DNA of 64,000 nt, taken from the IMG/VR virus record IMGVR_UViG_3300045988_126112, positions 32,001-96,000 of that record; one strand, given 5' to 3'. The notes below the pieces were generated by a model. That model was not told where the DNA came from. It was given only the letters and a program-made list of their open reading frames with translations, and did not search any database. Both the position numbers and the translations under genes were made by a program. Positions within the stretch are counted from its first letter, which is position 1; the number at the start of each line of letters is the position of its first letter. This document shows positions 1-64,000 of the stretch, one piece after another. This DNA is from a virus.

Positions 1-3
1 GAA

Positions 4-468
4 ATGATAGATTATGCATTCGAATCAGCAGATAATAGAAAGAGCATGGAAAAAGATATGAATGATTATCTTAAACTTGTAGCCATGCATTTATCAATTA
101 TGGAAATTGAAAGTAATTTCAATAATTCTGTAATATGTAAAAATCCAACCACATTAGATATTGGACTAATGCAAGTTAATACTTCTGTAGTGGGATATAT
201 AAGAAAAGGATTAAAAGACCAATCTCTTAATCCTTATAATTTAAAAGATAATGTTGAGATGGGTAGCTATGAGCTTTATACTTGTTATAAGAAAGCTAAG
301 AAAAAACATCCATCTAATATATTATGGTATACATATGCATACTATAATAGAGGATTATACTTTGAAAAGTATAGTTGGGATTATGATCAAACAAATAAAA
401 GAAGTATGAAATTTATAAAAGCTTTTAATAAATACTATAAACGTATGTTTAAAGGAGGAGTAATATAA
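4..468 (+). CDS. Lytic transglycosylase (SLT-domain) protein; possibly 5'-truncated by the window edge
   Basis: Translation carries the three SLT motifs in order: EIESNF (catalytic Glu-Ser), GLMQVN, AYYNRG. The frame is open back to nt 1. Confidence 0.75.
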   Translation: MIDYAFESADNRKSMEKDMNDYLKLVAMHLSIMEIESNFNNSVICKNPTTLDIGLMQVNTSVVGYIRKGLKDQSLNPYNLKDNVEMGSYELYTCYKKAKKKHPSNILWYTYAYYNRGLYFEKYSWDYDQTNKRSMKFIKAFNKYYKRMFKGGVI

Positions 469-644
469 TGATGGATATAAGATTTATGATAGAATATATT
501 AATAGAATACATAAAGCAATTGGAAAAGAAATATTTACATATGTGGACAGAAGTGATTTCTATTTTATAAAGAAAGGTGAAGAAAAGATAGCAGTAGTTG
601 ATTTTATCATATATCATGATAGAATCAAAAAATTACTTGGTTAA
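468..644 (+). CDS. Hypothetical small protein (58 aa), below the ORF-track cutoff
   Basis: AAAGGAGGAG lies 8 nt upstream. The ATG overlaps the upstream stop (TAATG). Translation MMDIRFMIEYINRIHKAIGKEIF...; better supported than antisense ORF 435..617. Confidence 0.6.
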   Translation: MMDIRFMIEYINRIHKAIGKEIFTYVDRSDFYFIKKGEEKIAVVDFIIYHDRIKKLLG

Positions 645-768
645 TGAATTCTATAGTAATATAGTATAGAATTGTAATAAAAATAATAAATTGAAGGTAT
701 GTATTATATAAAATTTAATCAAGACAGTAACAAATTAATATAAATAAATTTTTAGGAGGTATACTTAT

Positions 769-1098
769 ATGAAAAAAGTATTAGTAATTTTAAATGAACA
801 ACACAAATTAATGGAATCACAAGAAGCATTATTAAATGACAGATTTAAAGACAACTGGAGAATATTACCAATACCACAAAATGGAATGACAAAACAACAA
901 CAAGATGAAGCTTTAAGAGACATCAAAGGACATGTTGTAGTATTTGCATCACCTATTCCATATTTACTTGGTAAAGCTGTAGCTCAAGGTGAAACAACTT
1001 TAGTATTACATAATGACCTTAGAGATAAAAAAGAATTGCCAAATGGTAAAATCATCTCAGTAGTTGCAAAAGAAGGATGGGAACTTTTAGAAATATAG
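769..1098 (+). CDS. Hypothetical protein (109 aa)
   Basis: TAGGAGGT SD 8 nt upstream; followed by a terminator at 1124..1160. Confidence 0.8.
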   Translation: MKKVLVILNEQHKLMESQEALLNDRFKDNWRILPIPQNGMTKQQQDEALRDIKGHVVVFASPIPYLLGKAVAQGETTLVLHNDLRDKKELPNGKIISVVAKEGWELLEI

Positions 1099-1123
1099 AA
1101 AGGAGATAACTTAGCTAATCTTT

Positions 1124-1160
1124 AAAGGTAGTGGAGAAATCCCTACCTTTATTTTTTTTT
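1124..1160 (+). terminator. Intrinsic terminator
   Basis: AAAGGTAGTGG-AGAAAT-CCCTACCTTT followed by a T-run. Confidence 0.8.
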
Positions 1161-1170
1161 CTATGTTACT
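1157..1170 (+). repeat. Conserved 14-mer TTTTCTATGTTACT (copy 1 of 5), function unknown
   Basis: Exact 14-mer directly after a terminator T-run. Confidence 0.8.
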
Positions 1171-1192
1171 GTGTAAAACTCACTTATTTTGA

Positions 1193-1210
1193 TTATATAT
1201 TATATAAGTG
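1193..1210 (+). promoter_or_regulatory. Class-A phage promoter-like motif (T[TC]ATATATTATA-N3-RTG)
   Basis: TTATATATTATATAAGTG, 41 nt before the ATG at 1251. Confidence 0.55.
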
Positions 1211-1250
1211 TCATAATATAATATATATAAATTTAAGGAGGTAAAATATT

Positions 1251-1496
1251 ATGAAAAAATTAGAAATAGTAAAATTAATGTTAAAGAATAATTATAAATT
1301 TGCTGGAGAAGTATCTGGAGATACAGTAAATGAAAATGCAAAGTATGCGGATTGTGCATACTACGATAAATATCTTACTTTTAAGAAAGATGGAGAAACA
1401 TTATTTATAAATTCTTATAAAGGAGCATTAGGAAGAAGAATAATTAGAATATTTGAAAACGGTAGCTATAGAACATACGCTACTGATTTACTATAA
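1251..1496 (+). CDS. Hypothetical protein (81 aa)
   Basis: AAGGAGGT SD; preceded by a class-A promoter-like motif and followed by a terminator at 1499..1528. Confidence 0.8.
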   Translation: MKKLEIVKLMLKNNYKFAGEVSGDTVNENAKYADCAYYDKYLTFKKDGETLFINSYKGALGRRIIRIFENGSYRTYATDLL

Positions 1497-1498
1497 TA

Positions 1499-1528
1499 AA
1501 TAGGGTCGAAAGACCCTATTTATTTTTT
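1499..1528 (+). terminator. Intrinsic terminator
   Basis: AATAGGGTC-GAAA-GACCCTATT followed by TATTTTTT. Confidence 0.8.
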
Positions 1529-1547
1529 GCTTATTTCTGTTTATAAT

Positions 1548-1560
1548 AACATACTATTAA
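1548..1560 (+). promoter_or_regulatory. Class-L (AACA-type) promoter-like motif
   Basis: AACATACTATTAA, 35 nt before the ATG at 1583. Confidence 0.3.
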
Positions 1561-1582
1561 TTCAAGAAAGGAGGTAACTTAT

Positions 1583-2764
1583 ATGACTGCTAAAAAAGGT
1601 GATGTCATACTTAAACAGATATACCCTAAAGTAAGTAATAAGATTAAGAATAATCAAAGTAAATATAAACAATGTCTTGCTAGATTTGTAGATAAACGTT
1701 CTACAGAATTATATGATATTGCTCCATGTGATAGAATATATTTTGGTATAGAAGACTTGGAAGATTATTATAAATCTACTGGAATAAATGAAAAAGAAGT
1801 TGAATCAGCTTTATCAAATACTTACTATGCTGATATAGGAAACTTTAATCCAAGAGCTGCTAAAGACCCTTTTACTATAGCACAATTATGTGTCGTACGT
1901 TATTATTTTTTGCAAAAGAAACAAAAAGAATTAGAAGTATCTTGTATATATTTAGCATTTTCTGGAAAGTTTTATCCATCAATACATCATGGGTCTTTCC
2001 CAAAAGTTCAGCCATCTGAATATAGACACGTGATGGAATATGTAATAAACAATGAGCTATCTAATAAGTATGATATAAAATCACAAGGAAGTGTATTTAA
2101 AGCTGTACTTAGTATTTGTAATACTTGGATAAAAACATATGATGATAGATTTAAATCTTTTGAAGATGAAGATTGTGTTTATCTTATACAACAACTTCAT
2201 GATAGAATTAAATCATTTATGAAGAATATAGCTGAAATATATTATAGAGTATATGCTGATAAAGACAAATATTTAGCTTATAGTAGTGATAATCTAAGTG
2301 ATGATAATTATAGAATAGCTGATAATGATTCTTTAAGAATTGAAAGATGTGTTGAAAATACAATGAGCTATATAAATAATACATCAGTAGATTATAAGTT
2401 ATGTAAAATGACTTCAGACAGTAACGTAAAAACAGATGAAGTCAAAAGTATAATAGAAAGTATATTAAACAATAATGATAATGTACCAGAAATAAAAGAG
2501 CTGGTAAGAATTATAATAGCTGAGTATTTTGTAAATTCAAAAACTAAAGATGTAAGGGATATAGATTTCATTACGAAATCTATTACACCAAAACCTAATA
2601 CAAAAAATACAAATATACTTAGGGAAAAACAAATAATTGAAGGATGGTTATGCGAAAATAGTAGTGCTTATATGAGAAGACGTAGCAGAGAAGCTACAAA
2701 AAACAGTTACTTTAAATCAGTACTTACATATTTCGTATTACTAATTCATAATTCTAATAAATAA
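1583..2764 (+). CDS. Hypothetical protein (393 aa)
   Basis: AAAGGAGGT SD; long ORF with no recognisable motif. Confidence 0.85.
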   Translation: MTAKKGDVILKQIYPKVSNKIKNNQSKYKQCLARFVDKRSTELYDIAPCDRIYFGIEDLEDYYKSTGINEKEVESALSNTYYADIGNFNPRAAKDPFTIAQLCVVRYYFLQKKQKELEVSCIYLAFSGKFYPSIHHGSFPKVQPSEYRHVMEYVINNELSNKYDIKSQGSVFKAVLSICNTWIKTYDDRFKSFEDEDCVYLIQQLHDRIKSFMKNIAEIYYRVYADKDKYLAYSSDNLSDDNYRIADNDSLRIERCVENTMSYINNTSVDYKLCKMTSDSNVKTDEVKSIIESILNNNDNVPEIKELVRIIIAEYFVNSKTKDVRDIDFITKSITPKPNTKNTNILREKQIIEGWLCENSSAYMRRRSREATKNSYFKSVLTYFVLLIHNSNK

Positions 2765-2778
2765 TGGAGGGATATATT

Positions 2779-3369
2779 ATGGAAGAAAGATTAAAAAACA
2801 ACTTATTCAAATTCGATTCTATGGGAAAAATAGAATGCAACAAACTTGTTAATGTAGAATGTAGTAATGATAAGGTAATCATTACTAATAACAATAACCT
2901 TACTAAAGGTTTAAGATTTTATGAAACAGTAAATGACGTTGCTGTGTGTGAAATTATAGATAAACTTGTAGTTGAACCAAACTTAATATCTATCTATAAA
3001 GATGGTGAGCTTTCTAGAAGTTTAGATTTAAATAACATGGAAACTCTAGAATTGGATGCTATAGAAAATACAGATGATAATAGCACAGAAATAACTTGCT
3101 CTTATACTTTAACTAAAGAAGCTATAGAAAGAACTGAACAAGAAAGAGAAACTGAACCAGAAAGTGAAGAAATTGAAGTTCATATAAATCAAATACTACC
3201 TAATTATATGGAACATTTAAACACTTTCTTAAACTTACAAATAATAGAATATAATAAATTATTACTATCTCTTCTTAATCCTAATTTAAAAGTAGAAGGA
3301 TTACTTGATAGTATAACTATATTACCACAAGATGTTACTATAGAAGATTTAAATAAAGAAGAAAAATAA
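2779..3369 (+). CDS. Hypothetical acidic protein (196 aa from the second ATG)
   Basis: GGAGGG lies 7 nt before the ATG at 2779. The track start 2764 sits inside the SD. Confidence 0.75.
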   Translation: MEERLKNNLFKFDSMGKIECNKLVNVECSNDKVIITNNNNLTKGLRFYETVNDVAVCEIIDKLVVEPNLISIYKDGELSRSLDLNNMETLELDAIENTDDNSTEITCSYTLTKEAIERTEQERETEPESEEIEVHINQILPNYMEHLNTFLNLQIIEYNKLLLSLLNPNLKVEGLLDSITILPQDVTIEDLNKEEK

Positions 3370-3392
3370 TTTCATTAAGGAGGATTTATATT

Positions 3393-3935
3393 ATGATAAA
3401 CAATTCATTATTTACAAGTAAAGACCAAACATGGGAAACACCACAAGATTTATTTGACACTTTAAATAACGTATTCAATTTTGAAGTAGACGTATGTGCA
3501 GTTCCTGAAACTGCTAAGTGTAGTTATTTTTATACACCTGAAATAGATGGTTTATCTCAAACTTGGGATAATACATGTTGGATGAATCCTCCTTATGGAA
3601 GAGAACAAGTTAAATGGATAGAAAAAGCATACAGAGAAAGTTTAAAAACTGGCACTACTGTTGTATGTTTAATACCTGCTAGACCTGATACAAAGGTCTG
3701 GCAGAATATTATATTTCCAAATGCATCAAACATATGTTTCTTAAAAGGAAGACTTAAGTTTGGAAACTCAAAGGACTCAGCTCCTTTTCCATCAGCATTA
3801 ATAGTATTTGGAGATGTTAATCAACAACAATTAGAAGTATTAAACCAATTAGGATATTCAGTTAATGTACTACCTACAGATAGAGTTGTGATACATTATC
3901 ACTATGAACATCCAGGTGGAATAAGATTTTTTTAG
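3393..3935 (+). CDS. Phage-type DNA N6-adenine methyltransferase
   Basis: N-terminal DQTWETPQDLFDTLNNVFNFEVDVCA, then catalytic WMNPPYG, then VVCLIPARPDTKVW. This matches the layout of the phage N6A-MTase family. AAGGAGGA SD. Confidence 0.8.
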   Translation: MINNSLFTSKDQTWETPQDLFDTLNNVFNFEVDVCAVPETAKCSYFYTPEIDGLSQTWDNTCWMNPPYGREQVKWIEKAYRESLKTGTTVVCLIPARPDTKVWQNIIFPNASNICFLKGRLKFGNSKDSAPFPSALIVFGDVNQQQLEVLNQLGYSVNVLPTDRVVIHYHYEHPGGIRFF

Positions 3936-3947
3936 GAGGAAAATAAT

Positions 3948-5120
3948 ATGCATGAAATTATATTGATATTAAATTATGATAAAGACGTTAATAAAGAAAA
4001 ATTAGATCAAGTTATAAGAGAGCAAGTTTATAGTAATTATAATAAACTGTATACGAATACTGGTAAAAATAATTTACATGACTTTATTAAGCAAATAATG
4101 ATAAATGTAGTTGGAGATACATTAGTATTTCCAGATTTTATATTAACACAAGAAGATTTACAAGCATTTTATACTGTAATGAGTGGTGAGTATACTGTAA
4201 ATATTATTCAATTTATAAATAATTGGAATAAAGATAAATTAACTGCAAAAGAATATAATGATAGTGTATTCTATGCTGCTCAATATTGTGATTCAATATA
4301 TCTAGTAAATGAAGCTACAGGATTCTATAAAAATTATAGTGACCATCTTTTAGAAGCTAGATACTTATTAGATATATTATCAAATAATTTAAAACACAAT
4401 TCTAGAGTTCATGATTCAGATAAAGTATTCGATAAAGATATTAATGAATGCTATGAAAAATATTACCCTGAACTTAAGAAAATACCTTATTATGATAAAG
4501 ATGGTAATAGAAATAAAGAATATTTAGATTATGAAGATAAGTATATGAGAGAAGCTATGAGTAAACATGTTATAATTAACTCTCATCATTACTATGATTG
4601 GAAAAATAGTAGCTCAGCAACATTACTAGATTTACTTGAAGCTGTAATTGATGTATATTCTTCTATAATTATAAATACTGAAGAACCTTTAGAATTAGAA
4701 AGATTTATTGACATAGTTAAGAAAAAAGGTATGCTAATAGATATAGAAGATATGATAGCTAATACTATAAGAGAATTAGGATATAAAACTAATGAATCTT
4801 ACTTTATTAGATATAATAGATCTAAACATATAGAAAAAAGAGTGATAGATAATGATGATTATAAACATCTTAGAGGTAAAGAAGCTCTTGATTGGATAAA
4901 AGCAAAGAATGATTATTATTATGAAAACTTTGTTAAATGCTTTATATCTAATATACAATTAATTACATTTACATTTTTTGATGAAAAAACTGGAATGTTT
5001 GTTAATGAAGACCTTAAGAGTATGAATTTTTATTTCGACTTATATTATAATGAAGATGAAAATGATATTAAACTTTTTGCTACTCCGATAGATGATAGTT
5101 TGGATAGAATATTAATATAG
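3948..5120 (+). CDS. Hypothetical protein (390 aa)
   Basis: TAGGAGGA SD; long ORF with no motif recognised. Confidence 0.85.
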   Translation: MHEIILILNYDKDVNKEKLDQVIREQVYSNYNKLYTNTGKNNLHDFIKQIMINVVGDTLVFPDFILTQEDLQAFYTVMSGEYTVNIIQFINNWNKDKLTAKEYNDSVFYAAQYCDSIYLVNEATGFYKNYSDHLLEARYLLDILSNNLKHNSRVHDSDKVFDKDINECYEKYYPELKKIPYYDKDGNRNKEYLDYEDKYMREAMSKHVIINSHHYYDWKNSSSATLLDLLEAVIDVYSSIIINTEEPLELERFIDIVKKKGMLIDIEDMIANTIRELGYKTNESYFIRYNRSKHIEKRVIDNDDYKHLRGKEALDWIKAKNDYYYENFVKCFISNIQLITFTFFDEKTGMFVNEDLKSMNFYFDLYYNEDENDIKLFATPIDDSLDRILI

Positions 5121-5133
5121 GGGGAATAGATAA

Positions 5134-5400
5134 ATGAAAACAAGATTTATTTTTGATAAAAGTAAAAATGTTTGTCCTAAAGAAGTAGAAATAGATTTAG
5201 ATGAGGAAAATATAATACAAAATGTAGAATTTACAGGAGGTTGCTCTGGAAATCTAAAAATGATTTGTAAAATGATACAGGGTAAATCCAGTAAAGAGGT
5301 AATTGAATTATTTAAAGGAAATACTTGTGGAAATAAAGATACATCTTGTTGCAATGAATTAGCAGAAATACTAAAGTTAATAACTGAGGAAGGTGAATAA
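5134..5400 (+). CDS. TSCPD-domain 4-Cys small protein (TIGR03905-like)
   Basis: Pattern C-x..-FTGGCSGN-...-GNTCGNKDTSCCNELA matches the GGCxGN ... CG.k.TSC signature of the small TSCPD family. Confidence 0.65.
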   Translation: MKTRFIFDKSKNVCPKEVEIDLDEENIIQNVEFTGGCSGNLKMICKMIQGKSSKEVIELFKGNTCGNKDTSCCNELAEILKLITEEGE

Positions 5401-5402
5401 AG

Positions 5403-6140
5403 ATGGCTAAAGATATGAATAATAAATTAAGAGCTGAATGTGAGCAATTAATTTATAAAGTATTCGATGCCTTAGATCCTAGCAAAACTAATTCAGATTT
5501 CTATAAAGAGAAATTTTCTAAAATGAGTAATGACCAATTTAAGAAATTTATCTCTTTAAGATTTCCATATAGATTATATTTAACTCCTTTTAAAATAGAA
5601 CCAGGAATACCAGAAGCAGAAAAAGCATTGAAAATTCTTGGTGTACCTATGTTAGAAAAGGTTGCATTACCTTACTTATATCAAGATAAAGATGGTAATC
5701 CAGTTACAAGTAAAGAATGTATGGTTGGGTATATGCATATAAAAAAGGTTCAACAATTCGTTACTAAAAAGAATGCAATGTCTGTAGATATATCTCAAAG
5801 AGATATGAAATCTGGTCTTTTACTTAGTCATGATAAAAATGGTAAAGAATCAGATAGAGAATTTGAATCTTTAACAATATATGGATTAAACAATACAATG
5901 AAAGAGTTTGGTACTGTACGTGCCGATGCTATGGATGCTAAGAACTTAGCATATAATAATATAAATACAGTTGGTAGTTTATCTTTAAAAGAATTAGACA
6001 TAGATGATAAAGATTTATTATCTAAAAATATGATGAATGTATATCTTCTTGGTGCATTAATATATTCTGATGTAATAAATGAAGATTACTATTTACCATA
6101 TACATTAGATAATAAGAAGAAAGAATTAGAAAGAAAATAG
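5403..6140 (+). CDS. Multisubunit RNA polymerase beta-like subunit, stand-alone C-terminal fragment (second beta paralog)
   Basis: PEAEKALKILGVP...LYQDKDGNPVTSKECMVGYMHIKKVQQFVTKKNAMS...DREFESLTIYGL aligns by eye to bacterial beta (...LYDGRTGE...[23 protein letters not shown]...GGQRFGEMEVWALEAYG). It also aligns to the equivalent segment of ORF 11093..13294 (LECGEQYIWRLKQYAEEKFSTVS...VRFGDMETGNM). The GDK..RxGxKGV motif is absent. Confidence 0.55.
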   Translation: MAKDMNNKLRAECEQLIYKVFDALDPSKTNSDFYKEKFSKMSNDQFKKFISLRFPYRLYLTPFKIEPGIPEAEKALKILGVPMLEKVALPYLYQDKDGNPVTSKECMVGYMHIKKVQQFVTKKNAMSVDISQRDMKSGLLLSHDKNGKESDREFESLTIYGLNNTMKEFGTVRADAMDAKNLAYNNINTVGSLSLKELDIDDKDLLSKNMMNVYLLGALIYSDVINEDYYLPYTLDNKKKELERK

Positions 6141-6152
6141 GAGGTGTTTCTA

Positions 6153-6290
6153 ATGACTGAACAATATGGAGTTATAAATGAAGTTGGTGATTTAGGTTTA
6201 GGTTTTACTCCTCTAAGTGAATCTGAACAAAAACAACTTAAAGAAGAAGACAAAAAGAAAAAAGATAAGAAAGATAAAGAAGAAGAATAA
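6153..6290 (+). CDS. Hypothetical small protein (45 aa) with a K/E-rich tail, below the track cutoff
   Basis: TAGGAGGTG SD 7 nt upstream. Translation MTEQYGVINEVGDLGLGFTPLSESEQKQLKEEDKKKKDKKDKEEE; terminator immediately downstream. Confidence 0.6.
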   Translation: MTEQYGVINEVGDLGLGFTPLSESEQKQLKEEDKKKKDKKDKEEE

Positions 6291-6300
6291 TATATAAAAT

Positions 6301-6333
6301 CCTCAGTAGAAATACTGAGGGTTTTTATTTTTT
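6301..6333 (+). terminator. Intrinsic terminator
   Basis: CCTCAGTA-GAAA-TACTGAGG followed by GTTTTTATTTTTT. Confidence 0.8.
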
Positions 6334-6348
6334 AGGAGGATGAGTAAT

Positions 6349-6756
6349 ATGCAATGGAATTATAGAGTTAAAAGATTACTAAAAGCTGGTGAATATAATA
6401 GAAATGGATATATAGTAGATAAAGAAAGTCTAAATAAACATTTAGATACATTAATAAAATATGGCGTTTTACATGTATTAGAACCATTTGAAAATGATGA
6501 AGAAAAGATATTTAAAAATTTAGTTACAGTACCTTTAGAAAAAATAATAGGTAGTGTTTGTGGTTATGATGATGATTATTTTTATTTAAATGATATAATC
6601 AATCCAAAATATGAAGATTGTTTAGATGAATTTTCATGTGAAATGGCTTTACTTATAGATCCAAAGAATGATTATACAAATGAAGATGGGATATTAGTAC
6701 GTAAAGTACATAGAGTATTACAATTAAGATTAATTAAAAATATAGGAGGAAAATAA
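6349..6756 (+). CDS. Hypothetical protein, tandem paralog 1
   Basis: TAGGAGGA lies 9 nt before the ATG at 6349 (track start 6340 abuts the SD). The N-terminus (YRVKRLLKAGEYNRNGYIVDKESLNK) is similar to the next ORF. Confidence 0.8.
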   Translation: MQWNYRVKRLLKAGEYNRNGYIVDKESLNKHLDTLIKYGVLHVLEPFENDEEKIFKNLVTVPLEKIIGSVCGYDDDYFYLNDIINPKYEDCLDEFSCEMALLIDPKNDYTNEDGILVRKVHRVLQLRLIKNIGGK

Positions 6757-6757
6757 A

Positions 6758-7159
6758 ATGAGTGAATTTAAAATCAAAAGATTTTGTGAAGCAGGAAAGA
6801 AAAATGCTAATGGCTATATATTTGAAGTAGAAAGTACTAATAAATGTATAGCTGACTTCTTAGGGGAAGACTTAGTATATGTAGAAAATAAATATGATTC
6901 AGATGGTTTTGCTTTATCAAAACCAATAGAAAAAATAGGAAAATTATCAGGCTTCGACAATGAATATATTTACTGTGATAATTTAAAAGAAGAATATAGA
7001 GATAGAATTGATGATTTAGTAGCAGGATTAATAATTAATGTAGAAGCAGATGAAAACTTCAAAATCTGTGAAGGTGTAGATGCAATAGTAGTTATACCTA
7101 ATAAACTTATAGGTATAAGAGTATGGGACAAAAATAAAAAAGATGTAACAATAAATTAA
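6758..7159 (+). CDS. Hypothetical protein, tandem paralog 2
   Basis: TAGGAGGA SD. FKIKRFCEAGKKNANGYIFEVESTNK parallels the previous ORF, and both share a ...GxDxxYxY.. block. Confidence 0.8.
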   Translation: MSEFKIKRFCEAGKKNANGYIFEVESTNKCIADFLGEDLVYVENKYDSDGFALSKPIEKIGKLSGFDNEYIYCDNLKEEYRDRIDDLVAGLIINVEADENFKICEGVDAIVVIPNKLIGIRVWDKNKKDVTIN

Positions 7160-7188
7160 ATCATTTAAAAACTAGGAGGTAGATATTT

Positions 7189-8307
7189 ATGATATCAATT
7201 AAAGTATTAGGAATAGGAGCAGCAGGAAATAAAGCAGCTGCACAATTAATTAAAAGTGGAGTATTAGAAGAATCTTCAGTAAGATTAATAAATAGTACTC
7301 TAGGAGATGTACCAGACGAATTTCAACAAATAGCAATAGCATTAAGTTCTGTTGATGCTGGTTGTGGTAAAGAAAGATCAATGGCTAAAAACTTAGCTAT
7401 ACAAGCACTTAAAACTAACTTAGGAAGAGAGTTAGCTGAATTAATAACAGATGAAGATAGATTAGTTGTTATAACTACTTCAACTGGTGGTGGAACAGGT
7501 GCAGGTTCTTCATTAATTATAGGACAATATATACAAGAAGTATTAGGTAAAAAAGTAATGATTTATGCATTTACAGGATTTGAAGAAGATGCTAGGGAAC
7601 TTAAAAATACTGTAGAATTCTTCAAAGAAATAAATCCAAGCTTTATAGTTCAAGCTACATCAAATAAGAAATTCTTAGATGAAGCACCTAATAAATTAAA
7701 AGCAGAAGAATTAGCTAATAATGAATTCTGTAATAGAATGAATATAATTACAGGACAAGGAATAGTTAACTCTACTCAAAATATAGACGAAACTGACTTA
7801 TTCAAAATAATAACAACTCCAGGTTATATGGATGCAGGATTTATATCAATGTCTAAACTAAAAAATACTGAACAATTTAATTCAAATATAGTTAATTTCT
7901 TAGATGAAAGACATTCATTAGAAACTTCTAAATCTGCTAAAAGATTAGCTGTAGTTGTTAACTTACAAGATAAATATCAAGATTTTGTAGATTATAAATT
8001 TACTCCATTAAAAGATAGATATGGTGTTCCATTTGAAGTATTCAATCATGTACAAGATGTTCAAGAAAACTTAAGTGATTGTATATGGTTTATATCTTCA
8101 GGAATGGCTATGCCTTTAGATGAAGTACAAGAAATATATGATAAATATATAGAAGAAACAAATAAGATAAATAAAGCTCAAGATAATTTTTTTGATGTAG
8201 CTAATCAAATGGTATCTGAAGATATAGATGATATGTTTGATATAAATACTACTGCAAATAAAGCATCAACTACAAAGACAGCTGAATCATTCTTTGAAAA
8301 CTTATAA
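7189..8307 (+). CDS. Tubulin/FtsZ-superfamily GTPase (PhuZ/TubZ-like)
   Basis: N-terminal IKVLGIGAAGNKAAAQL (G-box 1), tubulin signature TSTGGGTGAGSS, and an acidic C-terminal tail SEDIDDMFDIN. TAGGAGGT SD. Confidence 0.8.
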   Translation: MISIKVLGIGAAGNKAAAQLIKSGVLEESSVRLINSTLGDVPDEFQQIAIALSSVDAGCGKERSMAKNLAIQALKTNLGRELAELITDEDRLVVITTSTGGGTGAGSSLIIGQYIQEVLGKKVMIYAFTGFEEDARELKNTVEFFKEINPSFIVQATSNKKFLDEAPNKLKAEELANNEFCNRMNIITGQGIVNSTQNIDETDLFKIITTPGYMDAGFISMSKLKNTEQFNSNIVNFLDERHSLETSKSAKRLAVVVNLQDKYQDFVDYKFTPLKDRYGVPFEVFNHVQDVQENLSDCIWFISSGMAMPLDEVQEIYDKYIEETNKINKAQDNFFDVANQMVSEDIDDMFDINTTANKASTTKTAESFFENL

Positions 8308-8320
8308 AAATAAAATACAA

Positions 8321-8338
8321 TTATATATTATAAACGTG
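8321..8338 (+). promoter_or_regulatory. Class-A phage promoter-like motif
   Basis: TTATATATTATAAACGTG, upstream of 8374. Confidence 0.55.
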
Positions 8339-8373
8339 TAATAAAATAATAATATATAAAGGAGATGTTATTT

Positions 8374-9285
8374 ATGTTTGAAAGAATGATAAACAACGAT
8401 TTTTTAAAAGAGGGTATGCCATTGCCAGACCCTAAACCATTACACAAAATTACATTTTTGGATAATCCTAAACTTTATCCAGATATGTATAAAGAAAAAT
8501 TTCAAAATTTAGATGCATTAGAAGTAAATGAAATATACAATATATTGGAAGGCAGTATAAGTGTAATATTAGAAAGAGCTGCAGATAATGAAGAATTTGA
8601 AAAAGACTTATTGAAGAATGATAAAATCTTAAATATATTATTGCGTTTATTTGTTGACAATTCTTCAAAAGGTTCTTATTTAGATTATATTTCTTTGTAT
8701 AGATTCAATTCAATAGCTGTATATTGTTTTGAAAATGTACCTAATTTAGCTAATATGTATATCCAATTAGGATACTATGCTAATAAATATATGATAGACA
8801 AAATAACTCCAATAGGAGAAGTTAGTCAAGAAGATGTAACTAAAATGATGTTATATTTTCTTAGAGGTGGTGACCCATTAAGTAATATAGTAAGATTGAA
8901 TAATTATGTTATAAAACTACCTAACAAGATTATCACAGATTATTATATGCTTAGATTGTATGAAACATTATGTTCCGATTTAGGTTTAGTAGGTTTATCT
9001 GCTATAGCTAAATCAGTATTGTTTGATTTTAATATTATAACAAATGATAATGAAAATAAAAATATGAGTGCTATGATTAATGCAGTATTATCATTGATAG
9101 ACCAAAATCCATCAATAACTAGAACTGTATTACTTGATATATATAATTATGCATCAACACCATTAAATGGAAAATACAGAGGTATGAGAATTAGTTTATC
9201 TAAAGGATTATCTCCAAGTGAATTTCCAATGTTATGTCAAACAATAAATTTATTGATGATGCAAGAACAAATATACTTACCATAA
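8374..9285 (+). CDS. Hypothetical protein (303 aa)
   Basis: GGAG lies 9 nt before the ATG at 8374; a class-A motif is at 8321..8338. Confidence 0.8.
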   Translation: MFERMINNDFLKEGMPLPDPKPLHKITFLDNPKLYPDMYKEKFQNLDALEVNEIYNILEGSISVILERAADNEEFEKDLLKNDKILNILLRLFVDNSSKGSYLDYISLYRFNSIAVYCFENVPNLANMYIQLGYYANKYMIDKITPIGEVSQEDVTKMMLYFLRGGDPLSNIVRLNNYVIKLPNKIITDYYMLRLYETLCSDLGLVGLSAIAKSVLFDFNIITNDNENKNMSAMINAVLSLIDQNPSITRTVLLDIYNYASTPLNGKYRGMRISLSKGLSPSEFPMLCQTINLLMMQEQIYLP

Positions 9286-9358
9286 AAAATAATATGAATG
9301 TAACATATAAGTATATAGAAATACTTATGTTTACTTTCTCTTTATAAATAAATGGTTG

Positions 9359-9395
9359 ATATAGAGCTGTTAATTCAGCTCTATATTTTTTTTTC
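9359..9395 (+). terminator. Intrinsic terminator
   Basis: ATATAGAGCTG-TTAAT-CAGCTCTATAT followed by T9. Confidence 0.8.
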
Positions 9396-9410
9396 AGGAG
9401 GTGTAATATT

Positions 9411-9776
9411 ATGAAATTAAAGAAATTATTAGTTCCAGTTATATTAGCAGGTTGTTTACTTACAGGCTGTCAAAAACCTGTATATGATAAACGATTTGCA
9501 GATGAAGTAAAAATAACTTATATGGAGTATAAACCATCAGAATATAAAATGCGATATAACCCAGCTACAAAATCTTGGGTTCCTTATCATACTGATGAAG
9601 AATATCTTGTAGAAGTAAAATATGATAAAGATGGACACAGAACATATTTTTATGATAAATATAGCTATGAAGCTGTTAAAGATAAAAAAATAGGTGATAA
9701 TGTAAAAGCTTTAGTTCATGTATATGTTTATGAAGATAGTACAGCTTCATATACAATAGAAAGTTTAAAAAAATAG
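9411..9776 (+). CDS. Putative lipoprotein (121 aa)
   Basis: MKLKKLLVPVILAGCLLTGCQKP has a basic n-region, a hydrophobic core and lipobox-like LAGC/LTGC. CAGGAGGT SD. Confidence 0.65.
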   Translation: MKLKKLLVPVILAGCLLTGCQKPVYDKRFADEVKITYMEYKPSEYKMRYNPATKSWVPYHTDEEYLVEVKYDKDGHRTYFYDKYSYEAVKDKKIGDNVKALVHVYVYEDSTASYTIESLKK

Positions 9777-9788
9777 GAGGATGATATT

Positions 9789-11030
9789 ATGTCATTATTA
9801 GTACAATCATTTAGAGAAAAAGTTAGTAAAGAAAAAGATATTAGAAAGAAAGATGAATCAAAACCTATGACTTGTTATAGTACAGGATTCTTAGGATTTG
9901 ATATGAGAAATGGTTCAATTCAATATGGTAAAAGAGATGGTAAAGAGTATAAGTATATATCTGCAGGAATAGTAGATGGTACTTATAATATGATTATAGG
10001 AGGTACTGGTACAGGTAAAACAACATTTGTTTTACAAGCATCAGGAAATATAGTCAGACCATTTGAAAACTCTGCTATATTCTTAGATGATGCTGAAGCC
10101 GCATCATCTGCAGTAGTTAGTAGAAACCAACAATTATTAGGAATATATGACCCAGAAGAATATAAAAGAAAAGTAATAGCTAGAAATACTGGTATAACAG
10201 CTGAAAATCTATATGAAAGAATAGTAATGATACATGATATGAAATTAGCTGAACCAGATAAATATATGTATGATACTGGTCAATATGATATGTTTGGAGA
10301 AAAGATATATAAACTTCAACCAACAGTATATATACTAGATTCATTAATGCAATTAATGCCTGATGCAGTTACAGAAGAAGAGTCTTTATCAGGACAAATG
10401 AGTGTAACTTCAACAGCTAAAACAAATGCAGCTATATTTAGAAGAATAATACCTAAATTAAAAGCAGCTAATATAATCTTATTTGTAATAAATCATATAT
10501 TAGAAGACGTTAATATATCTATCTTTAAGAAAAAACCAGATGTTCCATATCTTAAACAAGGTGAACGTCTTCCAGGTGGTAAAACAATACCATACTTAGC
10601 AAATAATTTAATAAGATTTGATTTATCTAGTAAGTTGAAATCTGATGAAGGATTCTATATAGATGGTCATATAGTATCTATATCATTCAATAAATCTAGA
10701 TCTAATAAAGCAGGTAAATCTGTAAATATGGTATTTGACCAAGAAAGAGGATATGACTATGATTTATCATTATATCTTTTACTTAAAGAAAATAAACGTA
10801 TTAAAGGAGCAGGAGCTTATCTATATCTAGAAAGCTGTCCAACTATAAAATTTGCTCAAAAACAATTTAAAGAAAAACTTATGCAGCATCCTGAACTTCA
10901 AGATGCTTTTAATAAAGAAGTAGCACCTTTACTAATGGAAATGGTATCTGAAGTTACAGAAGAAGAATCAGAGAGAAGTGTTGTTAGTAAAAACTTATTC
11001 AGCATGATGAATGATGAATTAACAGCATAA
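9789..11030 (+). CDS. RecA/UvsX-like recombinase ATPase
   Basis: YSTGFLGFDMRNG parallels RecA STGSLSLDIALG. Walker A is GGTGTGKTT at about residue 71 and Walker B is TVYILDSLMQL. SGQMSVTSTAKTNAAIFRRIIPKLKAANIILFVINHI parallels the RecA L1 to INQ segment. Confidence 0.75.
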   Translation: MSLLVQSFREKVSKEKDIRKKDESKPMTCYSTGFLGFDMRNGSIQYGKRDGKEYKYISAGIVDGTYNMIIGGTGTGKTTFVLQASGNIVRPFENSAIFLDDAEAASSAVVSRNQQLLGIYDPEEYKRKVIARNTGITAENLYERIVMIHDMKLAEPDKYMYDTGQYDMFGEKIYKLQPTVYILDSLMQLMPDAVTEEESLSGQMSVTSTAKTNAAIFRRIIPKLKAANIILFVINHILEDVNISIFKKKPDVPYLKQGERLPGGKTIPYLANNLIRFDLSSKLKSDEGFYIDGHIVSISFNKSRSNKAGKSVNMVFDQERGYDYDLSLYLLLKENKRIKGAGAYLYLESCPTIKFAQKQFKEKLMQHPELQDAFNKEVAPLLMEMVSEVTEEESERSVVSKNLFSMMNDELTA

Positions 11031-11048
11031 TCATATATTATATGAGTG
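11031..11048 (+). promoter_or_regulatory. Class-A phage promoter-like motif
   Basis: TCATATATTATATGAGTG, upstream of the RNAP beta C-half gene. It runs directly into the hairpin at 11044..11067. Confidence 0.55.
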
Positions 11049-11067
11049 ATAGAGAAATCTATCACTC
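11044..11067 (+). other. 24-nt A-GAAA-U-capped hairpin between the promoter motif and the SD
   Basis: GAGTGATAG-AGAAAT-CTATCACTC. No proper T-run follows; the SD is 10 nt downstream. Confidence 0.6.
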
Positions 11068-11092
11068 ATCTTTAAGGTAGGAGGATAGTAAT

Positions 11093-13294
11093 ATGAAAAT
11101 TGATGTTATCGACAAAGTAAAGGAAATGGAGGATCAATTTCCTTCAATGGAGTATTTATTATGTAAAGGATTGATGATGCCATTCAATCCTTCAAATTCA
11201 GGTAGTAGAAAACAAATGATGGCAGCTCAACTTGAGCAAGGATTAGAGTTATATCATTCTGAATTACCAAGAGTACAAACTGGATATGAAAATAGATTTG
11301 GTGACAGATCTTCTTCATTAATAATTGCAGATAAAGAGTATGTGGTAGTTCACAAAATAAGTAAATTTAGTTTTGATCCAGATAGATTCTATTATCTAAT
11401 TATCTATGATACTAAGGGTAATTCATTTGATATGATTACTAAACAAGAGTATCAATATATAACAGAATCTTATGGAATCTTATACAATACAAAATATATG
11501 GATAAACTTAGACCAGGTGTTAAGATTAATAAAGGTGATACAATAAGAAAATCTTTAGCTTATGATGAATTTAATAATAGATGTGATGGTGTAAATCTTA
11601 TGTCTACTTATTTATCATCAGAAGAAACAAAAGAAGATGGTATTTGGATTTCTGAAACAGCTTCTAAGCTATTGGCGTGTCCATTAGTAAAGAAAGTACA
11701 AATTCAAATAAATGATAATGATATACCATTAAATCTGTACTATGATGATGTAGAAAGAGATTATAAATCATTTCCAGATGTAGGTGAAAATACAGATAGA
11801 ACTAATGGTGTATTAATGGGTATAAGACGTATGAAGAAAGAAGAAATACTATTCACTCAAAACAAAAATAATTTATCAAAAATAATGCTTAGTGATGATG
11901 TATTTACAGCTTCAGGAACTGTAGTAGATGTTGATATATATTGTAATAATCCAGAAACATTATCAAAATATGTTCATTTTGGACAATTACAATTTTATCA
12001 TCAAGAACAAATGGCTTTCATGAATGATTTTATATCTAAAGTTGGTCCATTGATAGAGTCTGGATATAATTGCTCTTATGAGATGAAAAAATTATATCAT
12101 AGATTCAAAAAGATATATTATGGTGGGCAATATCTTAAAGATAATGTCTTCTCAAATACAATATTAGAATTGACATTAGTTGAATATAATCCAGTTGAAG
12201 TTGGTGATAAGATAGCTAACAGATATGGAGGTAAAGGTGTTGTATCAAAAATAAGTCCAGATAATATGATGCCTTTATTAGATAATGGTAGAAGGGTAGA
12301 TTTAATCTATAATGGTTCTACTTGTATAAATAGAGAGAATAATGGACAATTAAATGAAATGTTTCTTAATTATGCAAGTAATAGAATTGTGGATCATGTA
12401 AGAAGTTTAGATGGTTCATTTGACTTAAATTATACTATAAATCTATATATAGATTATCTTAATATTCTTAATCCTAATTTAGCTGAAAGAATGGAGCAAT
12501 ATATACTTTCAGCAGAATTGGATGACCAAGTTGCATTTATGCAATATATATTTGATGAAGGATTTATACTTTCATTAGACCCTATGTGTGATATCAATAT
12601 AGATACATTATATAAGATTTGGAAGAAATTCGGATTCATAAAACAATACAATGTTGTTGTACCTCAAATAGGTTCAGATGGTAATTATAGATATGTAAAA
12701 ACTAGAAGAACTCTTGAATGTGGTGAACAATATATTTGGCGTTTAAAACAATATGCTGAAGAAAAGTTTTCTACAGTTTCATTATCAGCAACAAACTTAA
12801 AAAATGAAAATACTAGAAACAGCAGTAAGAAATCATATAAATCTCCACATGCAAAAACTTGTGTAAGATTTGGTGATATGGAAACTGGTAATATGCTTCA
12901 TTTAGGTATAGAACCATTGATTACAAATCTAATGATGCTATCTTTAGCACCTAAAGCTAGAAGAAGATTAGGAACTGAATTAACTGAAGGTCCTTTATTT
13001 GATTTAGATGTTAAACTTCATCCTGAAGATAGTAACAGAAGTGTAGAAATATTGAATGCTTATCTTATAACTATAGGATTGAAACTTACTTTTACTAAAG
13101 TGCCTAAAAAGTTTATATATCCTATAAAATATAATATAAATGGTGTTCCAGTTTTAAATAAAGATGATACTACTTATCATCCTGCAATAACTTATATTGA
13201 TAAGAAAGGAAATCAATTTATAGGAGATTATGAACCTGTAAATCCTATAGATAATTTAAAAGAAGTTATTCATTGGAACAGAAAGGAAAAATAA
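11093..13294 (+). CDS. Multisubunit RNA polymerase beta subunit, C-terminal half
   Basis: GDKIANRYGGKGVVSKI (compare GDKMAGRHGNKGVIS), DLIYNGSTCINRENNGQLNEM (compare DIVLNPLGVPSRMNIGQ), YIWRLKQY and VRFGDMETGNM (compare RFGEMEVWAL). Confidence 0.85.
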   Translation: MKIDVIDKVKEMEDQFPSMEYLLCKGLMMPFNPSNSGSRKQMMAAQLEQGLELYHSELPRVQTGYENRFGDRSSSLIIADKEYVVVHKISKFSFDPDRFYYLIIYDTKGNSFDMITKQEYQYITESYGILYNTKYMDKLRPGVKINKGDTIRKSLAYDEFNNRCDGVNLMSTYLSSEETKEDGIWISETASKLLACPLVKKVQIQINDNDIPLNLYYDDVERDYKSFPDVGENTDRTNGVLMGIRRMKKEEILFTQNKNNLSKIMLSDDVFTASGTVVDVDIYCNNPETLSKYVHFGQLQFYHQEQMAFMNDFISKVGPLIESGYNCSYEMKKLYHRFKKIYYGGQYLKDNVFSNTILELTLVEYNPVEVGDKIANRYGGKGVVSKISPDNMMPLLDNGRRVDLIYNGSTCINRENNGQLNEMFLNYASNRIVDHVRSLDGSFDLNYTINLYIDYLNILNPNLAERMEQYILSAELDDQVAFMQYIFDEGFILSLDPMCDINIDTLYKIWKKFGFIKQYNVVVPQIGSDGNYRYVKTRRTLECGEQYIWRLKQYAEEKFSTVSLSATNLKNENTRNSSKKSYKSPHAKTCVRFGDMETGNMLHLGIEPLITNLMMLSLAPKARRRLGTELTEGPLFDLDVKLHPEDSNRSVEILNAYLITIGLKLTFTKVPKKFIYPIKYNINGVPVLNKDDTTYHPAITYIDKKGNQFIGDYEPVNPIDNLKEVIHWNRKEK

Positions 13295-13296
13295 AT

Positions 13297-15648
13297 ATGT
13301 ATGAATATTTAAAACAAATGTTAGAGTATATAAAGACATATAATGAATTGCCAAAAGATTCAATTCAATTTAATGATATATGTTTAGAGTTGTATAATAA
13401 CAGTAATAACTTAAATGATTACCAAGTCCAGTCTTTGGACTTGGTTTTAAAAATATGTAATACAGTTTATGAGAATTCATCTACTGTATTAATAGATGAT
13501 GATTTTTATGATCATCTAGTTGAAATATATAGAAAGTATAATGGAGATTTCAGAATTGGTGCAGAAACCATAGACATAAATGAAATGAGAAATGTAATTA
13601 CTTTTATAAAGAAACCTGAAGAAAGAGATGTTATAAGTTATAATAAGTATAATGAAGATAATATGATGTTTTATAAAGATTTATCGTATAATAGTCCTTT
13701 GGATAAATATGATTTGAAGAAACAAAATTATACTTATAATGGAGATATATCTAAAAGAAAAGTTTTAGATAGTCAATTATATCCAAGTCTTGTAGGTACA
13801 TTGGACAAATGTAAATTTGTTTTAGATAGTCAAGCAAAAGAAAAAGGAGTTTATAATGAACCAAATGTTAAAATATTTGAAAGAGATTTTCTAATCAAAC
13901 ATATGAAAATGGGAATTATAAATCCACATGACAAATACACATTAATAGCAGAATTGAAATATGATGGTATTTCAATATGTGCTGAAGTACAAAATGGTGT
14001 TATAATATCAGCAAATACAAGAGGAGATGTTAAAGATGATTTATCAGCTGATTTAACTCCTATATTTGCAGGATATAAATTTTATAGAGTTAATGAAGAT
14101 ATATCTAATGGTGAAAAATATGGTGTTAAATTTGAAGCCGTAATGACAAAATATAATCTTATGATGTATAATCAAATGAAAGGAAGAAGTTATGCTAATG
14201 GTAGAACAGCCATAATAGGATTACTATCTTCTTCAGATGCCTATAAATATAGAGATTTGATAACATTGGTTCCATTGGATTGGTCTTATAGTGATCAAAT
14301 GACTGAGTTAGGTGATAATTATGAATTAGCATATATATTAGGAACTAGAAAGATGCAAATTCAATTACTTAACGATAGATTTAGAAATGGTCAAATTAAT
14401 AGATTTACTATAATGGAAGGAGATTATAAGAGTCTATTATTCCAAGTAAAAAGATTTGTTGAAGAAGCAGAAATGATGAGAGATTTTATTCCATATATGT
14501 ATGATGGAGTAGTAATATCTTATGATGATCCTTCAATAAGAAAACAACTAGGTAGAGAGCATAGTGTAAATAAATATAGTATAGCTATAAAATTTAGTGC
14601 TTTAAAGAAAAGTACTATATTTACTGGTTATACTTATACAGTAGGTCAAGATGGTAGTATAACTCCAATGATACATTATAATCCTGTAATGTTCTTTGGA
14701 ACTATACATGACAAAGCAAGTGCTCATTCATATGATAGATTTATGAAACTTGGTTTAAGAAAAGGAGATGTAGTTGATGTTGAGTATACTAATGACGTAA
14801 TGGCTTATGTTACTAAACCAGATAATAGTCATAATGCTAGTAATAATAATCCATTAGAAGTATTTCCAACTCATTGTCCTTCATGTGGTAGTAAACTTGT
14901 TATAAGTAAATCTGGTAAACAAGTTATGTGTGAAAATAAAGATTGTCCAGAAAGAAATATTAGAAGAATTGATAATATGTTTAAGAAGTTAAATATAAAA
15001 GATTTTTCTGAAGCTTATCTTACAAGAATAGGAAGATATCATTTAAAAGATTTAATGAGTTTAACTAAAGATGATGTATCTTTCTTAGGAGAAGTTAATT
15101 CTCAAAAATTTGTAGATAGTATGAGATATTTACAAACTAATCCAATATATGATTATAAAATCATAGGTTCATTAGGATTCAATAATGTAGGTAGTGAGAA
15201 ATGGAAAATCATATTTACAAAATATGACTTACATGAATTTGTTAACTTAATGAATAATAACTGTCTTCCTATGGAAAGTTTAACTAATCTTAAAGGATTG
15301 GGTCCTGAGACAGTTAATACAATCTTTAATGAATATGAATTCTTTAAAGAAGATATTATGTTTATAGAAACTTTTAAAAATGTAAAATCTATTAAACATG
15401 ATATTGAGAATATAAATATAAAGAAGATAAGATTCACAGGTGTTAGAGATAGTGAACTTATTAACTTTGTATCAAACATGGGACATGATATTAATGGAAC
15501 TGGAAGTGTTACAAAAGATACAGATATATTAATAGTCCCATATGAAAATTATTCAAGTTCAAAAGTTTCAAAGGCGATATCAAATGGAAACACTTTAATA
15601 GTCCCAATTGATACGTTTAAGGAAAACTTAAATGAGTATCTAAAGTAA
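13297..15648 (+). CDS. ligA: NAD-dependent DNA ligase (LigA-type)
   Basis: Adenylation motif ELKYDGISI (KxDG), four-Cys zinc finger CPSCGSKLV...CENKDCPE, and a BRCT-like C-terminus (IRFTGVRDSELINFV). Likely start is the ATG at 13297 after AAAGGAAAA; track start 13273 overlaps the upstream gene. Confidence 0.85.
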   Translation: MYEYLKQMLEYIKTYNELPKDSIQFNDICLELYNNSNNLNDYQVQSLDLVLKICNTVYENSSTVLIDDDFYDHLVEIYRKYNGDFRIGAETIDINEMRNVITFIKKPEERDVISYNKYNEDNMMFYKDLSYNSPLDKYDLKKQNYTYNGDISKRKVLDSQLYPSLVGTLDKCKFVLDSQAKEKGVYNEPNVKIFERDFLIKHMKMGIINPHDKYTLIAELKYDGISICAEVQNGVIISANTRGDVKDDLSADLTPIFAGYKFYRVNEDISNGEKYGVKFEAVMTKYNLMMYNQMKGRSYANGRTAIIGLLSSSDAYKYRDLITLVPLDWSYSDQMTELGDNYELAYILGTRKMQIQLLNDRFRNGQINRFTIMEGDYKSLLFQVKRFVEEAEMMRDFIPYMYDGVVISYDDPSIRKQLGREHSVNKYSIAIKFSALKKSTIFTGYTYTVGQDGSITPMIHYNPVMFFGTIHDKASAHSYDRFMKLGLRKGDVVDVEYTNDVMAYVTKPDNSHNASNNNPLEVFPTHCPSCGSKLVISKSGKQVMCENKDCPERNIRRIDNMFKKLNIKDFSEAYLTRIGRYHLKDLMSLTKDDVSFLGEVNSQKFVDSMRYLQTNPIYDYKIIGSLGFNNVGSEKWKIIFTKYDLHEFVNLMNNNCLPMESLTNLKGLGPETVNTIFNEYEFFKEDIMFIETFKNVKSIKHDIENINIKKIRFTGVRDSELINFVSNMGHDINGTGSVTKDTDILIVPYENYSSSKVSKAISNGNTLIVPIDTFKENLNEYLK

Positions 15649-15678
15649 TAAATTATAACCAAGGAAACATAATTATAA

Positions 15679-15696
15679 TTATATATTATAAGTATG
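15679..15696 (+). promoter_or_regulatory. Class-A phage promoter-like motif
   Basis: TTATATATTATAAGTATG, upstream of 15752. Confidence 0.55.
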
Positions 15697-15751
15697 ATAA
15701 ACAATAATAATTGTTTATAAATATTATTTAAATTATTAGGAGGATTGTAAT

Positions 15752-16399
15752 ATGAAAGTAAACTTAAAAGAAAGCCAATTATTAGTTCAATTAGTAGAAA
15801 ACGTGAGTAGAGTTCAAGGTCTAAGAATATCTGATGTTAACTGGGAAATGATGATAGAAGATCTTAGTACAGCTATTTACAAATTCTTAGCTATAGCTAA
15901 GGATAAAGACAAAAAAGTAGCATTAGTATTTACTGATGCATCAGAAGCTCATAACTTCTTAATAGCAGCTATCATTGAATATCATAAAAATGATGATTCA
16001 GATGAAGTTGGAGGAAACTGGAGCTTCGTTTATACATTCAACAAAGAAGATGTAACTGACTGTGAAATCATTCATGCGAATGACCCTAAATTCATACAAG
16101 CTTTTAATGATGTAACTAGTGAATCATTAAAAGATAAACATGGTGATATGACAGGTTATACAGTAGACGGAATGATAGTAACTAAAATATTTGAAGCTAT
16201 ATTTAAATATCTAAAAATATGGCTAGACACTAACGCTAGAACAGATGAGGTTGTAGACTTAGTTTTAGAAGACCACTTTGAAGCATCTGTAGCAGTAGAA
16301 GATGGAATCAAAGTAATGTCTATGGTCCCACATGGTAGAGCTAAGTCTCAAATAAAAGATGACGATGCTGTATCACAAGATGTAAGCTTAGATAAATAA
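15752..16399 (+). CDS. Hypothetical acidic protein (215 aa)
   Basis: TAGGAGGA SD, its own class-A motif upstream and a terminator downstream (monocistronic unit). Confidence 0.85.
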   Translation: MKVNLKESQLLVQLVENVSRVQGLRISDVNWEMMIEDLSTAIYKFLAIAKDKDKKVALVFTDASEAHNFLIAAIIEYHKNDDSDEVGGNWSFVYTFNKEDVTDCEIIHANDPKFIQAFNDVTSESLKDKHGDMTGYTVDGMIVTKIFEAIFKYLKIWLDTNARTDEVVDLVLEDHFEASVAVEDGIKVMSMVPHGRAKSQIKDDDAVSQDVSLDK

Positions 16400-16425
16400 T
16401 TTATAAAGTAGTATAAAAATATAAT

Positions 16426-16457
16426 AAACCATGTGTTAACTCACATGGTTTATTTTT
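16426..16457 (+). terminator. Intrinsic terminator
   Basis: AAACCATGTG-TTAAC-TCACATGGTTT followed by ATTTTT. Confidence 0.75.
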
Positions 16458-16480
16458 AATTTCGAAAGAGAGGTAAAAAC

Positions 16481-17185
16481 ATGAGTATGAAAAAAGCTAT
16501 TCTGAATGATAAAATGTACAATCTAATATCTAAAGAAGAATTCTTTTCTAAGAAAGATTATTATAATTCTATTAGTTCAGTAGCTATAGAAGAAGAAATG
16601 ATAGTTGATGGAGAAAGAGTAACTGTAGGATTACCAATAACACAATCAAAAAATGTTACAGGAGCTTATTCTGAAGAGGATTCACCATTAATCTTCTTTA
16701 CAAATAAAGACGAAAGTTATGATAAATATATATGTCAAGATAGTAATGTAATTGACTTTTCTAATATTGATAATATGAGTCAATATTATGAAAACTGTAT
16801 TAAGTATAATGATGCTGAAAGAGAAATTATAACTAATACAATTAATCAATCAAAACCTGTAATAAAGGAAGATGATTCACCTTTATTAAAGATAACAAAG
16901 CAAACTATCTGCGATAAGAATATAGATATGGATAAATATGCAGATAGATTTGAGCAATACAATAATGATAAAAGATTAGTAAGTTCCTCAAAGAAAGATA
17001 TTACAATGAAGAAAGCATCAATGATGTTAGATAAACTAGATGTTGACACTTATGTAATAACTACAAATAAAGAAGGAGATATTCCTAATCCAATGCCAGG
17101 ACCATTGATAAGAAAAGTATCTGGTGAAGGAGAAGAATTAACAGTTGATGAATTGATAAAATTATTAAAAGGAGAGGAAGAATAA
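16481..17185 (+). CDS. Hypothetical protein (234 aa)
   Basis: AGAGAGGT SD; ends 1 nt before the RNAP beta N-half gene. Confidence 0.8.
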   Translation: MSMKKAILNDKMYNLISKEEFFSKKDYYNSISSVAIEEEMIVDGERVTVGLPITQSKNVTGAYSEEDSPLIFFTNKDESYDKYICQDSNVIDFSNIDNMSQYYENCIKYNDAEREIITNTINQSKPVIKEDDSPLLKITKQTICDKNIDMDKYADRFEQYNNDKRLVSSSKKDITMKKASMMLDKLDVDTYVITTNKEGDIPNPMPGPLIRKVSGEGEELTVDELIKLLKGEEE

Positions 17186-17186
17186 T

Positions 17187-18920
17187 ATGTTATCACAAGC
17201 AGAATTCTTTAGAGAATTTAATAACGATACAAAAATCGAATTCAATGATGCTCTATTTGATAGAGATCAAGATGAAATAATGATGGAGCTGATGAAAGTA
17301 ATTTTATCAGCTCAAAGAGAACAAATATTTACAATAAAAGTATTATCATTTGTTATAAATGATGACCCAGATAAAATAGATAAGATATTAGCTGATTATG
17401 TAAATTATACAGAAAGAAATATTAAGAAAAAGAAACCAAATGAATATGAGTATGTAAATCTTAGAGATAGTGATGTAAGATTACTTACAGTACATTATCT
17501 TATAAAAGATAAGAATGATTCAGAAATACTTAAAGTTCATATATTATTACCAAGAATAGTTGATAAGTATTATTTTAGAATAGGTGGTAATATGTGGTTA
17601 GCTATGTTACAAATAGTAGATGGAAGCACATACAATAACTCTTTATCTAATAATCCAAGAAAAGCAAGTGTTACTTGTAAGACAGTAATGCCTTCAAGAA
17701 TATTTAAAAACTTTGGAACTTTAGAAGACATGAGTGGTGAAAATATAGAATGTGTATATTTTACTAGTAATATATTTAAGAAGACTTTACCATTGTTCAA
17801 ATATATATTAGCTAAATATGGATACTTTGATGGTAAAAGATTTGTTGAAATATCTGATATAGAATTGACTTCTGCACCTAGTACAAATAAAGAAGACTAT
17901 TGTGTTAAACTTAAAGATGGAATATATATTTCAGTTCCTAGATATTTGTTTGATAATGACCAAGTAGTTCAATCATTCTTTTATACTATGGCAATGAGTA
18001 TAATGAATGATAAAAGAGCAACTATGGAAAAGGTTATTACAAGAGATTATTGGTTAGAAGTTTTAGGAGCTGAATTTAAAACAGCTACAGTTAAAAAAGG
18101 ATTAGAATTACTTAACTCTTTAGAAGGTATATATGATATATCCACTAAGGAAGACTTAAGATTAGATGATTATACTAAAAGAAATATTTATTCTATCTTA
18201 TTGTGGATAGTAAGAGAATTTGCTAGACTAAAAGTAAAAGATAACCTTGATGTAAGACTTAAATATGTAAGATATGGAAAATATATAGCATCATTATATT
18301 CCATGAAACTTATAAAAGGTCTTAAGAGATTAACTGATAGTAAAAATAAAGTAGAGATAAAATCTATAGTAAGAGCTATAAAGACAAAACCTACATTCTT
18401 ATTAGATGAGATATGTAAGTGTAATCTTATAAACTATAGAAACTTGGTAAATGACCAAGATGCTTTATTAGCATTAAAATATTCATTTAAAGGTGTATCT
18501 GGTATAGGTGATAATAATAATAAATCTATACCTGATATATATAGACATGCACATTATAGTCATTTAGGAATATTAGATACAGATAGTAGTCCTAAATCAG
18601 ACCCAGGAATAAGTGGAGTTCTTTGTCCAATGATTAAACTTCATGATAATTATTTTACAGATTATAAGGAACCAGATTATTGGGAAGAAGAATTTAAGAG
18701 AACTTTAGATGAGTATAAACAAATGACTTCTAGGAAAGAAGTAATTAAGTTTAAACAAGAGTTAGGATTGAAAGTTGATAGTGAAGAATTGACAATCATA
18801 GAAAAGAACATCGAAATATCTAAAGGATTGATTGATGTTATCAAATTCAATTATGAAGATGAAAGACTAGCTAAGTTTAAACCAATAATAGATATGGGAG
18901 GAATGATTTATTTTGAGTAA
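17187..18920 (+). CDS. Multisubunit RNA polymerase beta subunit, N-terminal half
   Basis: [47 protein letters not shown] aligns by eye to beta LSALGPGGL...[39 protein letters not shown] resembles the FIINGxERV block. Confidence 0.7.
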   Translation: [577 protein letters not shown]

Positions 18921-19119
18921 AGTATATTTTATGTTTAGCTCTCAACAAGCTAATTTAAGAAAAGAAGTAGAAGGTTTTAAATACACTCCAGGAACAGTAT
19001 TAGTCAATGGTAGATATAAACAATATACTGAAATTGTCTCTGATCCTGATAATGCAACATATCCAGATGCCATAGTTGTGGCATCTGGAGAAAAATCTAG
19101 AATGATATATAGAAAGTAG
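18913..19119 (+). CDS. Hypothetical protein (68 aa), TTG start
   Basis: GGGAGG lies 10 nt before the TTG; 8-nt overlap with the upstream gene. Confidence 0.6.
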   Translation: MSKVYFMFSSQQANLRKEVEGFKYTPGTVLVNGRYKQYTEIVSDPDNATYPDAIVVASGEKSRMIYRK

Positions 19120-19128
19120 TTGGCGATT

Positions 19129-19299
19129 ATGAATAGTGTTGATTTATCTATGAATGATTTATATGTAATATCAATATTAGTTGCAGTAATATTAGCCTTA
19201 TCATTTGCATTTTTATATATGGTATATGAATCAATAAAACTATTGTTCTATATTGTTTATTATATCTTAATTGATGAAAACAATAAAAAGGATAAATAG
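19129..19299 (+). CDS. Hypothetical small membrane protein (56 aa), below the track cutoff
   Basis: MNSVDLSMNDLYVISILVAVILALSFAFLYMVYESIKLLFYIVYYILIDENNKKDK has two hydrophobic stretches. The SD is weak. Confidence 0.45.
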   Translation: MNSVDLSMNDLYVISILVAVILALSFAFLYMVYESIKLLFYIVYYILIDENNKKDK

Positions 19300-19317
19300 T
19301 TATATATTATATATGTG
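19300..19317 (+). promoter_or_regulatory. Class-A phage promoter-like motif
   Basis: TTATATATTATATATGTG, upstream of 19347. Confidence 0.55.
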
Positions 19318-19346
19318 TAATAAAATAATATATTGGGGGTAATAAT

Positions 19347-19682
19347 ATGAATTTACTTGAAAGAAGAGAACAAAGAAGAAAAATCAGAAGAAAGATAGCT
19401 TGGACAATGGCAACAATAGGAGTAGTATTTTTAACTGGTTCTGCTATATTAAATGCTTACAGTAGAACTCATGTAATGAAATATACAAGTAATGAATTTG
19501 ATGTAGTAGATAAGATAGAACTAGATACAGGATGGTTTGACCATCATGTAATATATGAAATTAGAGTAAAAGATACAGGAGCTCATTACTATCTAACAGA
19601 TAAAGGTGAATTAGTTCCTGTGTATGGCTTTAATGGAGATATTAAAACTAGTGAATCTTTAGACGAAAAGAAAGATAAATAA
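19347..19682 (+). CDS. Membrane-anchored hypothetical protein (111 aa)
   Basis: Arg/Lys-rich N-terminus then a TM segment (IAWTMATIGVVFLTGSAILNAY). GGGGGT SD; terminator downstream. Confidence 0.8.
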   Translation: MNLLERREQRRKIRRKIAWTMATIGVVFLTGSAILNAYSRTHVMKYTSNEFDVVDKIELDTGWFDHHVIYEIRVKDTGAHYYLTDKGELVPVYGFNGDIKTSESLDEKKDK

Positions 19683-19688
19683 AATAGA

Positions 19689-19722
19689 AAGCTGGTGGAG
19701 AAATTCACCAGCTTTTTTATTT
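19689..19722 (+). terminator. Intrinsic terminator
   Basis: AAGCTGGTG-GAGAAATT-CACCAGCTT followed by TTTTATTT. Confidence 0.8.
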
Positions 19723-19759
19723 GTAAAAATACGACAACTTTAAATAAAGAGGTGATAAT

Positions 19760-22468
19760 ATGAAAATAAATTATATACGTTTAGTAGGCTATATAGGTAT
19801 ATATAATGGAATGGGATTAGAAGATATTGCTATAGATTTCTCTAAAAGTAAATATAAGAAAGTAGTAATTAAAGGAGCTAATGGTAGTGGTAAGAGTACA
19901 TTAACAAAAGCTTTACATGTAATGCCAGATAGTAATTCATCTTTAATTCCTACAATGGAATGTAGAAAAGAGATTACATTAACTAATAATGATATAATGT
20001 ATAATATACAAATTATACATCCAATCACATCTAAAGGAGAACGTGGTCAAACTAAAGCTTATATACAAAAGATATCAGGAGGAGAAAGTATTGAGCTTAA
20101 TCCAAATGGTAATATAAGAAGTTATAAAGATGCTGTATTTACAGAATTGAATTTAGATCCTAATTTTATAGCATTAAGTCAACTTTCAGGAGAGAATAAA
20201 GGATTAGCATCTTTAAAACCTGCTGATAGAAAGAGATTTGTTAATTCTATTATAGGCAATATAAGTGCTTATAATGATTTAAATAAATCATTTACAAAGA
20301 AAGCTAATGAATTTAGAGCTATGAGAAACAGTATATTATCTAAAATAGATAATCTAGGAGATATAGATAAACTTAATATAGCTTTAAATAGTATAAATAT
20401 TAAGTGGAATATGCTCACTAAGGAAAAAGAAGATATATTACAAGCTATATCTTCTGAAAAAACTAAAATAAATATGCTTGATGAAGATAATAAAATTCAA
20501 GATAAGTTTAATATAGTTTCAAATAATGTAAATATTGCTAAACGTAACTTACAAGATTTGAATAAAAAATTGGCTAAGGAATCTAGTAAGTTTAATTGTG
20601 ATATAAGCAAAGAATCATTAACAGAGTTTCATACTCATTTATCTAATCAAGAATTAGAATTGCTATCAGATATAAATATAAATGAGCAAAAAGTAAATTC
20701 TTTATTGAATGATAGAGAAGAAGATGCTAAACGTTTACAAGAATTATCTGGTAAGCTTAAAGGATTAGAAAGCAATAGTAATAATAAAGATAAACTTAAA
20801 TCTTTAATTGAACAAACTAAATTAGATGTGAATAGTTATTCTAAGACTATATCTAATATGAAAATAAAAGATATCAATAATATATCAAAAGAAGAATTTA
20901 TATTAGCTTTAGATTCTTTACATGATATAGAAGAAATGGTTAGTAATCTTAAAGCATCTTATAATTATGATTTATTCAATTCTGCTTTATATTATATAGA
21001 AAATGGATTACAAGTTAAAACAGAATGGGATTCAGAGATATTAGAATCAAGTAAATTACTTGAATGTAAAAAGAAAGAATATATTGATTTATCTAATCTA
21101 AAAAGTAAAGCATCTATATTAGATAGTAGACCTAGTAAATGTAAAATAGATAGTTGCCCATTAATAAAAGAAGCTTTAGATATTCAATCTAAGTATAGTA
21201 ATTTAGACAATGATATTATTGAATTAAGCAATACAATTACATCATTAGAAATTCAAGTAGCTGAATTACGTAAGTCTAAAGAAACTTCATATGAAACTAA
21301 TAGATGTAAATCTGATATAGAAATGCTTATAAGATGTATAGATAGGAATGCAACTATAATAAGAAAACTTATAGTTGATGAAAAGTTTCTTGATACTGCT
21401 AGAATATTAGATATATTGAATGATAATAATATATTTAACGAATTACAAACTATATATTCGTATATAGATGCAGCTAATGTTATAGATTATTATAAGACAT
21501 CAGTAGAAAAACTTAAAGATTATACTAATGAATATAATATACTTGAACAAAAAGAATTTATAACTGATGGTATAGTTGAACAAATCAAATATACACAAAG
21601 TAAATTTGATGAGATTAATAAGACTATTAAAGAATGTAATAAGATTATTGTAGATAATAAGAATACTATTTCAACTAATAAATCTGTAATAATAGATGTA
21701 GAGTATATATTAAGTTTATATGAAGAAATAGAAAAGAATGAGAAACTTAAAGAAGATATGCTTAATGAGTTTGAAACTATAAAAAATTCAATGAAATCTA
21801 TTAAGCAATCAGTAGATAATATTGATATGCTTACTAATAGATTGAATCAAGTAAATAAAGAACTAGTACCATTAAACAATGAAAAAGATAGAGTACAACA
21901 TGCTATAAAATTATTAATAGAGTATCAAGAGGATTTAAAAGTTTATAATGAAAAGTATGAACTTATAGAAACTCTTAAGAAATATTCATCACCAACTACA
22001 GGTATACAAACTATATTCATAAATTTATATATGAATAAGTCATTATCATTAGCGAATAAGTTACTTCAACTTATGTTTGATGGTAAGTATGTATTATGTC
22101 AATTTATTATAAATGACCATGAATTTAGAATACCATGTATGGGTAGTGGATTATTGAATGATGATATATCATCTATGAGTACATCTGAAACTTGTATGAT
22201 TAGTATGATACTATCATTTGCAATTCTTCAACAAGCATCTACAGATTATAATATACTTATATTAGATGAAATAGATGGTGGGTTAGATACTCATAATAGA
22301 TTAACATTTTTAAATGTACTTGAAGAACTTATCAATATGCTTAACGTTGAGCAATGTTTCATTATATCTCATAATGATGAAATAAATCTTAAAGATTGTG
22401 ACATCATTATGTTAAAGAGTAATGGACAATATAGTAATATTGATGGAAATGTAATTTTTAAGTATTAA
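19760..22468 (+). CDS. Rad50/SbcC/SMC-like ATPase (902 aa)
   Basis: Walker A GANGSGKST at the N-terminus, a roughly 600-aa coiled-coil-like K/E/N-rich middle, and C-terminal Walker B/D-loop ILILDEIDGGLD. Confidence 0.7.
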   Translation: MKINYIRLVGYIGIYNGMGLEDIAIDFSKSKYKKVVIKGANGSGKSTLTKALHVMPDSNSSLIPTMECRKEITLTNNDIMYNIQIIHPITSKGERGQTKAYIQKISGGESIELNPNGNIRSYKDAVFTELNLDPNFIALSQLSGENKGLASLKPADRKRFVNSIIGNISAYNDLNKSFTKKANEFRAMRNSILSKIDNLGDIDKLNIALNSINIKWNMLTKEKEDILQAISSEKTKINMLDEDNKIQDKFNIVSNNVNIAKRNLQDLNKKLAKESSKFNCDISKESLTEFHTHLSNQELELLSDININEQKVNSLLNDREEDAKRLQELSGKLKGLESNSNNKDKLKSLIEQTKLDVNSYSKTISNMKIKDINNISKEEFILALDSLHDIEEMVSNLKASYNYDLFNSALYYIENGLQVKTEWDSEILESSKLLECKKKEYIDLSNLKSKASILDSRPSKCKIDSCPLIKEALDIQSKYSNLDNDIIELSNTITSLEIQVAELRKSKETSYETNRCKSDIEMLIRCIDRNATIIRKLIVDEKFLDTARILDILNDNNIFNELQTIYSYIDAANVIDYYKTSVEKLKDYTNEYNILEQKEFITDGIVEQIKYTQSKFDEINKTIKECNKIIVDNKNTISTNKSVIIDVEYILSLYEEIEKNEKLKEDMLNEFETIKNSMKSIKQSVDNIDMLTNRLNQVNKELVPLNNEKDRVQHAIKLLIEYQEDLKVYNEKYELIETLKKYSSPTTGIQTIFINLYMNKSLSLANKLLQLMFDGKYVLCQFIINDHEFRIPCMGSGLLNDDISSMSTSETCMISMILSFAILQQASTDYNILILDEIDGGLDTHNRLTFLNVLEELINMLNVEQCFIISHNDEINLKDCDIIMLKSNGQYSNIDGNVIFKY

Positions 22469-22550
22469 CCTTAAAGTAATAAAAATTCCATAATATTATA
22501 ACTCTTAGTTTAATGGTATGATATGTGAATAATTATTTACATAGATTAAA

Positions 22551-22587
22551 CCCCTAGCTATAATTAGCTAGGGGTCTTTTATTTTTT
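22551..22587 (+). terminator. Intrinsic terminator at the convergence point with minus-strand gene 22586..23521
   Basis: CCCCTAGCTA-TAAT-TAGCTAGGGG followed by TCTTTTATTTTTT. Confidence 0.8.
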
Positions 22588-23521
22588 AGTATAAATTTAA
22601 ATTACTATTATCTCCTACTATTATTAAAGGATAACTTGTATCTAAGTTAACATTTCTTGCAACATTTTCATTAGGATAAGGTATTGTATCTTCTAAGAAC
22701 ATTGGATCTGGTCTTGGAACATTTGGTATACTTTCTCCTGTAGACATATCCATTACATCAAAATGTCTTTCTCCTGTAACAGCATTTAAAACTAATACTG
22801 TTTTTATATTAGGATTACTTTCCATTCTCATAAAATTTTGCTCTGGAGTTAACATACCATTATCTATAGGTGATTGCCCACCTGCAGAAACTAATAAATT
22901 GGCTCCACCATTTTGGAAAGCCATTTGATTTGAACCTATACCACTTTTGAAAGTATTCATTGGAGCTTGTATAAATGCATTATACATATCCATTAAATAC
23001 TTATCATCATTATCAGCTGTAGCTTGTTGAGCTGATATTTCTTTCATACGTTTTAATTCAAGATTATGAGAATCTGTTATAGTTTTATTAAGTTCTCTTA
23101 TAGCTGTAATCTTTGTATTTATAAGATTACTTCCTATTCCTGTAAGGTCTGTAATATAATTATATTTATTTTTTAATGTTTTTGATGATCTTACATTTTC
23201 AATATCTTTCATCACTTGATTATTATACATATCAACTTGCATAATAGCTGTATGAAGCATATTATTAGTTTGATCGTAAGTGTTTAAATATGGGTCATTT
23301 GTTTGAGTCATTGATAAATTAGTTTGAGTATTTGCATCAAGTACTTCTACATTTTGTTTTTGTTGTTTTTCTTGTTCAGACTTTTTAGGTCTACCTCTTT
23401 TTCTTTTAGGTTTTTCTATTTCTCCTTCTTCTGCACTACCTATTTTAGCAGCTTTTCCTTTACCTTTAGTAAGGAAATCTAAATTTATAAGCTCACTAGC
23501 TTTAGTTGTTTTTTCACTCAT
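22586..23521 (-). CDS. Hypothetical protein with an AT-hook-like motif
   Basis: KPKRKRGRPKKSE has a GRP core flanked by basic residues. Likely start is the second ATG (23521), 7 nt after AAGGAGGA. It is a lone minus-strand gene between + strand blocks. Confidence 0.75.
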   Translation of the reverse strand: MSEKTTKASELINLDFLTKGKGKAAKIGSAEEGEIEKPKRKRGRPKKSEQEKQQKQNVEVLDANTQTNLSMTQTNDPYLNTYDQTNNMLHTAIMQVDMYNNQVMKDIENVRSSKTLKNKYNYITDLTGIGSNLINTKITAIRELNKTITDSHNLELKRMKEISAQQATADNDDKYLMDMYNAFIQAPMNTFKSGIGSNQMAFQNGGANLLVSAGGQSPIDNGMLTPEQNFMRMESNPNIKTVLVLNAVTGERHFDVMDMSTGESIPNVPRPDPMFLEDTIPYPNENVARNVNLDTSYPLIIVGDNSNLNLY

Positions 23522-23580
23522 TTTCATTCCTCCTTAAATAATCATTTAATGTTATGTTTCAATGATTAATTATGATATAA

Positions 23581-23598
23581 TCATATATTATATTCTGG
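23581..23598 (+). promoter_or_regulatory. Class-A phage promoter-like motif (variant 3' part)
   Basis: TCATATATTATATTCTGG, upstream of the DNA polymerase gene. Confidence 0.45.
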
Positions 23599-23618
23599 TA
23601 TACTTTTAAGATTATAAA

Positions 23619-23631
23619 AACAATATATTAA
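23619..23631 (+). promoter_or_regulatory. Class-L (AACA-type) promoter-like motif
   Basis: AACAATATATTAA, 38 nt before the DNA polymerase start; an identical 13-mer is at 33826. Confidence 0.3.
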
Positions 23632-23656
23632 TCAAAAAATTTGAAGGAGGTCCTGT

Positions 23657-25609
23657 GTGATGCTTAAAAAGTATATTGAAGGTTCAAATGTTAGTCTTTT
23701 AAATACAATGTATTTATATCCAAAAAGACAAGAAAATGGTAAATATGACCATGGGTCAATGACATTAGTTTATAAAGATTTAAACACAAATGAAAAACAT
23801 GTAGAATGTATTGATGACCCAGAAATAGAATATTATGTTTTAAATGAAGGTGAAAGAGTTCCACCTAAAGCATTATTTGTAGAGAAAGATAAAGTAACAA
23901 TGAAAACAAGTAAATTTAGAAATCTTGAAAGAGATTTAGCTAAACTTACTGGAAAGGAAGACTTTTATAAAGAAAATATCTATAATGGTAATAGATATAT
24001 GAATAGACATATTCATAGTGATAGTATAAACATATTCAATAGCGATATGAATATCAACGATTTTTATAGATACAAATTTGATAGACTGTATAAGAATAAA
24101 CCATTTAAACCTACTAAATCTTATTTCGATATAGAAGTTGATGGTTTACATCAAATGGGAGATTTCCCAGAACCAGGTGAATGTCCTATAAATGCTATAA
24201 CATATATAGATTCAGACCATATGTGTGTATTAACTTTATTACTTCGTAATGGTGCCGAACCAAATCCATTAATAGAAGAATTTGAAGATTCTGTAAATGA
24301 TGAATTATATACAAAATTAAAATCATTTATAAGAGAAAGAGTTGGTGGAGAAAAGAATGAAAGAAAATTTGGATTAGATAAAATGCAATATAAGATATTA
24401 TTTTATGACAAAGAAATACAATTAATATATGATTTCTTTAATATAGTAAATAAGTTTAAACCAGATTTCTTATTGGCATGGAATATGCGTTTCGACGTTC
24501 CATACATCATTCAAAGAATACTAAACTTAGGATATGACCCAGCTATAATAGCTTCACATCCAGATTTTGAACATAAACATTTTTCATATTATATTGATAA
24601 TAGAGCTGAAGAAGTTCCTGAAAGATGTGATGCTTGTAAAATATCTTCTTATAGTGTATATATAGATCAAATGATTCAATTTGCTTCAAGACGTAAAGCT
24701 AAGAAAGGAGCTTTTGCAAGTTGGAAACTTGATTATATAGGTGATGTAACTACAGGTATTAGAAAATTAGATTATTCTCATATAACTACAGATATAGCTA
24801 AATTACCATATCTTAATTATGAAGTATTTGTTTTCTATAATATAATGGATACAATTGTTCAATATTGTATTGAGCATAAAGTTAACGATGTTGATTTCTT
24901 AATCAATAAAGCTATGGTTAATAATACAAGATATGAAAAAGTTCATAGACAAACTGTATATTTAGCTAATAGAGCTACAAAGTTCTTTAATAATATGGAT
25001 TTAGTAATATCAAATAATAAGAATGTATTTAATCCTAAACCAACTGAAAAATTTCCAGGTGCTCATGTAGCTGATCCTAAGAGAGTAAATAATTATTCTA
25101 AAATGAAACTTAATGGTGTACCTATAATGATATTCCAAAACCTAGATGACTTTGATTATAAATCAATGTACCCTAGTGATATATCAGAATTTAATATAGC
25201 AACTAATACTCAAATAGGAAGAATACTTATAAAAGATAAAATATATGAAAATGAAAATCCATATAAATCTGAATATTATTGTAGAGAGGGAGCTTTCATT
25301 GAAGACTTCCATAGTCACAATTATATTGAATTCTCTCGTAGATGGTTTAACCTTGCTGGATATATAGATTTATGTAAAGATATTGAATATTACTTTAACT
25401 TTATAAGAAGACCTCAAGTTCTTCCTAGCATGACTTATGATGGACAAAAAGTAGTTATAAACTATTTAGGAAGAAAAGATGATAATCTTAAAGATGTAAT
25501 TACTTTCCATAAAACTAAAGAAGTTATACATTCCAATGAAGTTCAACCAGATATGACAGATATTATAAACAGTATCAATGTAAATCAAATAGTATATAAA
25601 GAAAACTAA
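23657..25609 (+). CDS. Family-B DNA polymerase, N-terminal part only (3'-5' exonuclease domain plus polymerase motif A)
   Basis: ExoI YFDIEVD, ExoII AWNMRFDVPYI, ExoIII VFYNIMDTI, motif A DFDYKSMYPSDI. No KxxxNSxYG (motif B) or DTDS (motif C) before the stop. GTG at 23657 or ATG at 23660 follows GAAGGAGG. Confidence 0.8.
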   Translation: MMLKKYIEGSNVSLLNTMYLYPKRQENGKYDHGSMTLVYKDLNTNEKHVECIDDPEIEYYVLNEGERVPPKALFVEKDKVTMKTSKFRNLERDLAKLTGKEDFYKENIYNGNRYMNRHIHSDSINIFNSDMNINDFYRYKFDRLYKNKPFKPTKSYFDIEVDGLHQMGDFPEPGECPINAITYIDSDHMCVLTLLLRNGAEPNPLIEEFEDSVNDELYTKLKSFIRERVGGEKNERKFGLDKMQYKILFYDKEIQLIYDFFNIVNKFKPDFLLAWNMRFDVPYIIQRILNLGYDPAIIASHPDFEHKHFSYYIDNRAEEVPERCDACKISSYSVYIDQMIQFASRRKAKKGAFASWKLDYIGDVTTGIRKLDYSHITTDIAKLPYLNYEVFVFYNIMDTIVQYCIEHKVNDVDFLINKAMVNNTRYEKVHRQTVYLANRATKFFNNMDLVISNNKNVFNPKPTEKFPGAHVADPKRVNNYSKMKLNGVPIMIFQNLDDFDYKSMYPSDISEFNIATNTQIGRILIKDKIYENENPYKSEYYCREGAFIEDFHSHNYIEFSRRWFNLAGYIDLCKDIEYYFNFIRRPQVLPSMTYDGQKVVINYLGRKDDNLKDVITFHKTKEVIHSNEVQPDMTDIINSINVNQIVYKEN

Positions 25610-25615
25610 TAAAGG

Positions 25616-25650
25616 AGCTATAGAGAGAAATCTCTATAGCTTTCTTTTTT
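25616..25650 (+). terminator. Intrinsic terminator
   Basis: AGCTATAGAGA-GAAA-TCTCTATAGCT followed by TTCTTTTTT. Confidence 0.8.
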
Positions 25651-25670
25651 GTAAAAGTTGATTCTTTCAC

Positions 25671-25688
25671 TTATATATTATAACTATG
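25671..25688 (+). promoter_or_regulatory. Class-A phage promoter-like motif
   Basis: TTATATATTATAACTATG, inside repeat cassette copy 1. Confidence 0.55.
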
Positions 25689-25723
25689 ACATAGATATAT
25701 AATATAAAAAAATATATTGGTAA

Positions 25724-25742
25724 GTATGTCGTGTAGGCATAC
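25724..25742 (+). other. 5'-UTR hairpin in cassette copy 1
   Basis: GTATGTC-gtgta-GGCATAC: 7 bp including one G-U pair. Confidence 0.55.
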
Positions 25743-25755
25743 AAATTATGTCAAG

Positions 25756-25769
25756 TTTTCTATGTTACT
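25756..25769 (+). repeat. Conserved 14-mer TTTTCTATGTTACT (copy 2 of 5)
   Basis: Exact 14-mer 26 nt before the ATG at 25795, followed by TGATATAAT. Confidence 0.8.
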
Positions 25770-25794
25770 TGATATAATAATAAGGAGAAAGAAA

Positions 25795-26145
25795 ATGAGA
25801 AATAGTTTAGTAGAAAGTAATAATACAGTAACAGTTGAAGATGAAGAAATAATAATGAATGTAATTAAATCTTCAGGATTAACAAACTACGCACAAATAG
25901 TAGGAGAAGAAATAGTTAAAGGAATCAACGAACTAATGGAAGAATTAGAAGAAGGTGTAGTTGGTGACAAAGACTTCAAAGTTAAATACATCGAAACTTC
26001 AATGAAAATAAAATCATCAAAAATAGGAATAAATGTATTTCATAAACTATTTGATGAAGAAGTGGATGACTTATATGAAAAAACTGACAGACTATCTAAA
26101 ATAATAGAAAACTTATTTAAAGAAGAATTATATGCTAATTTATAG
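25795..26145 (+). CDS. Hypothetical acidic protein (116 aa)
   Basis: TAAGGAGA lies 7 nt before the ATG at 25795. The track start 25717 lies inside the repeated 5'-UTR cassette. Confidence 0.75.
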   Translation: MRNSLVESNNTVTVEDEEIIMNVIKSSGLTNYAQIVGEEIVKGINELMEELEEGVVGDKDFKVKYIETSMKIKSSKIGINVFHKLFDEEVDDLYEKTDRLSKIIENLFKEELYANL

Positions 26146-26158
26146 GAGGAGTAATACA

Positions 26159-26347
26159 ATGACATATGAAGAAATGTTAATGAAAATGAAAGAAAATAGA
26201 GAAAGAATAGAAAGAGAAGCAGAAGAAAGAAGAAAACAATTATTAGAAGAAAGAGAAAAAGAATATCAAGAACTTAAGAAAAAAGTTCTTGAAGAAACTT
26301 CTCATTTGTGTGATGGATTATTAGAATCTATCACACAAAATAAATAG
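26159..26347 (+). CDS. Hypothetical K/E-rich coiled-coil protein (62 aa)
   Basis: TAGGAGGAG lies 9 nt before the ATG at 26159; the terminator overlaps the stop. Confidence 0.7.
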   Translation: MTYEEMLMKMKENRERIEREAEERRKQLLEEREKEYQELKKKVLEETSHLCDGLLESITQNK

Positions 26348-26372
26348 AGCCATATGGCTCTATTTATTTTTT
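26342..26372 (+). terminator. Intrinsic terminator overlapping the stop codon
   Basis: AAATAGAGCCATATGGCTCTATTT followed by ATTTTTT. Confidence 0.75.
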
Positions 26373-26379
26373 GTCATAA

Positions 26380-26397
26380 TCATATATTATTTAAATA
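26380..26397 (+). promoter_or_regulatory. Class-A-like motif, variant core ATATATTATT
   Basis: TCATATATTATTTAAATA, upstream of the helicase gene. The same variant (GTATATATTATTTAAA) occurs at 57144..57159, upstream of 57176. Confidence 0.4.
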
Positions 26398-26424
26398 TAA
26401 ACACTAGAATAGGAGGTGGTCTAA

Positions 26425-27978
26425 TTGAATAAAATAGAAGTATATAGAACGCATATAAGAATAAATGATTATACAGTAGGTTCTTGTATAGCTTTAGAAA
26501 ATTGTTTTACAATATATGACCCAATAACACATGATTTTTATTATGAAGGATTATATTATGATGAAGAGTCAAGAACTTTATTTATACCAAGAGGAGTTGA
26601 TATTCCTTTTATAGAAAAAAGAATTGGAGCTGAAGCAGTATTTATTAATGGATGTGATAAATTTGATGTATTTAATAATATTCAGCTTAAGTATTTTCCA
26701 AGAGATAATGTACAAAAACAAGCTTTACAATTTATGATAGGAGTAGATAAATATGAACGTAATCAATATCTATCTCAATTATCTGTAAACTTAAATACTG
26801 GTAAAGGAAAAACTTATTGTTCAATAGCAACTATAGCTTATATAGGAGCTAGAGCTATTATAATAGCTTATTCAACTAAATGGCTACAACAATGGAAAGA
26901 ATTTATATTAGAGTATACAGATACAAGACCAGAAGAAATCTGTATGATGATATCATCATCTAAGATATCAAGAACTATGAAAGAAAAAAATAAAGATAGA
27001 TATAAATTTATACTTACATCTCATAGTTCTATAGGCTCTTATGCTAAAAATAATGGATGGGAATCAATAGGAAAATTATTTAAAGAATTAAAGATAGGTA
27101 TTAAAATATATGATGAATCTCATCTTAATTTTAAATCAATGTATATGATTGACTATTTTACTAATACGTGGAAAACGTATTATGTAACTGCTACACCTTT
27201 ACGTAGTAATAAAGATGAAAATAAGATATATCAATTATATATGAAGAATGTTCCTGGGATAGATTTATTCAATCAAAATGAAGATCCACATACACATTAT
27301 ATAGCTATAAGATATAATAGTCAACCGCCATTAGATGTATTACAAAAATGTAAGAATCAATATGGATTAGACAGAAATAAGTATGTAAACTATATAGTTC
27401 ATAATCAAAACTTCTATAAGATGCTAAGACTTATTATGAATATGATAATAAATAAAGGTGGTAAAACTCTTATATATATTGGGACTATTCAAGCTATAGA
27501 TATAGTATATGAATGGATAATACATGAATATCCAGAGTTTGAATATAATACTTGTATACTTACATCAGAAGTTGAAGACAAAGAAATTATATTAAAGAAT
27601 CAAATTATATTATCAACTACAAAATCAGCAGGTACAGCTATGGATATACCATTTTTACAACGTACAGTTATATTAGCTGAACCATTCAAATCTGAGATAT
27701 TAGCTAGACAAACTTTAGGAAGAACTAGAGCTAATAATACTGAATATGTTGAAGTTGTAGATACAGGATTTAAAATGATAAATAAATGGTTTCTAACAAA
27801 GAAACCAATATTTAAGAAATATGCATTATCATGTAAGATAATTAATGTATCAAATAGAGATTTAGATAGTATGAGTGATAAGATTATAAATGATAGACAA
27901 GCTAAAATGCTTATTCCAAAAGAATACAAAAATGTAATAACTTTCCATGGTATAGAAGGTGGAATCACTTTCTATTAA
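26425..27978 (+). CDS. SF2 helicase (DEAD/DEAH-like, ResIII plus helicase-C layout)
   Basis: Motif I NLNTGKGKTY, motif II IYDESH, motif V-like STTKSAGTAMDIP, motif VI QTLGRTRA. TTG start after TAGGAGGTG. Confidence 0.75.
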   Translation: MNKIEVYRTHIRINDYTVGSCIALENCFTIYDPITHDFYYEGLYYDEESRTLFIPRGVDIPFIEKRIGAEAVFINGCDKFDVFNNIQLKYFPRDNVQKQALQFMIGVDKYERNQYLSQLSVNLNTGKGKTYCSIATIAYIGARAIIIAYSTKWLQQWKEFILEYTDTRPEEICMMISSSKISRTMKEKNKDRYKFILTSHSSIGSYAKNNGWESIGKLFKELKIGIKIYDESHLNFKSMYMIDYFTNTWKTYYVTATPLRSNKDENKIYQLYMKNVPGIDLFNQNEDPHTHYIAIRYNSQPPLDVLQKCKNQYGLDRNKYVNYIVHNQNFYKMLRLIMNMIINKGGKTLIYIGTIQAIDIVYEWIIHEYPEFEYNTCILTSEVEDKEIILKNQIILSTTKSAGTAMDIPFLQRTVILAEPFKSEILARQTLGRTRANNTEYVEVVDTGFKMINKWFLTKKPIFKKYALSCKIINVSNRDLDSMSDKIINDRQAKMLIPKEYKNVITFHGIEGGITFY

Positions 27979-27990
27979 TATATAAAATGA

Positions 27991-28008
27991 TTATATATTA
28001 TATACTTG
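27991..28008 (+). promoter_or_regulatory. Class-A phage promoter-like motif
   Basis: TTATATATTATATACTTG, upstream of 28071. A 5'-UTR hairpin at 28031..28054 follows. Confidence 0.5.
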
Positions 28009-28030
28009 AAATAAAATAAATTAAAGGTGT

Positions 28031-28054
28031 GAGAGTTATAGAAATATAACTCTC
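28031..28054 (+). other. 24-nt A-GAAA-U-capped hairpin abutting the SD
   Basis: GAGAGTTAT-AGAAAT-ATAACTCTC, then AAAAGGAGG. Same length and loop as 11044..11067 with a different stem. Confidence 0.6.
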
Positions 28055-28070
28055 AAAAGGAGGAAAAGTT

Positions 28071-29234
28071 ATGTTAAATGTAACAATGAAATCACAAGCT
28101 CAAATTATGTTAAGAAGTATGATATCACAAATATTAGAAGATAGAAAAACAATAAATACAGAAAGCGAATTAAAAGACTTATTTTCAATTTTCAAATTAG
28201 TATTAGATGGCAATAAATATTTAACTTCATCTTTAGCATTAAAAGATTTTAAAGGAAGATTACCAATATCTAAAAATGAAATTGAAAAATATATATATCG
28301 TTCATTACCATCAATTACCATAGATAATGAAGATAATTTTGAAGAAGAAATTGATAGCTCTATGAAAAGATTAATTGATTTAACTATAGCTGAAAGAAAA
28401 GCAAAAAAATATGAAGAACAAAGACAAGAAAATAAGAAAATTGAAGAATTAAAACCAGTAGAAGAGGCAAAACCAATACCACAACAATTATATTACCCAG
28501 AGCAAAATCCTTCAATTCCTTATCCAGAATTATGTCAACAACAACCACAACAAATACAACCTCAAATGTTTCAACCGCAACAAATGCAACCTCAAGGTTT
28601 TCAACAACCACAACAAATACAGCCTCAAGTTTTACCACAAACATATCCAACTCAAGAAGAAGAATTTGATGAAAATGCTGATTTCACATTACAAGATATT
28701 ATAGATGGTAGATTAGTGATTAGACCTACTGATAGTCTTGAAGTAGCTAGAAAGAAATTAGCATTAGCTGATGGCAAAACTATACGTTTTGCCAATGGAA
28801 TATTTAATAATCAATTTACAACTCCTCAACAAAATGAAGTTCAAGTTGAAGAAGTTGATAAAAATGATTCTGAATATGATAGAGTAAAGAAAATATTTAA
28901 TGTATTTAAATGTAATGTAGATAAAAATTCTTCATATGAAGATAAAGAAAAATATATTTCAGAAAGAGGAATGTTATACAATTCTGTTTATAAAGATGAC
29001 ACATCTAAATATTTAGTAGAAGACAAAAAGAATGATGTAATGTTGGGGTTACAAGCAATATGCACAATAATGGGCGAAGATATAAACAGCATAAATTGTA
29101 GTTCTAATAAACAACTATTATCAGATTTAGGAAAATTCTTAGTTGAAAATATTAATAAAGAAAATATTGATAGAGCTATAATGTGTGTAGATATTTTCGA
29201 AGAGCACGTATTAAATGCAATAAAAAATATGTAA
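28071..29234 (+). CDS. Hypothetical protein with a central Q/P-rich repeat
   Basis: AAAGGAGGA SD. Contains the low-complexity stretch QQPQQIQPQMFQPQQMQPQGFQQPQQIQPQVLPQ. Confidence 0.8.
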   Translation: MLNVTMKSQAQIMLRSMISQILEDRKTINTESELKDLFSIFKLVLDGNKYLTSSLALKDFKGRLPISKNEIEKYIYRSLPSITIDNEDNFEEEIDSSMKRLIDLTIAERKAKKYEEQRQENKKIEELKPVEEAKPIPQQLYYPEQNPSIPYPELCQQQPQQIQPQMFQPQQMQPQGFQQPQQIQPQVLPQTYPTQEEEFDENADFTLQDIIDGRLVIRPTDSLEVARKKLALADGKTIRFANGIFNNQFTTPQQNEVQVEEVDKNDSEYDRVKKIFNVFKCNVDKNSSYEDKEKYISERGMLYNSVYKDDTSKYLVEDKKNDVMLGLQAICTIMGEDINSINCSSNKQLLSDLGKFLVENINKENIDRAIMCVDIFEEHVLNAIKNM

Positions 29235-29247
29235 AGATAATTGTAAT

Positions 29248-29281
29248 AAAGGAGATAACTTAGTTATCTCCTTTATTTTTT
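29248..29281 (+). terminator. Intrinsic terminator
   Basis: AAAGGAGATAAC-TTA-GTTATCTCCTTT followed by ATTTTTT. Confidence 0.8.
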
Positions 29282-29291
29282 CTATGTTACT
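29278..29291 (+). repeat. Conserved 14-mer TTTTCTATGTTACT (copy 3 of 5)
   Basis: Exact 14-mer directly after a terminator T-run. Confidence 0.8.
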
Positions 29292-29347
29292 ACAATAAAG
29301 TATATATAATGATACATTTAAGAAATTGTAAAAGTTTATTATTATAT

Positions 29348-29365
29348 TTATATATTATATTAGTA
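29348..29365 (+). promoter_or_regulatory. Class-A phage promoter-like motif
   Basis: TTATATATTATATTAGTA, upstream of 29404. Confidence 0.45.
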
Positions 29366-29403
29366 AGAAGTATAAATATTATATTATATAAGGGGGAAAT
29401 AAT

Positions 29404-29628
29404 ATGTGTAAAAAATTAATAACAGACAGAGGAATAATTTGGGAGTATAATATTGAATTAGTGAAAGTTTTTATAGAAACATTTGGAAGAGCTCCAAAAA
29501 CTAAAGAAATAGTTAATGGAGTAAAACTAGGTCAATTTTGGAATAAATGCAAATCAGATAATAAACATAAAAGACTAACTGCAGATAGAAAGGCTACTGT
29601 TGACTATATAATAAATACAATGTTATAA
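29404..29628 (+). CDS. Small protein resembling a helicase-associated (HA) domain
   Basis: IWEYNIELVKVFIETFGRAPKTKEIVNGVKLGQFWNKCK...RLTADRKATV fits the pattern W..n...L..F....G..P......g.kLG.W........L...R. Confidence 0.45.
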   Translation: MCKKLITDRGIIWEYNIELVKVFIETFGRAPKTKEIVNGVKLGQFWNKCKSDNKHKRLTADRKATVDYIINTML

Positions 29629-29637
29629 GTTTTAGAT

Positions 29638-29677
29638 AAAATGGATGAGTATGAATTACTTGTCCATTTTATTTTTT
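29638..29677 (+). terminator. Intrinsic terminator (stem with two G-U pairs)
   Basis: AAATGGATGAGT-ATGAATT-ACTTGTCCATTT followed by TATTTTTTGTTTTATTTTTT. Confidence 0.65.
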
Positions 29678-29691
29678 GTTTTATTTTTTGA

Positions 29692-29709
29692 TTATATATT
29701 ATACATATA
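29692..29709 (+). promoter_or_regulatory. Class-A phage promoter-like motif
   Basis: TTATATATTATACATATA, upstream of 29727. Confidence 0.5.
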
Positions 29710-29726
29710 ATAAGGGAGGTGTAGAT

Positions 29727-30401
29727 ATGAAAGATGTTATTAGTTATATATATGAAAATTATAATAGTATGAGTGACACATTATTTACAGCAGGTAACTT
29801 AGCAATAAAATTCTATGTTAAATTTAATTACAATGTACCAAATAAGGGGAAACGTTCTTATTATGGTGAATGTACTTATATGGATAAGAACGGAGATGTG
29901 GGAATGAGTATTCAAAGGAAAATACTTCCCCATCTATCTATAGAAAATAGAATGCTCTTTGAAGGAATGAGTAAGAAAGAGTATATATTAATAAATATAG
30001 GAGATATGTTTTATGTCAATTCTAGATTATCGGCTATGGCTCAAATATTATTAGACGCAAATACATTCAAATATAATTCTAATAATAGATTAGAATTAAT
30101 TAAAGCTCATGAAGAAATATGTATTCAATTATATGGTAAAAGATTGGAAATGATTCCTATAGTAATTAATAGAGAGAATGGACAAATACAGGGAGTTAGA
30201 GTTACTTTACAAGAAGCGAATAATTATACTGATATAACTATAGATGAATTCATGGGTATATATCAGATATTTAAAACTATAGATGTTTATGGTTATGCTG
30301 CATCAATGTTAGCTTTTATGGGCAGACCTGAATTTGGAACAAATAATTATAATATGATTTCTAATAGTTATAATAACAATAATAATTCTCCATTTAAATA
30401 A
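29727..30401 (+). CDS. Hypothetical protein (224 aa)
   Basis: AAGGGAGGTG lies 7 nt before the ATG at 29727; the track start 29676 lies inside the promoter motif. Confidence 0.8.
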   Translation: MKDVISYIYENYNSMSDTLFTAGNLAIKFYVKFNYNVPNKGKRSYYGECTYMDKNGDVGMSIQRKILPHLSIENRMLFEGMSKKEYILINIGDMFYVNSRLSAMAQILLDANTFKYNSNNRLELIKAHEEICIQLYGKRLEMIPIVINRENGQIQGVRVTLQEANNYTDITIDEFMGIYQIFKTIDVYGYAASMLAFMGRPEFGTNNYNMISNSYNNNNNSPFK

Positions 30402-30430
30402 CTTATTAATAAAAAAGGGGGAATTAAAAA

Positions 30431-30742
30431 ATGACAGTAATAGAACTATTGAATGCTTTAAAAATAACAGGGGAACTTAGAAAATATTTTCAAGATGCTT
30501 TAAATTATGTAATTGAAGAAGAACAAAATTTCTTAGATATAAATCTTGCAAAAGATATATATCCACATTTAGCAGAGATATATGAACTATCTCCATTAAC
30601 AGTAAAGACTAAGTTTATAAGAATGGTTTGCAACTTCAATAAAGATCATCCTAGAATCTTCAAAAAATATTTTGGTGTAAATACTAAAATGACTGTCAAA
30701 AAAGTTTTAACTTTGATGTTAGTAAAATTAGATGTAAGATAA
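30431..30742 (+). CDS. Hypothetical protein (103 aa)
   Basis: AAGGGGGA SD; terminator at 30751..30785. Confidence 0.8.
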   Translation: MTVIELLNALKITGELRKYFQDALNYVIEEEQNFLDINLAKDIYPHLAEIYELSPLTVKTKFIRMVCNFNKDHPRIFKKYFGVNTKMTVKKVLTLMLVKLDVR

Positions 30743-30750
30743 AACAAAAT

Positions 30751-30785
30751 AGCACAAGGATAAAACTCCTTGTGCTTTATTTTTT
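30751..30785 (+). terminator. Intrinsic terminator at a convergence point
   Basis: AGCACAAGGA-TAAAAC-TCCTTGTGCT followed by TTATTTTTT. Confidence 0.8.
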
Positions 30786-31547
30786 CTAAAATGTGAATAT
30801 CATTGGTTGATTTTTATTTGCAAATGATACATAACTACTTTCAAGTATATCTATAACTTCTACTCTTGATTCAGCTTTAGTACGTAAATCATCTAGTTTT
30901 ATATCTACATTTGCAAATACTGTTTCTAATCCATCATAATATTTAAGTTCTTCATATAAGAATGTAGCTACATCTGCTATAGCTAGACGTTCAAATATCT
31001 CCATTTTAGTTGGAGCTATAGTTTGTAAATTTATGTGTTTTACAAATATCCATAAATAGAATGAATTCCATTGCTTAGTTACATCTATATTAAATGATGA
31101 TTTTAATGCTATTTTATTTGGATATTCAAAGTCTAAATATATACCATTATTATACATAGATATATTATCAGCTGCATTTTGTAAACCAACTATACTTTCT
31201 AAATCCATTGGTTGTACATACCAGTCTGTTATACCATATCCATATGCACCAAATATAGCACTATTTTTTGGTTCATCCCAAGCTATATCTTTTACACCTA
31301 AGATTTTAACTCCTGGTCCAATCTTATCTTCATCTATAATCCAGTAATCACCTTTTTTAGTAGCTATTTCATTTATTTCTACTTTTAAAGCATGAGGAAA
31401 ATATCTAGAAAAAGTTTCTAATGTTTCTTCATTAATAACATTTACCCATTCAGGTTTAGATAATTCTTTTGGTAATTGTAATTGTCTAGTACCTAAACGT
31501 CTTTCTATCTTATTTAACAATCTAGTCATATCATTACTTAAAGCCAT
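30786..31547 (-). CDS. Hypothetical protein (253 aa), probably morphogenetic because it is co-oriented with the prohead protease
   Basis: AAGGAGTG SD; follows the protease gene by 13 nt on the minus strand. Confidence 0.75.
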   Translation of the reverse strand: MALSNDMTRLLNKIERRLGTRQLQLPKELSKPEWVNVINEETLETFSRYFPHALKVEINEIATKKGDYWIIDEDKIGPGVKILGVKDIAWDEPKNSAIFGAYGYGITDWYVQPMDLESIVGLQNAADNISMYNNGIYLDFEYPNKIALKSSFNIDVTKQWNSFYLWIFVKHINLQTIAPTKMEIFERLAIADVATFLYEELKYYDGLETVFANVDIKLDDLRTKAESRVEVIDILESSYVSFANKNQPMIFTF

Positions 31548-31560
31548 AATAAATCACTCC

Positions 31561-32397
31561 TTATAGTTTATAGCAATAATTCATTAATTCATTTGTAATA
31601 TAGTTTTCAAGGTTTATTACAAATGAAGTACCTAAATTATCAGAAAGCATAACTTTTGTTCCTCCATCTATAACTTGCACATTTTCATATAAGAATTCTA
31701 GACTGTCTACAACTGAGTTTAAATTAGTTGATTCAGTTTTTACATAGTCTATTACTTCTTTATTAGTTATAGGAACTATAGTACTTGCACTTTCATCTAA
31801 TATAAGTTTATTTCCTTCTATATCTCTATCTAGTTCTTCTATAGATTCATTTACTTTTCCATATTCTCCTAATATCTTTTGCATATAAGCTTTCTTATGA
31901 GAAGGGAATACAACCCAGTCATAAGTAATAAGTCTTATATTTTTTACTTCTGCACCTCTAGAAGTATTTTGCACAGTACCTAAAGCTCTTAAAGAAAATG
32001 AAGGAATAGTTCCTTCAAGAATTAAATTATTAAATAATTCTCCTTGTTTATTTGGAGTACCATGAGTATGTGCTTTTATAGTATCTCCTTCTAGCCATAA
32101 TTTTGTCATACAATGTGCTATATTATTTAAATCTATACTTTGTTGTCTTACCAATTCTGTAGTCATTGGATGTCCTGCTTCACCAAAGAAGTTTTTTGAA
32201 TTGATTAATTCCATAGTACGTTCGCAAGATAATTGACCTTGGAAATCTTCTGTTCCATACCAACGTCCATTTCTATTTTTTATATTTAAATCTTGCATTA
32301 CTGTTTCTATAGATAATCTATTGTTTTTATCTGATACTATTCGCATTTCTTTTGGTGTTGTAGTTGCTTCATTAATCATATATCCTAATGCTTGCAT
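31561..32397 (-). CDS. T4 gp21-like prohead core protease (S77-type)
   Basis: By-eye alignment to T4 gp21 as I recall it: NRNGRWY / NRNKRLY, FFGEAGHP / ALGELNHP (catalytic His), IPSFSLRALG / IPGVSSRGLG (catalytic Ser), YDWVVFPSHKKAYM / VDAVWGPSAPDAWV. Confidence 0.7.
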   Translation of the reverse strand: MQALGYMINEATTTPKEMRIVSDKNNRLSIETVMQDLNIKNRNGRWYGTEDFQGQLSCERTMELINSKNFFGEAGHPMTTELVRQQSIDLNNIAHCMTKLWLEGDTIKAHTHGTPNKQGELFNNLILEGTIPSFSLRALGTVQNTSRGAEVKNIRLITYDWVVFPSHKKAYMQKILGEYGKVNESIEELDRDIEGNKLILDESASTIVPITNKEVIDYVKTESTNLNSVVDSLEFLYENVQVIDGGTKVMLSDNLGTSFVINLENYITNELMNYCYKL

Positions 32398-32418
32398 TTA
32401 AAATTCCTCCTTTATTAA

Positions 32419-32435
32419 TTTATTATAATAGTGTT
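32419..32435 (-). promoter_or_regulatory. Class-L (AACA-type) promoter-like motif, minus strand
   Basis: The minus strand reads AACACTATTATAATAAA, 38 nt before the prohead protease start. Confidence 0.3.
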
Positions 32436-32478
32436 ATTCTATTCAATATCGGTATTTTGTAAAAGTCGATTCTTTCAC

Positions 32479-32496
32479 TTATATATTATAACTATG
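32479..32496 (+). promoter_or_regulatory. Class-A phage promoter-like motif
   Basis: TTATATATTATAACTATG, inside repeat cassette copy 2. Confidence 0.55.
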
Positions 32497-32531
32497 ACAT
32501 AGATATATAATATAATAAAAATATATTGGTA

Positions 32532-32550
32532 GTATCTTATGAAGAGATAC
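32532..32550 (+). other. 5'-UTR hairpin in cassette copy 2 (compensatory version)
   Basis: GTATCT-tatgaag-AGATAC. The inner stem bases differ from copy 1 on both arms but pairing is kept. Confidence 0.55.
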
Positions 32551-32563
32551 AAATTATATCAAG

Positions 32564-32577
32564 TTTTCTATGTTACT
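32564..32577 (+). repeat. Conserved 14-mer TTTTCTATGTTACT (copy 4 of 5)
   Basis: Exact 14-mer 27 nt before the ATG at 32604, followed by TGATATAAT. Confidence 0.8.
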
Positions 32578-32603
32578 TGATATAATAATTTTGGAGGTTT
32601 ATT

Positions 32604-32882
32604 ATGAGAAAAGCAAATATAAAAGGAATAGCAAATGCAAAAGGTTTTAAATTTGAAGTAAAAGTGTCAATAGGTTCTGCTGAAATAGTTAATGACAGAC
32701 ATTTCTGTGGTAATAAAGATTATGACGGAAGCAAAAAAGAAATAAAAGATTTTAATTTTGAAATAGCAATGGAAGCAGAAGAAGCTAAACTAGATATAGA
32801 TATGTTTGCTAAAGACATAAAAGAAACAATAAAAGAACAAATAGAAAAAAATACAGTAAGTACAACAAAAGCTGCTAAATAA
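32604..32882 (+). CDS. Hypothetical protein (92 aa)
   Basis: TTGGAGGT SD; preceded by the second copy of the 135-bp cassette and followed by a terminator. Confidence 0.8.
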   Translation: MRKANIKGIANAKGFKFEVKVSIGSAEIVNDRHFCGNKDYDGSKKEIKDFNFEIAMEAEEAKLDIDMFAKDIKETIKEQIEKNTVSTTKAAK

Positions 32883-32901
32883 TAAGAAACAAAAACAAAA
32901 T

Positions 32902-32934
32902 AAACACATGATTAATTTCATGTGTTTATTTTTT
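32902..32934 (+). terminator. Intrinsic terminator
   Basis: AAACACATGA-TTAATT-TCATGTGTTT followed by ATTTTTT. Confidence 0.8.
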
Positions 32935-32944
32935 CTATGTTACT
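32931..32944 (+). repeat. Conserved 14-mer TTTTCTATGTTACT (copy 5 of 5)
   Basis: Exact 14-mer directly after a terminator T-run. Confidence 0.8.
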
Positions 32945-32966
32945 GTGTAAAACTCAATGAAGATGA

Positions 32967-32984
32967 TTATATATTATATAAGTG
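32967..32984 (+). promoter_or_regulatory. Class-A phage promoter-like motif
   Basis: TTATATATTATATAAGTG, upstream of 33027; identical to the copy at 1193. Confidence 0.55.
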
Positions 32985-33026
32985 TATGAATAATATAATA
33001 TATATAAATTAAAGGAGGTAAATATT

Positions 33027-33377
33027 ATGAATACAAATCTTATAACAGAATCTACTTTTGCATTACATTTATTAGACAGTCTAAATTTTACAAAGGTTAA
33101 ATATGATATCGAATTATCATATGAAACTTTAAAAGCTTTAGAGAATATACAAGAAGAATCTAAACATATAGTTTTGAATTCATTATTGGCAATAGGAGAT
33201 TGCCTAATGAATGAAAATGACTGTAATATAGAAAGTATAATCAATGCAACAAAGACTATGTTAAATTCTGTAGTAATGATACACAGTATAAATCTAGATA
33301 TAGAAGACTATAAATTTGTAAAGAAAATTTGCAATTGTGTAGATGTAATTGAAACTTTATCTAAAAAGTATTTATAG
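33027..33377 (+). CDS. Hypothetical protein (116 aa), CNC-motif paralog 1
   Basis: AAAGGAGGT SD. C-terminal KKICNCVDVIETL resembles ISRCNCIEDNTTL of the next ORF. Confidence 0.8.
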   Translation: MNTNLITESTFALHLLDSLNFTKVKYDIELSYETLKALENIQEESKHIVLNSLLAIGDCLMNENDCNIESIINATKTMLNSVVMIHSINLDIEDYKFVKKICNCVDVIETLSKKYL

Positions 33378-33390
33378 GAGGTAATATATT

Positions 33391-33762
33391 ATGAAAATAT
33401 CAATTGAAAAAATTAGTATCATTAATATTACATTATTAGATATCACCAAAGGAGGAATTGATGTTTTAAAAGATTCTACACATATTAAAGAACATCAATT
33501 AATAGATGAGATATCTTCATTATTTCAAAATATAATAAAGCATAGTATAATAGCACCTTTGTCTTTATTAGCTTTGGAAGAAGATAATGAAAGAGATCTT
33601 ATTGGTATTGTAAATGTAGCAGAAGGGCTTTTTGATATAGCAATATCAAGATGCAATTGTATCGAAGACAATACAACATTAAGACATATCAGAGGAACAT
33701 GTAAGCTAACGAAAAAAAGAATAGTTAATTATCTAAATGCAAATATTTTATCAATAGAGTAA
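33391..33762 (+). CDS. Hypothetical protein (123 aa), CNC-motif paralog 2
   Basis: TAGGAGGT SD; similar size and CNC motif to the previous ORF. Confidence 0.8.
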   Translation: MKISIEKISIINITLLDITKGGIDVLKDSTHIKEHQLIDEISSLFQNIIKHSIIAPLSLLALEEDNERDLIGIVNVAEGLFDIAISRCNCIEDNTTLRHIRGTCKLTKKRIVNYLNANILSIE

Positions 33763-33769
33763 ATGATAA

Positions 33770-33805
33770 AAAGGTAGTGGAGAAATCCCTACCTTTTTAT
33801 TTTTT
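33770..33805 (+). terminator. Intrinsic terminator (same hairpin as 1124..1150)
   Basis: AAGGTAGTGG-AGAAAT-CCCTACCTT followed by TTTATTTTTT. Confidence 0.8.
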
Positions 33806-33825
33806 GCCAATTGCTTTGAAATAAT

Positions 33826-33838
33826 AACAATATATTAA
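33826..33838 (+). promoter_or_regulatory. Class-L (AACA-type) promoter-like motif
   Basis: AACAATATATTAA, 37 nt before the ATG at 33863. Confidence 0.35.
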
Positions 33839-33862
33839 AATAATAGTAAAGGAGGATTATAA

Positions 33863-35950
33863 ATGCTAAACCCACTAGATATAAATAAACGTAAACATGA
33901 AGTAGAACAAGCTATATCTCCACAAAATTTATCAATGACTGAACGTTCAGCAAGAAAAGGGTCTATATCTAAAATGGAAGAATGTTTTAAATATTGGAAT
34001 TCTTTTTCAGTAGATGAAACATTATCTTTACATCATACATTAGATATCGTAAAAGAATGTTTATCTCATAATAATGATGACTATGTAAAAGATAAGATAT
34101 CATTTATACTTGAGAATAATCTAATACCTAAACTACACAAAAAAGAATCTTTATTAGAAGTAAATACCTTTTCCATAGATTGTGGTTTACCTAATTTAAA
34201 ACTTCTATCTAAATGTAATGAAATGATTACATATGATAGAATACTTAGAAATCAAAATACTTTAGAAAACGGTATAGAAGTTACATCATATAGAGATTTA
34301 GAGGAATGTGTAATGGATATATGTAATGCATATAATAATTCTGGATTATCTATGAAAGAAAAATATGCTTTAAGTGTTGAGAGTTCATTATATACAAAGT
34401 ATTTATTATCTAATATAATTATGGTAAATGAATCAGATGAAGATATAATAGACTTGGTCGATTTATTTTTTGCTTTAAACTGTAATGAGCAATTTGAATA
34501 TGATAAAATTAATCCTATATCTTTAAATGAAGATATAAATTCTTTTTCATATTCAGTTGTAAATGGAATGATGAGTGGTATGTATATAAATGGTGGATGG
34601 ACTGTAGATCAAATGCTATCTAGATTACCTCATGGAGAACTTAAAAAATATGAAAAAGCTAATAAGTTACATCCTTTAGATGTTATAGACTTAGAGATGT
34701 CTAAATCTATAAGTGCTTATACTAATAATGAAAGTGGTGATTCATATAGAAGTGAATTTATTAAAAAGAAAATAGACGGCAGAAGTTATAATTGCATAGC
34801 TTTTTATGAAAATGCTTCTTTAAGCAAATTATCTATCTTATATAAAAAAGGAGAAAATCTAGTTATAGTTCCTATATATTCTAAATTTGGTGAATCTCAA
34901 CCACTTATTGTAGAAAGAGGAGTAGCTAGAAATCTATATGAAGAAACTGATAATCTAATATATCTTGATGAGAAAAAACTTATGAAGAAATTAGAAAAGA
35001 AAGTTAAATCTATAGACTTTAAGAATATAAAAACTCTAAATGAATTAAAGAAAAAGATAGATAATATGTGTACTAAATTCTTTACTAAGAAAGATACTTC
35101 TATATTAGATGAAGTTCCTGGAGTATTTACTTGTGTAAGAGCTAGTTGTATAGCTGGTGCTTTTGCTGTTCATCCTATGTTTGGTGCTGTTGCTTTTATG
35201 ACTAATAAGTTTATGAAGATGCATTTTGAGAGAAAACAAAAAGATAAAGTTCTTAAACAATATGATGCTGAAATTAAAAAAGTTGAAAGCAAAATAGAGA
35301 AATGTAAAAGCGATAAGACTAAAGAAAACTATAAGAAGTACCTTAAAGAATTAAAAGATAATCGTAGTACTCTTGAAGAATATTATGATCAATTCTTTAC
35401 TGACGATGAATTATATGATAACTTTGACGAATCAACTGAAGTATTAAATGAATTATCACTTACAAATAGTCTTAAATTAGCTAAAGAAAAATTTAAGAAA
35501 AATTTTGTAAAAATGTCAGATAAAGAAAAGAAACTATCTACTCAAATGGATAATGCATACGATAGATTTGTATATCAAGTTGAAAAGAATCTTTCTAATA
35601 AAAATAGAGAAGCAGTTATTAAAGGTTCTTTAATACCTTCATTCTCTGCTATGTTAAAACTTGCAATGGCTGCTGCTACAGTTAGTTTTATAAGTCCAGC
35701 ATTAGCTGGTATAACTGTTATGGGTGGTATAGCTGCATCTAAAAATGCTACAAGAAAAGAAAGAAAATATATATTAGATGAAATAGATATACAATTAGAA
35801 ATTGTAGAAAAGAAACTTCAATTAGCTGAAAATAATAATGACATGAAAGCATATGAACAACTTCTTAGACTAAAAAGACAATTAGAAAGCGAAAAGAACA
35901 GAATTATCTACAAAAGAAAAAGATCTATTGTTGCTACTAAATATAACTAA
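33863..35950 (+). CDS. Large hypothetical protein (695 aa) with hydrophobic helices and a K/E coiled-coil in the C-terminal half
   Basis: AAAGGAGGA SD. Hydrophobic segments are VFTCVRASCIAGAFAVHPMFGAVAFM and PSFSAMLKLAMAAATVSFISPALAGITVMGGIAA. It is the first gene of the block that continues to the scaffold-like and capsid-candidate genes. Confidence 0.8.
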   Translation: MLNPLDINKRKHEVEQAISPQNLSMTERSARKGSISKMEECFKYWNSFSVDETLSLHHTLDIVKECLSHNNDDYVKDKISFILENNLIPKLHKKESLLEVNTFSIDCGLPNLKLLSKCNEMITYDRILRNQNTLENGIEVTSYRDLEECVMDICNAYNNSGLSMKEKYALSVESSLYTKYLLSNIIMVNESDEDIIDLVDLFFALNCNEQFEYDKINPISLNEDINSFSYSVVNGMMSGMYINGGWTVDQMLSRLPHGELKKYEKANKLHPLDVIDLEMSKSISAYTNNESGDSYRSEFIKKKIDGRSYNCIAFYENASLSKLSILYKKGENLVIVPIYSKFGESQPLIVERGVARNLYEETDNLIYLDEKKLMKKLEKKVKSIDFKNIKTLNELKKKIDNMCTKFFTKKDTSILDEVPGVFTCVRASCIAGAFAVHPMFGAVAFMTNKFMKMHFERKQKDKVLKQYDAEIKKVESKIEKCKSDKTKENYKKYLKELKDNRSTLEEYYDQFFTDDELYDNFDESTEVLNELSLTNSLKLAKEKFKKNFVKMSDKEKKLSTQMDNAYDRFVYQVEKNLSNKNREAVIKGSLIPSFSAMLKLAMAAATVSFISPALAGITVMGGIAASKNATRKERKYILDEIDIQLEIVEKKLQLAENNNDMKAYEQLLRLKRQLESEKNRIIYKRKRSIVATKYN

Positions 35951-35962
35951 GGAGGTGATATA

Positions 35963-37063
35963 ATGTTATATAGTGATCTTATAGAAAAATATAGAAGAGA
36001 GTATAGAGCTTTGCATGAAGCTGACGAAGATGAAGAAAAGAAAAAGAATAAAAATCAACCTGATGATGATAACGAAGAGGAAGAAGATGACGAACCACCA
36101 GGAGGGGACACTCCTGATGAACCAGCTACAGATGATGAAGGTGCAGATGAAGAGGAAGAAGATGATGAACCACCAGGAGGAGATGATACTCCTGCAGATG
36201 ATAATCCTGATGAAGATGCAGAGGAAGAAGATGATGAACCACCAGGTGGTGCTGATGATGATACTGATAATGCAGACGAAGAAGAAGACGATGATGAACC
36301 AGATGTAGGAAATGATAATCCTGATGAAGGTGGAGATGAAGAAGAGGAAGATGATGAGCCACCAGGTGGTGCTGTTGATGATGGAGATACAGATACTGGA
36401 GGAGATACTATGGATGATGATGGTGGTGCTCCTACAGATGATGGAGATACTGGTGCTGATACTATGGATGACGATACTGGTGGTGACACCATAGATGATG
36501 GCGATACTGGTGGAGAAGAAAATGATAATACACCTGATGAAGGTGGTGGAGATGATACTGGTGGTGACACTATAGATGGTGGAGGAGATACTGGTGGAGA
36601 TGATACAGGCTCTGATACTATGGATGATGATGGAGATTCTGGAGGAGATGATAAGCCTGATTCAGATGAAGAAGATAATGATAATGCTGATAACTCTGAA
36701 GAAAATCCTATACAACAAATGGAAGATGAAATATTTAAAGATCTTAGTGATTCTCAAAAACAAATAAGAGATTATGAAATGAAAAGTAATTATATAAAAT
36801 TACATGACTCAATAAATGATATATTACAAAGATTAAACAATGTTTATAAAACAGATGAAAACATAAGAATAGTTGATTTTGTTACAAAACAACTAATTTC
36901 TTTAAAAGATATGGTTAAAGATTATTTAACTAAAACTTATATTACTAAAACTTTCCAAGAAAACATGTTATTTTATCAACATTGCTTAGTAATTATGAGT
37001 GATTTAAATAGATTAATAATTGAAATACTTCCAGATTTAGATGGAAATAAACCAGTTTGTTAA
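35963..37063 (+). CDS. Extremely acidic repeat protein, scaffold-like by position
   Basis: Four EEEDDEPPGG units plus many GGDT(M/I)DD units, then a normal-composition C-terminal domain of about 110 aa. Sits directly upstream of the capsid candidate. Confidence 0.6.
   Translation: MLYSDLIEKYRREYRALHEADEDEEKKKNKNQPDDDNEEEEDDEPPGGDTPDEPATDDEGADEEEEDDEPPGGDDTPADDNPDEDAEEEDDEPPGGADDDTDNADEEEDDDEPDVGNDNPDEGGDEEEEDDEPPGGAVDDGDTDTGGDTMDDDGGAPTDDGDTGADTMDDDTGGDTIDDGDTGGEENDNTPDEGGGDDTGGDTIDGGGDTGGDDTGSDTMDDDGDSGGDDKPDSDEEDNDNADNSEENPIQQMEDEIFKDLSDSQKQIRDYEMKSNYIKLHDSINDILQRLNNVYKTDENIRIVDFVTKQLISLKDMVKDYLTKTYITKTFQENMLFYQHCLVIMSDLNRLIIEILPDLDGNKPVC
36070..36660 (+). repeat. In-frame low-complexity coding repeats (GAAGAAGATGATGAACCACCAGGAGG-type units and GGTGA(C/T)ACTAT(A/G)GATGA units)
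   Basis: Repeated EEEDDEPPGG and GGDT(M/I)DD peptide units. They generate spurious ORFs in other frames and on the other strand. Confidence 0.85.
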
Positions 37064-37073
37064 TCAATTTAAT

Positions 37074-37086
37074 AACAATATAATAA
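37074..37086 (+). promoter_or_regulatory. Class-L (AACA-type) promoter-like motif
   Basis: AACAATATAATAA, 47 nt before the capsid-candidate start. Confidence 0.35.
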
Positions 37087-37120
37087 AAATTATGATATAT
37101 ATGAAAGGAGTGTTATAACC

Positions 37121-38872
37121 ATGCCAGTAGTTGGTGAAAAAAAGAAAAAACAATCAAATAATAAGTCATACATGTATGAACCTATTTACGGGCTTTCAAA
37201 AGCTTTCTTAGAATGTGCAAAAGATATATTAAATGAAGGTAGAGTAGATATATTCTCTAATGCTAAATTAGCATGTTTACAAAAAAATACAAATGATTCT
37301 TTAAAAAGATTCTTTATAGAAGAATCTGCTGATAGAGATTCTATGACTGCCGAACAATATGATGATCATATGCTTATGATGGAACAATTATATGAAAATG
37401 ATCGTGATTTATTGCTTGAATATACACCAATGGCTACAGTTAACCCATTAATCGGTACAACTTTACCATTACACAAAAACTTATTAATGAACAATGTGTT
37501 CACTCAAACAAATGCTATACCAAAAGCAGTAGCAGCATCTCCAAAGTGGACAGAATCAATGGAATATAGATATCTTGTAACTCCAGATGGAGAAGAAATA
37601 GATTTCTATACTCAACAACATTTAATGACTAAAGCAGTAGATGCTACAGCTCCATATAAAGAAATAGAACTTAAACTTCCTGAATATGGAGAAACAGATA
37701 TGTTAGATGCTATAGGAGCAAGTTCTATAGACAATTTATCAGTAGATACAATAGTATCTGCAGTTGCTGTACCAGTAACAGAAGTTGCTGATGGACAAGA
37801 AGAAGCAAAAATAGAAGGTGTTGACGGAACTTATATTTGGATGCCAGTTAACATCAAATTTGGTCCTACTTATGGTGAAAATGAAAGAGCTATGGTAGGA
37901 AACATAAGACCAGCATTAACAATTAAAAACTTAAAAGTTGATGGTGATATACAAGACGATATGATCCAAGGTACTATGAATAAAAATAAAATAACAGTAG
38001 TTGGATTAAAAGGAATGGTTAAAGCAGTTAAAATTAGAACTAGAAAAGATACTTCTAATGCAATGCTACCAACTTGTAGTGTAAAATGGAAAGAAATCAC
38101 AGATTTATTCGAAATGCCAAATGCAATTCCAATAAATGTGCCAATCTCTCCAGAAGAAATAAAAGACTATGCTGCATTATATAATATAAATCAATTAACA
38201 AAAATAATGTCTATGATAAAAATAGTATTAGAAAACTATAAAGATGATCATATACTAGAATTCTTAGATAATTCATATGATAGACTAGATCCTAGTCAAA
38301 CTAACTTCTTACAAATTGACTGGGCTCCAAGACATAACTATGCATTAGATCATGTTGAATGGAGACATAAAGTATCATTTGATGCAATTGATACATTTGC
38401 TACTAAATTAGTAAATATATTAAATGATCCAAATGTTACTACAACATTCTTCGGTAGACCTGATTTAATAAGAAAAATAACTCCAACTGAATATTCTTAT
38501 GAATCTCCTAAGAATATAGGACCAGTTACATTAGAGTTCCAAAAGGCTGTACATACTACAGACAACAGAACTTATCAATTCATTTCTTCTCAAAAATTTG
38601 AAAAGAAATATGATTCTAATTTAGCAAATCAATTAATATGTATATTATCACCTAAAAATACTGATAGAATAATATACAAAGAATACGATTATCAAATGTA
38701 TGTAGGTAATGAAATAAGAAATGCTGTAAACTATGCATTACCAGCTGTACATTCATTTGAAAGATGGATGATGACTGAATATCAACCAGTACAAGGTAGA
38801 ATAGAAATACTTAACCCAACTGGAATAGTAGAAAAACCAGCTGTAAACGTTAATATAATAGAAAAACCTTAA
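37121..38872 (+). CDS. Major capsid protein candidate (583 aa)
   Basis: Assigned by position only (after the scaffold-like gene, strong SD, terminator after it). No motif recognised by eye. Confidence 0.4.
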   Translation: MPVVGEKKKKQSNNKSYMYEPIYGLSKAFLECAKDILNEGRVDIFSNAKLACLQKNTNDSLKRFFIEESADRDSMTAEQYDDHMLMMEQLYENDRDLLLEYTPMATVNPLIGTTLPLHKNLLMNNVFTQTNAIPKAVAASPKWTESMEYRYLVTPDGEEIDFYTQQHLMTKAVDATAPYKEIELKLPEYGETDMLDAIGASSIDNLSVDTIVSAVAVPVTEVADGQEEAKIEGVDGTYIWMPVNIKFGPTYGENERAMVGNIRPALTIKNLKVDGDIQDDMIQGTMNKNKITVVGLKGMVKAVKIRTRKDTSNAMLPTCSVKWKEITDLFEMPNAIPINVPISPEEIKDYAALYNINQLTKIMSMIKIVLENYKDDHILEFLDNSYDRLDPSQTNFLQIDWAPRHNYALDHVEWRHKVSFDAIDTFATKLVNILNDPNVTTTFFGRPDLIRKITPTEYSYESPKNIGPVTLEFQKAVHTTDNRTYQFISSQKFEKKYDSNLANQLICILSPKNTDRIIYKEYDYQMYVGNEIRNAVNYALPAVHSFERWMMTEYQPVQGRIEILNPTGIVEKPAVNVNIIEKP

Positions 38873-38896
38873 GGATAAAAAAATAAAGATTATATG

Positions 38897-38927
38897 AGTC
38901 TACACTCTAAATGAGTGTAGACTTTTT
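38897..38927 (+). terminator. Intrinsic terminator after the capsid candidate
   Basis: AGTCTACACTC-TAAAT-GAGTGTAGACT followed by TTTT. Confidence 0.7.
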
Positions 38928-38948
38928 AATTAGAAAGGAGTAAGTTCT

Positions 38949-40136
38949 ATGCCTGTAATATTAATTAAGCCAAGAAAGGTAGTAAGACAGTATAAAAATA
39001 GTGTAAATTGTGCTCCTCTTGAAGATGCTATGAGTAAGATAAAATTAAATCCTACTAATGATAGGCTGACGAATTTAATGAAAGTTCTAAACGATCTATT
39101 TAAAGGAACTGATTGTAAAGGAGTTATATATACTAAAAATACTGATAAACCTTTATTTGGAATGTGTGTTATGCCAGTTATAAATGAAACTGATGTAAAG
39201 AAAATGATATTAGAAAATGACTTTAGTACTTTAAAACAAAACTATTTCTTAGAGTTTGATTCTAAATTATTTGAAATAGGATTAACTACTAGAGAATTAG
39301 TAGCAGTCGTATTACATGAAATAGGTCATATAATACTTGATATAGATAAAGCTGTAGATGAAGTTACTAAATCTTTTTATATGTATCTTCAAAAGAATAT
39401 GGAAACTATAGATATGCAAAGATTTATAAAATATGCAGACTTATTAGCTTTTGGATTTAGAGATGCTATTAGAAAGATAAACAATATATTCTCTGATGAA
39501 GAAACTAATGCCGATTCTTATGCTGTAGCTTTAGGATATGGGCAAGAATTAATAAGTGCATTAAAGAAAATAACTGATAGATGTACTTTATTAAATAAAG
39601 ATTTAGATAATAAACTATTAGTTCTTCAATGGACTCTTAGATTATATAAAAATATGAAACTTAGAAGAATACCAGCTATAAGAACATTAGAAAAAACTTA
39701 TCAAATGACTGGTAGTGAATTAGAAAAAAGAGAAATAAATAAATGTATGAATGCTATAAAACAATATGAATACGATGCAATAGATGAATCAGCTGTTTTA
39801 GAAGAAAAGACTAAGCTATCTATATTTAGAAGATTTAAATATAAAGGAATGCGTGGAATAGAAGACGATTTATATGGATTAACTCTAAGAGTAAAATCAG
39901 TTGATGAACAAGATGAAGCATTAATGATTCTTAGAGATATAAATAGTAGATTAGCTATTCTTGATGACTATATTTCTAGCGAAGATTTAGACCAAAATGA
40001 TTTAGAAAGATGGAACGCAGTAAGAAAGAAATACTTAATGCTTAGAGAGGAACTTTCTAAGAAAACAACATATGATGATAAATACTATGGATTATTTATC
40101 AAAACACCAGTTGTTAAATCAAGATATGAATATTAA
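38949..40136 (+). CDS. Zinc-metallopeptidase-motif protein (395 aa)
   Basis: VVLHEIGHII is an HExxH motif within a hydrophobic helix. AAAGGAGT SD. Confidence 0.5.
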   Translation: MPVILIKPRKVVRQYKNSVNCAPLEDAMSKIKLNPTNDRLTNLMKVLNDLFKGTDCKGVIYTKNTDKPLFGMCVMPVINETDVKKMILENDFSTLKQNYFLEFDSKLFEIGLTTRELVAVVLHEIGHIILDIDKAVDEVTKSFYMYLQKNMETIDMQRFIKYADLLAFGFRDAIRKINNIFSDEETNADSYAVALGYGQELISALKKITDRCTLLNKDLDNKLLVLQWTLRLYKNMKLRRIPAIRTLEKTYQMTGSELEKREINKCMNAIKQYEYDAIDESAVLEEKTKLSIFRRFKYKGMRGIEDDLYGLTLRVKSVDEQDEALMILRDINSRLAILDDYISSEDLDQNDLERWNAVRKKYLMLREELSKKTTYDDKYYGLFIKTPVVKSRYEY

Positions 40137-40165
40137 GAGCTTAGGTAATTCCTAAGCTCTTTTTT
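40137..40165 (+). terminator. Intrinsic terminator
   Basis: AGAGCTTAGG-TAAT-TCCTAAGCTCT followed by TTTTT. Confidence 0.8.
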
Positions 40166-40186
40166 AATTACTAAACATCTTTTTAA

Positions 40187-40204
40187 TCATATATTATATA
40201 GGTG
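40187..40204 (+). promoter_or_regulatory. Class-A phage promoter-like motif
   Basis: TCATATATTATATAGGTG, upstream of 40237. Confidence 0.55.
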
Positions 40205-40236
40205 AAATAAAATAAATATATTGGAGGTAATACAAT

Positions 40237-40821
40237 ATGAATAATTTTGAAGTACAACAAAAAGAAATAAGTGATGAAAAATATTTAGCATCAATAATGA
40301 ATAAAATGATGTCACTAGAACGTTATGTAGATGTATGTAGTAAAGCAAAAGAGATGGGCATTTCAACTAAAGAAATGATATCTTTTGTTGATGATTTTTA
40401 TGGAGAACCAAATATTTGTAATCATGAAGTATCATTTGATTGTAATGTATTTGAATATACATATTCAAATGGAGTTAAAGATGGAGTAAAATGTAGAATG
40501 TGTAATCATAAAATGAAATTAGAAACTTTTGATTTAGCAGTAAAATTAGGATTAGGTAATAAAATTATTGATATAAATAAGGAGGAAGAAACAATGAAAA
40601 AATATTTAATATTAGGGCAATTTAATGATGGAAGTACAGGTATGATGTATGCTATAATAAATGCCAATGATGATTTAGAAGCTATGAAAAAAGTAGAAAA
40701 ATCATTAGAAGATGGACATGTAAATACAGATATAATATCAGTAATGAGTCCTATTGAAATAACTGATTCAGATCAAGTTAATTTTGTTATCCCTAGTGGA
40801 ATAACAAAATTAGATTTCTAG
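40237..40821 (+). CDS. Hypothetical Cys-rich protein with a strong in-frame internal start (40594)
   Basis: The N-part has CNHEVSFDC...CRMCNH. AAGGAGGAAGAA lies 5 nt before the in-frame ATG at 40594 (MKKYLILGQFNDG...). Confidence 0.7.
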   Translation: MNNFEVQQKEISDEKYLASIMNKMMSLERYVDVCSKAKEMGISTKEMISFVDDFYGEPNICNHEVSFDCNVFEYTYSNGVKDGVKCRMCNHKMKLETFDLAVKLGLGNKIIDINKEEETMKKYLILGQFNDGSTGMMYAIINANDDLEAMKKVEKSLEDGHVNTDIISVMSPIEITDSDQVNFVIPSGITKLDF

Positions 40822-40830
40822 TCTTTAAAG

Positions 40831-40863
40831 AAATAGAGAGTTGAAAGACTCTCTATTTTTTTT
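40831..40863 (+). terminator. Intrinsic terminator
   Basis: AAATAGAGAGT-TGAAAG-ACTCTCTATTT followed by TTTTT. Confidence 0.8.
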
Positions 40864-40902
40864 AATTACATATATGACTTAATATAAAGGGAGGTATAAT
40901 AT

Positions 40903-41265
40903 ATGGGACAATTAACAGATATACTTAATAAGGCAAAAGAAAGAGATAAGATGGTACAATATGCAAATAAGTATAAAGCATACATAGCAACAATAACTAT
41001 GATTGTAAAAGATGAAAATGATGAAGAAGTTAAAATTGATTTAATTCATCCTATACTTGCAGAGAGTGAAAAGCAAGCTCATGATATACTACAAATGCTA
41101 ACATCTTATGATAACTTTACAAAAGATGCTAATTTAAATTGGGTATTGGATTATTCCAATAGAAAAGAAAACTTATCAAAAACAGTTTTGAAAAATATTG
41201 CAACATGTGATTTCAAACTGGAATCTAATTTAGGAGAGGAAGGTGCAGCATATGTCATTAACTGA
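40903..41265 (+). CDS. Hypothetical protein (120 aa)
   Basis: AAGGGAGGT SD. Confidence 0.8.
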   Translation: MGQLTDILNKAKERDKMVQYANKYKAYIATITMIVKDENDEEVKIDLIHPILAESEKQAHDILQMLTSYDNFTKDANLNWVLDYSNRKENLSKTVLKNIATCDFKLESNLGEEGAAYVIN

Positions 41266-41467
41266 AATAGTACAAAAATATGAGATAGGAAAAAATAAAA
41301 AAGAAGTGGTTATTTTATGTGTTCCTAAACACTTAGCAAGTGATGTTGAAAGTGTTCTTGTGGATGGATATGTTACAACAATTAGAAATAATGATGTAAT
41401 ATTCCATATATATAATATTGAACAACTTTCCAGAAGAACTGGAATTAATTTTAATTATAAATATTAG
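41252..41467 (+). CDS. Hypothetical protein (71 aa)
   Basis: GGAGAGGAAGG precedes the ATG at 41252 (GTG at 41243 is an alternative); overlaps the upstream gene. Confidence 0.65.
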   Translation: MSLTEIVQKYEIGKNKKEVVILCVPKHLASDVESVLVDGYVTTIRNNDVIFHIYNIEQLSRRTGINFNYKY

Positions 41468-41478
41468 GAGGTAATGTT

Positions 41479-42219
41479 ATGGCATTTAATAACAATAATA
41501 ATGAAGAAAAAAGATATGAAGAAGTATATTCACCTTTAAATCTATACTCACCAGATAGATCTAAAGTATTAGGATTTGACTTTGTTTTACAAGGAATTCT
41601 AAGAATGAAAATAACTCCAAGAAATGGTAATGGAGTTGGATATGATAATAGTAAATCAGTATCTATTTATCTATCTGTAAATCAAGCTGTTGTTTTATCA
41701 CAAGCATTATCAATGCTTAGAGAAAAAATAAGAAATAATCAAGCTTGTAATATTGGTTGTACAAATAATAAAAAATTAGCTAATGTAGTATTTGAATCTA
41801 TACCAGATTCTAGTGGATTAGCTAAAATAACTTGTACAATAAATACATTTAATAATGGAGCTATAGCTAAAACAGCTACAATAGATTTTAAAAATGATGA
41901 ATATATAGTACAAGATTTTGATGCCAATACAATGAATCATACAACAGTAAATATGTCTGATGTACCAGTAGTTCTTATACAAAATCTATTAAATGAATAT
42001 GTAAAAGCAATGACAGGTGCAGCAGCTTATGGAGTACATTATTGTGTAGGTCAATATAAATATGACAAAAGAAAAATAAAAGACGCATTACTAGGTGGTG
42101 GGCAAAAACAACTTGGTAATTCACAACAACAAAACAATAATTCTATATTTAATCAAGATAAAGGTTCATCAAATGAATTTGTTTCTACAAATGATTCATT
42201 TGATGAATTCTTTGATTAA
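41479..42219 (+). CDS. Hypothetical protein with SSB-like architecture (folded N-domain, Q/N/G-rich linker, acidic-aromatic C-terminal tip)
   Basis: The C-terminus ...GGGQKQLGNSQQQNNNSIFNQDKGSSNEFVSTNDSFDEFFD resembles the disordered linker plus acidic tip of ssDNA-binding proteins. No OB-fold motif could be verified by eye. Confidence 0.3.
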   Translation: MAFNNNNNEEKRYEEVYSPLNLYSPDRSKVLGFDFVLQGILRMKITPRNGNGVGYDNSKSVSIYLSVNQAVVLSQALSMLREKIRNNQACNIGCTNNKKLANVVFESIPDSSGLAKITCTINTFNNGAIAKTATIDFKNDEYIVQDFDANTMNHTTVNMSDVPVVLIQNLLNEYVKAMTGAAAYGVHYCVGQYKYDKRKIKDALLGGGQKQLGNSQQQNNNSIFNQDKGSSNEFVSTNDSFDEFFD

Positions 42220-42226
42220 AAGGAAT

Positions 42227-42257
42227 AAAGGGAGATTAAGTTCTCCCTTTATTTTTT
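42227..42257 (+). terminator. Intrinsic terminator
   Basis: AAAGGGAGA-TTAAGT-TCTCCCTTT followed by ATTTTTT. Confidence 0.8.
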
Positions 42258-42273
42258 GTTTAGGAGGGAATTT

Positions 42274-42903
42274 ATGGATAATGGTTTAAATATATTTATC
42301 GAATTTGAAATGCTATTTGATGAAGATTATGGATTAATAAGAACTCTTGTAAATAAATTTAAAAATAGTCAATATCTAAATACTGAATACTTAAAGCATG
42401 TATCATTTAAAAACTTAATAAATGATTTATTAACACAAGAAGTTAGAGATCCTTTAAAATTAGCAATAGCTGATGGAATAAATTATCAATCTATATATGA
42501 TGATATAGAAAAAGATGATAAATTTAAAGAGTTAATAGTTAAAAATAGTTATCCTTTAAAGAAAATGATATCATGTATGAAATATTCAAAAGCTCTTTCA
42601 TTAGATGATTCATATACAGTAACAGTTTGCTGTAATAATAAATATGAAGTAGAAAGACTAAAGGATATAGGATTTAAAGTTGATGTAATTATGTATGAGC
42701 CTGATTTAGATTTAAGTAAATATGATTGCTTATATTTAAAAGAAGGAATACATTTAAAAAGTAAATATAAAAATGTATCACAAAAACATATTTATATAGC
42801 GAATTACAATTACAATTGTGATTCTAATAAAGATTTGCTACCTAAGAATGAAATAATAGCTTATTCTATAGATAGCGATTTAAAAATTATAGATATATAC
42901 TAG
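42274..42903 (+). CDS. Hypothetical protein (209 aa)
   Basis: TAGGAGGGA lies 6 nt before the ATG at 42274. Confidence 0.8.
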   Translation: MDNGLNIFIEFEMLFDEDYGLIRTLVNKFKNSQYLNTEYLKHVSFKNLINDLLTQEVRDPLKLAIADGINYQSIYDDIEKDDKFKELIVKNSYPLKKMISCMKYSKALSLDDSYTVTVCCNNKYEVERLKDIGFKVDVIMYEPDLDLSKYDCLYLKEGIHLKSKYKNVSQKHIYIANYNYNCDSNKDLLPKNEIIAYSIDSDLKIIDIY

Positions 42904-42916
42904 AGGAGGAAGTATT

Positions 42917-44629
42917 ATGGGAATTTATTCAAATATTGTAAAGAAAGATAAACTAAGAGAAATACAAGGTCAAGTGCTAGAAGAAATTAGAGATGCATTA
43001 GTGCAATCATATGGTCCATATGGCTCAAATACTTTAATTTATAATGATAGTACTCTAAATAAATATACTAAGGATGGACATGAAATTCTTAGTGGTATTC
43101 AAATATTAAATGAAATTGAAGCTTCTGTACAAAGAGATTTAGTTCAAATCACTAATAATACAGTAAGAAAAGTTGGTGATGGTACTACAGCAGCTACAAT
43201 ACTATCTTCTATAATATTCAAAACATTTACAGAATTAGAAGGAAAATATACTCCATATAAATTAATGAGATTATTTGATAAAACTGTAAAAGAAATAACT
43301 AAAAATATTATGGAAAGAAATAGAGTTTTTGATTTTAATACTGCATATAAAATAGCTATGATATCTACTAATGGTAATGAAAAGATATCTAAAGAAATAG
43401 CTAGTATATATGAAAAATATGGTAATGAAGTATATATAGATGTAACTATAACTACTCAAGATAGAAATGTAGTAAAAGTATATGATGGTCTTTCTATGTC
43501 AGAAGGATTATACAATAGTGCATATATGAATATACCTAAAGAAAATAAAGCAGATATAAGAGATTGTCATGTATATTACTTTGATGATCCAGTAGATACA
43601 CCAGAAATGATGAGTCTATTAAATGCTATAATAGATAAAAACATATTCCAACCTGTAAAAGATAAAAGTAAAAAAATTATACCTACTGTTATATTAACTC
43701 CTCATATAAGTAGAGATATGAGTACTTATATAGAACAAGTTGAAGCAGTTATGACTAATTGTAAAGGTATGGATAAACCTCCACTTATAATAATAAATAA
43801 TATATTTAAAACTGGAAACGTTGAAGATATAATTAAAATGTGTGGTTGCCCACCAATTAAAAAATATATAAACGTTGAACAACAAAAAGAAGATATAAAA
43901 CAAGGAATTGCTCCAACTGTTAAAAATGTAGAAAGATTCTGTGGTTATTGTGATGAAGTAGTTGCTACTACAAAAGAAAGTAAATTCATAAATCCTAAGA
44001 ATATGGTAGTTAGAGATAAAGATGGAAATATAACAGGATATACAGATGAATATAAGAGTCTTTTAGATTTCTTAAAAACTGAATTAGAAAGATATAAAGA
44101 AGATGGAGAAGACGCAGCTAAAATAGGTGGTATGAGAAGAAGAATAAATGCATTAAAAGCTAATATGATTGAATATGTTATAGGTGGTATATCTATGGCT
44201 GATAGAGAAGCTTTAAAATGCTTAGTAGAAGATGCAGTATTAAACTGTCGTTCTGCTGCTGAACATGGTGTAGGATGGGGTGCTAACTTTGAAGGACTAA
44301 TAGCATCTAATAAAGTTAGAAAAGAAACTGAAGATGAAGATATAAAACTTATAGCTACAACTATATATGAATCTTACGTTGAATTGATAACTACATTATA
44401 CAAAACTATGAATCTTTCTGATGAAAAGATAGATTCAATTATAAAAGCAGAAGAACCATTTAATATGGTTACTGAAGAATATGATGGTAATGTATTATCT
44501 TCTATAATGCTAGACCCAGTTATATTAGATTCTATAAATAGATTGCTTACTTTATTATTTACTTGTAATCAATTTATCGTTGACGATCCACTTAAAAATG
44601 TATATAACAATCCTTCATATACTAAATAA
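42917..44629 (+). CDS. GroEL-like (group I-type) chaperonin
   Basis: YGPYGSNTLI...YTKDGHEIL...VRKVGDGTTAATILSSII parallels GroEL LGPKGRNVVL...ITKDGVSVA...AGDGTTTATVLAQAI. C-terminal VEDAVLNCRSAAEHGV parallels VEDALHATRAAVEEGV. Confidence 0.85.
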   Translation: MGIYSNIVKKDKLREIQGQVLEEIRDALVQSYGPYGSNTLIYNDSTLNKYTKDGHEILSGIQILNEIEASVQRDLVQITNNTVRKVGDGTTAATILSSIIFKTFTELEGKYTPYKLMRLFDKTVKEITKNIMERNRVFDFNTAYKIAMISTNGNEKISKEIASIYEKYGNEVYIDVTITTQDRNVVKVYDGLSMSEGLYNSAYMNIPKENKADIRDCHVYYFDDPVDTPEMMSLLNAIIDKNIFQPVKDKSKKIIPTVILTPHISRDMSTYIEQVEAVMTNCKGMDKPPLIIINNIFKTGNVEDIIKMCGCPPIKKYINVEQQKEDIKQGIAPTVKNVERFCGYCDEVVATTKESKFINPKNMVVRDKDGNITGYTDEYKSLLDFLKTELERYKEDGEDAAKIGGMRRRINALKANMIEYVIGGISMADREALKCLVEDAVLNCRSAAEHGVGWGANFEGLIASNKVRKETEDEDIKLIATTIYESYVELITTLYKTMNLSDEKIDSIIKAEEPFNMVTEEYDGNVLSSIMLDPVILDSINRLLTLLFTCNQFIVDDPLKNVYNNPSYTK

Positions 44630-44653
44630 TTAAAATACAAACAACATTTAATT

Positions 44654-44684
44654 AGTCGATAGTATTAATTTACTATCGACTTTA
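44654..44684 (+). terminator. Hairpin after the chaperonin gene (weak T tract)
   Basis: AGTCGATAGTA-TTAATT-TACTATCGACT followed by TTAGATGTT. Confidence 0.45.
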
Positions 44685-44709
44685 GATGTTACAGAAGGGG
44701 TGAAATATT

Positions 44710-45489
44710 ATGAATATGACATTCGATCAATATATTGCAAATCCAATGGGAAAAAAGAATGCAGTATTTAGTAATCGAGAAATGTTTAGAGCTATGTACA
44801 AGCAAAAACTTGATGTTTTATTAGTAAGAGAAGTGGGAAAAGTTAAATATGACTTATACACTTCAAAGAAAGGTAAATACTATATACACTTTAAAATACC
44901 ATCTGAAAAGATTAAAGGTATATATTATGATACAGTTATTGAATTCTATACTGATCAACATGCAGCTGAATTATCAAGAAGTTTAAATAATTATTATGTA
45001 AAATTCTATTCTAATGATCCTTCATTTGTGTTCACATTTGCTCATGCATTTAGAGCTAATGATATGCTTATAAAAGATTTAGAATGTAAAATGAGCAAGA
45101 AAGCTTTAAAAGAAGTTGCTAAAGAAAAGAATCCAAAGAATGAAGTAGGTTATGTAAAGTCTATATTCTTTGCATATCTATTAATGAAACAATATGGATT
45201 ATTTGAAAAAGTACAATTTAAATCATATGCTAAACAATATGATCCAAGAACTTTTAAAGACCAAATAACACATGCAGACCAAAAAATAGAAGAAAGAATA
45301 AATGCAACTGAAAAAGAAGCAAAAGAAAAAAGAGTAGAAAAACAAAAAGAGAGAGTAGCACAACAACAAAATAGACGTGAACAGAATCCCATGTTTATTA
45401 ACTCATCACCTAAAGTATCGTCAGTAAAAAAAGTAAATCGTATTGAGGCTACTAAAGGAAAGAAAGTTAAAAAAGTAAAAAAAATATAA
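44710..45489 (+). CDS. Hypothetical protein with a basic K-rich C-terminal tail (259 aa)
   Basis: AGAAGGGGTG SD. Tail is KGKKVKKVKKI. Confidence 0.8.
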   Translation: MNMTFDQYIANPMGKKNAVFSNREMFRAMYKQKLDVLLVREVGKVKYDLYTSKKGKYYIHFKIPSEKIKGIYYDTVIEFYTDQHAAELSRSLNNYYVKFYSNDPSFVFTFAHAFRANDMLIKDLECKMSKKALKEVAKEKNPKNEVGYVKSIFFAYLLMKQYGLFEKVQFKSYAKQYDPRTFKDQITHADQKIEERINATEKEAKEKRVEKQKERVAQQQNRREQNPMFINSSPKVSSVKKVNRIEATKGKKVKKVKKI

Positions 45490-45492
45490 TAA

Positions 45493-45510
45493 TCATATAT
45501 TATAATATTG
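45493..45510 (+). promoter_or_regulatory. Class-A phage promoter-like motif
   Basis: TCATATATTATAATATTG, upstream of 45525. Confidence 0.5.
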
Positions 45511-45524
45511 GGAGGATGATTAGT

Positions 45525-47042
45525 ATGGAAAAAGAAATAATACATTACATTTGTGAAAGACCAGAATTTATTCATGTTGATGAATGGGTTCCAAATGAAG
45601 AAGACAAAATACTTAATTGGATGAAAGACGAATTTGTAGTTCCTGTATCAAGTTTCTTAAATCAGGAACAAAATTTACAATTGGATTGTTTCAGTTTAAA
45701 GGTTAAAAAATCTTATAAGAGCGTAAAGGCAAAAGATCATTTTTGCCAATATTTAAATTACTTTGAAAAATTTTACGACAAAGACAAAGAACTAATATCA
45801 ATTTATTCTAGAATAAAATGTATGATAGACGGGTATAAAGATAAATATACTCCAGAGCTATTAAAGCAAGACATCAATAACTATTTGTTATCATATTCTA
45901 TGAAATGGAAAGTTAGAAGAATGAATAATGATAACTATATTCCTTTAGAAAAGAAATATAAGAATAGTAAAAAACCAGGGTTAGAATATAATGATATACA
46001 TTGTAAACTAATGCTGGAATTATCATTGTTCCAAATAATGATGATACCTATATTAACACATTACGCATATGTAAATAAAGTATTAGATATAACAAACTTC
46101 TTATTAGAATTCTATGATTTAATTCTTTATATGAAAAATGTTACTATAAATTTACCAAATAAATTTTACGAAACTGTAAAATCTAGTACTGAACACAGTA
46201 CTATAAATAACCCAATATGGGATAAACAAGATATAAGAGGATTAAATCCAACAACATTTGCAATAGAACATTCAAATTCTATAATATTGCAATTAATGCC
46301 AAAATATATTTATAGTTCAGCAGCTGTTGCATTAAACTTTAATTCTATAAAACAAAATATAGACCATCAAGTTATAGGTAATGAATATGAATTCGTATTT
46401 GTTAAACTTGATAATATAAAGAAAGATGAAGATTCAAATTCAGAATTTGATAAGTTTGAATCTTATACAGCAAAACAAGACGAATCATTGTATATTGAAT
46501 TAAATCATATAGCTAGGGAATCAATGAAAATGATTGAATTTAAATATGGTCCTTTTGACCAAGCTGAAATAGAATTCTATAAAAGAGAATTATTTGATGA
46601 TACAGATTGTATAAATAATTTTCAAAAGCATATAGTATTCAATTTGTTTTATCAAATATTTGGAGATACAGAAAGTATAAAAGCTATAAATAAAGATGAT
46701 TATATCAAACTTGTTATAGCAGCTAAAAGGATATTCCATAGTTATAAAATGGTTATAATGCCATATGTTGTATCAAGCAAAATAGTCAAATCTGTAAGCA
46801 GAAAGACTATAAATAAGAAAGAAGAGAAGAAGATTGATGATAGTGAAATATTTGAGTTATTAATGAAAAAATATAATAATAACCCTAAGGTTAAAGAACA
46901 TATCTTATCAATAATAGCAACAATATATTCATCTACTTTTAGAATGATAGATTATAATGATAGAAATATAAATGGTAAAATAATGCCATTGTTTATGGAA
47001 TTTATCAGTAAAGAAGTATGTGATTATGCAATGTTAACATAG
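45525..47042 (+). CDS. Hypothetical protein (505 aa)
   Basis: GGGAGGA lies 9 nt before the ATG at 45525 (track start 45516 abuts the SD); class-A motif upstream. Confidence 0.8.
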   Translation: MEKEIIHYICERPEFIHVDEWVPNEEDKILNWMKDEFVVPVSSFLNQEQNLQLDCFSLKVKKSYKSVKAKDHFCQYLNYFEKFYDKDKELISIYSRIKCMIDGYKDKYTPELLKQDINNYLLSYSMKWKVRRMNNDNYIPLEKKYKNSKKPGLEYNDIHCKLMLELSLFQIMMIPILTHYAYVNKVLDITNFLLEFYDLILYMKNVTINLPNKFYETVKSSTEHSTINNPIWDKQDIRGLNPTTFAIEHSNSIILQLMPKYIYSSAAVALNFNSIKQNIDHQVIGNEYEFVFVKLDNIKKDEDSNSEFDKFESYTAKQDESLYIELNHIARESMKMIEFKYGPFDQAEIEFYKRELFDDTDCINNFQKHIVFNLFYQIFGDTESIKAINKDDYIKLVIAAKRIFHSYKMVIMPYVVSSKIVKSVSRKTINKKEEKKIDDSEIFELLMKKYNNNPKVKEHILSIIATIYSSTFRMIDYNDRNINGKIMPLFMEFISKEVCDYAMLT

Positions 47043-47050
47043 GTTTTATC

Positions 47051-47086
47051 ATAGCTCTTAGCGTAACAGCTAAGAGCTATTTTTTT
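47051..47086 (+). terminator. Intrinsic terminator
   Basis: ATAGCTCTTAGC-GTAACA-GCTAAGAGCTAT followed by TTTTTT. Confidence 0.8.
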
Positions 47087-47098
47087 AGGAGGATTGTT

Positions 47099-48154
47099 AT
47101 GGAATTTAGAGAGAGAATGAAAGGATTATTATTACAACTTCCAGATGCTAAATTGGCATCTGGTGGTAACGAAGTAACTTTACGATGTAGATATTGTGGA
47201 GATAGTGAAAGAAATCATAGTGAAAGACATATGTATGTAAAATTACCAGATTATCAAACACCTATGCTTTATAATTGTTATAGAGCTAGATGTAAAGCTA
47301 AGGGTATAGTTACATATGACAAATTAATAGATTGGGGAGTTAAACTTACAGATGAAGATGTAAGAGAAATATTAATGTATAATAAGAAAGTTTTAAATAT
47401 GGATAATAATATCATATTTAGAGATAGAGAGATATATACATTGAATAATACTTTCATTGATAGTACAAAAAATTATCAAAACAAAATTGATTATATAAAT
47501 AATAGAATAGGTAGTAATTTTAATCATATGCAATTAAAACAATTAAAGATTAGTCTAGATATATTAGATACAATAAGAGAAAATAATCTTGGATTAAATG
47601 CAGAGTTATGGAAATTACAAAAAGTATCTGAAAATTTTATAGGATTCATAACTCAAGACAATGCATACGCTGTTTGTAGAAATATCAATTTCAATGAAAA
47701 CATAAAAGCACCTATGAACTTTAGGTACTATAAGTATAAAATACATGATATTTTAAATACAAACAGAAAGAGTTTTTATATTATACCTACAAGCGTTAAT
47801 ATAAATGAGAAAGTAAATATATTTCTTTCAGAAGGAACATTTGATATATTATCAGTATGGTATAATATAATACAAAATAAAGTACCAAATTCTATATTCT
47901 GTGCAGTATTAGGAAGTGGATATGAAGCTGCTATAAAATATTTAATCAGTAATCTAAAAATAATAAATGCTGAGATACATTTATATTTAGATAATGATAT
48001 GAATATAGGAGTATTAAGTAATCTCTTTATGAAATTAGAACCTTTTCATTACAATGTATTTATACATAGAAATGCATATGAAGGTGAAAAAGATTTTGGT
48101 GTTCCTAAAAAGAGAATAATTGATTATCAAGAACAAATAATGAAAGGGTGGTAA
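47099..48154 (+). CDS. DNA primase (zinc-ribbon plus TOPRIM)
   Basis: N-terminal CRYCGDS...H...CYRARC zinc ribbon. TOPRIM-like FLSEGTFDILSV with downstream YLDNDMNIG. Confidence 0.65.
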   Translation: MEFRERMKGLLLQLPDAKLASGGNEVTLRCRYCGDSERNHSERHMYVKLPDYQTPMLYNCYRARCKAKGIVTYDKLIDWGVKLTDEDVREILMYNKKVLNMDNNIIFRDREIYTLNNTFIDSTKNYQNKIDYINNRIGSNFNHMQLKQLKISLDILDTIRENNLGLNAELWKLQKVSENFIGFITQDNAYAVCRNINFNENIKAPMNFRYYKYKIHDILNTNRKSFYIIPTSVNINEKVNIFLSEGTFDILSVWYNIIQNKVPNSIFCAVLGSGYEAAIKYLISNLKIINAEIHLYLDNDMNIGVLSNLFMKLEPFHYNVFIHRNAYEGEKDFGVPKKRIIDYQEQIMKGW

Positions 48155-48155
48155 T

Positions 48156-48311
48156 ATGAAAACTTATCAAGTTTATACTTGGCTAGCTGTATTATGCTGG
48201 GTTATATTTTTAATATTGTGTACATTTAGAATAGGAAGAGCTAGAAATGCATTTATGGTTTTACTTGAAGCTATATTTTGTTTTGTGCTAGCAATAATTT
48301 TAAAACTATAA
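48156..48311 (+). CDS. Small two-TM membrane protein (51 aa), below the track cutoff
   Basis: AAAGGGTGG SD inside the primase stop region. Translation MKTYQVYTWLAVLCWVIFLILCTFRIGRARNAFMVLLEAIFCFVLAIILKL; terminator directly after it. Confidence 0.6.
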   Translation: MKTYQVYTWLAVLCWVIFLILCTFRIGRARNAFMVLLEAIFCFVLAIILKL

Positions 48312-48336
48312 TCAGGAGCAATCCTGATTATTTTTT
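48310..48336 (+). terminator. Intrinsic terminator
   Basis: AATCAGGA-GCAA-TCCTGATT followed by ATTTTTT. Confidence 0.75.
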
Positions 48337-48337
48337 G

Positions 48338-48350
48338 AACATTTTAGAAA
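48338..48350 (+). promoter_or_regulatory. Class-L (AACA-type) promoter-like motif
   Basis: AACATTTTAGAAA, 25 nt before the ATG at 48363. Confidence 0.2.
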
Positions 48351-48362
48351 GGAGGGATATAA

Positions 48363-49577
48363 ATGGCTGGTAAATTTATCAATACAACACAAAAAGTTAT
48401 AATTGATTCTTTAGTTGAATCTTATAAAGATAGACTTAAAAATCCTTATTATACTCAAACAGATAAGAAAGCTACTATAGTTACTTATTATAACATTAAT
48501 AAAGCTAAATCTACATTAGATGAAGGATTAAAAATAGAATATAGTAGACTTGGTAAAGATTCACCTTTAAGATTTAATAGAATACATAACTTTTTTATTT
48601 ATGGATTGGAAAAAATATCAACTCAATTAGAGAGTGGAGATTTTGGTATAGTAGCTTCAGATATAGAAGGAGAAGCTATAATATTACCTAATACTATTGA
48701 GCCTTTACCTAATGATTATTTTACTATCAATTATTTAAATGATACACTTTTATTTAAAGTAACTGGAGTAACATTTGATACTATAGAAAATGATGCTAAC
48801 TTCTGGAAAATAACTTATAAACTAGATAGAATGGAAGATACTGATATCTTAGACCAAATATCTGATGAGTTTGAAATGATAGTAAATAATGTAGGTACTC
48901 AATATAAATCTATAATAAGAAAAAAAGATTATGATTTTATAGATAAACTTGAAATTATAATAGATAGAATTAAAGAATATTATAATTCTTTATTCTATAA
49001 TGAAAGAGTACAAACGTATACATTCCAAAATTTAACGAAACGTTTCTATGATCCTTATATGATAGAATTCCTTATAAGGAATGATGTATTAACTAATGAT
49101 GGAAGAAAGTATATCTATATAGGACATCAAACAATATTATCAAATAAATTTGATATGGAATATGATAAAACTTTCTTTAGATTTTTAGAGATGCCTGATA
49201 TAACTGGAAGAAGACCTAGATATACATCTCAAGCAACTTATATAGATCAACTAATGTGTATATTCTCAGATAGACCTGAAGAATATTTTGAAGTACATTA
49301 TATTGATGATAAAAGTTTAGTTAATTATAGTGAATATATTATAGAAAACTTTTCACATGAATTAATTGACAATATATTTAGTAACAAAAAATTTGAAGGA
49401 AATGATTATAGAAATATAATCATCAAATATTTCTATAATGAAAAACTTAATGCTGATGATATTGACAGTCTTAATAATATTGATTTTGATGATACTATAG
49501 AATATTTTTATAATATTCCTGTATTATTATATACTTTAGACTCTAGTATAAAAGAATTACTAAAAACATATAAATAA
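48363..49577 (+). CDS. Hypothetical protein (404 aa)
   Basis: AAAGGAGGGA SD. Confidence 0.85.
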   Translation: MAGKFINTTQKVIIDSLVESYKDRLKNPYYTQTDKKATIVTYYNINKAKSTLDEGLKIEYSRLGKDSPLRFNRIHNFFIYGLEKISTQLESGDFGIVASDIEGEAIILPNTIEPLPNDYFTINYLNDTLLFKVTGVTFDTIENDANFWKITYKLDRMEDTDILDQISDEFEMIVNNVGTQYKSIIRKKDYDFIDKLEIIIDRIKEYYNSLFYNERVQTYTFQNLTKRFYDPYMIEFLIRNDVLTNDGRKYIYIGHQTILSNKFDMEYDKTFFRFLEMPDITGRRPRYTSQATYIDQLMCIFSDRPEEYFEVHYIDDKSLVNYSEYIIENFSHELIDNIFSNKKFEGNDYRNIIIKYFYNEKLNADDIDSLNNIDFDDTIEYFYNIPVLLYTLDSSIKELLKTYK

Positions 49578-49602
49578 AATTATACAAAAGGAGGAATTTA
49601 AT

Positions 49603-49890
49603 ATGCTTGGATTAGAATCAAGTTATTTAGAATCTTCAATATTTGGTTTAATAGCAGATCAAGATGAAGAGGATTTAAAATTTTATGACGAATCTATAGT
49701 AACATCTGTATTAGAAACAAATGATTGTGATGACATGATTATAGATTGTGATAAAGATGACGATGATGATGGATTTGATTTCGATACAAATTGGGATGAT
49801 GTTGAAGATATAGAAGATGAATTATTAGATGATATTGAATCAACACCAATATATGATGAATTTGATTCAGATTATCGCACTTACTATTAA
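49603..49890 (+). CDS. Highly acidic small protein (95 aa)
   Basis: AAAGGAGGA SD. Contains DCDKDDDDDGFDFDTNWDDVEDIEDELLDDIES. Confidence 0.8.
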   Translation: MLGLESSYLESSIFGLIADQDEEDLKFYDESIVTSVLETNDCDDMIIDCDKDDDDDGFDFDTNWDDVEDIEDELLDDIESTPIYDEFDSDYRTYY

Positions 49891-49903
49891 GGAGGATTAA
49901 GAA

Positions 49904-50380
49904 ATGAAAAAAAGAGTAAATGTAAAAATTAATGGTCCAATATATACTGTAAGACCTATAATACAAAGAAGTCTTATGAATGTAGAAATGACTGAAGGAG
50001 ATATAAGAAATTGTATATGCTCTAATGCTATGGTTGAAGAAATATTAGAAGATGGTAGTAGAGTTCCTTTAGGATTACACAACTATAATAAAGATAACAA
50101 TAAAAAGAAAAAACCTCAACCTACACCTGTAGTTCCTAAACCTCAACCTCAACCTAAGCCTCAACCTAAACCTGAGCCTAAAAAAGAAACTCCAGCTGTA
50201 AATGTAAAAATAAAAGAGGATAATAGACCTAAAGAAGAAGTTAAAAAAGTTGAACCACAAGTTCAAAAGAAACCATATGTAAAACCTGCTATGGAAATAA
50301 AAGAACAACCAGTTCAACCTAAAAAAGAAGAAGTAAAAGCTGAAGAAGTTAAAAAAGAAACTCAAGAAGAAAAAAAATAA
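49904..50380 (+). CDS. Protein with an N-terminal domain and a Pro/Lys/Glu-rich repeat tail (158 aa)
   Basis: TAAGGAGGA SD. Tail is PQPTPVVPKPQPQPKPQPKPEPKKE... Confidence 0.8.
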   Translation: MKKRVNVKINGPIYTVRPIIQRSLMNVEMTEGDIRNCICSNAMVEEILEDGSRVPLGLHNYNKDNNKKKKPQPTPVVPKPQPQPKPQPKPEPKKETPAVNVKIKEDNRPKEEVKKVEPQVQKKPYVKPAMEIKEQPVQPKKEEVKAEEVKKETQEEKK

Positions 50381-50405
50381 TTTTTGATTCATTCATAACA
50401 AGTGA

Positions 50406-50431
50406 GCTACAAGGATAGTTATCCTTGTAGC
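50406..50431. repeat. Near-perfect 26-bp palindrome / hairpin
   Basis: GCTACAAGGATA-GT-TATCCTTGTAGC with 12-bp arms. Confidence 0.9.
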
Positions 50432-50450
50432 CCTCAGCTTTGTTATTTGA

Positions 50451-50476
50451 CTATTGATATTAATTAATATCAATAG
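50451..50476. repeat. Perfect 26-bp palindrome
   Basis: CTATTGATATTAATTAATATCAATAG is identical to its reverse complement. Confidence 0.9.
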
Positions 50477-50607
50477 GGGAAATATTTAGATACAAATTGT
50501 ATCTATAATATTTAATACATATTATGCTCTTATTTAGAGCCCTCCTATTATTTTAAATACATAGTTCTTATTGCTTGATGGAAGATTATATTATACATTA
50601 TTAATTA

Positions 50608-50646
50608 TTAATCTTCCTCCCATCCCATAGTTTGGTTATCATCCAT
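50608..50646 (-). CDS. Candidate 12-codon micro-ORF (MDDNQTMGWEED)
   Basis: GAGGGGAGGTG lies 5 nt before the ATG on the minus strand, 50 nt downstream of a minus-strand class-A motif. Coding is unproven. Confidence 0.3.
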   Translation of the reverse strand: MDDNQTMGWEED

Positions 50647-50695
50647 GATATCACCTCCCCTCGTTGTTAATATACATTGAAGGAACTATGTATTA

Positions 50696-50713
50696 CATAA
50701 TTATAATATATAA
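50696..50713 (-). promoter_or_regulatory. Class-A phage promoter-like motif on the minus strand
   Basis: The minus strand reads TTATATATTATAATTATG. It lies just downstream of the beta-prime gene stop and points into the ORF-free island. Confidence 0.5.
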
Positions 50714-50729
50714 TTGAAAGAATTAAGTT

Positions 50730-52436
50730 TTACAATTTACCTAATTTAACATCTTTAGTTATATTATTTCCAGGTATATGAATAGTTAAACTATATAAAG
50801 CTTGTATACATTCGTGACTAGGATTTCTTGCATTCTTTCCACCTAAGTTAATATAGTTTTTCTTTGAATTAGCAAATTTTTCTAATTCAGCATTTGCTTC
50901 TTTTGTAAATGCTACTTTAGCTGTAACTTGGTCACCATCATAGTCACCACCTATTGCTTCAAGATATAGATTGGATAGATTTAAAGTATCCATAAATTTA
51001 TTACTAGTATCCTTACCTATATCTTCTTCTCTTATCTTAGGATAATATTTATAAAATGTATTATTTACATACATTGGTTCTGTTTCTTTAGTTGATGATA
51101 CTCTTATTTTTGTAGTAAACTGATTAAAGTAACTATCCATAGGATATCTAGTTATTATTACATTTTTATCTTTAGAAACTTCTTCACAAGCCATAAATAT
51201 TAAATCACACCAAGTTAATCTTCTTCTAAATAATGGTGTAACATCTCCACTATCTTTATTTTTTAAAGCTTCATATTCATCTACAGAATAACCATTAAAT
51301 CTCATCCATACAGTTCTTTTTTCATCTTCTAAAGGAACTTGTATAGGTATAAATCTATTAGAGAATCCCTTCATAAATCTTTCAATTTCTTCTTTTATTC
51401 TTGTATCAGAAAATGCTATTAGAGGGTCTTTTACTTTTAAATATTCAATTTCACCTTTTTTATTTCTTACTGGATAATCTTTTGTACTAAATTCATTTTC
51501 AAAAAATCTTCTTATCCAGAATATAATAAATGGGAATAAGTTTGAGCATAAAGATGATAAAGGTATACATGTATAATCTAGAGTAGTTTTCATATCATCT
51601 AGGCTTTCTACTTTTAATTCTGGTGCAGATAATACAAGTCTAGTACCATAATCTGTAGTTTTAGATAATACTGATTGTCTAATTATACCATATTTTCCTG
51701 ATAATCCTTTACCAGCTTCTTTATCTTTAGAAGTTCCTGTGAACCATTGATATAGTTTAACTATAGTATTTTGTATTCTACCTCTAACAGCATTAGACAT
51801 ATTTAATCCATAATCTGCTGTTTCTTTTAAACTTCTTACTCCTAAGATAAGTTGATTATAAATTTTATTTATTTCACCTACTGTAACATATCCACCAGTA
51901 TTATTTACATCTCTATAATATGCTGGAATAACAAGCATTTGTTTTATAAACATTTTATCCCTAGTTTCTTCTAAGAATTTTATTTTAGTTTCCCTCTTAG
52001 ATGATTCTGTATGTTTAAATTTAATTTTATCAATATTAGCTTTAAGCCATTTAATACCATTATCTCCATTATCATCTTGAACAAATTGTCCGTCTTTATC
52101 TATTATAAATGTATCTGTACCATTTACAACTTCAGATAATTTTCTATCCATACTATTCCATATAATATAATATAATGGATGAATAAAGTATTCACTAAGA
52201 TCTATATAAGCAAATATATTAGCTCTCTGATCTTTAGTAATACCAAAAATTTCATTAGATAAAAGACCATCACTAGTTGGTATATTATCTCTAACAAAAA
52301 ATATTGGATTTGTAATCTCTCTAAGCTTATTCTTCTTTATAAGCTTATCTACATCTAATAAATCAAAATGAGCATGTCTTTCAGCAGCTTCATTTAATGA
52401 TTCTATAGCGTGTCTTTCTAATTCTTCATAATTCAT
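50730..52436 (-). CDS. Multisubunit RNA polymerase beta-prime subunit, N-terminal half (with catalytic loop)
   Basis: EIFGITKDQ...AYIDLSEYFIHPLYY (compare IFGP.KD...GHIELA.PV.H.W), LVIPAYYRDV (compare PVLPPDLRP), LSGKYGIIRQSVLSKTTDYGTRLVLS (compare [25 protein letters not shown]), IGGDYDGDQVTAKV (compare NADFDGDQMAVHV). Confidence 0.85.
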   Translation of the reverse strand: MNYEELERHAIESLNEAAERHAHFDLLDVDKLIKKNKLREITNPIFFVRDNIPTSDGLLSNEIFGITKDQRANIFAYIDLSEYFIHPLYYIIWNSMDRKLSEVVNGTDTFIIDKDGQFVQDDNGDNGIKWLKANIDKIKFKHTESSKRETKIKFLEETRDKMFIKQMLVIPAYYRDVNNTGGYVTVGEINKIYNQLILGVRSLKETADYGLNMSNAVRGRIQNTIVKLYQWFTGTSKDKEAGKGLSGKYGIIRQSVLSKTTDYGTRLVLSAPELKVESLDDMKTTLDYTCIPLSSLCSNLFPFIIFWIRRFFENEFSTKDYPVRNKKGEIEYLKVKDPLIAFSDTRIKEEIERFMKGFSNRFIPIQVPLEDEKRTVWMRFNGYSVDEYEALKNKDSGDVTPLFRRRLTWCDLIFMACEEVSKDKNVIITRYPMDSYFNQFTTKIRVSSTKETEPMYVNNTFYKYYPKIREEDIGKDTSNKFMDTLNLSNLYLEAIGGDYDGDQVTAKVAFTKEANAELEKFANSKKNYINLGGKNARNPSHECIQALYSLTIHIPGNNITKDVKLGKL

Positions 52437-52453
52437 ATTTATTAACTCCTTTC

Positions 52454-52490
52454 AAAAAAAAATTAGAGTTTCTGGTTACCCAGAAACTCT
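52454..52490 (-). terminator. Minus-strand intrinsic terminator immediately upstream of the beta-prime SD
   Basis: The minus strand reads AGAGTTTCTGG-GTAA-CCAGAAACTCT followed by AATTTTTTTTT, then GAAAGGAG and ATG. Confidence 0.7.
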
Positions 52491-52790
52491 TTGTTTATAT
52501 AAAATAATATTCAATTTATCCTCACTAATATTACATATTTTAGCTTTAAATCTATAGCTATATTTATCTATTACTGTAGTTTCAATTATATTCTTTATAT
52601 CATTTATAGATATATTTGGAGATGTGATTGATATATTAAATAATATTTTATTGTCGTCTATTATATCATAGCTATCTACTTTAAGCATATCGTATGGAGA
52701 TATCAAATCGTAGATAATCATGAATTCGTCAAATGAGGAATTTATATGTTCCCCACATTTTAACGAATTTGTAAACTCTAATCTATCCAC
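52476..52790 (-). CDS. Hypothetical protein (104 aa), GTG start
   Basis: The GTG overlaps the stop of the upstream small ORF (TAGTG); GAAGGGA lies about 10 nt upstream. Confidence 0.65.
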   Translation of the reverse strand: MDRLEFTNSLKCGEHINSSFDEFMIIYDLISPYDMLKVDSYDIIDDNKILFNISITSPNISINDIKNIIETTVIDKYSYRFKAKICNISEDKLNIILYKQRVSG

Positions 52791-52921
52791 TAAATATCAA
52801 TCCCTTCTTCTATTTGATCTTTTAATTCTTCAGCAGCAGCTTTTTCGACTCCTTCTTTAGTCATTAATCTATTTCGTAATTCTATATATAATGTATGAAA
52901 TATTCTGTTTCCCATATTCAT
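52790..52921 (-). CDS. Hypothetical small protein (43 aa), below the track cutoff
   Basis: MNMGNRIFHTLYIELRNRLMTKEGVEKAAAEELKDQIEEGIDI fills the gap between two minus-strand genes, and its stop overlaps the next start. The SD is weak (AAAGGTAAG, 17 nt upstream). Confidence 0.45.
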   Translation of the reverse strand: MNMGNRIFHTLYIELRNRLMTKEGVEKAAAEELKDQIEEGIDI

Positions 52922-52977
52922 AGCTTCAGTATATGAAGTCTTACCTTTAGAATTATCTACGAAGTTTTGTAATTTAA

Positions 52978-54636
52978 TTACATAGTCGTGATACGTGCTA
53001 ACTGATGACGTGTAAAAACCAAATCTTGAGCAGAGATTTTTGTTTCTGGTATAGTTTTACCACATCTTGGACAAACTGTTTCTGGTAATACATAATCTAC
53101 ATTAACTTCACGTTCGTCAACTATTTCGCTTATCTTAGCTTGAACTTTACTTAATTCATCAGCTGATAAAGATTTTAATACTTTAGCATATCTTTTTATT
53201 TTATACATTAATTCTTTAGTTATATTATCATCATGTTTAGTAAGATTTATAGGAATTAATGACATAGTTTGTCTATCTATTACATATATAGCATCTATGT
53301 AACAAATATAAGTTATTAATTCAGCGTTTTCTTCAGTAAAATCATCTGGTAATAGAGCTAATTCAAAATACATATTATATATAGAAGGATCTTTGAAATC
53401 CATTACATATTCATCTGTAATTTGTTCTCTATAAGTTTTAAGTTTTTCTGGTGCTCTTAAAGCTTTTCCTACTATTTCTTCAGCTTTCTTTTCATCTTCT
53501 GGAGTTTCAAATTTAATCATTTGATATAATGGAGTTTCATCACTTACGAATACTTCTCCACATTCTTGACAGTTGTATGGTATATAATTTGCTCCACCAT
53601 AACTAGCTCTATATATAGCCATGTATATATGGTCTATATCTCTAACAGATATTTGTTTTAGCCATTCTGTAAACTCAGGTTTTCCTTCAGTTCTATCATG
53701 GTTGTATATAAGTTTATATATTTCTCTATTTCTGTTATATCTAGTTAGATTATCATTACCTAATAAAGTTGTTATTTCTTGTCCTTTAAATTCTTCCATT
53801 ATTATTGGAGTACCAGTATTAAATAATCCCCAATTAGAAGTGTAAGGTAGTTCTTCTGTATTAACTACTTTTATAGCATTTTTGACACTAACTGTTTTTT
53901 CAGCTACTGTAAATTGAGATAAATCTATTACTTTACTTTCATCTATTACTTTTATTTTTTGTTGAGCAGATTTTTTAAGTCTTTCTGTCCATTCTTCTTC
54001 TGTAAGATTAAGTTTTTCTAGTTTGTCAGAATCTTCTTTTGATTCTTCAGCAGCAACTTCTTCATCATCGTCGTCATCATCGTCATCTAAATCATTAATT
54101 ATATCCATTAATGATTTTTTAGGTAATTCAGGAGTAACTTCAGTTATTGCTTCGTCATCATCATCTTCATCGTCCTCATCTAAATTTACTTCGTCTATAG
54201 TTTTTTCTCCAGCTAATAAAGCATCAACATCTTCATCTTCTTCTTTTTCTTCTTGAATTTCTTCTTGTTTTTGTTGCATAAAATCATTTTCTCTTTTAAG
54301 TCTTCCTAAAGTACTATTTATATCAAACATTGCACTATCAAAGACTTCACTTGTACTATTAGGTGCTTCATCACCTCTATAAACAGCTTTCATATGTTCA
54401 TCATGTGCAGCTTTATCTTCAGCTTCTTGTTGAGCTTTTATTTCAGCCATTCTAGCTTTATCTTCAGCTATTTTCTTAGCTTTATAAGCTTCAGCATTTA
54501 ATCTAGCTCTAGTAGCAGCATCCATTGGATGTTCTTGAACTGTTTCTGTAGATACAGTTTCTTCTTGTACTTCTGGCTCTGGTTGTATTGTACCTTCTGA
54601 TAAATCACTTAACCCTATTGTTTTATTTTCTTCCAT
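52978..54636 (-). CDS. Acidic protein (552 aa) with two CxxC zinc-knuckle pairs
   Basis: TAGGAGGA SD. Poly-D/E tracts (DEDDEDDDDE, DDDDDDDDEE) plus YNCQECGEVF and VCPRCGKTIPE in the C-terminal domain. Follows the gp25-like gene. Confidence 0.8.
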   Translation of the reverse strand: MEENKTIGLSDLSEGTIQPEPEVQEETVSTETVQEHPMDAATRARLNAEAYKAKKIAEDKARMAEIKAQQEAEDKAAHDEHMKAVYRGDEAPNSTSEVFDSAMFDINSTLGRLKRENDFMQQKQEEIQEEKEEDEDVDALLAGEKTIDEVNLDEDDEDDDDEAITEVTPELPKKSLMDIINDLDDDDDDDDEEVAAEESKEDSDKLEKLNLTEEEWTERLKKSAQQKIKVIDESKVIDLSQFTVAEKTVSVKNAIKVVNTEELPYTSNWGLFNTGTPIIMEEFKGQEITTLLGNDNLTRYNRNREIYKLIYNHDRTEGKPEFTEWLKQISVRDIDHIYMAIYRASYGGANYIPYNCQECGEVFVSDETPLYQMIKFETPEDEKKAEEIVGKALRAPEKLKTYREQITDEYVMDFKDPSIYNMYFELALLPDDFTEENAELITYICYIDAIYVIDRQTMSLIPINLTKHDDNITKELMYKIKRYAKVLKSLSADELSKVQAKISEIVDEREVNVDYVLPETVCPRCGKTIPETKISAQDLVFTRHQLARITTM

Positions 54637-54649
54637 AATTTTATTCCTC

Positions 54650-54988
54650 CTATAATTCTGATAATTTTATATCATCATCTTTAGTTGTTTCCATTCTAAA
54701 GATAACGTTATTTACTTCTATTGTAATAGATAGTTCGTTGTTACTTTTCTTAACAACGTCGATATTATTTATACTATACTCTGGTAGATATGTTTCTATT
54801 TGATCTTGTATAGCTTGTTTAATTGGTAATACATCATCCATTTCTCTAAATCTCCAGTTTTTTACTAATCCTACTCCCATTAATGGATGATTTGGATAAG
54901 TTCCTGGATTTAATAATATTAATCTCTTAATTAATACAAATATAGCTTCACCACCTGAGAATTCTTTGGGTTCTTTAAAGTTATTCAC
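54650..54988 (-). CDS. gp25-like baseplate wedge protein (GPW/gp25 family)
   Basis: IKRLILLNPGTYPNHPLMGVGLVKNWRF...IQDQIETYLPEYSINNIDVV...LSITIEV parallels T4 gp25 as I recall it (IITTRKGSRPFDPEFGCDLSDQLF...IESAVRNYEPRIDKLAVNV...LIVEIRF). The start codon (GTG at 54988) is uncertain. Confidence 0.55.
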   Translation of the reverse strand: MNNFKEPKEFSGGEAIFVLIKRLILLNPGTYPNHPLMGVGLVKNWRFREMDDVLPIKQAIQDQIETYLPEYSINNIDVVKKSNNELSITIEVNNVIFRMETTKDDDIKLSEL

Positions 54989-55078
54989 TCCTAAAGAGTA
55001 TTCAATTCTATTACTAATTATAATTACCCCCTTTTCTCTATAGATTACTAATTAGTTTAATAAAATATTATTTAACTT

Positions 55079-55091
55079 AACACATTTAAGT
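55079..55091 (+). promoter_or_regulatory. Class-L (AACA-type) promoter-like motif
   Basis: AACACATTTAAGT, 41 nt before the ATG at 55120. Confidence 0.2.
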
Positions 55092-55119
55092 AAATTTAAA
55101 AAAATAGGAGGCTAATAAT

Positions 55120-55686
55120 ATGAAATATGTAGACTTAGATAAAGGTATAATATTAAACGAAATTGAAAGAGGTAACTTTAACGAATATCCATATGGGAGT
55201 AAATTAGTTGAATCTAAAACTGATGGTTTTAGAATAGAACCACTTAATTTAACTCCAATAGACGATCAACTTGCTGTACCTATAGCTATATTAAATCTAA
55301 AAGGATATAAAACTGACCAATGTTGTGCAGGTCATCTTGATGAAGGAGTAGCTTGGTCTTATATAAGATTTGTTGAACCAATATTTAGAGAACAACAATT
55401 TTGTTGTCCTAAAGGCAAAAATATAAAAGATAATGTATTAATGTCTATAGATGATGATTTTAAAACTATAAGAATTGCAGAGTGTAATAATAATACATCA
55501 AGACTACCTAAAATACAAAAGATGATTGATGATTTTTGTCAGACTATATTGAAATGGGCTTTAGATCTTCCATATAAACCAAAAGAAGTAAAAATTGAAG
55601 ATATGGGAGTTATAGCAACTGATGATATACCTAGAATGGGAACATTTATAGATGAAAATACTATGTTGTTAGGAGATAGGAAATAA
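55120..55686 (+). CDS. Hypothetical protein (188 aa)
   Basis: TAGGAGGC SD. Confidence 0.85.
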   Translation: MKYVDLDKGIILNEIERGNFNEYPYGSKLVESKTDGFRIEPLNLTPIDDQLAVPIAILNLKGYKTDQCCAGHLDEGVAWSYIRFVEPIFREQQFCCPKGKNIKDNVLMSIDDDFKTIRIAECNNNTSRLPKIQKMIDDFCQTILKWALDLPYKPKEVKIEDMGVIATDDIPRMGTFIDENTMLLGDRK

Positions 55687-55976
55687 TGGAACTATATGAA
55701 ATAATACAAGAAAAATTAGATAGTGCTGAAATACATCCACATAGCGTTCAATCTGTAGCAGAATTAGAAGATAAACTACTTAAGTTTAAGTCTGAATTAA
55801 TACAAGAGATTACTGTTAGAACTGGATGTGAATACAAAGATTTAAAATTAGTAATAGACCGTAAAGAAGAAGACAATCTTACTAGATATAGAATTACTTT
55901 ATATTTACTTAGTAAGAAATTACAAAAGATATATAAAGGTCAAAATGGAGCAACTATAGAATTTGCAGTCGGCTAA
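55686..55976 (+). CDS. Hypothetical protein (96 aa)
   Basis: The ATG overlaps the upstream stop (TAATG); AGGAGATAGG upstream. Confidence 0.75.
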   Translation: MELYEIIQEKLDSAEIHPHSVQSVAELEDKLLKFKSELIQEITVRTGCEYKDLKLVIDRKEEDNLTRYRITLYLLSKKLQKIYKGQNGATIEFAVG

Positions 55977-55988
55977 AAAGTATTTTAG

Positions 55989-56006
55989 TTATATATTATA
56001 GATATG
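55989..56006 (+). promoter_or_regulatory. Class-A phage promoter-like motif
   Basis: TTATATATTATAGATATG, upstream of 56072. Confidence 0.55.
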
Positions 56007-56071
56007 AATAAGAGGTGCATTCAATCCTCTACTTCATTTAATATTATATAAAATTTCAAGGAGGTAAGTTT

Positions 56072-56557
56072 ATGTTAAACTTATATTGTGTAAACGTTTT
56101 CAAAGGGGAAATATTAGAAGGACAAAAATTTATAGTAGCAGATACAGCAGTAGAAGCTAAAGAAAAAGCAAGAGATAATGTAGAAAGATGTCAAGAATTT
56201 GATTATGTTCCTGTAAGAATTATAGCTAATACTGGAAAAGTATTTCCAGTTAAAAAAGATGAAGTAATGGATGAATTCAAAAATCCAACTTACGGAGATA
56301 ATTCTATAATTATAGATGAATACAATATATCTATAATAGAATTCCAAGATGAAAATGACTGCGAAGGACTAGAATTAACTTATGATATAGTAAAATCAAA
56401 TGAATTTTCATTAGTTATGCGTGATGGACATGATTTATTCAATTCATTAGTAGAAGATGGAACTATTGATAGAAACTCTACTAAAGAATATAGCATAATA
56501 GCTACAAATAAAAGAACTGAAGAAGTTCAAAGAGTTTATATTAAAATCAATAAATAA
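56072..56557 (+). CDS. Hypothetical protein (161 aa), paralog of 57464..57943
   Basis: AAGGAGGT SD. N-terminus LYCVNVFKGEILEGQKFIVADTAVEAKEKA compares with LYILLIEREGIVEGQLIVSAKSITEAVNIG. Confidence 0.85.
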   Translation: MLNLYCVNVFKGEILEGQKFIVADTAVEAKEKARDNVERCQEFDYVPVRIIANTGKVFPVKKDEVMDEFKNPTYGDNSIIIDEYNISIIEFQDENDCEGLELTYDIVKSNEFSLVMRDGHDLFNSLVEDGTIDRNSTKEYSIIATNKRTEEVQRVYIKINK

Positions 56558-56585
56558 AGTTGAAAGATAATATAAATTAGTTACG

Positions 56586-56619
56586 ATAGCTAGGATTCGT
56601 CCTAGCTATTTTTATTTTT
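56586..56619 (+). terminator. Intrinsic terminator (UUCG loop)
   Basis: ATAGCTAGGA-TTCG-TCCTAGCTAT followed by TTTTATTTTT. Confidence 0.8.
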
Positions 56620-56643
56620 ATATATTTAATGAGGGTGAATAGA

Positions 56644-57183
56644 ATGGATGGAAAGATATCTATATATAGTAATGAAGAACAAATAAACAAAATTAAAGAA
56701 AAATTAGAAATTTCAACAGATGCTGATTACATTTATGTAGTCAGTCAGACTGAATATCCATTAGAAATGGATGAAAAAGGAATACAAAAAACAGTTATGA
56801 AATGTAATGAATTTCTAACTGTAGTTGAATATATCTTTAAAAGAAATTACATATATGTAATTTTATTAAAAGAAAACGAATATGATTATGAAGAAAACGA
56901 ATTACCTATTATTGAATCAAATGATAAATACTATGCAGGATATGAAATAGGTACTTATAGATATAATGCTCCTATGAGCTGTTATTATGATAAATATCAA
57001 AATGAAATAGGCTTTAAAGCTATATTAAGAGATTTAAATTTATTAAACAATAAAGGTTGGTTAGTACATTCTGTAGAAGAATATATTGATTACGACATTA
57101 TATTATTTAAAAGTATTAAGAAAAGTAATTTTTATAATAAAATGTATATATTATTTAAAACAAAGGAGGATATCAATGAATGA
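56644..57183 (+). CDS. Hypothetical protein (179 aa)
   Basis: GAGGGTG lies before the ATG at 56644 (track start 56629 sits inside the SD). Confidence 0.75.
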   Translation: MDGKISIYSNEEQINKIKEKLEISTDADYIYVVSQTEYPLEMDEKGIQKTVMKCNEFLTVVEYIFKRNYIYVILLKENEYDYEENELPIIESNDKYYAGYEIGTYRYNAPMSCYYDKYQNEIGFKAILRDLNLLNNKGWLVHSVEEYIDYDIILFKSIKKSNFYNKMYILFKTKEDINE

Positions 57184-57442
57184 TTTTGATGAAGCAAGTT
57201 TAAGTGTAGAAGAAATGCTTAAAGATATTGAAAAAGAAAAAAAGATAAATAAAATAGAAAGAATAGAAGCATTAATAGTTAGACATATAAGAGCACATAT
57301 CATTATAGATTTAAAAGAAAATTTCTATAATGTGCATATTAAAAGAAGTGATAGATTGTCTTATGATGATATAGCCAAAAAATGGAATGTATCAACAAAA
57401 TATGTAAAAAATATAGCCGAAGAAACAGGCTATACAATATAA
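57176..57442 (+). CDS. Small protein with a C-terminal helix-turn-helix-like segment (88 aa)
   Basis: AAAGGAGGA lies 6 nt before the ATG at 57176. LSYDDIAKKWNVSTKYVKNIAEE looks like an HTH. Confidence 0.5.
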   Translation: MNDFDEASLSVEEMLKDIEKEKKINKIERIEALIVRHIRAHIIIDLKENFYNVHIKRSDRLSYDDIAKKWNVSTKYVKNIAEETGYTI

Positions 57443-57463
57443 TAAATTTAAGGAGGTATAGAT

Positions 57464-57943
57464 ATGAATCTATATATATTATTAATAGAAAGAGAAGGAA
57501 TAGTAGAAGGACAATTAATAGTTTCAGCTAAAAGTATTACAGAAGCAGTTAATATAGGATATGCTGAATTAGGAGACAGTACTATATACGAAAATGTACA
57601 CCTATATGCATATAAAATATTAGTAAACGATTCTAAAATATATCCAGTAACTATGGCTGGATTAAAAACTTTAAGTAATAGAACAGAAGAGGAACAAGTT
57701 ACTAATGAATATGAAATAAAAATATTTAAATACAATAAAAACAAAACTATGAAATTAGTATTTAAAGATATTATGCTTTCAGATAATGTAAATCTTGTTT
57801 TAAAAGAAGCGAAACATAGAGCTATAAGTATGATAGGCAGCGTTTTTGAACAACACGAAACTGTAAATATATCAGTTCGTAATACAAAAACAAATGAAGA
57901 TATAAATGGAAATTATTTAATTCATAAAGGAGATGAAGAATAA
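57464..57943 (+). CDS. Hypothetical protein (159 aa), paralog of 56072..56557
   Basis: AAGGAGGT SD; shared N-terminal pattern with 56072..56557. Confidence 0.85.
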   Translation: MNLYILLIEREGIVEGQLIVSAKSITEAVNIGYAELGDSTIYENVHLYAYKILVNDSKIYPVTMAGLKTLSNRTEEEQVTNEYEIKIFKYNKNKTMKLVFKDIMLSDNVNLVLKEAKHRAISMIGSVFEQHETVNISVRNTKTNEDINGNYLIHKGDEE

Positions 57944-58215
57944 TGAAAAAATTTGTAGTAATAGGAAATGAAGAAGAAATAGTTAAAGCTAAAGAGGCTC
58001 TTGCCTCTTTAGATGTAGAAATTAATGATTCTTTACAACAAGAATGGTTAATGGGTGAAATAAATACAGCAGCTTTAAATAATGATATAGTTCTCGATAG
58101 AGAACAACAAAGACATTGGGCTGATAGATTTAATAATGAAGGAGATGGTTGGGATGAATTCTTTGGACACATGGAAGACTTCCTATTAATCAGACATAAT
58201 AAAGATAATGATTAA
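57943..58215 (+). CDS. Hypothetical protein (90 aa)
   Basis: TAATG overlap with the upstream gene; AAAGGAGA upstream. Confidence 0.75.
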   Translation: MKKFVVIGNEEEIVKAKEALASLDVEINDSLQQEWLMGEINTAALNNDIVLDREQQRHWADRFNNEGDGWDEFFGHMEDFLLIRHNKDND

Positions 58216-58232
58216 AATTAATTTGTAATCTT

Positions 58233-58267
58233 ATAGTGGTGGTTGGTTAATTCCAACCACTATTTTT
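58233..58267 (+). terminator. Intrinsic terminator
   Basis: ATAGTGG(TGG)TTGG-TTAATT-CCAACCACTAT followed by TTTT. Confidence 0.7.
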
Positions 58268-58290
58268 ATATATTTAAAGGAGGCTTAATT

Positions 58291-58944
58291 ATGAGTATAA
58301 TAATTGATAAAAATACAGAAACAATTGGTTTTAGACCTATACCAGATACACATGAATTATGTAGAATTCATAGCAAAGAATTTGAAGAATTCATAAAAGC
58401 TAATAAATATTTTATCAATGCTTTTGATGAAATATATAGTGATAGAAATTCAGATGATATTAATATAGATAATATGGCACATCCTGTAATAAATACTTAC
58501 TTTAAAAGAAAACCAAAGAAACAATCTTTAGTTTTTCCTATAAGACAATATGATTTCGATAGTTATATATTAGAAACAAATATAATATGCAAACGCACAC
58601 CATTATCTATAGTGAAAGAAATAAAAGATAAGAAAGAATATTTAATAGATATGAAAAACTTAGGTGAATTAAAACATATTGTAATAGATAATAGATATGA
58701 TATTTATTATAAAAATTATATACGTAGAAGAATAGATGATGTATATGGTTTTTGGGATATAATAGATACAATAACTAATAGATATGGCAATAGACTTGTA
58801 ATATTGAAAGATAGAAAAAGTAATAAGGAAAAACGTTTTATGTTTAATTATTTTACATTAGGAGGATATCCAAATTTAATATATCCAGATAAAATAGAAA
58901 TAGATGATTTGGAAATATGCAAAAAAGCATTTGAAAGAATATAA
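58291..58944 (+). CDS. Hypothetical protein (217 aa)
   Basis: AAAGGAGGC lies 7 nt before the ATG at 58291; the track start 58243 lies in the terminator. Confidence 0.8.
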   Translation: MSIIIDKNTETIGFRPIPDTHELCRIHSKEFEEFIKANKYFINAFDEIYSDRNSDDINIDNMAHPVINTYFKRKPKKQSLVFPIRQYDFDSYILETNIICKRTPLSIVKEIKDKKEYLIDMKNLGELKHIVIDNRYDIYYKNYIRRRIDDVYGFWDIIDTITNRYGNRLVILKDRKSNKEKRFMFNYFTLGGYPNLIYPDKIEIDDLEICKKAFERI

Positions 58945-58956
58945 GGAGGTAATATT

Positions 58957-59292
58957 ATGTATTTAATTGATATGCGAACTAAAAGAGTATATGAATTATA
59001 TGATGATCCAGAAGCAGATTATATAAGAAATGACTTTGAAAACGATTGCGACGCAGGATTATTATATGGAGAAGAACCTGTAGAATGTATGATAGAAAGT
59101 TATTCTCAATACTGGTTAGATTATTTGCATGGTGTAATTAAATGGGATATTACATCTTTAAAAATGGAAGATGAATTAAAATGGTTAAGATGTGCAATGT
59201 GCAAATATTTTAAAGAACACGATGTGGATATACAAAGTGTTAAATATAATAATTGCAGTTCACATGTAAAATACACTCAAGGAATATATTAG
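58957..59292 (+). CDS. Hypothetical protein (111 aa)
   Basis: TAAGGAGGT SD. Confidence 0.85.
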   Translation: MYLIDMRTKRVYELYDDPEADYIRNDFENDCDAGLLYGEEPVECMIESYSQYWLDYLHGVIKWDITSLKMEDELKWLRCAMCKYFKEHDVDIQSVKYNNCSSHVKYTQGIY

Positions 59293-59303
59293 GAGGTAAT
59301 AGT

Positions 59304-59555
59304 ATGAATGATTTTAAAGCTGTTGAAGTTGGTAATAATGATTTATATGCTATTTTAACGAAATTGCCAGATGGAGCATTACATACAGATGATGTAATGC
59401 ATCGCATATTTGGAAAAGCAGAATCTCAAAATGATTTAGTTCAACAAAGATTGGAATTCTATACTAATGCTATATTTGGTTCTATGCTTTCACATACACT
59501 ATATATAGATAAAAAATTTATAGAAGAATCTAAAGAAAAATTAGGGGGTAAATAA
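59304..59555 (+). CDS. Hypothetical protein (83 aa)
   Basis: TAGGAGGT lies 7 nt before the ATG at 59304. Confidence 0.8.
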   Translation: MNDFKAVEVGNNDLYAILTKLPDGALHTDDVMHRIFGKAESQNDLVQQRLEFYTNAIFGSMLSHTLYIDKKFIEESKEKLGGK

Positions 59556-59556
59556 T

Positions 59557-59769
59557 ATGAAAGAATTTAATGAAGAAAATATAGTTAATGCTTTAAATGA
59601 AATAGATGATACATTGGATGATTTAACAGATTCAATGATATCATTTGCAGAAACATGGGCATCTATAGGAAGAAAAATTAACTTAGTTTTAAACTTAATA
59701 ATAATCGCTGCCTTACTTGGTGGTGGTTATTGTATATATAATATATTAAAATTACAGGGGGTATTATAG
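59557..59769 (+). CDS. Tail-anchored small membrane protein (70 aa)
   Basis: TAGGGGGT SD. C-terminal TM segment INLVLNLIIIAALLGGGYCIYNIL. Confidence 0.75.
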   Translation: MKEFNEENIVNALNEIDDTLDDLTDSMISFAETWASIGRKINLVLNLIIIAALLGGGYCIYNILKLQGVL

Positions 59770-59770
59770 A

Positions 59771-59956
59771 ATGTTTATAAAAGTGAATGATAGATATAAA
59801 AAAGAGTTAAGAATAAATGTAGATAGTATAATGTATTATTTACCTGCTGCTACTAGTGGTACAGAAATAAATTTAAAAGGAAAAATTTATCTCACAGTTT
59901 TAGAATCTGTAGAAGAAATAGATAAGATGATAGAATTAGCACAACATAATAAATAA
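59771..59956 (+). CDS. Hypothetical protein (61 aa)
   Basis: CAGGGGGT SD; terminator downstream. Confidence 0.75.
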   Translation: MFIKVNDRYKKELRINVDSIMYYLPAATSGTEINLKGKIYLTVLESVEEIDKMIELAQHNK

Positions 59957-59960
59957 TATG

Positions 59961-59996
59961 GTAGGGGTGGAGAAATTCACCCCTATTTTATTTTTT
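59961..59996 (+). terminator. Intrinsic terminator
   Basis: GTAGGGGTG-GAGAAATT-CACCCCTAT followed by TTTATTTTTT. Confidence 0.8.
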
Positions 59997-60000
59997 GCAA

Positions 60001-60013
60001 AACATACTATAAA
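60001..60013 (+). promoter_or_regulatory. Class-L (AACA-type) promoter-like motif
   Basis: AACATACTATAAA, 26 nt before the ATG at 60027; shares AACATACTAT with 1548. Confidence 0.3.
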
Positions 60014-60026
60014 GGAGGTATGTACA

Positions 60027-61433
60027 ATGAAAGATATTGTATTAACTGAAGCTACTAAAAATGCTTCAAAGAATAAACAAAGAAAATATAAATGTCCTTA
60101 CTGTGAAACAAGACTTCCAAAAGAAAAATTAATAACTCATATTGAAAAGAATCATGCTGATATGATTGGTGAAAATTACACAGCAGCAAGAATAGTATTC
60201 AATATGATTAATAAAAAAGAATGTGGTCATTGTGTACAATGTAAGAAAGAAACTCAATGGAACGAAGATACATGGAGATATGAAAGATTTTGTAGTGAAG
60301 AATGCTCTCAAGAATATTCTAAGATAATGAAACAAAGAATGATTAAAACTTATGGAAAAGAGCATTTACTTAACGATCCAGACCAACAAATTAAAATGCT
60401 TAAAAATAGACATATATCTGGAACTTATAAATTTAAAGATGGTGGAAGAAGAGATTATTGTGGTAGCTATGAGCATAAACTTTTAGAATTCTTTGATAAA
60501 GTAATGAATGTACAATCTAAAGATATAATAACTCCTGGTCCTACTATTGAATATAAATATAATGGAGAAAATCTATTCTGGATAACTGATCTTTACTATG
60601 CTCCTGCGAATTTAGTATTCGATGTTAAAGATGGTGGTGATAATCCAAATACTAGAGATATGCCTGAATATAGAGAAAAACAATTTGCTAAAGAACAGGC
60701 TATATCTGAAATGAATCAATATAATTATATTAGACTTACAAATAACAACTTTCAACAACTTCTTTTAATATTAGCTGAAATAAAAGCTAATATGCTTGAA
60801 GAAGATAATCCAGATTACATTATAAGAATAAATGAGTTTATGGTTGGAACTATGAAACCAGTAAATCAAAAATATTTCTTAGCTAAATCTATGATTGATA
60901 ATGTGTTTGTAGATACATATGCTTTTATAGGTAATGAATTATCTCAATGGTATAAAGTATCAGATAATAAACTTGTTAAATGCAATCCATTAAATGATGT
61001 ATGTGAATCATATCATATATTTGAATACAAAGGTAATCCTACTATATTTGAAAATATGATTAAAGATAATCTAAATAAAGAAGTTGAATATAATAAAGAA
61101 TTCTTCTATGAAACTTTAACTGGAAAAGAATTATATTCTAATGAGCAAATCATTTATGATAAAAGAAATTTCAAAATAGTTCCTTCTGTAATGAAAGAAT
61201 ATATGAATAGAATAGCTGTTATTGATTCAACTGTAAAGCATTTCAACGAATTATCTGTATTAGTACAAGATTATGATAAGCAAGAAATGATTAAAAATAA
61301 ATATCCTAACCTAGAATTAAGATGTAATTGGAATGGATATTTTGCTAAGAATACTTTAAATGAATGCGTAAGCCCATATGTAAAAGATATATCTGAATTA
61401 GATGATAGCGTATTAGAAATGCTTAATGGTTAG
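60027..61433 (+). CDS. Zinc-finger protein (468 aa) with a possible PD-(D/E)xK nuclease-like core
   Basis: AAAGGAGGT lies 7 nt before the ATG at 60027. Contains CPYCETRLPKEKLITHIEKNH (C2H2-like) and CGHCVQC...FCSEEC. ITDLYYAPANLVFDVKDGG is compatible with a D...(D/E)xK motif, but the nuclease call is weak. Confidence 0.4.
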   Translation: MKDIVLTEATKNASKNKQRKYKCPYCETRLPKEKLITHIEKNHADMIGENYTAARIVFNMINKKECGHCVQCKKETQWNEDTWRYERFCSEECSQEYSKIMKQRMIKTYGKEHLLNDPDQQIKMLKNRHISGTYKFKDGGRRDYCGSYEHKLLEFFDKVMNVQSKDIITPGPTIEYKYNGENLFWITDLYYAPANLVFDVKDGGDNPNTRDMPEYREKQFAKEQAISEMNQYNYIRLTNNNFQQLLLILAEIKANMLEEDNPDYIIRINEFMVGTMKPVNQKYFLAKSMIDNVFVDTYAFIGNELSQWYKVSDNKLVKCNPLNDVCESYHIFEYKGNPTIFENMIKDNLNKEVEYNKEFFYETLTGKELYSNEQIIYDKRNFKIVPSVMKEYMNRIAVIDSTVKHFNELSVLVQDYDKQEMIKNKYPNLELRCNWNGYFAKNTLNECVSPYVKDISELDDSVLEMLNG

Positions 61434-61448
61434 ACTTTATTATTTCAA

Positions 61449-61466
61449 TTATATATTATAATAATG
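61449..61466 (+). promoter_or_regulatory. Class-A phage promoter-like motif
   Basis: TTATATATTATAATAATG, upstream of 61484. Confidence 0.55.
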
Positions 61467-61483
61467 ATAGGGAGGTGATGATA

Positions 61484-61588
61484 ATGAAACTAACTATAAA
61501 AGAGCTAAATATCTTAGCTCAAATTAATCCTGATATGAAAATAAAGGATTTAATTAAAGCAGTAGAAAAAGAAAATAAAAATAAATAA
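61484..61588 (+). CDS. Hypothetical small protein (34 aa), below the track cutoff
   Basis: TAGGGAGGTG lies 5 nt before the ATG. Translation MKLTIKELNILAQINPDMKIKDLIKAVEKENKNK; class-A motif at 61449..61466. Confidence 0.55.
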   Translation: MKLTIKELNILAQINPDMKIKDLIKAVEKENKNK

Positions 61589-61607
61589 AAAGGGAGAGTG
61601 TAGAATT

Positions 61608-62213
61608 ATGGCTATAAAAATTAACAAAGATAGTATAGAATTAACAGGAAAGGAATTTGACATAGTGAGAGGATTTATTGAAATGAATCAAAATGGGGAA
61701 TTAAGTTTAAATTTAGGCAATAAAGATATTACAAATGATGAATATACTATGCCTTCACTAGATGTTGAAGTTATGATGAATACCAGATCTATTTTAAATA
61801 GAGTGGATGGAAACAACCACTATTTAAATTTTGGTGATAAAAACTGTACAGATAAAGAAAAGAAAAAATTATTAGAAAAATTTCTAAATAAAATAGATAG
61901 ACCTGATTTATTAGATACTTTATGTGATGCTTCTGATGATGATATTATAATGGATATATTAGCAGGAACATTAAATATTAGAACTGATGCAGTAAAAGTC
62001 CTATCTATTTTAGATAATATAAATAATTTTATAGGGTTTAAAAACTTTATGTTATTTATATTAGACTTTATAAATTATGAAGATAAATGTAATCATATGG
62101 GACTTGGTAATCCTATGGTTTCACATATTGATAAATACGGAAAATGTGAGATGTGTGGAAAAATTATACCACACGATTCACTAATGATTGCAAAAATGCT
62201 TGAATTAATTTAA
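61608..62213 (+). CDS. Hypothetical protein (201 aa) with a C-terminal CxxC...H
   Basis: AAGGGAGAG SD. C-terminal motif is CEMCGKIIPH. Confidence 0.8.
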   Translation: MAIKINKDSIELTGKEFDIVRGFIEMNQNGELSLNLGNKDITNDEYTMPSLDVEVMMNTRSILNRVDGNNHYLNFGDKNCTDKEKKKLLEKFLNKIDRPDLLDTLCDASDDDIIMDILAGTLNIRTDAVKVLSILDNINNFIGFKNFMLFILDFINYEDKCNHMGLGNPMVSHIDKYGKCEMCGKIIPHDSLMIAKMLELI

Positions 62214-62224
62214 CTAAAAAAGGG

Positions 62225-62542
62225 ATGATTGAGTTGAAACTTATTTACACAAAAAGGCAATTCAAAGTGTTCTATAGTGAAGAACACAAAAATTATCTAG
62301 TATTGAATGTAAAAAAATCTTTTAATGAAGGTCACACACATATTCAACACTATAACCAAACTTTGTATTTAATAGATTGTGTAATTAAGAATAAAATACC
62401 AAAGAAATGCAATAAATATTTTCTAGTTAGTTTAACTAGATTGGCTAAAGATAAAAAATATATAGAAAGAATTGAAAGAGTTCTTAATGGGGAAGAACCT
62501 AAGCAAAGCTATAGGAACGTCCCTAAGAACTTTAGAAAATAA
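62225..62542 (+). CDS. Hypothetical basic protein (105 aa)
   Basis: AAAAAGGG precedes the ATG at 62225 (in-frame TTG at 62234 is an alternative); terminator downstream. Confidence 0.7.
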   Translation: MIELKLIYTKRQFKVFYSEEHKNYLVLNVKKSFNEGHTHIQHYNQTLYLIDCVIKNKIPKKCNKYFLVSLTRLAKDKKYIERIERVLNGEEPKQSYRNVPKNFRK

Positions 62543-62547
62543 CAAAT

Positions 62548-62580
62548 AAAAGAGGTATTAAGTTACCTCTTTTATTTTTT
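62548..62580 (+). terminator. Intrinsic terminator
   Basis: AAAGAGGTA-TTAAG-TTACCTCTTT followed by TATTTTTT. Confidence 0.8.
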
Positions 62581-62598
62581 GCCAAAACTATTAAATAA

Positions 62599-62616
62599 GT
62601 ATATATTATATTAATA
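62599..62616 (+). promoter_or_regulatory. Class-A phage promoter-like motif
   Basis: GTATATATTATATTAATA, upstream of the GNAT/P-loop ORF. Confidence 0.45.
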
Positions 62617-62636
62617 TAATAAAGGAGGAATATATT

Positions 62637-64000
62637 ATGAACTTTGAAGGATTAGGAACAATTTATGAATCATTAGGACAATATGATCAAATACCAATGA
62701 CTGAAGAGAATATTAAGAAATACAAATCTAAAGCTAAAGGATTATCTCATATAAGAACTGGCAAAGATTATACAGGTACTATAATTTTAGATAATAAAGA
62801 CGTAGTAGGCTTTTATAATCTTAGAAAATCTGATAGATATATCCAAGCTTTAGAGGTTAGTGAGAATTATCAATCTAAAGGTATTGGAAGTCAATTACTT
62901 CAAGAATGTATTAATAAAGGAGCAACTAAATTATCTGTAAACAAGAAAAATGAAAAAGCTATTAATCTTTATAAGAAAAGAAACTTTAAAGTTGTTAAAG
63001 AAGATAATACCATGTATTATATGGAATTAAATAAAAAGGTACATGGGCTAAAAGAAAGTTATAGTAATATACCAGAACTTAATGAAGATTATAAGAAATA
63101 TATTACTCAAAATTTTGAAGATACTTTAAAAGCTGAAGAAGAAAGTATTGAAAAATTTGGTCTTTCTATTAGAGAAAGATATGAAAATATATTCGATGAT
63201 ATTTGCTCAAGACAATATCTAAATGAAAATGTAAATGAATCTACAGCTTTACAAAATGAAGATTTTGTAAGATCCGTTGGATATCAAATTCCTACAGACA
63301 ATATAACTTGCTTACCTTATTTTACACCACAAGAACTTGAAGATATTGTATTTAAAGAAGGAGTTGAACAACCTGAATGGTTTAAAGAATATAAACTTCT
63401 TCAAAATGGTATAGTTAGTGAAAGATTTATAGAATTGAATAAGCAAAGACTTAATGATTTATATGAAAATATAAATGAAGATTCTAATACTATATTAAAA
63501 CTTGGGTGGACTCCTGATATTCCATTAACTAGTGATAATTTAGAAAAGGTATCTGCAACTACAGCGTTTAGAATTAGATGCAATCTATGTACTAATGAAT
63601 TTTATGATGCTACTTCTATACACGATGATGAGTATATTAAAGAATCTATAGAAACAGGTAAATATATTTATGTAGATATCGACAAATTTATTACAGGAAA
63701 AAATAATGTTTGTTTAATTACTGGATTATCTGGAAGTGGTAAAACTACTCTAGCTAAAGAAATGGCATCTAAATATAATGCTACTATTGTTTCTTTAGAT
63801 AGTTTTACTGGAAAATATGGAGAAATTAATCATGATCCTGTATTAGATTCTTATATGAAAAAGAATAAAAAACTTGCTAAAGATTTAGAAGAAGGAAATT
63901 TAGATAATAATGCTATAGCTTATGAAATGGATAAATATCTACAATATGCTATTTCATATTGTAATAAAGATACTAATAATAAATATATTATAGAAGGAGT
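62637..64000 (+). CDS. GNAT acetyltransferase plus P-loop kinase-like fusion protein, 3'-truncated by the window edge (absent from the ORF track)
   Basis: AAAGGAGGA lies 7 nt before the ATG at 62637, and the frame is open to nt 64000 (454 or more aa by my translation). The N-domain has GNAT motif A (IQALEVSENYQSKGIGSQLLQECI...AINLYKKRNFKVV). The C-part has Walker A CLITGLSGSGKTTLAKEMA. Confidence 0.7.
   Translation, partial: MNFEGLGTIYESLGQYDQIPMTEENIKKYKSKAKGLSHIRTGKDYTGTIILDNKDVVGFYNLRKSDRYIQALEVSENYQSKGIGSQLLQECINKGATKLSVNKKNEKAINLYKKRNFKVVKEDNTMYYMELNKKVHGLKESYSNIPELNEDYKKYITQNFEDTLKAEEESIEKFGLSIRERYENIFDDICSRQYLNENVNESTALQNEDFVRSVGYQIPTDNITCLPYFTPQELEDIVFKEGVEQPEWFKEYKLLQNGIVSERFIELNKQRLNDLYENINEDSNTILKLGWTPDIPLTSDNLEKVSATTAFRIRCNLCTNEFYDATSIHDDEYIKESIETGKYIYVDIDKFITGKNNVCLITGLSGSGKTTLAKEMASKYNATIVSLDSFTGKYGEINHDPVLDSYMKKNKKLAKDLEEGNLDNNAIAYEMDKYLQYAISYCNKDTNNKYIIEG

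Follow-up and report, generated by a model that had tools for sequence, protein, structure and literature searches.

The window analysed here is a 64 kb stretch (64,000 nucleotides) of the genome (roughly 230-260 kb, 26% GC) of an uncultivated jumbo phage. It carries 20 copies of an AT-rich motif that very probably constitutes an early-promoter class read by the packaged virion RNA polymerase (vRNAP), the counterpart of the AR9/PBS1 early promoter. The type is already known from experiments on Bacillus phage AR9, where dRNA-seq and primer extension defined the early promoter as AAATATATATTAT-(6N)-G+1 (Lavysh et al. 2017, PMC5312081), and the window adds a further example of it. The sequence-only reading had proposed a single temporal class of promoters for a phage multisubunit RNAP, and this is supported by the RNAP subunits encoded in the window and by a core identical to that of the mapped AR9 promoter. 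It had also held that the enzyme and time class could not be told from sequence. Homology, however, points to the virion RNAP and the early class because the motif has a non-virion RNAP (nvRNAP) subunit gene behind it and is missing before structural and vRNAP genes, and because late genes are preceded by a second class that fits the AR9 late consensus. The enzyme, the early timing and the exact start site are predicted; start site, timing and independence of rifampicin and chloramphenicol are extrapolated from AR9, to which the kinship is distant (only ~30% amino-acid identity in RNAP subunits, no detectable DNA similarity).

Both split beta/beta' RNAP sets are represented, with one subunit each (virion and non-virion) within the window. 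The gene at 11093-13294 has as its best match AR9 g089, annotated 'non-virion RNAP subunit, beta C-terminus', is also matched by the MarsHill 'non-viral RNA polymerase beta', and encodes the C-terminal half of the nvRNAP beta subunit (beta-C); it is followed by an NAD ligase gene, the same order as in AR9. The minus-strand gene at 50730-52436 aligns to AR9 g145 ('virion RNAP subunit, beta' N-terminus') across all three of its exons, and to the Madawaska 'viral RNA polymerase beta-prime'.

The motif is enriched in non-coding DNA, which makes up 4.3 kb of the window against 59.7 kb of coding DNA. The two strands together hold 25 exact copies of ATATATTATA (6.2 expected; maximum of 13 in 100 whole-window dinucleotide shuffles). 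The flanked form T[TC]ATATATTATA has 17 copies, 16 on the plus strand and one on the minus strand, all of them intergenic, as had been claimed. A comparison of intergenic with coding DNA corrected for composition had been asked for and was made by shuffling each intergenic segment on its own 1000 times with dinucleotides kept. The pattern ATATATTAT-N6-G, which is defined by the literature, was found 15 times in non-coding DNA (mean expected 0.31, maximum 3) and T[TC]ATATATTATA 17 times (0.26 expected, maximum 4). Coding DNA has no excess of either (3 versus 2.4 and 0 versus 1.3 expected, respectively). With 15 copies against 0.31 and no coding excess, the refutation by lack of enrichment that the sequence-only reading had envisaged fails. 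The two variants it listed, at 26382 and 57146 (ATATATTATT), are both present, and the copy at 62601 has the flank GT. Its three unflanked core copies in coding sequence (2237, 49334 and 63983) are there as well, but they are not the only ones, as further minus-strand copies exist: one at 59737 in coding DNA, one at 40895 that straddles the start codon of the plus-strand gene at 40903, and two (1217 and 32994) that are reverse complements within the 5' leaders of the units at 1195 and 32969.

The consensus of the 20 sites is R-T-[T/C]-ATATATTATA-N3-[R/T]-T-G, with an invariant AT-rich block at about -15 to -6 relative to the predicted start. Across the aligned sites the core does not vary, and the N6 position after ATATATTAT holds G in 15 of the 20 and A in 4. 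A recount of the triplets after N3 gave the earlier figures (GTG 6, ATG 6, TTG 2), the others being TGG, GTA, ATA (three sites) and AAC. The RTG had been placed near the start site; its G lies exactly at N6, as does the AR9 +1, and this G, 6 nt after ATATATTAT, is the predicted start. The purine 2 nt upstream is possibly a second one, since AR9 has alternative starts at N4 and N6 where both are purines (Table S2: g159 GtG, g265 GtA, g120; PMC5312081), which makes R and G of the RTG both start candidates. In two structured leaders the helices start 1-6 nt ahead of the predicted +1 G, so that the start may be the R, or the helices may act in read-through RNA. Some copies of the motif overlap palindromes.

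The annotated early promoters of AR9 were also read directly in the AR9 sequence. The AR9/PBS1 promoter has the same 9-nt core ATATATTAT with the same spacing to the conserved G, a like place (12-120 nt before the start codon) and like gene classes behind it (nvRNAP subunits, DNA polymerase, helicase and small unknowns), with virion genes lacking the motif. AR9/PBS1 likewise has a second class, AACA-N6-TA/G, before late genes and an extra element 23 nt before the core in about a quarter of promoters. The 5' flank, in contrast, reads R-T-[T/C] in the window but A-A-R-N in AR9 (AAAT, AAGT, AGAT), so that, judged from the sequences compared, the flank differs from AR9 by lineage and the core does not. 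The core is followed almost always by A in the window, unlike AR9, and the T at -1 and purine at -2 (RTG) are conserved here and not in AR9. Related phages of the same group with a bioinformatically predicted AT-rich motif have the same TATATTAT core, compared on the core alone, and are among the best GenBank protein matches of the window. According to reviews, every RNAP-encoding jumbo phage has an AT-rich motif of ~10 nt centred near -10 before early operons (PMC7598289; PMC13282480). The promoters of phiKZ-like vRNAPs follow a like logic, in which an injected sigma-less multisubunit RNAP is paired with a conserved AT-rich element, the start lies a few nt downstream of the element, as is predicted here, and nvRNAP genes are among the targets (PMC7598289; PMC13282480). 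Their consensus varies between phages, and TATG, the late motif of phiKZ, does not resemble AACA-N6-TA (PMC7598289). Early transcripts of both AR9 and phiKZ are made within minutes and need neither new protein synthesis nor host RNAP (PMC5312081; PMC13282480).

The genes downstream of the motif are, as claimed earlier, mostly small unknown genes and genes of replication and transcription, including nvRNAP beta-C, DNA polymerase and helicase. The first predicted plus-strand promoter, TTATATATTATA-taa-GTG at 1193..1210 (23.3 bits by position weight matrix, PWM), precedes an 81-aa gene (1251-1496). The next candidate, at 8321..8338, lies before 8374-9285 (303 aa), the gene after a tubulin-like gene, and that at 11031..11048 before the nvRNAP beta C-half and NAD ligase genes. 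They are followed on the same strand by sites at 15679..15696 (before 15752-16399, 215 aa, the next gene after the ligase), 19300..19317 (before 19347-19682, 111 aa) and 23581..23598, where TGG replaces RTG, before the family-B DNA polymerase gene (23657-25609). The putative promoter at 25671..25688 lies before 25795-26145, and the variant TCATATATTATT-taa-ATA at 26380..26397 (17.0 bits) before the helicase gene (26425-27978). Further plus-strand candidates are found at 27991..28008 (TTG; before 28071-29234, 387 aa), 29348..29365 (GTA; before 29404-29628, 74 aa), 29692..29709 (ATA; before 29727-30401, 224 aa), 32479..32496 (before 32604-32882), 32967..32984 (before 33027-33377, 116 aa) and 40187..40204 (before 40237-40821, 194 aa, with a terminator just upstream). 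At 45493..45510 (TTG), before 45525-47042 (505 aa), the Shine-Dalgarno sequence starts right after the predicted +1. The candidate at 55989..56006 precedes 56072-56557 (161 aa), that at 61449..61466 a small ORF (61484-61588) and the gene 61608-62213, and the variant with a GT flank and ATA at 62599..62616 a gene starting at 62637 with acetyltransferase/kinase-like matches. A weak variant at 57144..57161 on the plus strand, GTATATATTATT-taa-AAC, is doubtful; it lies inside the 3' end of 56644-57183, before 57176-57442, and has the lowest PWM score of the set (9.1 bits).

The distance from core end to start codon, earlier given as 25-60 nt, is actually 20-113 nt; the copies at 25673 and 32481 have leaders of 107-108 nt, both of them conserved (107 and 108 nt, respectively). 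The copies had also been described as each oriented with a downstream gene. This does not hold for the minus-strand copy (50713-50696; predicted promoter 50696..50713), which lacks a real gene downstream: it is followed by a 12-codon mini-ORF (50646-50608) with a strong Shine-Dalgarno sequence, and in the ~200 nt past it there is no ORF longer than 26 aa before the stretch ends at a terminator between convergent genes. Terminators number 17 in all (3.3 expected), several directly upstream of motif copies, and a terminator-like hairpin with a T-run lies just upstream of 8 of the 20 promoters.

Within the window, the motif does not precede the major head gene (37121), the protease gene (31561, minus strand), the vRNAP beta' gene or the virion protein genes at 30786 (minus strand) and 48363, and the SbcC-like, UvsX-like and primase genes have no motif of their own. 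The second class, AACA-N6-TA, has 13 sense copies (3.6 expected) and 3 antisense, and 8 of the 13 lie 25-47 nt before an ATG, those of the protease and major head genes included. Candidate late (nvRNAP) promoters are found on the minus strand at 32424..32435, before the head maturation protease gene, and at 23547-23558, before the gene 22586-23521, and on the plus strand at 729, 1548, 23619, 33826 and 37074. The motif is retained before orthologs in ~7-8 relatives (L002-L007, L014 and L015), although individual sites are uncertain because it carries little information. The vRNAP beta' gene and the virion-protein gene at 48363 are without AACA-N6-TA. Early and late motifs both precede the DNA polymerase gene, and also its ortholog in L014 (an early core copy plus the late motif). 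It is very unlikely that the early motif is instead a promoter of the nvRNAP, of a middle or continuous class. Such a reading could draw on the doubly equipped DNA polymerase gene and on the fact that assignment of an enzyme to the motif sites in this clade rests on homology. However, an nvRNAP subunit gene sits behind the motif, so the nvRNAP is not required for its own first expression; the separate class that matches the AR9 nvRNAP consensus AACA-N6-TA precedes late genes; and the identical core drives transcription in AR9 within 5 min and also under chloramphenicol (PMC5312081). Under the preferred assignment to the virion enzyme, an RNAP of split beta/beta' fragments with no sigma factor would travel inside the virion, be injected along with the DNA, and bind the motif sites without new protein synthesis or host RNAP. 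It would transcribe short units, many bounded upstream by an intrinsic terminator, that encode nvRNAP subunits, replication enzymes and many small unknown proteins. The resulting nvRNAP would then read the second class, AACA-N6-TA, before structural genes.

Still less likely are host sigma-A promoters of a strong or extended -10 type, with host RNAP reading the early genes as in SPO1-like phages. The motif had been judged unlike a sigma-A -35/-10 pair, and there is indeed no conserved -35 (information ≤0.4 bit from -45 to -21), but the core holds TATTAT at -12 to -7 of the conserved G. This resembles the sigma-A/sigma-70 -10 (TATAAT) and would serve well as a sigma-A -10 hexamer, so host RNAP may fire there to some extent. 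A TTGTAA-like sequence is also present upstream in six copies; it lies 19-21 nt from any -10-like hexamer, however, which is too far for sigma-A (16-18 nt), and the invariance over 10-12 positions is far beyond the need of a sigma-A -10 element. In a scan of the window, sigma-70-like sites were not enriched (153 versus 153.5 expected). The AR9 core is identical, AR9 early transcription proceeds without new protein and its infection is independent of host RNAP (PMC5312081; PMC13282480), and its upstream element CGTATYAAA is unlike TTGACA. It is scarcely credible that the motif is a DNA-binding protein site, a replication/packaging signal or an intergenic RNA-processing site: sequence alone does not tell promoters apart from other oriented signals between genes, and palindromes underlie some copies, but the motif keeps a strict place between terminator and Shine-Dalgarno sequence, co-oriented with the next gene at about 12-108 nt from its start codon, it faces only the plus-strand gene in divergent gaps (DNA polymerase at 23657, with site 23581..23598 facing away from 22586-23521; the small gene at 32604, with site 32479..32496 facing away from the protease gene), and the identical AR9 motif has mapped primary 5' ends (PMC5312081).

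The early promoter is conserved in relatives. A PWM derived from the window sites was run against nine syntenic genomes, whose beta-C identity ranges from 72% to 42%. Seven of them gave 27 matches at ≥14 bits, all 27 on the gene strand and 26 with the exact core; the other two gave, at ≥13 bits, 10 gene-strand matches (exact core in 8) plus 3 weak antisense ones. All 34 exact-core gene-strand matches are intergenic and co-oriented, with a Shine-Dalgarno sequence and an ORF behind each. Upstream of beta-C the site is retained at the ortholog in 8 of 8 genomes despite diverged flanks, and the orthologous positions of 8321..8338 and 15679..15696 are retained in L002, L003 and L004 and in L004-L008, respectively.

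An additional '-38 element', TGTAAAA[CG]T (CGTATYAAA in AR9), is carried by 6 of the 20 promoter copies, where it spans -38 to -30 at a fixed offset of 23 nt from the core. The copy at 1172..1180 (plus strand) starts exactly 23 nt before the core of the first promoter, and the others are at 25650 (25650-25658), 29327 (29327-29335), 32458 (32458-32466), 32946 (32946-32954) and, on the minus strand, 50734 (50734-50726), giving the bipartite form TT-TGTAAAAGT-N6-TTTYRA-TT-ATATATTATA-N3-RTG. In AR9, CGTATYAAA stands at the identical 23-nt offset before the core and marks the published 'pre-early' genes: the median 5-min/20-min FPKM ratio is 1.23 for promoters with it (n=8) and 0.21 for those without it (n=28; Mann-Whitney one-sided p = 1.1e-5). 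This link was not found stated in the main text of the AR9 paper (PMC5312081) or in the literature searched. By analogy with AR9, the -38 element probably marks the earliest-peaking ('pre-early') units here. It may be, although we put it somewhat short of an even chance, that the early class is two-tiered, with the bipartite form defining an immediate-early regulon of small proteins plus at least one apparently non-coding transcript. If so, the sigma-less virion RNAP, or a co-injected factor, would make a second sequence-specific contact ~38 bp upstream; this contact would have evolved together with the polymerase and would determine the order in which the very first transcripts appear. Among element-core pairs in IMG/VR, 76 of 112 have a spacing of exactly 23 nt.

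The window holds 25 exact copies of ATATATTATA, a written form of the AT-rich core of the motif, where 6.2 are expected. Gene calling by a Shine-Dalgarno-aware heuristic gave 81 genes (93% coding), and the expected counts that follow were taken from 1000 dinucleotide-preserving shuffles in which each intergenic segment was shuffled on its own. In the 4.27 kb of non-coding DNA, T[TC]ATATATTATA occurs 17 times against 0.26 expected (maximum of 4 in 1000 shuffles), and ATATATTAT-N6-G, a pattern taken from the literature and independent of the window, occurs 15 times against 0.31 (maximum of 3). Coding DNA (59.7 kb) has no excess of either pattern (0 vs 1.3 and 3 vs 2.4, respectively). A position weight matrix built from the window's 20 sites recovers 19 of them at a threshold of at least 14 bits and has no match in coding DNA at that score. 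The repeated intergenic motif described in a sequence-only reading of this DNA is thus borne out, as is the excess in intergenic over coding DNA, corrected for composition, that it had proposed as a check. Its counts of the triplets that follow the core after N3 were correct, and the unflanked core copies that it listed exist, together with a few more on the minus strand; leader lengths range more widely than the 25-60 nt it had given.

The motif very probably represents early promoters of the type known from Bacillus phage AR9, here in an uncultivated phage lineage, with enzyme and timing predicted from this likeness. In AR9, 41 early promoters were defined by dRNA-seq and primer extension, with the consensus AAATATATATTAT-(6N)-G+1; they were assigned to the injected virion RNA polymerase (RNAP) because transcription from them is seen at 5 min post-infection and is not stopped by chloramphenicol (PMC5312081). 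The nine-base core is the same in both phages and the G of the RTG triplet lies exactly six bases past it, and the annotation of early promoters in the AR9 record confirms this match in core and spacing. The flanks of the window motif differ from those of AR9, as the 5' flank is R-T-[T/C] rather than A-A-R-N and the window motif has A at -6 and a conserved T at -1. The AR9 table includes alternative starts at N4 and N6 if both are purines (g159 "GtG", g265 "GtA" and g120) (PMC5312081), and two possible start purines offer an explanation of the conserved R-T-G that would apply here by analogy. At 45495 a start further downstream is impossible, since a Shine-Dalgarno sequence begins immediately after the G. 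A reading of the motif as sigma-A promoters is rejected, as sigma-70-type pairs are at chance level (153 vs 153.5 expected). The interpretation as a phage-RNAP promoter class, offered by the sequence-only reading, is sound. The core specificity attributed to the virion RNAP, ATATATTAT-N6-G, is unchanged though the polymerase subunits are only ~30% identical between the phages, which constrains models of promoter reading by a sigma-less RNAP.

GC content is 26% along the entire window. Megablast with 8 kb found no nucleotide-level match among GenBank phages, and by these searches the phage is known at the protein level only, with matches of at most 35% identity to Bacillus AR9/PBS1, the Staphylococcus MarsHill/S6 group, Listeria LPJP1, Yersinia phiR1-37 and Fusobacterium JD-Fnp phages. 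These protein searches place it in the group of jumbo phages that have two multisubunit RNA polymerases, to which the phages just named belong. The ORF at 11093-13294 contains Rpb2 domain 6, and the AR9 protein closest to it is g089, whose annotation is the C-terminus of the non-virion RNAP (nvRNAP) beta subunit (beta-C); an NAD-dependent ligase gene is adjacent downstream in the window and lies five small genes further on in AR9. The minus-strand ORF at 50730-52436 carries the catalytic DYDGD motif and aligns to the three exons of AR9 g145, the N-terminus of virion RNAP beta'. Other identified genes encode a UvsX-like recombinase (9789), an SbcC-like ATPase (19760), a family-B DNA polymerase (23657), an SF2 helicase (26425), the major head protein (37121), a chaperonin (42917), a primase (47099), virion proteins (48363 and, on the minus strand, 30786) and a head protease (31561, minus strand). 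Beta-C has 1111 database homologs (E <= 1e-20), many of them on metagenomic contigs 200-260 kb long. The binning of one helicase homolog with a Peptostreptococcaceae MAG gives only a hint at the host. A PhuZ-like protein with a Pfam Tubulin domain is encoded by the syntenic orthologs of window gene 7189-8307 in six relatives (L002-L007); the window gene itself has no match in PHROGs. A protein of the dUTPase/dCTP-deaminase fold is encoded in L002, L003, L004, L008 and L014, and its gene adjoins the tubulin-like gene in L002-L004.

Behind the motif lie the beta-C/ligase unit, the genes for DNA polymerase and helicase (the latter with a variant copy) and ~15 small or unknown genes; PHROGs has no family for any of 14 genes directly behind it. 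It is absent before all five identified late-type genes, namely those for the major head protein, the protease, the two virion proteins and virion RNAP beta'. Two gaps, 23522-23656 and 32398-32603, separate divergent genes. In both, the motif is directed only at the plus-strand genes (DNA polymerase at 23657 and a small gene at 32604), away from the minus-strand genes. Terminator-like hairpins number 17 between 22000 and 41000 vs 3.3 expected, and several end 20-40 nt ahead of a motif copy. Examples ahead of early promoters lie at 25614-25643, 29245-29277, 29634-29674, 32897-32932 and 40135-40161, and such a hairpin with a T-run stands just upstream of 8 of the 20 promoters. Many units therefore consist of terminator, promoter, leader and gene, and, given this enrichment, many early genes look like single-gene units. 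A predicted initially transcribed sequence, [T/A]AATAAAATAA, is common to four promoters (8339-8350, 19318-19329, 28009-28020 and 40205-40216), and similar sequences follow promoters in the relatives L014, L015, L005 and L008.

The consensus of AR9 late promoters is AACA-(6N)-TA/G (PMC5312081). Across 3.86 kb of oriented upstream DNA, the window has 13 sense copies of AACA-N6-TA against 3.6 expected (maximum of 9 in 500 shuffles) and three antisense copies, and 8 of the 13 sense copies lie 25-47 nt from an ATG. Copies stand at 729-740, 1548-1559, 23619-23630, 33826-33837 and 37074-37085 on the plus strand and at 23547-23558 and 32424-32435 on the minus strand; the genes behind them include those at 769, 1583, 22586-23521 (minus strand) and 33863 and those for the protease and the major head protein. 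The DNA polymerase gene has both the early and the late motif upstream, the arrangement of AR9 genes that are "continuously expressed". The late motif is retained in relatives before the orthologs of gene 1583 (L002, L003, L005, L006 and L007) and gene 22586 (L004 and L014), before the DNA polymerase gene (L014) and before the protease gene and the ortholog of gene 33863 (L015). Among the internal arguments for the ATATATTATA class being early, this two-class layout is the strongest. The motif offers a means of assigning temporal class (early, late or both) from sequence in a large group of uncultivated low-GC jumbo phages.

Conservation was followed in nine syntenic metagenome loci, seven around beta-C and two around the helicase gene, with beta-C identity from 72% down to 42%. 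An IMG/VR protein-pattern search with beta-C found nothing, and the relatives were obtained through a protein database and contig look-ups. The seven beta-C loci have 27 matrix matches of at least 14 bits, all on the gene strand and 26 with the exact ATATATTATA/ATATATTATT core. The two helicase loci, at a threshold of at least 13 bits, have 10 gene-strand matches (8 with the exact core) and 3 weak antisense matches. The 34 exact-core gene-strand matches are without exception intergenic according to the deposited gene calls, and all have a Shine-Dalgarno sequence and an ORF downstream. The position of the motif is retained ahead of beta-C in all eight genomes, behind the tubulin-like gene in four and behind the ligase gene in six, and the intergenic sequence around the kept sites has diverged.

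Beside the patterns, statistics, gene associations and conservation observed for this phage, a mechanism can be proposed whose four steps are all inferred from the biology of AR9 and phiKZ. First, the sigma-less virion RNAP, once injected, would bind the AT-rich block at about -15 to -6 and would start at the G of RTG, or at the R two bases earlier. Its transcription would yield nvRNAP, replication proteins and small effectors, and nvRNAP would next read AACA-N6-TA. Two reviews (PMC7598289 and PMC13282480) contain no description of how the virion enzyme recognises its promoter.

A bipartite sub-class is formed by six of the 20 sites (1195, 25673, 29350, 32481, 32969 and, on the minus strand, 50711), in which TGTAAAA[CG]T (the -38 element) starts exactly 23 nt before the core. 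IMG/VR was scanned for pairs of this element and the core with the spacer left free at 6-20 nt. The spacer is 12 nt in 76 of 112 pairs, and any other length occurs in at most 6. At positions left unconstrained by the search, the 12-nt pairs have T at -1 (69 of 76) and G or A at +1 (75 of 76), and TTTYRA just ahead of the core is also conserved in them; in pairs with other spacers the triplet at the RTG position is random. The contigs involved are in many cases 130-330 kb long, and that of the relative L006 is among them. Five bipartite sites are present in IMGVR_UViG_3300012274_000057, which counts among the complete relatives (230-260 kb). The element is absent from the stretches of L014 and L015, and therefore not every relative uses it in the stretches examined.

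AR9 (KU878088.1), whose DNA contains dU, has a different element, CGTAT[TC]AAA, the first base of which again lies exactly 23 nt ahead of ATATATTAT, in eight early promoters (g047, g048, g069, g108, g120, g169, g234 and g292; variants at g190 and g253). This offset accounts for 8 of the 11 occurrences of CGTAT[TC]AAA in 166 kb of AR9. All eight genes that the AR9 authors termed "pre-early" lie in units headed by six of the element-bearing promoters. Taking the first gene behind each promoter in the FPKM table of the AR9 paper (PMC5312081), the median 5-min/20-min ratio is 1.23 with the element (n=8) vs 0.21 without (n=28; one-sided Mann-Whitney p = 1.1e-5). The link between element and pre-early expression, a testable claim on AR9, was not found in the main text of that paper (PMC5312081) or in the other literature searched, and may have been described in the AR9 genome paper of 2016. 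Only the bipartite sub-class and its parallel in AR9 take this analysis beyond what is already described. By this parallel, the six bipartite promoters are the foremost candidates for the first transcripts of the window. They serve proteins of 74-116 aa without assigned function and one apparently non-coding unit. In other phages, the first-expressed genes encode host-takeover and anti-defence functions. Units with the -38 element form a shortlist of the genes most likely to be expressed first.

Several elements accompany the promoters. A perfect hairpin of 10-18 bp lies directly past the promoter core in the beta-C leader (11043-11068) and upstream of beta-C in L002-L007; its presence in seven of eight genomes with different stem sequences constitutes covariation. 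MAFFT left these hairpins unaligned, and each leader was folded separately. The stem begins 2-6 nt upstream of the predicted +1 G, so that either beta-C transcription has a more upstream start or the hairpin has its effect in read-through RNA or at the level of DNA. Reverse-complement core copies on the minus strand at 1217-1226 and 32994-33003, without promoter flanks, lie within the leader, 12-15 nt past the 1195 and 32969 promoters, and form an inverted repeat with the promoter core. A conserved leader family of ~110 nt is found in the window (25686-25797 and 32494-32606) and in L003 (59-188 and 1369-1490). The 5' end of these leaders, UGACAUAGA, can pair with UCUAUGUUA ~70 nt downstream in a 9-bp helix enclosing a variable hairpin; the helix is invariant, shows no covariation and is hence uninformative. 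Paralogy as the cause of the shared upstream DNA is rejected: no similarity is detectable between the proteins encoded behind the paired promoters (1195/32969 and 25673/32481), and the conserved DNA is therefore a regulatory or leader part.

The sequence TTTTCTATGTTACT occurs five times, always intergenic and on the plus strand (1157, 25756, 29278, 32564 and 32931). Three copies stand between a terminator T-run and the -38 element, and two form the 3' arm of the leader helix. It was rejected as a general third motif, with two copies in L003 and none in L014 or L015, and its 9-nt core, CTATGTTAC, occurs only six times in 972 kb of IMG/VR loci. Rfam at gathering thresholds had no match in the whole window, including the long leaders and the transcript from 50711 (minus strand), and no tRNA was found in a scan over its full length. 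On the minus strand at 50381-50713, a full bipartite early promoter, which the sequence-only reading had taken to precede a gene, faces ~300 nt that contain no more than a mini-ORF of 12 codons (50646-50608), equipped with a strong Shine-Dalgarno sequence. This stretch, closed by a terminator-like hairpin that lies between the convergent genes 49904-50380 (plus strand) and 50730-52436 (minus strand), may be a small RNA or micropeptide unit.

What the first reader, a model, noticed from the sequence alone, without database searches (positions are those of the whole stretch)
7189..8307. Tubulin/FtsZ-family GTPase in a low-GC, Gram-positive-style jumbo phage that also carries split multisubunit RNAPs
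Seen: GIGAAGNKAA (G1 box), the canonical tubulin signature STGGGTGAGSS, and an acidic C-terminal tail (SEDIDDMFDIN).

Established knowledge:
- PhuZ tubulins build the spindle that centres the chimallin-bounded phage nucleus in phiKZ-like (Chimalliviridae) phages. These also carry split multisubunit RNAPs, and the described examples infect Gram-negative hosts.
- TubZ tubulins segregate plasmids and plasmid-prophages in Bacillus and Clostridium (for example phage c-st).

This window combines a tubulin with AR9/phiKZ-style RNAP fragments in a genome with Firmicute-type SD sites and terminators. The protein could therefore be a PhuZ analogue, implying a nucleus-like compartment in a Gram-positive host, or a TubZ-type partition motor. 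Its GGGTGxG signature is closer to FtsZ/TubZ than to the GGGSGSG that I recall for PhuZ. By eye I could not recognise a chimallin homolog among the unassigned large ORFs (1583, 3948, 33863, 45525, 48363).
Basis: partly seen in the sequence, partly recalled or inferred. Interest (0 to 1): 0.72.

Follow-up and report, generated by a model that had tools for sequence, protein, structure and literature searches.

The report
Phage tubulin without a phage nucleus
An uncultured ~245 kb human-gut phage related to the AR9/PBS1 group carries a real, apparently active tubulin/FtsZ-type GTPase from an undescribed family closest to phage TubZ proteins, yet it has none of the partners (nuclear-shell protein, or TubR/centromere) that explain what known phage tubulins do.

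Summary
ORF 7189-8307 (+, 372 aa) contains all three quoted motifs. It passes Pfam Tubulin only narrowly (33.6 vs 33 bits), but the AlphaFold2 model (pLDDT 86) matches tubulin/FtsZ structures at Foldseek probability 1.0.

It is not an FtsZ orthologue (26.6 vs 295 bits) and not a PhuZ (10.9 bits on a PhuZ HMM). It belongs to a large family from uncultured phages (163 clusters at E<=1e-30). The nearest described relatives are Bacillus phage G gp138 (76.6 bits) and Clostridium phage c-st TubZ (38.7 bits; top Foldseek hit). It shares with c-st TubZ and PhuZ a G-x-G-K-x-R motif and a tail made of an acidic patch plus an aromatic tip.

The phage is AR9/PBS1-like. No chimallin was found in ~84 kb of this genome or in the whole genome of its nearest cultured relative, LPJP1, which also lacks the tubulin. 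No TubR, TubY or centromere repeats accompany the gene. Instead it sits in a terminator-bounded unit inside a conserved replication/transcription block, next to a conserved, fast-evolving ~300-aa gene.

Best reading: a GTP-driven filament that organises phage DNA or assembly during lytic infection. The function itself is inferred, not shown. The nucleus hypothesis is not supported.

The parts
7189..8307 (+). Tubulin/FtsZ-superfamily GTPase gene (372 aa): GTPase domain, core helix H7, activation domain, helix H11 (res 310-326), then a flexible tail
   Evidence: ORF; Pfam; AF2; Foldseek; homologues
7174..7179 (+). Shine-Dalgarno AGGAGG, 9 nt before the ATG
   Evidence: sequence read
7210..7239 (+). 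G1 / T1 phosphate-binding box GIGAAGNKAA (G10, A12, G13, N14, K15 invariant in 40 homologues)
7360..7377 (+). GCGKER (res 58-63): a G-x-G-K-x-R motif shared with c-st TubZ and six PhuZs and absent from FtsZ (GAGANP)
   Evidence: alignment; conservation
7480..7512 (+). T4 tubulin signature STGGGTGAGSS (S98, G101, G102, T103, G104 invariant)
7780..7797 (+). T7 loop NIDETD (N198, D200, D203 invariant), aligned with FtsZ NVDFAD; these are the residues that complete the GTPase site of the neighbouring subunit in a filament
8182..8193 (+). Tail motif 1, DNFF (D332 nearly invariant, F334 invariant)
8215..8247 (+). Tail motif 2, acidic patch SEDIDDMFDIN; it aligns with the acidic patch of c-st TubZ and the acidic C-terminal region of the PhuZs (tail alignments are soft evidence)
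   Evidence: PMC5322520; PMC3678025
8284..8304 (+). Tail motif 3, C-terminal tip ESFFENL (F368 invariant; predicted short helix 365-371); it resembles the c-st TubZ tip DFFSKYM
6296..6335 (+). Intrinsic terminator (13-bp stem plus T-run) closing the preceding unit; marks the left boundary of the tubulin transcription unit
6340..6756 (+). 138-aa ORF, paralogue of the next ORF; function unknown; lineage-specific and not conserved with the tubulin
6758..7159 (+). 133-aa ORF, paralogue of the previous one; no HTH or TubR signal
8365..9285 (+). 306-aa ORF immediately downstream; homologous positional partner in L005, L006 and L007 at about 22% identity; candidate tubulin partner or regulator; unrelated to TubY/TubR
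9358..9397 (+). Intrinsic terminator (12-bp stem plus T-run); right boundary of the four-gene unit
5403..6140 (+). Context: 245-aa msRNAP fragment (phrog_3233), the conserved left flank of the tubulin slot
9789..11030 (+). Context: UvsX/RecA-like recombinase, the conserved right flank of the slot
11093..13294 (+). Context: msRNAP beta-type subunit (Rpb2_6; phrog_3295)

Best explanation
ORF 7189-8307 encodes a functional, polymerising tubulin/FtsZ-superfamily GTPase. It belongs to a previously undescribed family of phage tubulins that lies inside the TubZ/PhuZ radiation, nearest to Bacillus phage G gp138 and Clostridium phage c-st TubZ. The family is a vertically inherited gene of a clade of uncultured AR9/PBS1-like jumbo phages (134-263 kb) of gut Bacillota.

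Proposed mechanism: GTP-bound monomers assemble head to tail. The T7 loop (N198/D200/D203) of one subunit completes the GTPase site of the next, so hydrolysis makes the filaments dynamic. The flexible tail (acidic patch 343-353, aromatic tip 366-372, and the DNFF motif) lies along the neighbouring subunit to stabilise the filament, and it also serves as a docking site for a partner, as shown for c-st TubZ. The best candidate partner is the co-transcribed, conserved ~300-aa downstream protein.

The gene is transcribed within a block of replication, recombination and transcription genes. The filaments most likely position or move a phage cargo during lytic infection: replicating phage DNA or a replication factory, or capsids. 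That is a PhuZ-like job done without a chimallin shell and without a TubR/tubC centromere.

Shown here: fold, motifs, family membership, gene context, and the absence of known partners in the sequence examined. Inferred: polymerisation, the role of the tail, the cargo, and the timing of expression. The confidence given (0.5) is for the whole statement including the lytic-cycle function; the identity part alone is about 0.95.
For: Fold and motifs: Pfam; PDB profile hits to FtsZ, CetZ and TubZ; AF2 pLDDT 86; Foldseek probability 1.0, with c-st TubZ 3v3t/4xcq as top hits at 1.9e-17; invariant G1, T4 and T7 residues in 40 homologues.

Placement: family HMM scores phage G gp138 at 76.6 bits, c-st TubZ 38.7, E. 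coli FtsZ 34.1 and PhuZs 7-22; hhalign against c-st TubZ gives 97.5% over 261 columns; G-x-G-K-x-R is shared with c-st TubZ and PhuZ but not FtsZ; a sister group has c-st-like C-terminal tips.

Tail precedent: in c-st TubZ the tail contacts the upper subunit and binds TubRC and TubY (PMC5322520); in PhuZ the tail is essential for polymerisation (PMC7950403, PMC3678025).

Core-gene behaviour and context: identity of 67/43/43/39% tracks UvsX at 60/49/49/45% across four related phages, and the position between the RNAP fragment and UvsX is the same in each; two terminators bracket the unit; the downstream ORF is conserved.

Lytic-type phage: msRNAPs, capsid and prohead protease genes, and AR9-like nearest relatives; contigs of 243-246 kb recur in independent gut samples; in GTDB representative genomes the family is seen only in MAGs.

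No chimallin, TubR, TubY or iterons.
Against: Nothing here is functional evidence. Polymerisation, GTPase activity, expression timing and cargo are all untested. The nearest characterised relative, c-st TubZ, is a partition protein, so homology points towards DNA segregation rather than a lytic-cycle role. The nearest cultured relatives of the phage do without any tubulin, so the protein is not required for this lifestyle in general. About 66% of the genome was unreadable with the tools, so a chimallin, a TubR-like adaptor or a centromere could lie elsewhere. The tail alignment with PhuZ and c-st involves disordered, low-complexity sequence and is weak evidence. PhuZ-like cargo pushing has so far only been described against a chimallin shell.
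Confidence: 0.5

Rival explanations
1. TubZ-type (type III) segregation motor. The phage can persist as an extrachromosomal element (pseudolysogeny or carrier state, possibly through sporulation), and the tubulin filaments pull copies apart through an adaptor bound to the tail tip, as in phage c-st.
For: c-st TubZ is the top Foldseek hit and is detectable by plain phmmer and by hhalign at 97.5%. The tail architecture and terminal aromatic tip resemble c-st TubZ, whose tip binds the TubRC segrosome (PMC5322520). The next relative, phage G gp138, is preceded by a small ORF that by eye looks like a TubR-type winged helix. Iyer et al. propose tubulin-mediated segregation in pseudolysogenic jumbo phages (PMC7824862).
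Against: There is no TubR-like or TubY-like gene in the unit or anywhere in ~84 kb. There is no iteron array; the one purine-rich stretch is coding. The upstream neighbours vary between relatives (small paralogues, dUTPase, SLT, glucosaminidase), unlike an autoregulated tubRZ operon. No integrase or Par genes were seen. The gene sits in a lytic replication/transcription block. The family was not found in any isolate genome among GTDB representatives.
Confidence: 0.22
2. True PhuZ analogue. The phage builds a nucleus-like compartment, made either of a chimallin encoded in the unread two thirds of the genome or of a non-homologous shell protein, and this tubulin centres or rotates it.
For: The tubulin, msRNAP and Cpn60 triad that correlates with nucleus-forming phages is present in the window (PMC7824862). 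G-x-G-K-x-R and an acidic tail are shared with PhuZs. One Bacillus phage is reported within the chimallin clade (PMC10299810).
Against: The chimallin HMM is negative over ~84 kb and in related loci. ORF 33863 and the 871-aa GNAT protein are not chimallin. LPJP1's whole genome is negative while the positive controls score 756-860 bits. AR9-like phages are described as chimallin-less (PMC10299810, PMC13282480). In five chimalliviruses chmA sits directly upstream of an nvRNAP beta' gene, and no comparable chimallin-like ORF was detected anywhere in the sequence examined here. The PhuZ HMM scores the protein at only 10.9 bits.
Confidence: 0.1
3. Host-division interference. This would be an FtsZ-like decoy that co-assembles with or competes against host FtsZ or its tail-binding partners, blocking or redirecting cell division or sporulation septation during infection.
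For: By sequence the N-terminal GTPase domain is closest to FtsZ (PDB 1w5f at 2.6e-14; TIGR00065 at E 3.5e-6). G1 and T4 are FtsZ-like. There is a disordered linker plus a short C-terminal peptide, as in FtsZ.
Against: Identity to FtsZs is only about 18%, and the TIGR00065 score is 26.6 against a cutoff of 295. The tail lacks the FtsZ D-I-P-x-F-L peptide. The G-x-G-K-x-R motif and the C-terminal domain group with phage TubZ/PhuZ rather than FtsZ. Co-polymerisation at this divergence is unlikely.
Confidence: 0.08

Closest known systems
TubZ of Clostridium botulinum phage c-st (CST189; PDB 3v3t, 4xcq)
   Same: Tubulin/FtsZ fold, and the top Foldseek hit (1.9e-17). hhalign gives 97.5% over 261 columns. 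The GCGKER motif is identical. Helix H11 is followed by a long flexible tail with an acidic patch and an aromatic tip near the C-terminus. Both come from low-GC Clostridia-type phages.
   Different: Only about 15-22% identity. c-st TubZ sits in a tubR-tubZ-tubY operon with a centromere on a plasmid-prophage (PMC5322520, PMC7950403). Here there is no TubR, TubY or iterons, the gene lies in the replication/transcription block of an msRNAP jumbo phage, and a different conserved ~300-aa gene follows it.
Bacillus phage G gp138 ('putative FtsZ-like cell division protein'), uncharacterised
   Same: The closest protein from a cultured phage: 76.6 bits on the family HMM. Similar length (376 aa). The host is Gram-positive and the phage is very large.
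   Different: Phage G is a 498 kb phage of a different lineage. gp138 has GAGRNR in place of GCGKER and a basic rather than acidic tail. It is directly preceded by a small winged-helix-like ORF, gp137. Its function is unknown.
PhuZ of Chimalliviridae (phiKZ gp39, 201phi2-1 gp59, Goslar)
   Same: A phage-encoded tubulin in a jumbo phage with split msRNAPs. Shares the G-x-G-K-x-R motif, the T7 aspartates, and H11 followed by an acidic tail. It is the model for a lytic-cycle cargo-positioning role.
   Different: The PhuZ HMM scores the protein at 10.9 bits, and the first PhuZ appears at Foldseek rank 47. The T4 loop is GGTG[AS]G rather than GG[AGS]SGS. The tail is longer, with extra motifs. No chimallin partner was found. 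PhuZ is reported to lack H6 (PMC7950403), whereas this model has a short helix at 159-165 before H7.
Cellular FtsZ and archaeal CetZ
   Same: The best sequence-level hits for the N-terminal GTPase domain. G1 and T4 are FtsZ-like. There is a disordered linker plus a terminal peptide.
   Different: Fails the FtsZ equivalog model (26.6 vs 295 bits). FtsZ matches cover only residues 1 to about 217. It lacks the FtsZ C-terminal peptide. Its context is a phage, not a division gene cluster.

Membership tests
Tubulin/FtsZ superfamily | Profile match to the GTPase domain (Pfam PF00091) at or above the curated cutoff | tested here: met
   33.6 bits vs cutoff 33, E 6e-8. This is borderline for the single sequence, but most homologues carry PF00091, and the family profile hits FtsZ at 2.6e-14.
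Tubulin/FtsZ superfamily | Two-domain fold: Rossmann-like GTPase domain, core helix H7, C-terminal activation domain | tested here: met
   AF2 pLDDT 86.1, pTM 0.84. Foldseek probability 1.00 to TubZ, CetZ and FtsZ, with query TM-scores of 0.64-0.72.
Tubulin/FtsZ superfamily | Nucleotide-binding motifs G1 (GxGxxG) and T4 signature [SAG]GGTG[SA]G | tested here: met
   GIGAAGNK at 8-15 and GGGTGAG at 100-106, both invariant in 40 homologues.
Tubulin/FtsZ superfamily | T7 loop acidic residues that activate GTP hydrolysis in the neighbouring subunit | tested here: met
   N198-I-D200-E-T-D203 is invariant and aligns with FtsZ N-V-D-F-A-D. Catalysis itself was not tested.
PhuZ (Chimalliviridae tubulin) | Sequence membership, i.e. 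a clear score on a PhuZ profile | tested here: not met
   An HMM of 6 diverse PhuZs scores the protein at 10.9 bits, while members score 427-499 and c-st TubZ scores 65. No PhuZ chain appears in the PDB profile search at E<=10.
PhuZ (Chimalliviridae tubulin) | Encoded by a chimallin-encoding (nucleus-forming) phage | tested here: not met
   The chimallin HMM is negative in the window, in both 10 kb flanks and in related loci. ORF 33863 gives 0.1% against the chimallin profile. The whole LPJP1 genome is negative. About 66% of this phage's genome could not be read.
PhuZ (Chimalliviridae tubulin) | H11 followed by an acidic-knuckle tail used for polymerisation; H6 absent | tested here: inconclusive
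   H11 (310-326) and an acidic patch aligning with the PhuZ acidic region are present. However, a short helix at 159-165 precedes H7, and the tail alignment is soft evidence. The tail's role in polymerisation is not testable here.
TubZ type III partition system (TubZRC, with or without TubY) | Tubulin-like motor related to plasmid or prophage TubZ | tested here: met
   c-st TubZ is the top Foldseek hit. hhalign gives 97.5%, E 6.5e-12. Bt and Bc TubZ are also hit at about 1e-16.
TubZ type III partition system (TubZRC, with or without TubY) | Small winged-helix centromere-binding protein TubR encoded directly upstream | tested here: not met
   The upstream ORFs (138 and 133 aa) have no HTH, Pfam or PHROG match and are not conserved with the tubulin. 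c-st TubR and phage G gp137 find nothing in the window, flanks or related loci. No structure prediction was made for these ORFs.
TubZ type III partition system (TubZRC, with or without TubY) | Centromere tubC: an array of short direct repeats next to the operon | tested here: not met
   No repeat family with more than 2 copies in 5000-9500. The TRF hit at 6244-6283 lies inside a 45-aa ORF.
TubZ type III partition system (TubZRC, with or without TubY) | TubY regulator downstream | tested here: not met
   A profile of the downstream ORF against c-st TubY gives 0.3% probability, and phmmer gives nothing.
TubZ type III partition system (TubZRC, with or without TubY) | Carried on a low-copy plasmid or plasmid-prophage | not testable with these tools
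   Contigs look like a lytic msRNAP jumbo phage and occur only in metagenomes and MAGs. The lifestyle cannot be read from sequence alone.
FtsZ (cell-division orthologue) | Score at or above the NCBIfam TIGR00065 equivalog cutoff | tested here: not met
   26.6 bits vs 295.2.
FtsZ (cell-division orthologue) | Conserved C-terminal peptide (D-I-P-x-F-L type) for FtsA/SepF/ZipA binding | tested here: not met
   The tail ends in ESFFENL and has D-x-M-F-D; no D-I-P-x-F-L is present.

The most novel reading that the evidence does not exclude
A clade of gut Bacillota jumbo phages that lack chimallin nevertheless runs a tubulin cytoskeleton during lytic infection, using a new partner set: the conserved, fast-evolving ~300-aa downstream protein docking on the multi-motif tail. 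The filaments would position a replication factory or a non-chimallin compartment. This would show that the phage 'spindle' is older than, or independent of, the phage nucleus, and that it exists in Gram-positive-type hosts.
Probability: 0.2. Interest if true: 0.85.

Novelty: new variant of a known kind. Interest (0 to 1): 0.6.

Why it matters
Known phage tubulins fall into two functional types: PhuZ, which centres and rotates the chimallin nucleus, and c-st TubZ, which segregates a plasmid-prophage through TubR/tubC. This family is large (163 clusters at 50% identity with E<=1e-30), is inherited like a core gene, and sits in a phage lineage (AR9/PBS1-like, msRNAP-positive, chimallin-negative) for which I found no report of a tubulin. 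It comes without either known partner set. If it is a lytic-cycle cytoskeleton, three things follow. It separates the tubulin spindle from the phage nucleus in evolution. It offers a way to ask what tubulin filaments push or pull in a phage that has no shell. It extends phage cytoskeletons to abundant human-gut Bacillota phages. If instead it is a partition motor, it would be evidence for a heritable carrier state in this jumbo-phage group. In either case the conserved tail motifs and the downstream gene are concrete targets for experiments.

Tried and rejected
(1) tblastn of the protein against GenBank phages at E 1e-3 and at E 10, against plasmids, and with the family consensus all gave no match. 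These negatives are weak, because the family HMM scores phage G gp138 at 76.6 bits and tblastn missed it.

(2) PHROGs gave no family for the tubulin.

(3) ORF 33863 as chimallin was rejected: no Pfam or PHROG match; PDB phmmer gave only spurious F-BAR hits; hhalign gave 0.1%; the AF2 model was poor (pLDDT 58.6) and mostly helical or coiled-coil; Foldseek found nothing at E<=1e-3. Its function remains unknown, and my guess that it is a portal was not confirmed.

(4) ORF 52978(-) as chimallin was rejected: it shows only a zinc-finger-like stretch.

(5) The 871-aa GNAT-containing ORF at 62637 and beyond was rejected as chimallin: it has a canonical GNAT plus a P-loop, and hhalign gives 0.2%.

(6) The purine-rich repeat at 6244-6283 as a centromere was rejected because it is coding.

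(7) The upstream 138/133-aa paralogues as TubR were rejected on lack of conservation and lack of any HTH signal.

(8) The downstream ORF as TubY was rejected.

(9) The sigma70-type promoter scan is uninformative: 46 hits against 49.5 expected, and the phage has its own RNAPs.

(10) Oliva 2012 and Kraemer 2012 could not be read because they are not held, so I used later open papers instead.

(11) Walking along the 246 kb contig was not possible, because look-ups are limited to proteins encoded in the window.
Full report
**1. The observation.** The ORF listing gives an ORF at 7189..8307 on the + strand (372 aa, ATG start). An AGGAGG Shine-Dalgarno lies at 7174-7179, 9 nt upstream. Pfam PF00091 (Tubulin/FtsZ GTPase domain) matches residues 3-148 at E=6e-8, only just above the curated cutoff (33.6 vs 33 bits). 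PHROGs has no family for it. phmmer against PDB sequences finds only FtsZs, the best being 1w5f at 7e-9. The window has about 26% GC throughout.

**2. Fold.** A search of 5.8 billion proteins returned 292 homologues. An alignment of 40 of them (A1) shows invariant G10/A12/G13/N14/K15 (G1), S98/G101/G102/T103/G104 (T4) and N198/D200/D203 (T7), plus F334 and F368 in the tail. AlphaFold2 on A1 gave a confident model (pLDDT 86.1, pTM 0.84). It has the expected order of strands and helices, a long helix at 310-326 (H11), a disordered stretch at 342-362 and a terminal helix at 365-371. Foldseek against the PDB gives probability 1.00 to tubulin/FtsZ-fold proteins. Phage c-st TubZ (3v3t 1.9e-17, 4xcq) comes first, followed closely by CetZ1, Bacillus TubZs and S. 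aureus FtsZ. The first PhuZ (Goslar, 9pm9) is at rank 47 (1.8e-14). In the viral library the top hit is an uncultured 'Myoviridae sp. ctcyQ27' protein at 38% identity, a member of the same family. The protein is therefore a true member of the superfamily, with all the residues needed for GTP binding and for polymerisation-coupled hydrolysis.

**3. Which kind of tubulin.** The FtsZ equivalog model TIGR00065 scores 26.6 bits against a cutoff of 295, so this is not an FtsZ orthologue. The A1 profile against PDB sequences hits FtsZ and CetZ best, but only over the N-terminal domain (about 1-217). It hits c-st TubZ over nearly the full length (23-370 vs 25-358), and it hits no PhuZ at E<=10.

I fetched reference genes from public phage records: phiKZ PhuZ and chimallin, the c-st tubR-tubZ-tubY operon, five more PhuZs, phage G gp138 and E. 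coli FtsZ. With a fixed database size, the family HMM scores phage G gp138 at 76.6 bits, c-st TubZ at 38.7, E. coli FtsZ at 34.1 and six PhuZs at 7.5-22.2. A PhuZ HMM scores c-st TubZ at 65.3, phage G gp138 at 33.0, this protein at 10.9 and FtsZ at 6.2. hhalign of A1 against c-st TubZ gives 97.5% probability over 261 columns. This gives a chain of relatedness: PhuZ, c-st TubZ, phage G gp138, this family, FtsZ.

A joint alignment shows a G-x-G-K-x-R motif (GCGKER at residues 58-63). It is identical in c-st TubZ, present in all six PhuZs, and replaced by GAGANP in FtsZ.

An exhaustive profile search of 1.84 billion cluster representatives finds 163 clusters at E<=1e-30 and 487 at E<=1e-10. The weakest full-length hits form a sister group with the same motifs. 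Their C-termini (EIDMKIFSKY, NIEDIMKNYF, DLDLDFLSDRY) closely resemble the c-st TubZ terminus EIDINDFFSKYM.

**4. The tail.** After H11 the family has three conserved short motifs: D-x-F-F (332-335), an acidic D-x-M-F-[DN] patch (within 343-353), and a terminal K-x-x-F-[FLM] tip (ESFFENL in the window). Longer members add further copies of the form [KR]-E-[ED]-[FY]-[LMI]. In the joint alignment the acidic patch lines up with the c-st TubZ acidic patch and with the acidic C-terminal region of the PhuZs, and the tip lines up with the c-st DFF. This is soft evidence, because tails are disordered.

The literature gives the functional precedent. In c-st TubZ the tail is an acidic patch plus an uncharged 8-residue tip. 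It contacts the upper subunit in the filament and is the docking site for the TubRC segrosome and for TubY (PMC5322520). In PhuZ, H11 plus the acidic knuckle is essential for polymerisation, and this tail is said to be conserved in clostridial phages such as c-st (PMC7950403, PMC3678025).

**5. The phage.** The window carries the following:
- msRNAP fragments at 5403 (phrog_3233), 11093 (Rpb2_6, phrog_3295) and 50730(-) (phrog_2986), and weakly at 45516
- a UvsX-like recombinase (9789)
- an NAD-dependent ligase (13273)
- an SMC/SbcC-like ATPase (19760)
- a PolB exonuclease domain (23657)
- a helicase (26425)
- Cpn60 (42917)
- Toprim (47099)
- a major head protein (37121)
- a prohead protease (31561-)
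- a Dam methylase (3393)

By tblastn, the RNAP beta' fragment is closest to Listeria phage LPJP1 (35%), Bacillus phages Goe21, BpSp, AR9 and PBS1 (32-34%) and Staphylococcus jumbo phages (about 32%), with phiKZ-like phages at about 25%. The capsid protein matches only LPJP1.

The identical tubulin occurs on 243-246 kb contigs from independent human-gut metagenomes. NCBI holds it in a MAG labelled Romboutsia timonensis. Other family members are binned with Paraclostridium, Solobacterium, Phascolarctobacterium, Acidaminococcaceae, Bacilli and 'Tenericutes', always in MAGs and never in isolates. A Bacillota host is well supported. Some relatives may infect diderm Negativicutes, so 'Gram-positive' should not be taken strictly for the whole family.

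**6. Gene neighbourhood.** Two strong intrinsic terminators (+6296-6325 and +9358-9387) bracket a unit of four ORFs: 138 aa, 133 aa (paralogues of each other), the tubulin, and 306 aa. In four relatives whose tubulins are 67, 43, 43 and 39% identical, on contigs of 82-254 kb, the tubulin lies at the same place in a conserved block: GyrA, a ~393-aa protein (phrog_2921), a ~245-aa RNAP fragment, a variable slot, the tubulin, a ~297-aa ORF, UvsX, RNAP beta, then ligase. Its divergence tracks that of the flanking core genes (UvsX 60/49/49/45%), so it is vertically inherited.

The variable slot holds small paralogues, a dUTPase, an SLT or a glucosaminidase. The upstream ORFs are therefore not obligate partners. 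The downstream ~300-aa ORFs are homologous to one another (BLAST 6e-11, 3e-10 and 1e-20 in a chain) but only about 22% identical, and the gene is missing in one lineage (L008). It is the only gene consistently linked to the tubulin.

In LPJP1 the flanking genes are present (p393 after gyrA, the p245-like fragment, UvsX, rpoB, ligase), but the slot holds only a 193-aa ORF.

**7. Testing the nucleus hypothesis.** phiKZ chimallin finds homologues only in phages of Gram-negative hosts in GenBank. An HMM built from six diverse chimallins (phiKZ, 201phi2-1, RAY, Goslar, RP12, LucasX) finds nothing in any stop-to-stop segment of the window or of loci L001 and L005-L008 (best E 0.86). It also finds nothing in the 10 kb beyond each end of the window. 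In the complete LPJP1 genome it likewise finds nothing, while the controls score 756-860 bits.

The only chimallin-sized unannotated ORF, 33863 (695 aa), gives 0.1% probability against the chimallin profile, against 99.9% for the Goslar positive control. Its AF2 model is poor and largely helical, with no significant fold match. ORF 52978(-) and the 871-aa GNAT/P-loop protein starting at 62637 are not chimallin either.

Published work states that PBS1, PALS_2 and phiR1-37 encode msRNAPs but no chimallin, and that PhuZ itself is accessory, being absent from a third of Chimalliviridae (PMC10299810). A 2026 review places AR9-like phages outside the nucleus-forming family (PMC13282480). The nucleus reading is therefore not supported. 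It is not formally excluded, because about two thirds of this genome could not be read.

**8. Testing the partition hypothesis.** c-st TubR, c-st TubY and phage G gp137 find nothing in the window, flanks or related loci. No ORF in the unit has an HTH signal. There is no iteron array, and the TRF hit at 6244-6283 is the Lys/Glu-rich end of a 45-aa ORF. No integrase or Par genes were seen in the ORFs scanned. The operon anatomy that defines type III partition systems is therefore absent, although the motor itself is most like a TubZ.

**9. Conclusion and likelihoods.** Identity is secure (about 0.95): an intact tubulin/FtsZ-superfamily GTPase of a new family within the phage TubZ/PhuZ radiation. 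Function is inferred. I favour (about 0.5) a dynamic GTP-driven filament acting in the lytic cycle to position or move phage DNA, a replication factory or capsids. In this model the tail both stabilises the filament and recruits a partner, possibly the downstream ~300-aa protein. The rivals are TubZ-type segregation in a carrier state (about 0.22), a true PhuZ role with an undetected shell (about 0.10), and interference with host FtsZ (about 0.08).

**10. Novelty.** Neither the 2025 metagenomic survey of chimallin/PhuZ phages (PMC12625630), which required both chimallin and PhuZ genes, nor the 2021 and 2026 jumbo-phage overviews (PMC7824862, PMC13282480) describe a tubulin in AR9-like or chimallin-less msRNAP phages. 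Database entries for this family are named only 'cell division GTPase FtsZ' or 'hypothetical protein'. I rate it a new variant of a known kind.

Noticed in passing
window 62637-64000 (runs off the end); full ORF at L036:11030-13645: An 871-aa multidomain protein with a canonical N-terminal GNAT acetyltransferase (QSKGIG motif) and a P-loop (GLSGSGKT). It is not chimallin (hhalign 0.2%). Function unknown.
   Followed up: partly
window 8365-9285 and its positional orthologues L005:9194-10087, L006:9264-10154, L007:9305-10201: A ~300-aa ORF always directly downstream of the tubulin. The copies are homologous but only about 22% identical, so it evolves much faster than the tubulin. It has no known domain and is unrelated to TubY/TubR. 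It is a candidate tubulin partner.
   Followed up: partly
window 33863-35950: A 695-aa ORF with no Pfam, PHROG or PDB match. It is conserved only in close relatives (11 hits). It is predicted to be mostly helical with long C-terminal coiled coils and a hydrophobic Gly/Ala-rich segment. It lies upstream of a scaffold-like gene and the capsid gene.
   Followed up: partly
window 35963-37063: An acidic protein built of imperfect 15-69 nt tandem repeats (D/E-rich with PPGG units), directly upstream of the major head protein. It is probably a scaffold. It coincides with the only GC bump in the window (0.30).
   Followed up: no
window 42917-44629: A phage-encoded Cpn60/GroEL-type chaperonin. Together with the msRNAP and the tubulin it reproduces the phyletic triad noted by Iyer et al. 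2021. LPJP1 has groL and msRNAP but no tubulin.
   Followed up: partly
window 30431-30742: A 103-aa ORF with a weak, sub-threshold match to the Spo0A C-terminal DNA-binding domain (18.9 bits vs cutoff 25). If real, it hints at manipulation of host sporulation.
   Followed up: no
window 52978-54636 (-): A 551-aa ORF (phrog_18873, function unknown) with a C2H2 zinc-finger-like stretch at residues 331-399 (ZNF568, 7e-7) and a repeat-rich N-terminal part.
   Followed up: no
window 3393-3935; L005:7495-7962; L008:117-629: A Dam-type N6-adenine methyltransferase in the window, and dUTPase genes in two relatives. This suggests the clade has ordinary thymine DNA, unlike the uracil DNA that I recall being reported for AR9/PBS1.
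   Followed up: no
L021:1192-1488 (Bacillus phage G gp137): A 98-aa ORF abutting the tubulin-like gp138. By eye it looks like a TubR-type winged helix (RYFITKNG vs c-st TubR FYITPNG), but it is not significant by phmmer. Phage G may carry a tubRZ-like pair.
   Followed up: partly
L009, L012, L013, L014, L015 (phiKZ, RAY, Goslar, RP12, LucasX): In all five chimalliviruses fetched, the chimallin gene lies immediately upstream of a non-virion RNAP beta' subunit gene. This could serve as a synteny marker when hunting for divergent chimallins.
   Followed up: no
protein P0001 and loci L023-L029: Contigs of these jumbo phages are binned into bacterial MAGs (Romboutsia timonensis, Paraclostridium, Solobacterium, Phascolarctobacterium, Acidaminococcaceae, 'Tenericutes'). 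This is useful as a host hint, but it is also contamination of those MAGs.
   Followed up: no
method note (vs 67): tblastn with the window protein or with the family consensus returns no match in GenBank phages even at E=1-10, yet the family HMM scores phage G gp138 at 76.6 bits. tblastn negatives for this AT-rich, K/E-rich family should not be trusted.
   Followed up: yes

What the first reader, a model, noticed from the sequence alone, without database searches (positions are those of the whole stretch)
50381..50729. A 350-bp ORF-poor, GC-enriched, hairpin-dense island between convergent genes: candidate phage structured RNA / micro-ORF locus
This is the longest stretch in the window without an ORF of 60 aa or more, and the only one that is visibly less AT-rich than its surroundings.

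Seen directly in the sequence:
1. Five local inverted repeats: 50406-50431 (12-bp arms), 50451-50476 (perfect 26-bp palindrome), 50488-50504, 50526-50540, and 50580-50617 (9-bp stem GGAAGATTA/TAATCTTCC).
2. A 12-bp long-range complementarity, AATACATAGTTC (50556-50567) with GAACTATGTATT (50683-50694). It encloses hairpin 5 and two of the C-rich boxes.
3. Three boxes: CCCTCC (about 50539-50545), CTTCCTCCCATCCC (about 50612-50626) and CACCTCCCCTC (about 50652-50662). These are anti-SD-like on the + strand and SD-like (GGAGG) on the - strand.
4. On the minus strand, a full copy of the class-A promoter-like motif (50713-50696). About 50 nt downstream lies GAGGGGAGGTG-ATATC-ATG, opening a 12-codon ORF (MDDNQTMGWEED, 50646-50608) whose 3' end is buried in hairpin 5.

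Inference: either a minus-strand transcript carries a leader-like micro-ORF inside a structured RNA, or a + strand RNA carries C-rich motifs that could pair with SD sequences, as C-rich sRNAs do in Firmicutes. I recognise no known RNA family here.
Basis: partly seen in the sequence, partly recalled or inferred. Interest (0 to 1): 0.78.

Follow-up and report, generated by a model that had tools for sequence, protein, structure and literature searches.

The report
Conserved 12-codon early phage micro-gene
The "empty" gap between two converging jumbo-phage genes holds an unannotated, self-contained early gene on the minus strand that encodes a 12-residue acidic peptide inside a tightly folded mini-mRNA. 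The same gene recurs across many related uncultured jumbo phages, which makes it one of the shortest conserved phage genes, and its function is still unknown.

Summary
The minus-strand reading is correct and the plus-strand "C-rich sRNA" reading is not.

The window is an AT-rich jumbo phage with AR9-like split RNA polymerases. Directly after the stop codon of the virion-RNAP beta'-N gene lies an exact AR9-type early promoter (TATATATTAT-6N-G, predicted start 50696, minus strand). It is followed by a strong Shine-Dalgarno (SD) sequence and a 12-codon ORF, MDDNQTMGWEED.

The ORF is kept in every close relative and in many distant ones, with the pattern M-(W/Y)-[D/G]-D-x-x-T-x-G. Its length is 9-22 codons, with in-frame indels, synonymous third-position changes and a good SD each time. 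It almost always sits just 3' of the same polymerase gene.

The first nucleotides of the predicted RNA pair with a segment beyond the ORF. This long-range stem covaries between lineages. A hairpin swallowing the stop codon recurs in about half of the lineages. The remaining palindromes are stacked hairpins between the convergent units.

No Rfam family matches.

Best reading: an autonomous early micropeptide gene on a nuclease-protected mini-mRNA. What the peptide targets is unknown.

The parts
50730..52436 (-). Upstream neighbour: gene for the N-terminal half of the virion RNA polymerase beta' subunit (568 aa). Its stop codon at 50730-50732 lies inside the promoter's upstream element.
   Evidence: phrog_2986 'RNA polymerase beta subunit', E 8e-84. 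Homologous to AR9 g145, annotated as virion RNAP beta' N-terminus. Catalytic DYDGD is invariant in alignment A1.
50713..50735 (-). Upstream promoter element TTGTAAAACTTAATTCTTTCAAT, shared with two other early promoters of the window (25672 and 32480, plus strand).
   Evidence: Read directly. Invariant among close relatives.
50696..50712 (-). Early (virion-RNAP type) promoter core TATATATTAT + 6 nt + G. The predicted transcription start is G at 50696.
   Evidence: AR9 early consensus AAATATATATTAT-(6N)-G+1 (PMC5312081). 17 exact TATATATTATA copies in the window, about a dozen of them just upstream of a ribosome-binding site and start codon; the base 6 nt after TATATATTAT is G in 12 of the 17. 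Motif enrichment. Present before the micro-ORF in all close relatives.
50683..50694 (-). 5' arm of the long-range stem (AAUACAUAGUUC), nucleotides +3 to +14 of the predicted RNA.
   Evidence: 12 bp; 1 of 300 shuffles reach it. Used in the MFE fold. Covaries.
50652..50662 (-). Shine-Dalgarno sequence GAGGGGAGGUG, 5 nt before the AUG.
   Evidence: An SD is kept in every relative.
50608..50646 (-). Micro-ORF of 12 codons plus stop: MDDNQTMGWEED.
   Evidence: Conserved with in-frame indels and synonymous changes. 31 family members in fetched loci against 1 in shuffled loci. An RNAP-blind IMG/VR scan again lands next to the same polymerase gene.
50580..50617 (-). Hairpin GGAAGAUUA / UAAUCUUCC whose 5' arm is made of the last codons and the stop codon.
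   Evidence: An equivalent hairpin with a different sequence occurs in about 12 of 26 lineages.
50556..50567 (-). 3' arm of the long-range stem (GAACUAUGUAUU).
50527..50541 (-). Small hairpin GCUCU-AAAUA-AGAGC about 15 nt after the 3' arm. It is a candidate 3' end of the short form of the RNA.
   Evidence: Replaced by different but still complementary hairpins in L009 and L011. The 3'-end role is inferred.
50509..50521 (-). Second, alternative partner for the RNA 5' end (UAUGUAUUAAAUA). It is part of a local duplication of the 3'-arm module.
   Evidence: Inverted repeat I12 and direct repeat D2. L011 has a 17-bp version.
50482..50513 (.). Imperfect palindrome / hairpin around GATACAAATTTGTATC.
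50451..50476 (.). Perfect 26-bp palindrome CTATTGATATTAATTAATATCAATAG.
   Evidence: L011 keeps a palindrome with changed outer arms, GTTAGTATTAATTAATACTAAC.
50404..50433 (.). Strong hairpin (13 pairs), the likely bidirectional terminator shared by the plus-strand P/K-rich gene and the minus-strand unit.
   Evidence: The terminator scan lists it on the minus strand. On the plus strand the same hairpin is followed by CCTCAGCTTTGTTATTTG.. A terminator hairpin is at the equivalent place in all relatives.
49904..50380 (+). Convergent neighbour: P/K-rich 158-aa protein gene, last gene of a virion-protein block.
   Evidence: Synteny with the gene tables of relatives.

Best explanation
The gap contains an autonomous early transcription unit on the minus strand.

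Proposed sequence of events (all inferred except where marked):
1. The virion RNA polymerase injected with the DNA starts at G 50696, from an AR9-type early promoter placed right after the beta'-N gene.
2. It makes a small RNA, about 170 nt if it ends at the first hairpin after the 3' arm and about 290 nt if it runs to the shared terminator.
3. The first 14 nt of this RNA pair with a segment beyond the ORF. This closes the SD, the ORF and the stop-codon hairpin into a panhandle.
4. The RNA is translated from a strong SD into a 12-residue acidic peptide, MDDNQTMGWEED. This peptide is the selected product.
5. The base-paired 5' end and the hairpins mainly protect a very short mRNA from 5'-end-dependent and 3' exonucleolytic decay.
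6. The further palindromes are stacked hairpins that separate the convergent transcription units.

Shown here: the promoter match and its recurrence, conservation of the ORF at codon level, covariation of the stem, and conserved synteny.

Inferred: that the RNA starts and ends where predicted, that it is translated, and that the structures act as stabilisers.

The peptide's target is unknown. Because the gene keeps its place next to the virion-RNAP beta'-N gene over deep divergence, my best guess is an early effector acting on phage transcription or host take-over.
For: Promoter
- It is an exact TATATATTAT-(6N)-G, the same as the experimentally mapped AR9 early consensus.
- There are 17 exact core copies in the window, about a dozen of them just upstream of a ribosome-binding site and start codon; the base at the predicted start is G in 12 of the 17.

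ORF conservation
- In 11 lineages found by synteny alone, the ORF keeps frame, start codon and SD.
- Asp-4 and Gly-9 are invariant at codon positions 1 and 2 while position 3 varies. Mean entropy at positions 1/2/3 is 0.77/0.70/1.25 bits.
- Close relatives differ only by GAT/GAC, GGA/GGT and in-frame 3-nt indels, while the flanks accumulate indels.
- A regex plus SD scan gives 31 hits in real loci against 1 in shuffled loci.
- An RNAP-blind pattern scan of 2.9 million IMG/VR contigs returned 12 short ORFs. Seven lie beside the beta'-N homologue, one lies beside the homologue of the 404-aa virion gene, and one locus (1.2 kb) is too short to tell.
- Presence within 1.5 kb 3' of the polymerase gene: 5/5 at 90% identity or more, 9/11 at 70-90%, patchy below.

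Long-range stem
- Helices of 9-17 bp start at +1 to +3 in every close lineage. They are rarely reached by shuffles (0-5 of 300 in seven cases).
- The stem is used in the MFE fold of 8 of 10 relatives.
- 78.9% of cells are paired against 63.1% in shuffles. The covariation score is 0.394 against 0.161 (0 of 500 shuffles reach it). Nine pairs changed on both sides.
- G.U pairs fit only this strand.

Other
- RBS accessibility is like that of ordinary genes in the window, 0.46 against 0.50, p = 0.27.
- Other early RNAs of the window also begin with 5'-terminal stems.
Against: - There are no expression data: no RNA-seq, ribosome profiling or peptide detection.
- A 9-22-residue peptide with no signal sequence and no recognisable motif has no obvious mode of action.
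- Only the N-terminal nine residues are conserved.
- The 3' arms in alignment A2 were chosen by complementarity, so the slide control is biased in favour of the stem.
- Unsupervised MAFFT plus RNAalifold on whole transcripts found no pairs.
- The stop-codon hairpin is present in only about half of the lineages.
- The ORF is absent from most relatives below about 55% polymerase identity. It was not found in the parts of AR9 that I read.
Confidence: 0.66

Rival explanations
1. The functional product is the structured RNA: a regulatory or dual-function small RNA. The short ORF serves only to load ribosomes, either to stabilise the RNA or to switch it between two conformations. In the window's clade the 5' end has two alternative 3' partners.
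For: - Very strong folding.
- A covarying closing stem, as in stable non-coding RNAs.
- Two alternative partners for the 5' end at 50556-50567 and 50509-50521, with a 17-bp version in L011.
- The stop codon is buried in a hairpin in about half of the lineages.
Against: - Sequence outside the ORF, SD, promoter and arms is not conserved and varies from about 110 to 220 nt.
- Conservation is codon-like and acts on amino acids.
- No Rfam family matches.
- 5'-terminal stems are a general trait of this phage's early RNAs, not a special feature of this one.
- RBS accessibility is ordinary.
Confidence: 0.2
2. The ORF is a leader or attenuator peptide. Ribosome progress through the micro-ORF, possibly by nascent-chain stalling on the acidic residues, decides whether transcription reads through the hairpins into the antisense of the late virion genes.
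For: - The short ORF overlaps a hairpin.
- The peptide is conserved at its N-terminus with a variable tail, as in some arrest peptides.
- There is a stack of hairpins downstream.
Against: - No gene follows on this strand in the window or in most relatives.
- There is no run of regulatory codons.
- In many relatives the ORF is followed directly by a canonical terminator with a U-tract.
- The cassette works as a unit in either orientation (L004, L024).
Confidence: 0.06
3. A plus-strand C-rich small RNA pairs with SD sequences, as RsaE/RoxS does in Firmicutes.
For: C-rich boxes are present on the plus strand. The plus strand also folds well, z = -5.5.
Against: - No early-promoter motif faces that way in the region.
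- RsaE scores 16.7 bits against a gathering score of 79.
- The C-rich boxes are complements of a conserved SD and ORF.
- G.U pairs in L011, L016 and L022 would be A.C mismatches on this strand.
Confidence: 0.03
4. Nothing specific is here. The region is a convergent intergenic spacer full of terminator hairpins, with a chance ORF.
For: AT-rich DNA gives many short inverted repeats. Shuffles reach a mean best helix of 7 bp. One terminator-like site was found.
Against: - The ORF, SD and promoter are kept across relatives whose polymerase is only 42-60% identical.
- There are 31 hits in real loci against 1 in shuffled loci.
- The stem shows compensatory changes.
Confidence: 0.02

Closest known systems
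AR9 / PBS1 early transcription units driven by the virion RNA polymerase (Lavysh et al. 2017, PMC5312081)
   Same: The promoter architecture is identical: AT-rich TATATATTAT, then 6 nt, then G+1. The phage type is the same (split multisubunit RNAPs). 5' UTRs with conserved motifs are reported for AR9.
   Different: In AR9 these promoters precede ordinary genes. No 9-22-codon gene has been described there, and I found none in the AR9 stretches I read. The polymerase subunit is only about 32% identical.
Bacterial leader peptides of attenuators and arrest peptides (trpL, hisL, ermCL, mgtL, MifM)
   Same: Size range of 8-30 codons, own SD, ORF overlapping an RNA hairpin. The acidic C-terminal EED recalls the DEED stall site of MifM (my own knowledge).
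   Different: There is no downstream gene to regulate and no regulatory codon run. The unit has its own promoter and terminator and occurs in either orientation.
Dual-function small RNAs (RNAIII/hld, SR1/SR1P, SgrS/SgrT)
   Same: A short structured RNA that also carries a translated small ORF.
   Different: Those peptides are 26-43 aa and the RNAs have conserved base-pairing seed regions. Here only the ORF, the SD and the closing stem are conserved.
mccA, the 7-codon microcin C precursor gene (my own knowledge)
   Same: An extremely short, real protein-coding gene followed closely by a hairpin that shapes its transcript.
   Different: MccA needs a C-terminal Asn and an adjacent MccB adenylyltransferase. 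Here the C-terminus is variable and no modifying enzyme gene is adjacent.
5'-terminal stem-loop stabilisers of Firmicute mRNAs, which protect against RNase J1 and 5'-end-dependent decay (ermC, aprE leaders; my own knowledge)
   Same: Base pairing begins within 1-3 nt of the 5' end.
   Different: Here the partner lies 100-200 nt downstream, beyond the whole coding region, giving a panhandle rather than a local hairpin. More distant relatives use local 5' hairpins instead.

Membership tests
AR9-type early (virion-RNAP) promoter | Consensus AAATATATATTAT-(6N)-G+1 | tested here: met
   Window minus strand 50712-50696 reads TATATATTAT AATTAT G. Consensus taken from PMC5312081. The three bases upstream are AAT rather than AAA.
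AR9-type early (virion-RNAP) promoter | The motif recurs in front of genes of the same genome | tested here: met
   17 exact TATATATTATA copies, about a dozen just upstream of a ribosome-binding site and start codon; G at +1 in 12 of the 17. Enrichment of 15 against a shuffle mean of 4.8.
AR9-type early (virion-RNAP) promoter | Mapped primary 5' end, active early and without protein synthesis | not testable with these tools
   There are no transcript data for this uncultured phage.
Translated small ORF (micropeptide gene) | SD at functional distance from a start codon | tested here: met
   GAGGGGAGGUG, 5 nt, AUG. An SD precedes every family member.
Translated small ORF (micropeptide gene) | Reading frame and amino acids conserved, with synonymous variation and in-frame indels | tested here: met
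   Asp-4 and Gly-9 are invariant with a variable third position. L010 has a 3-nt deletion. L011, L015, L016 and L018 have one extra codon.
Translated small ORF (micropeptide gene) | Ribosome occupancy or detected peptide | not testable with these tools
   Needs Ribo-seq or targeted mass spectrometry.
Transcription-attenuation leader peptide | A structural gene or operon downstream on the same strand under its control | tested here: not met
   Only hairpins and the 3' end of a convergent gene follow.
Transcription-attenuation leader peptide | Mutually exclusive terminator and antiterminator structures overlapped by the ORF | tested here: inconclusive
   A hairpin covers the stop codon in about 12 of 26 lineages. 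Two alternative partners for the 5' end exist in the window's clade only.
Rfam RNA families, including the C-rich sRNA RsaE/RoxS | Covariance-model score at or above the gathering threshold | tested here: not met
   No hits in the whole window at gathering thresholds. Best sub-threshold hits: rli24 23 bits against 100, RsaE 16.7 bits against 79.
Type I toxin-antitoxin | Hydrophobic toxin peptide of about 20-60 aa plus an overlapping antisense RNA promoter | tested here: not met
   The peptide is acidic and hydrophilic, 9-22 aa. There is no convergent promoter motif opposite the ORF.
Arbitrium / RRNPP-type phage signalling peptides | A precursor of about 40 aa with an export signal, and an adjacent receptor gene | tested here: not met
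   There is no signal sequence and the ORF is only 12 codons. The neighbours are the RNAP beta'-N gene and virion-protein genes. Release by lysis and uptake by a peptide permease cannot be excluded.

The most novel reading that the evidence does not exclude
The 9-22-residue peptide is a dedicated micropeptide partner of the phage's own transcription machinery. It could be, for example, an early-made regulator, an assembly cofactor of the virion RNA polymerase, or the trigger of the early-to-late switch. That would explain why this tiny gene has stayed glued to the beta'-N gene while everything around it was rearranged. It would be among the smallest functional viral proteins known and the first micropeptide component of a phage multisubunit RNAP system.
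Probability: 0.12. Interest if true: 0.88.

Novelty: new variant of a known kind. Interest (0 to 1): 0.62.

Why it matters
Gene callers cannot see ORFs of 9-22 codons. None of the gene tables for the contigs looked up by protein lists this ORF. Here comparative data show one that is as well conserved as its large neighbours. It has its own early promoter and a covarying mRNA structure, and it spans a large group of uncultured gut, rumen and digester jumbo phages.

It adds a candidate early effector to a phage group whose take-over biology is largely unknown. It also gives a clean test case for micropeptide function in phages. Finally, it shows that this phage's early RNAs systematically begin with a base-paired 5' end, which bears on how these phages protect their transcripts.

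Tried and rejected
Searches that found nothing:
- Rfam at gathering thresholds on the whole window, and at permissive E-values on the region: nothing usable.
- tRNA/tmRNA scan: none.
- DNA similarity to GenBank phages: no match.
- Two literature searches for phage micropeptides or minigenes: nothing relevant.
- A scan of the AR9 stretches I fetched (the first 50 kb and the stretches on either side of the end of g145) and of one 7.5-kb stretch of Listeria phage LPJP1: no family member.
- A scan of the window's six-frame translation for a second copy of the peptide motif: only this one.

Analyses that failed or gave no difference:
- Unsupervised alignment plus RNAalifold of nine whole transcripts predicted no pairs, because the arms are not alignable automatically. 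A hand-anchored alignment was needed.
- Special sequestration of the ribosome-binding site: RBS accessibility equals that of ordinary genes.

Ideas rejected:
- The 3' arm as a convergent early promoter. Read by eye on the opposite strand, the TATATATTAT core is not kept at the right distance in L015, L018, L021 or L022, and the AR9 enzyme is reported to be intolerant of deviations.
- The arms as recombination sites of an invertible segment. In L004 and L024 the whole cassette, including the promoter, is inverted, not the segment between the arms.
- The peptide as a leftover linker between the beta'-N and beta'-C halves. The gene that follows in L001-type relatives is not a polymerase subunit.
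- The region as a replication origin. It sits at a convergence point of transcription and GC skew.

Not attempted: a protein-database search with the peptide. Even an exact 12-mer cannot reach significance in a database of that size.

Full report
**What the window is.**
The window is 26.2% GC. It encodes split multisubunit RNA polymerase subunits, a major head protein, a GroEL-like chaperonin and a primase.
- The 568-aa minus-strand ORF 50730..52436 matches PHROG 2986 at E 8e-84.
- Its best cultured relatives are AR9/PBS1-like jumbo phages of Bacillus, Listeria and Staphylococcus, at only 32-35% identity.
- In AR9 the homologue is g145, annotated as the N-terminal half of the virion RNAP beta' subunit.
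- No tRNA, no Rfam family and no DNA-level match to GenBank phages was found.

**The observation.**
The finding covers the 349-bp gap between the plus-strand P/K-rich ORF 49904..50380 and the minus-strand polymerase gene.
- All five local inverted repeats and the 12-bp long-range complementarity are present.
- Folding is much better than in dinucleotide shuffles on either strand, z from -4.3 to -6.6.
- The gap is the longest internal stretch without an ORF of 60 aa or more.
- It is not GC-enriched. It has 26.4% GC against a window mean of 26.2%, and is only about 1.2 SD above the other intergenic gaps.
- The plus-strand 'C-rich boxes' are complements of the minus-strand SD and of G-rich codons.

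**The promoter.**
That promoter was mapped experimentally as AAATATATATTAT-(6N)-G+1 and assigned to the injected virion RNAP (PMC5312081).
- The window has 17 exact TATATATTATA copies. About a dozen lie just upstream of a ribosome-binding site and start codon, and the base 6 nt after TATATATTAT is G in 12 of the 17.
- The longer motif is enriched, 15 occurrences against a shuffle mean of 4.8.
- The copy at 50712-50703 (minus strand) predicts a start at G 50696.
- Its upstream element TTGTAAAAnTnnATTCTTTCAnT, which contains the polymerase gene's stop codon, is shared with the promoters at 25672 and 32480.

**The micro-ORF is a conserved gene.**
Protein search found polymerase homologues from 96% down to below 60% identity. 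I fetched their contigs and further loci from IMG/VR, metagenomes and GTDB genomes.

In every close relative the same gap holds, on the polymerase strand, the promoter, an SD and a short ORF:

| Locus | Peptide |
|---|---|
| window, L009, L032, L034 | MDDNQTMGWEED |
| L010 (in-frame 3-nt deletion) | MDDNQTMGWED |
| L011 | MYDDNQTMGWEDED |
| L012 | MDDYNTTGSED |
| L015 | MWDDFDTCGEY |
| L016 | MWGDNETSGEY |
| L018 | MWGDNNTEGEED |
| L019 (TGT/TGC synonymous in L020, L035) | MGDNEGCGG |
| L021 | MDDFNTCGEFTPAKKLNI |
| L022 | MDDFNTIGYDTPLK |
| L024 | MGDHSTGGYED |
| L028 | MDDFSAVGNE |

- In these synteny-defined lineages, Asp-4 and Gly-9 never change at codon positions 1 and 2, while position 3 varies.
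- Mean entropy is 0.77, 0.70 and 1.25 bits for positions 1, 2 and 3.
- Among near-identical relatives the ORF shows only synonymous changes and in-frame indels, while the adjacent UTR and hairpin loops accumulate indels.
- A regex plus SD scan of all loci gave 31 hits against 1 in shuffled loci. It added MDDFESVGCEQ, MDDNLTYGTEDDE, MDDTQTIGVEY, MDDNMTIGTED, MDDNQTVGTTHD and MDDSEVVGTYGD.
- A looser scan added MGDGFGGFVD, MFGDGFGGSLCD, MGDGFSGGTFDETCNK and MGETIGVRH.
- A polymerase-blind DNA pattern scan of IMG/VR gave 17 hits, 12 of them short ORFs. Of these, 7 lie beside the beta'-N homologue and 1 beside the homologue of the 404-aa virion gene. One locus is too short to tell.
- Presence within 1.5 kb 3' of the polymerase gene is 5/5 at 90% identity or more, 9/11 at 70-90%, 3/6 at 55-70%, 7/30 at 45-55% and 4/18 below 45%.
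- The two misses at 70-90% are rearranged or truncated loci. L024 carries the cassette after the inverted virion-gene block.
- In L004 the whole cassette is inverted within the same gap.
- None of the contig gene tables returned lists the ORF.

**The RNA structure.**
- Every close lineage has a helix of 9-17 bp starting at +1 to +3 and ending beyond the ORF. In most lineages outside the window's own clade it ends 10-30 nt before a terminator hairpin.
- The arm sequences differ between lineages:
  - window AAUACAUAGUUC / GAACUAUGUAUU
  - L012 GCAUAGUUAUAGAU / AUUUAUAACUAUGC
  - L015 UGCAUACUUA / UAAGUAUGCA
  - L021 GUAUAAAGAUAUU / AAUAUCUUUAUAC
  - L022, 16 bp
- Shuffling the downstream sequence reaches the observed length in 0-5 of 300 trials for seven sequences, and more often for the 9-bp cases.
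- RNAfold uses this stem in the MFE of 8 of 10 relatives.
- On a hand-anchored alignment, 78.9% of cells pair against 63.1% in shuffles. Nine pairs changed on both sides. The covariation score is 0.394 against 0.161, reached by 0 of 500 shuffles.
- G.U pairs in L011, L016 and L022 fit only the ORF strand.
- Caveats: the arms were picked by complementarity, and an unsupervised alignment found nothing.
- A hairpin whose 5' arm is made of the last codons and the stop codon recurs with unrelated sequences in about 12 of 26 lineages.
- More distant relatives replace the long-range stem with a local 5'-terminal hairpin.
- Other early RNAs of the window also begin with 5'-terminal stems. A paired 5' end therefore seems to be a general rule for early transcripts of this phage.
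- RBS accessibility of the micro-ORFs is the same as for ordinary genes, 0.46 against 0.50, p = 0.27.

**The rest of the gap.**
Positions 50381-50555 hold a small hairpin after the 3' arm, a duplicated copy of the 3'-arm module (direct repeat D2 and inverted repeat I12), an imperfect palindrome, the perfect 26-bp palindrome and a 13-pair terminator hairpin next to the P/K-rich gene.
- These are conserved only in the window's own clade. L011 keeps the palindromes with changed arms.
- I read them as stacked hairpins between the convergent units. This extra material is why the gap is unusually long here.

**Interpretation.**
The best-supported reading is an autonomous early micro-gene.
- It comprises a virion-RNAP promoter, a nuclease-protected mini-mRNA and a conserved acidic micropeptide.
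- The peptide's function is unknown.
- The persistent linkage to the virion-RNAP beta'-N gene suggests a role in phage transcription or early take-over. That step is inference only.
- Rivals are listed with their weights: structured or dual-function RNA, attenuator leader, plus-strand C-rich sRNA, and chance.
- It is not a member of any Rfam family, of the attenuator leader peptides, of type I toxins or of arbitrium-type signals.

**Verdict.**
This is a real, previously unannotated feature and a new micropeptide gene family with an unusual panhandle mRNA. Interest is moderate to high. Confidence in 'conserved translated micro-gene' is about 0.65-0.8. Confidence in any specific peptide function is low.

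Noticed in passing
window 25660-25790 and 32468-32600 (+): Two copies of a structured leader of about 120 nt sit behind exact early promoters that share the finding's upstream element. The RNA 5' end GACAUAGA pairs with UCUAUGU about 85 nt downstream. An internal hairpin shows compensatory differences between the two copies. Each copy precedes an SD and a gene.
   Followed up: partly
window 1194(+)/1227(-) and 32968(+)/33004(-): Two exact early-promoter cores face each other on opposite strands, about 33-36 nt apart, at two places in the window. They would give convergent, overlapping starts.
   Followed up: no
window 8322, 19301, 27992, 40188 (+): Early promoters are followed by a shared 5'-UTR motif, G(U/A)AAUAAAAUAAUA. 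This recalls the unexplained early 5'-UTR motif reported for AR9.
   Followed up: no
window 11032, 15680, 55990 (+): The predicted early RNAs begin with local 5'-terminal hairpins, for example GAUAGAGAAAUCUAUC. A base-paired 5' end looks like a general property of this phage's early transcripts.
   Followed up: partly
L135 about 5190-5010 (AR9, KU878088 about 118,190-118,010, minus strand): AR9 has an unannotated SD plus a hydrophobic ORF of about 60 codons (MWGFKINLLEGLLLIILILL...). It lies directly after the virion-RNAP beta'-N gene g145, in the convergent gap to g144. It is not related to the micropeptide.
   Followed up: no
L024 4735-7260 and L033 5698-6604: In two relatives at about 70% identity, the block of virion-protein genes (404, 92 and 206 aa) is inverted and abuts the polymerase gene. 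In L024 the micro-ORF cassette stays convergent with the P/K-rich gene and is preceded by a 44-aa ORF.
   Followed up: partly
L028/L029 5154-5787: A 634-nt version of the gap carries two further SD-preceded small ORFs (MVYRFLTAET from TTG, and MIKLIKNFLRTKEKT) upstream of the family member MDDFSAVGNE.
   Followed up: no
L112-L116 (GTDB genome contigs): Relatives of this jumbo phage are binned into MAGs labelled Succinivibrionaceae, Tenericutes, Izemoplasmatales, Eubacterium and Spirochaetaceae, including contigs of about 245 kb. These are probably phage genomes mis-binned into MAGs, so they give no reliable host.
   Followed up: no
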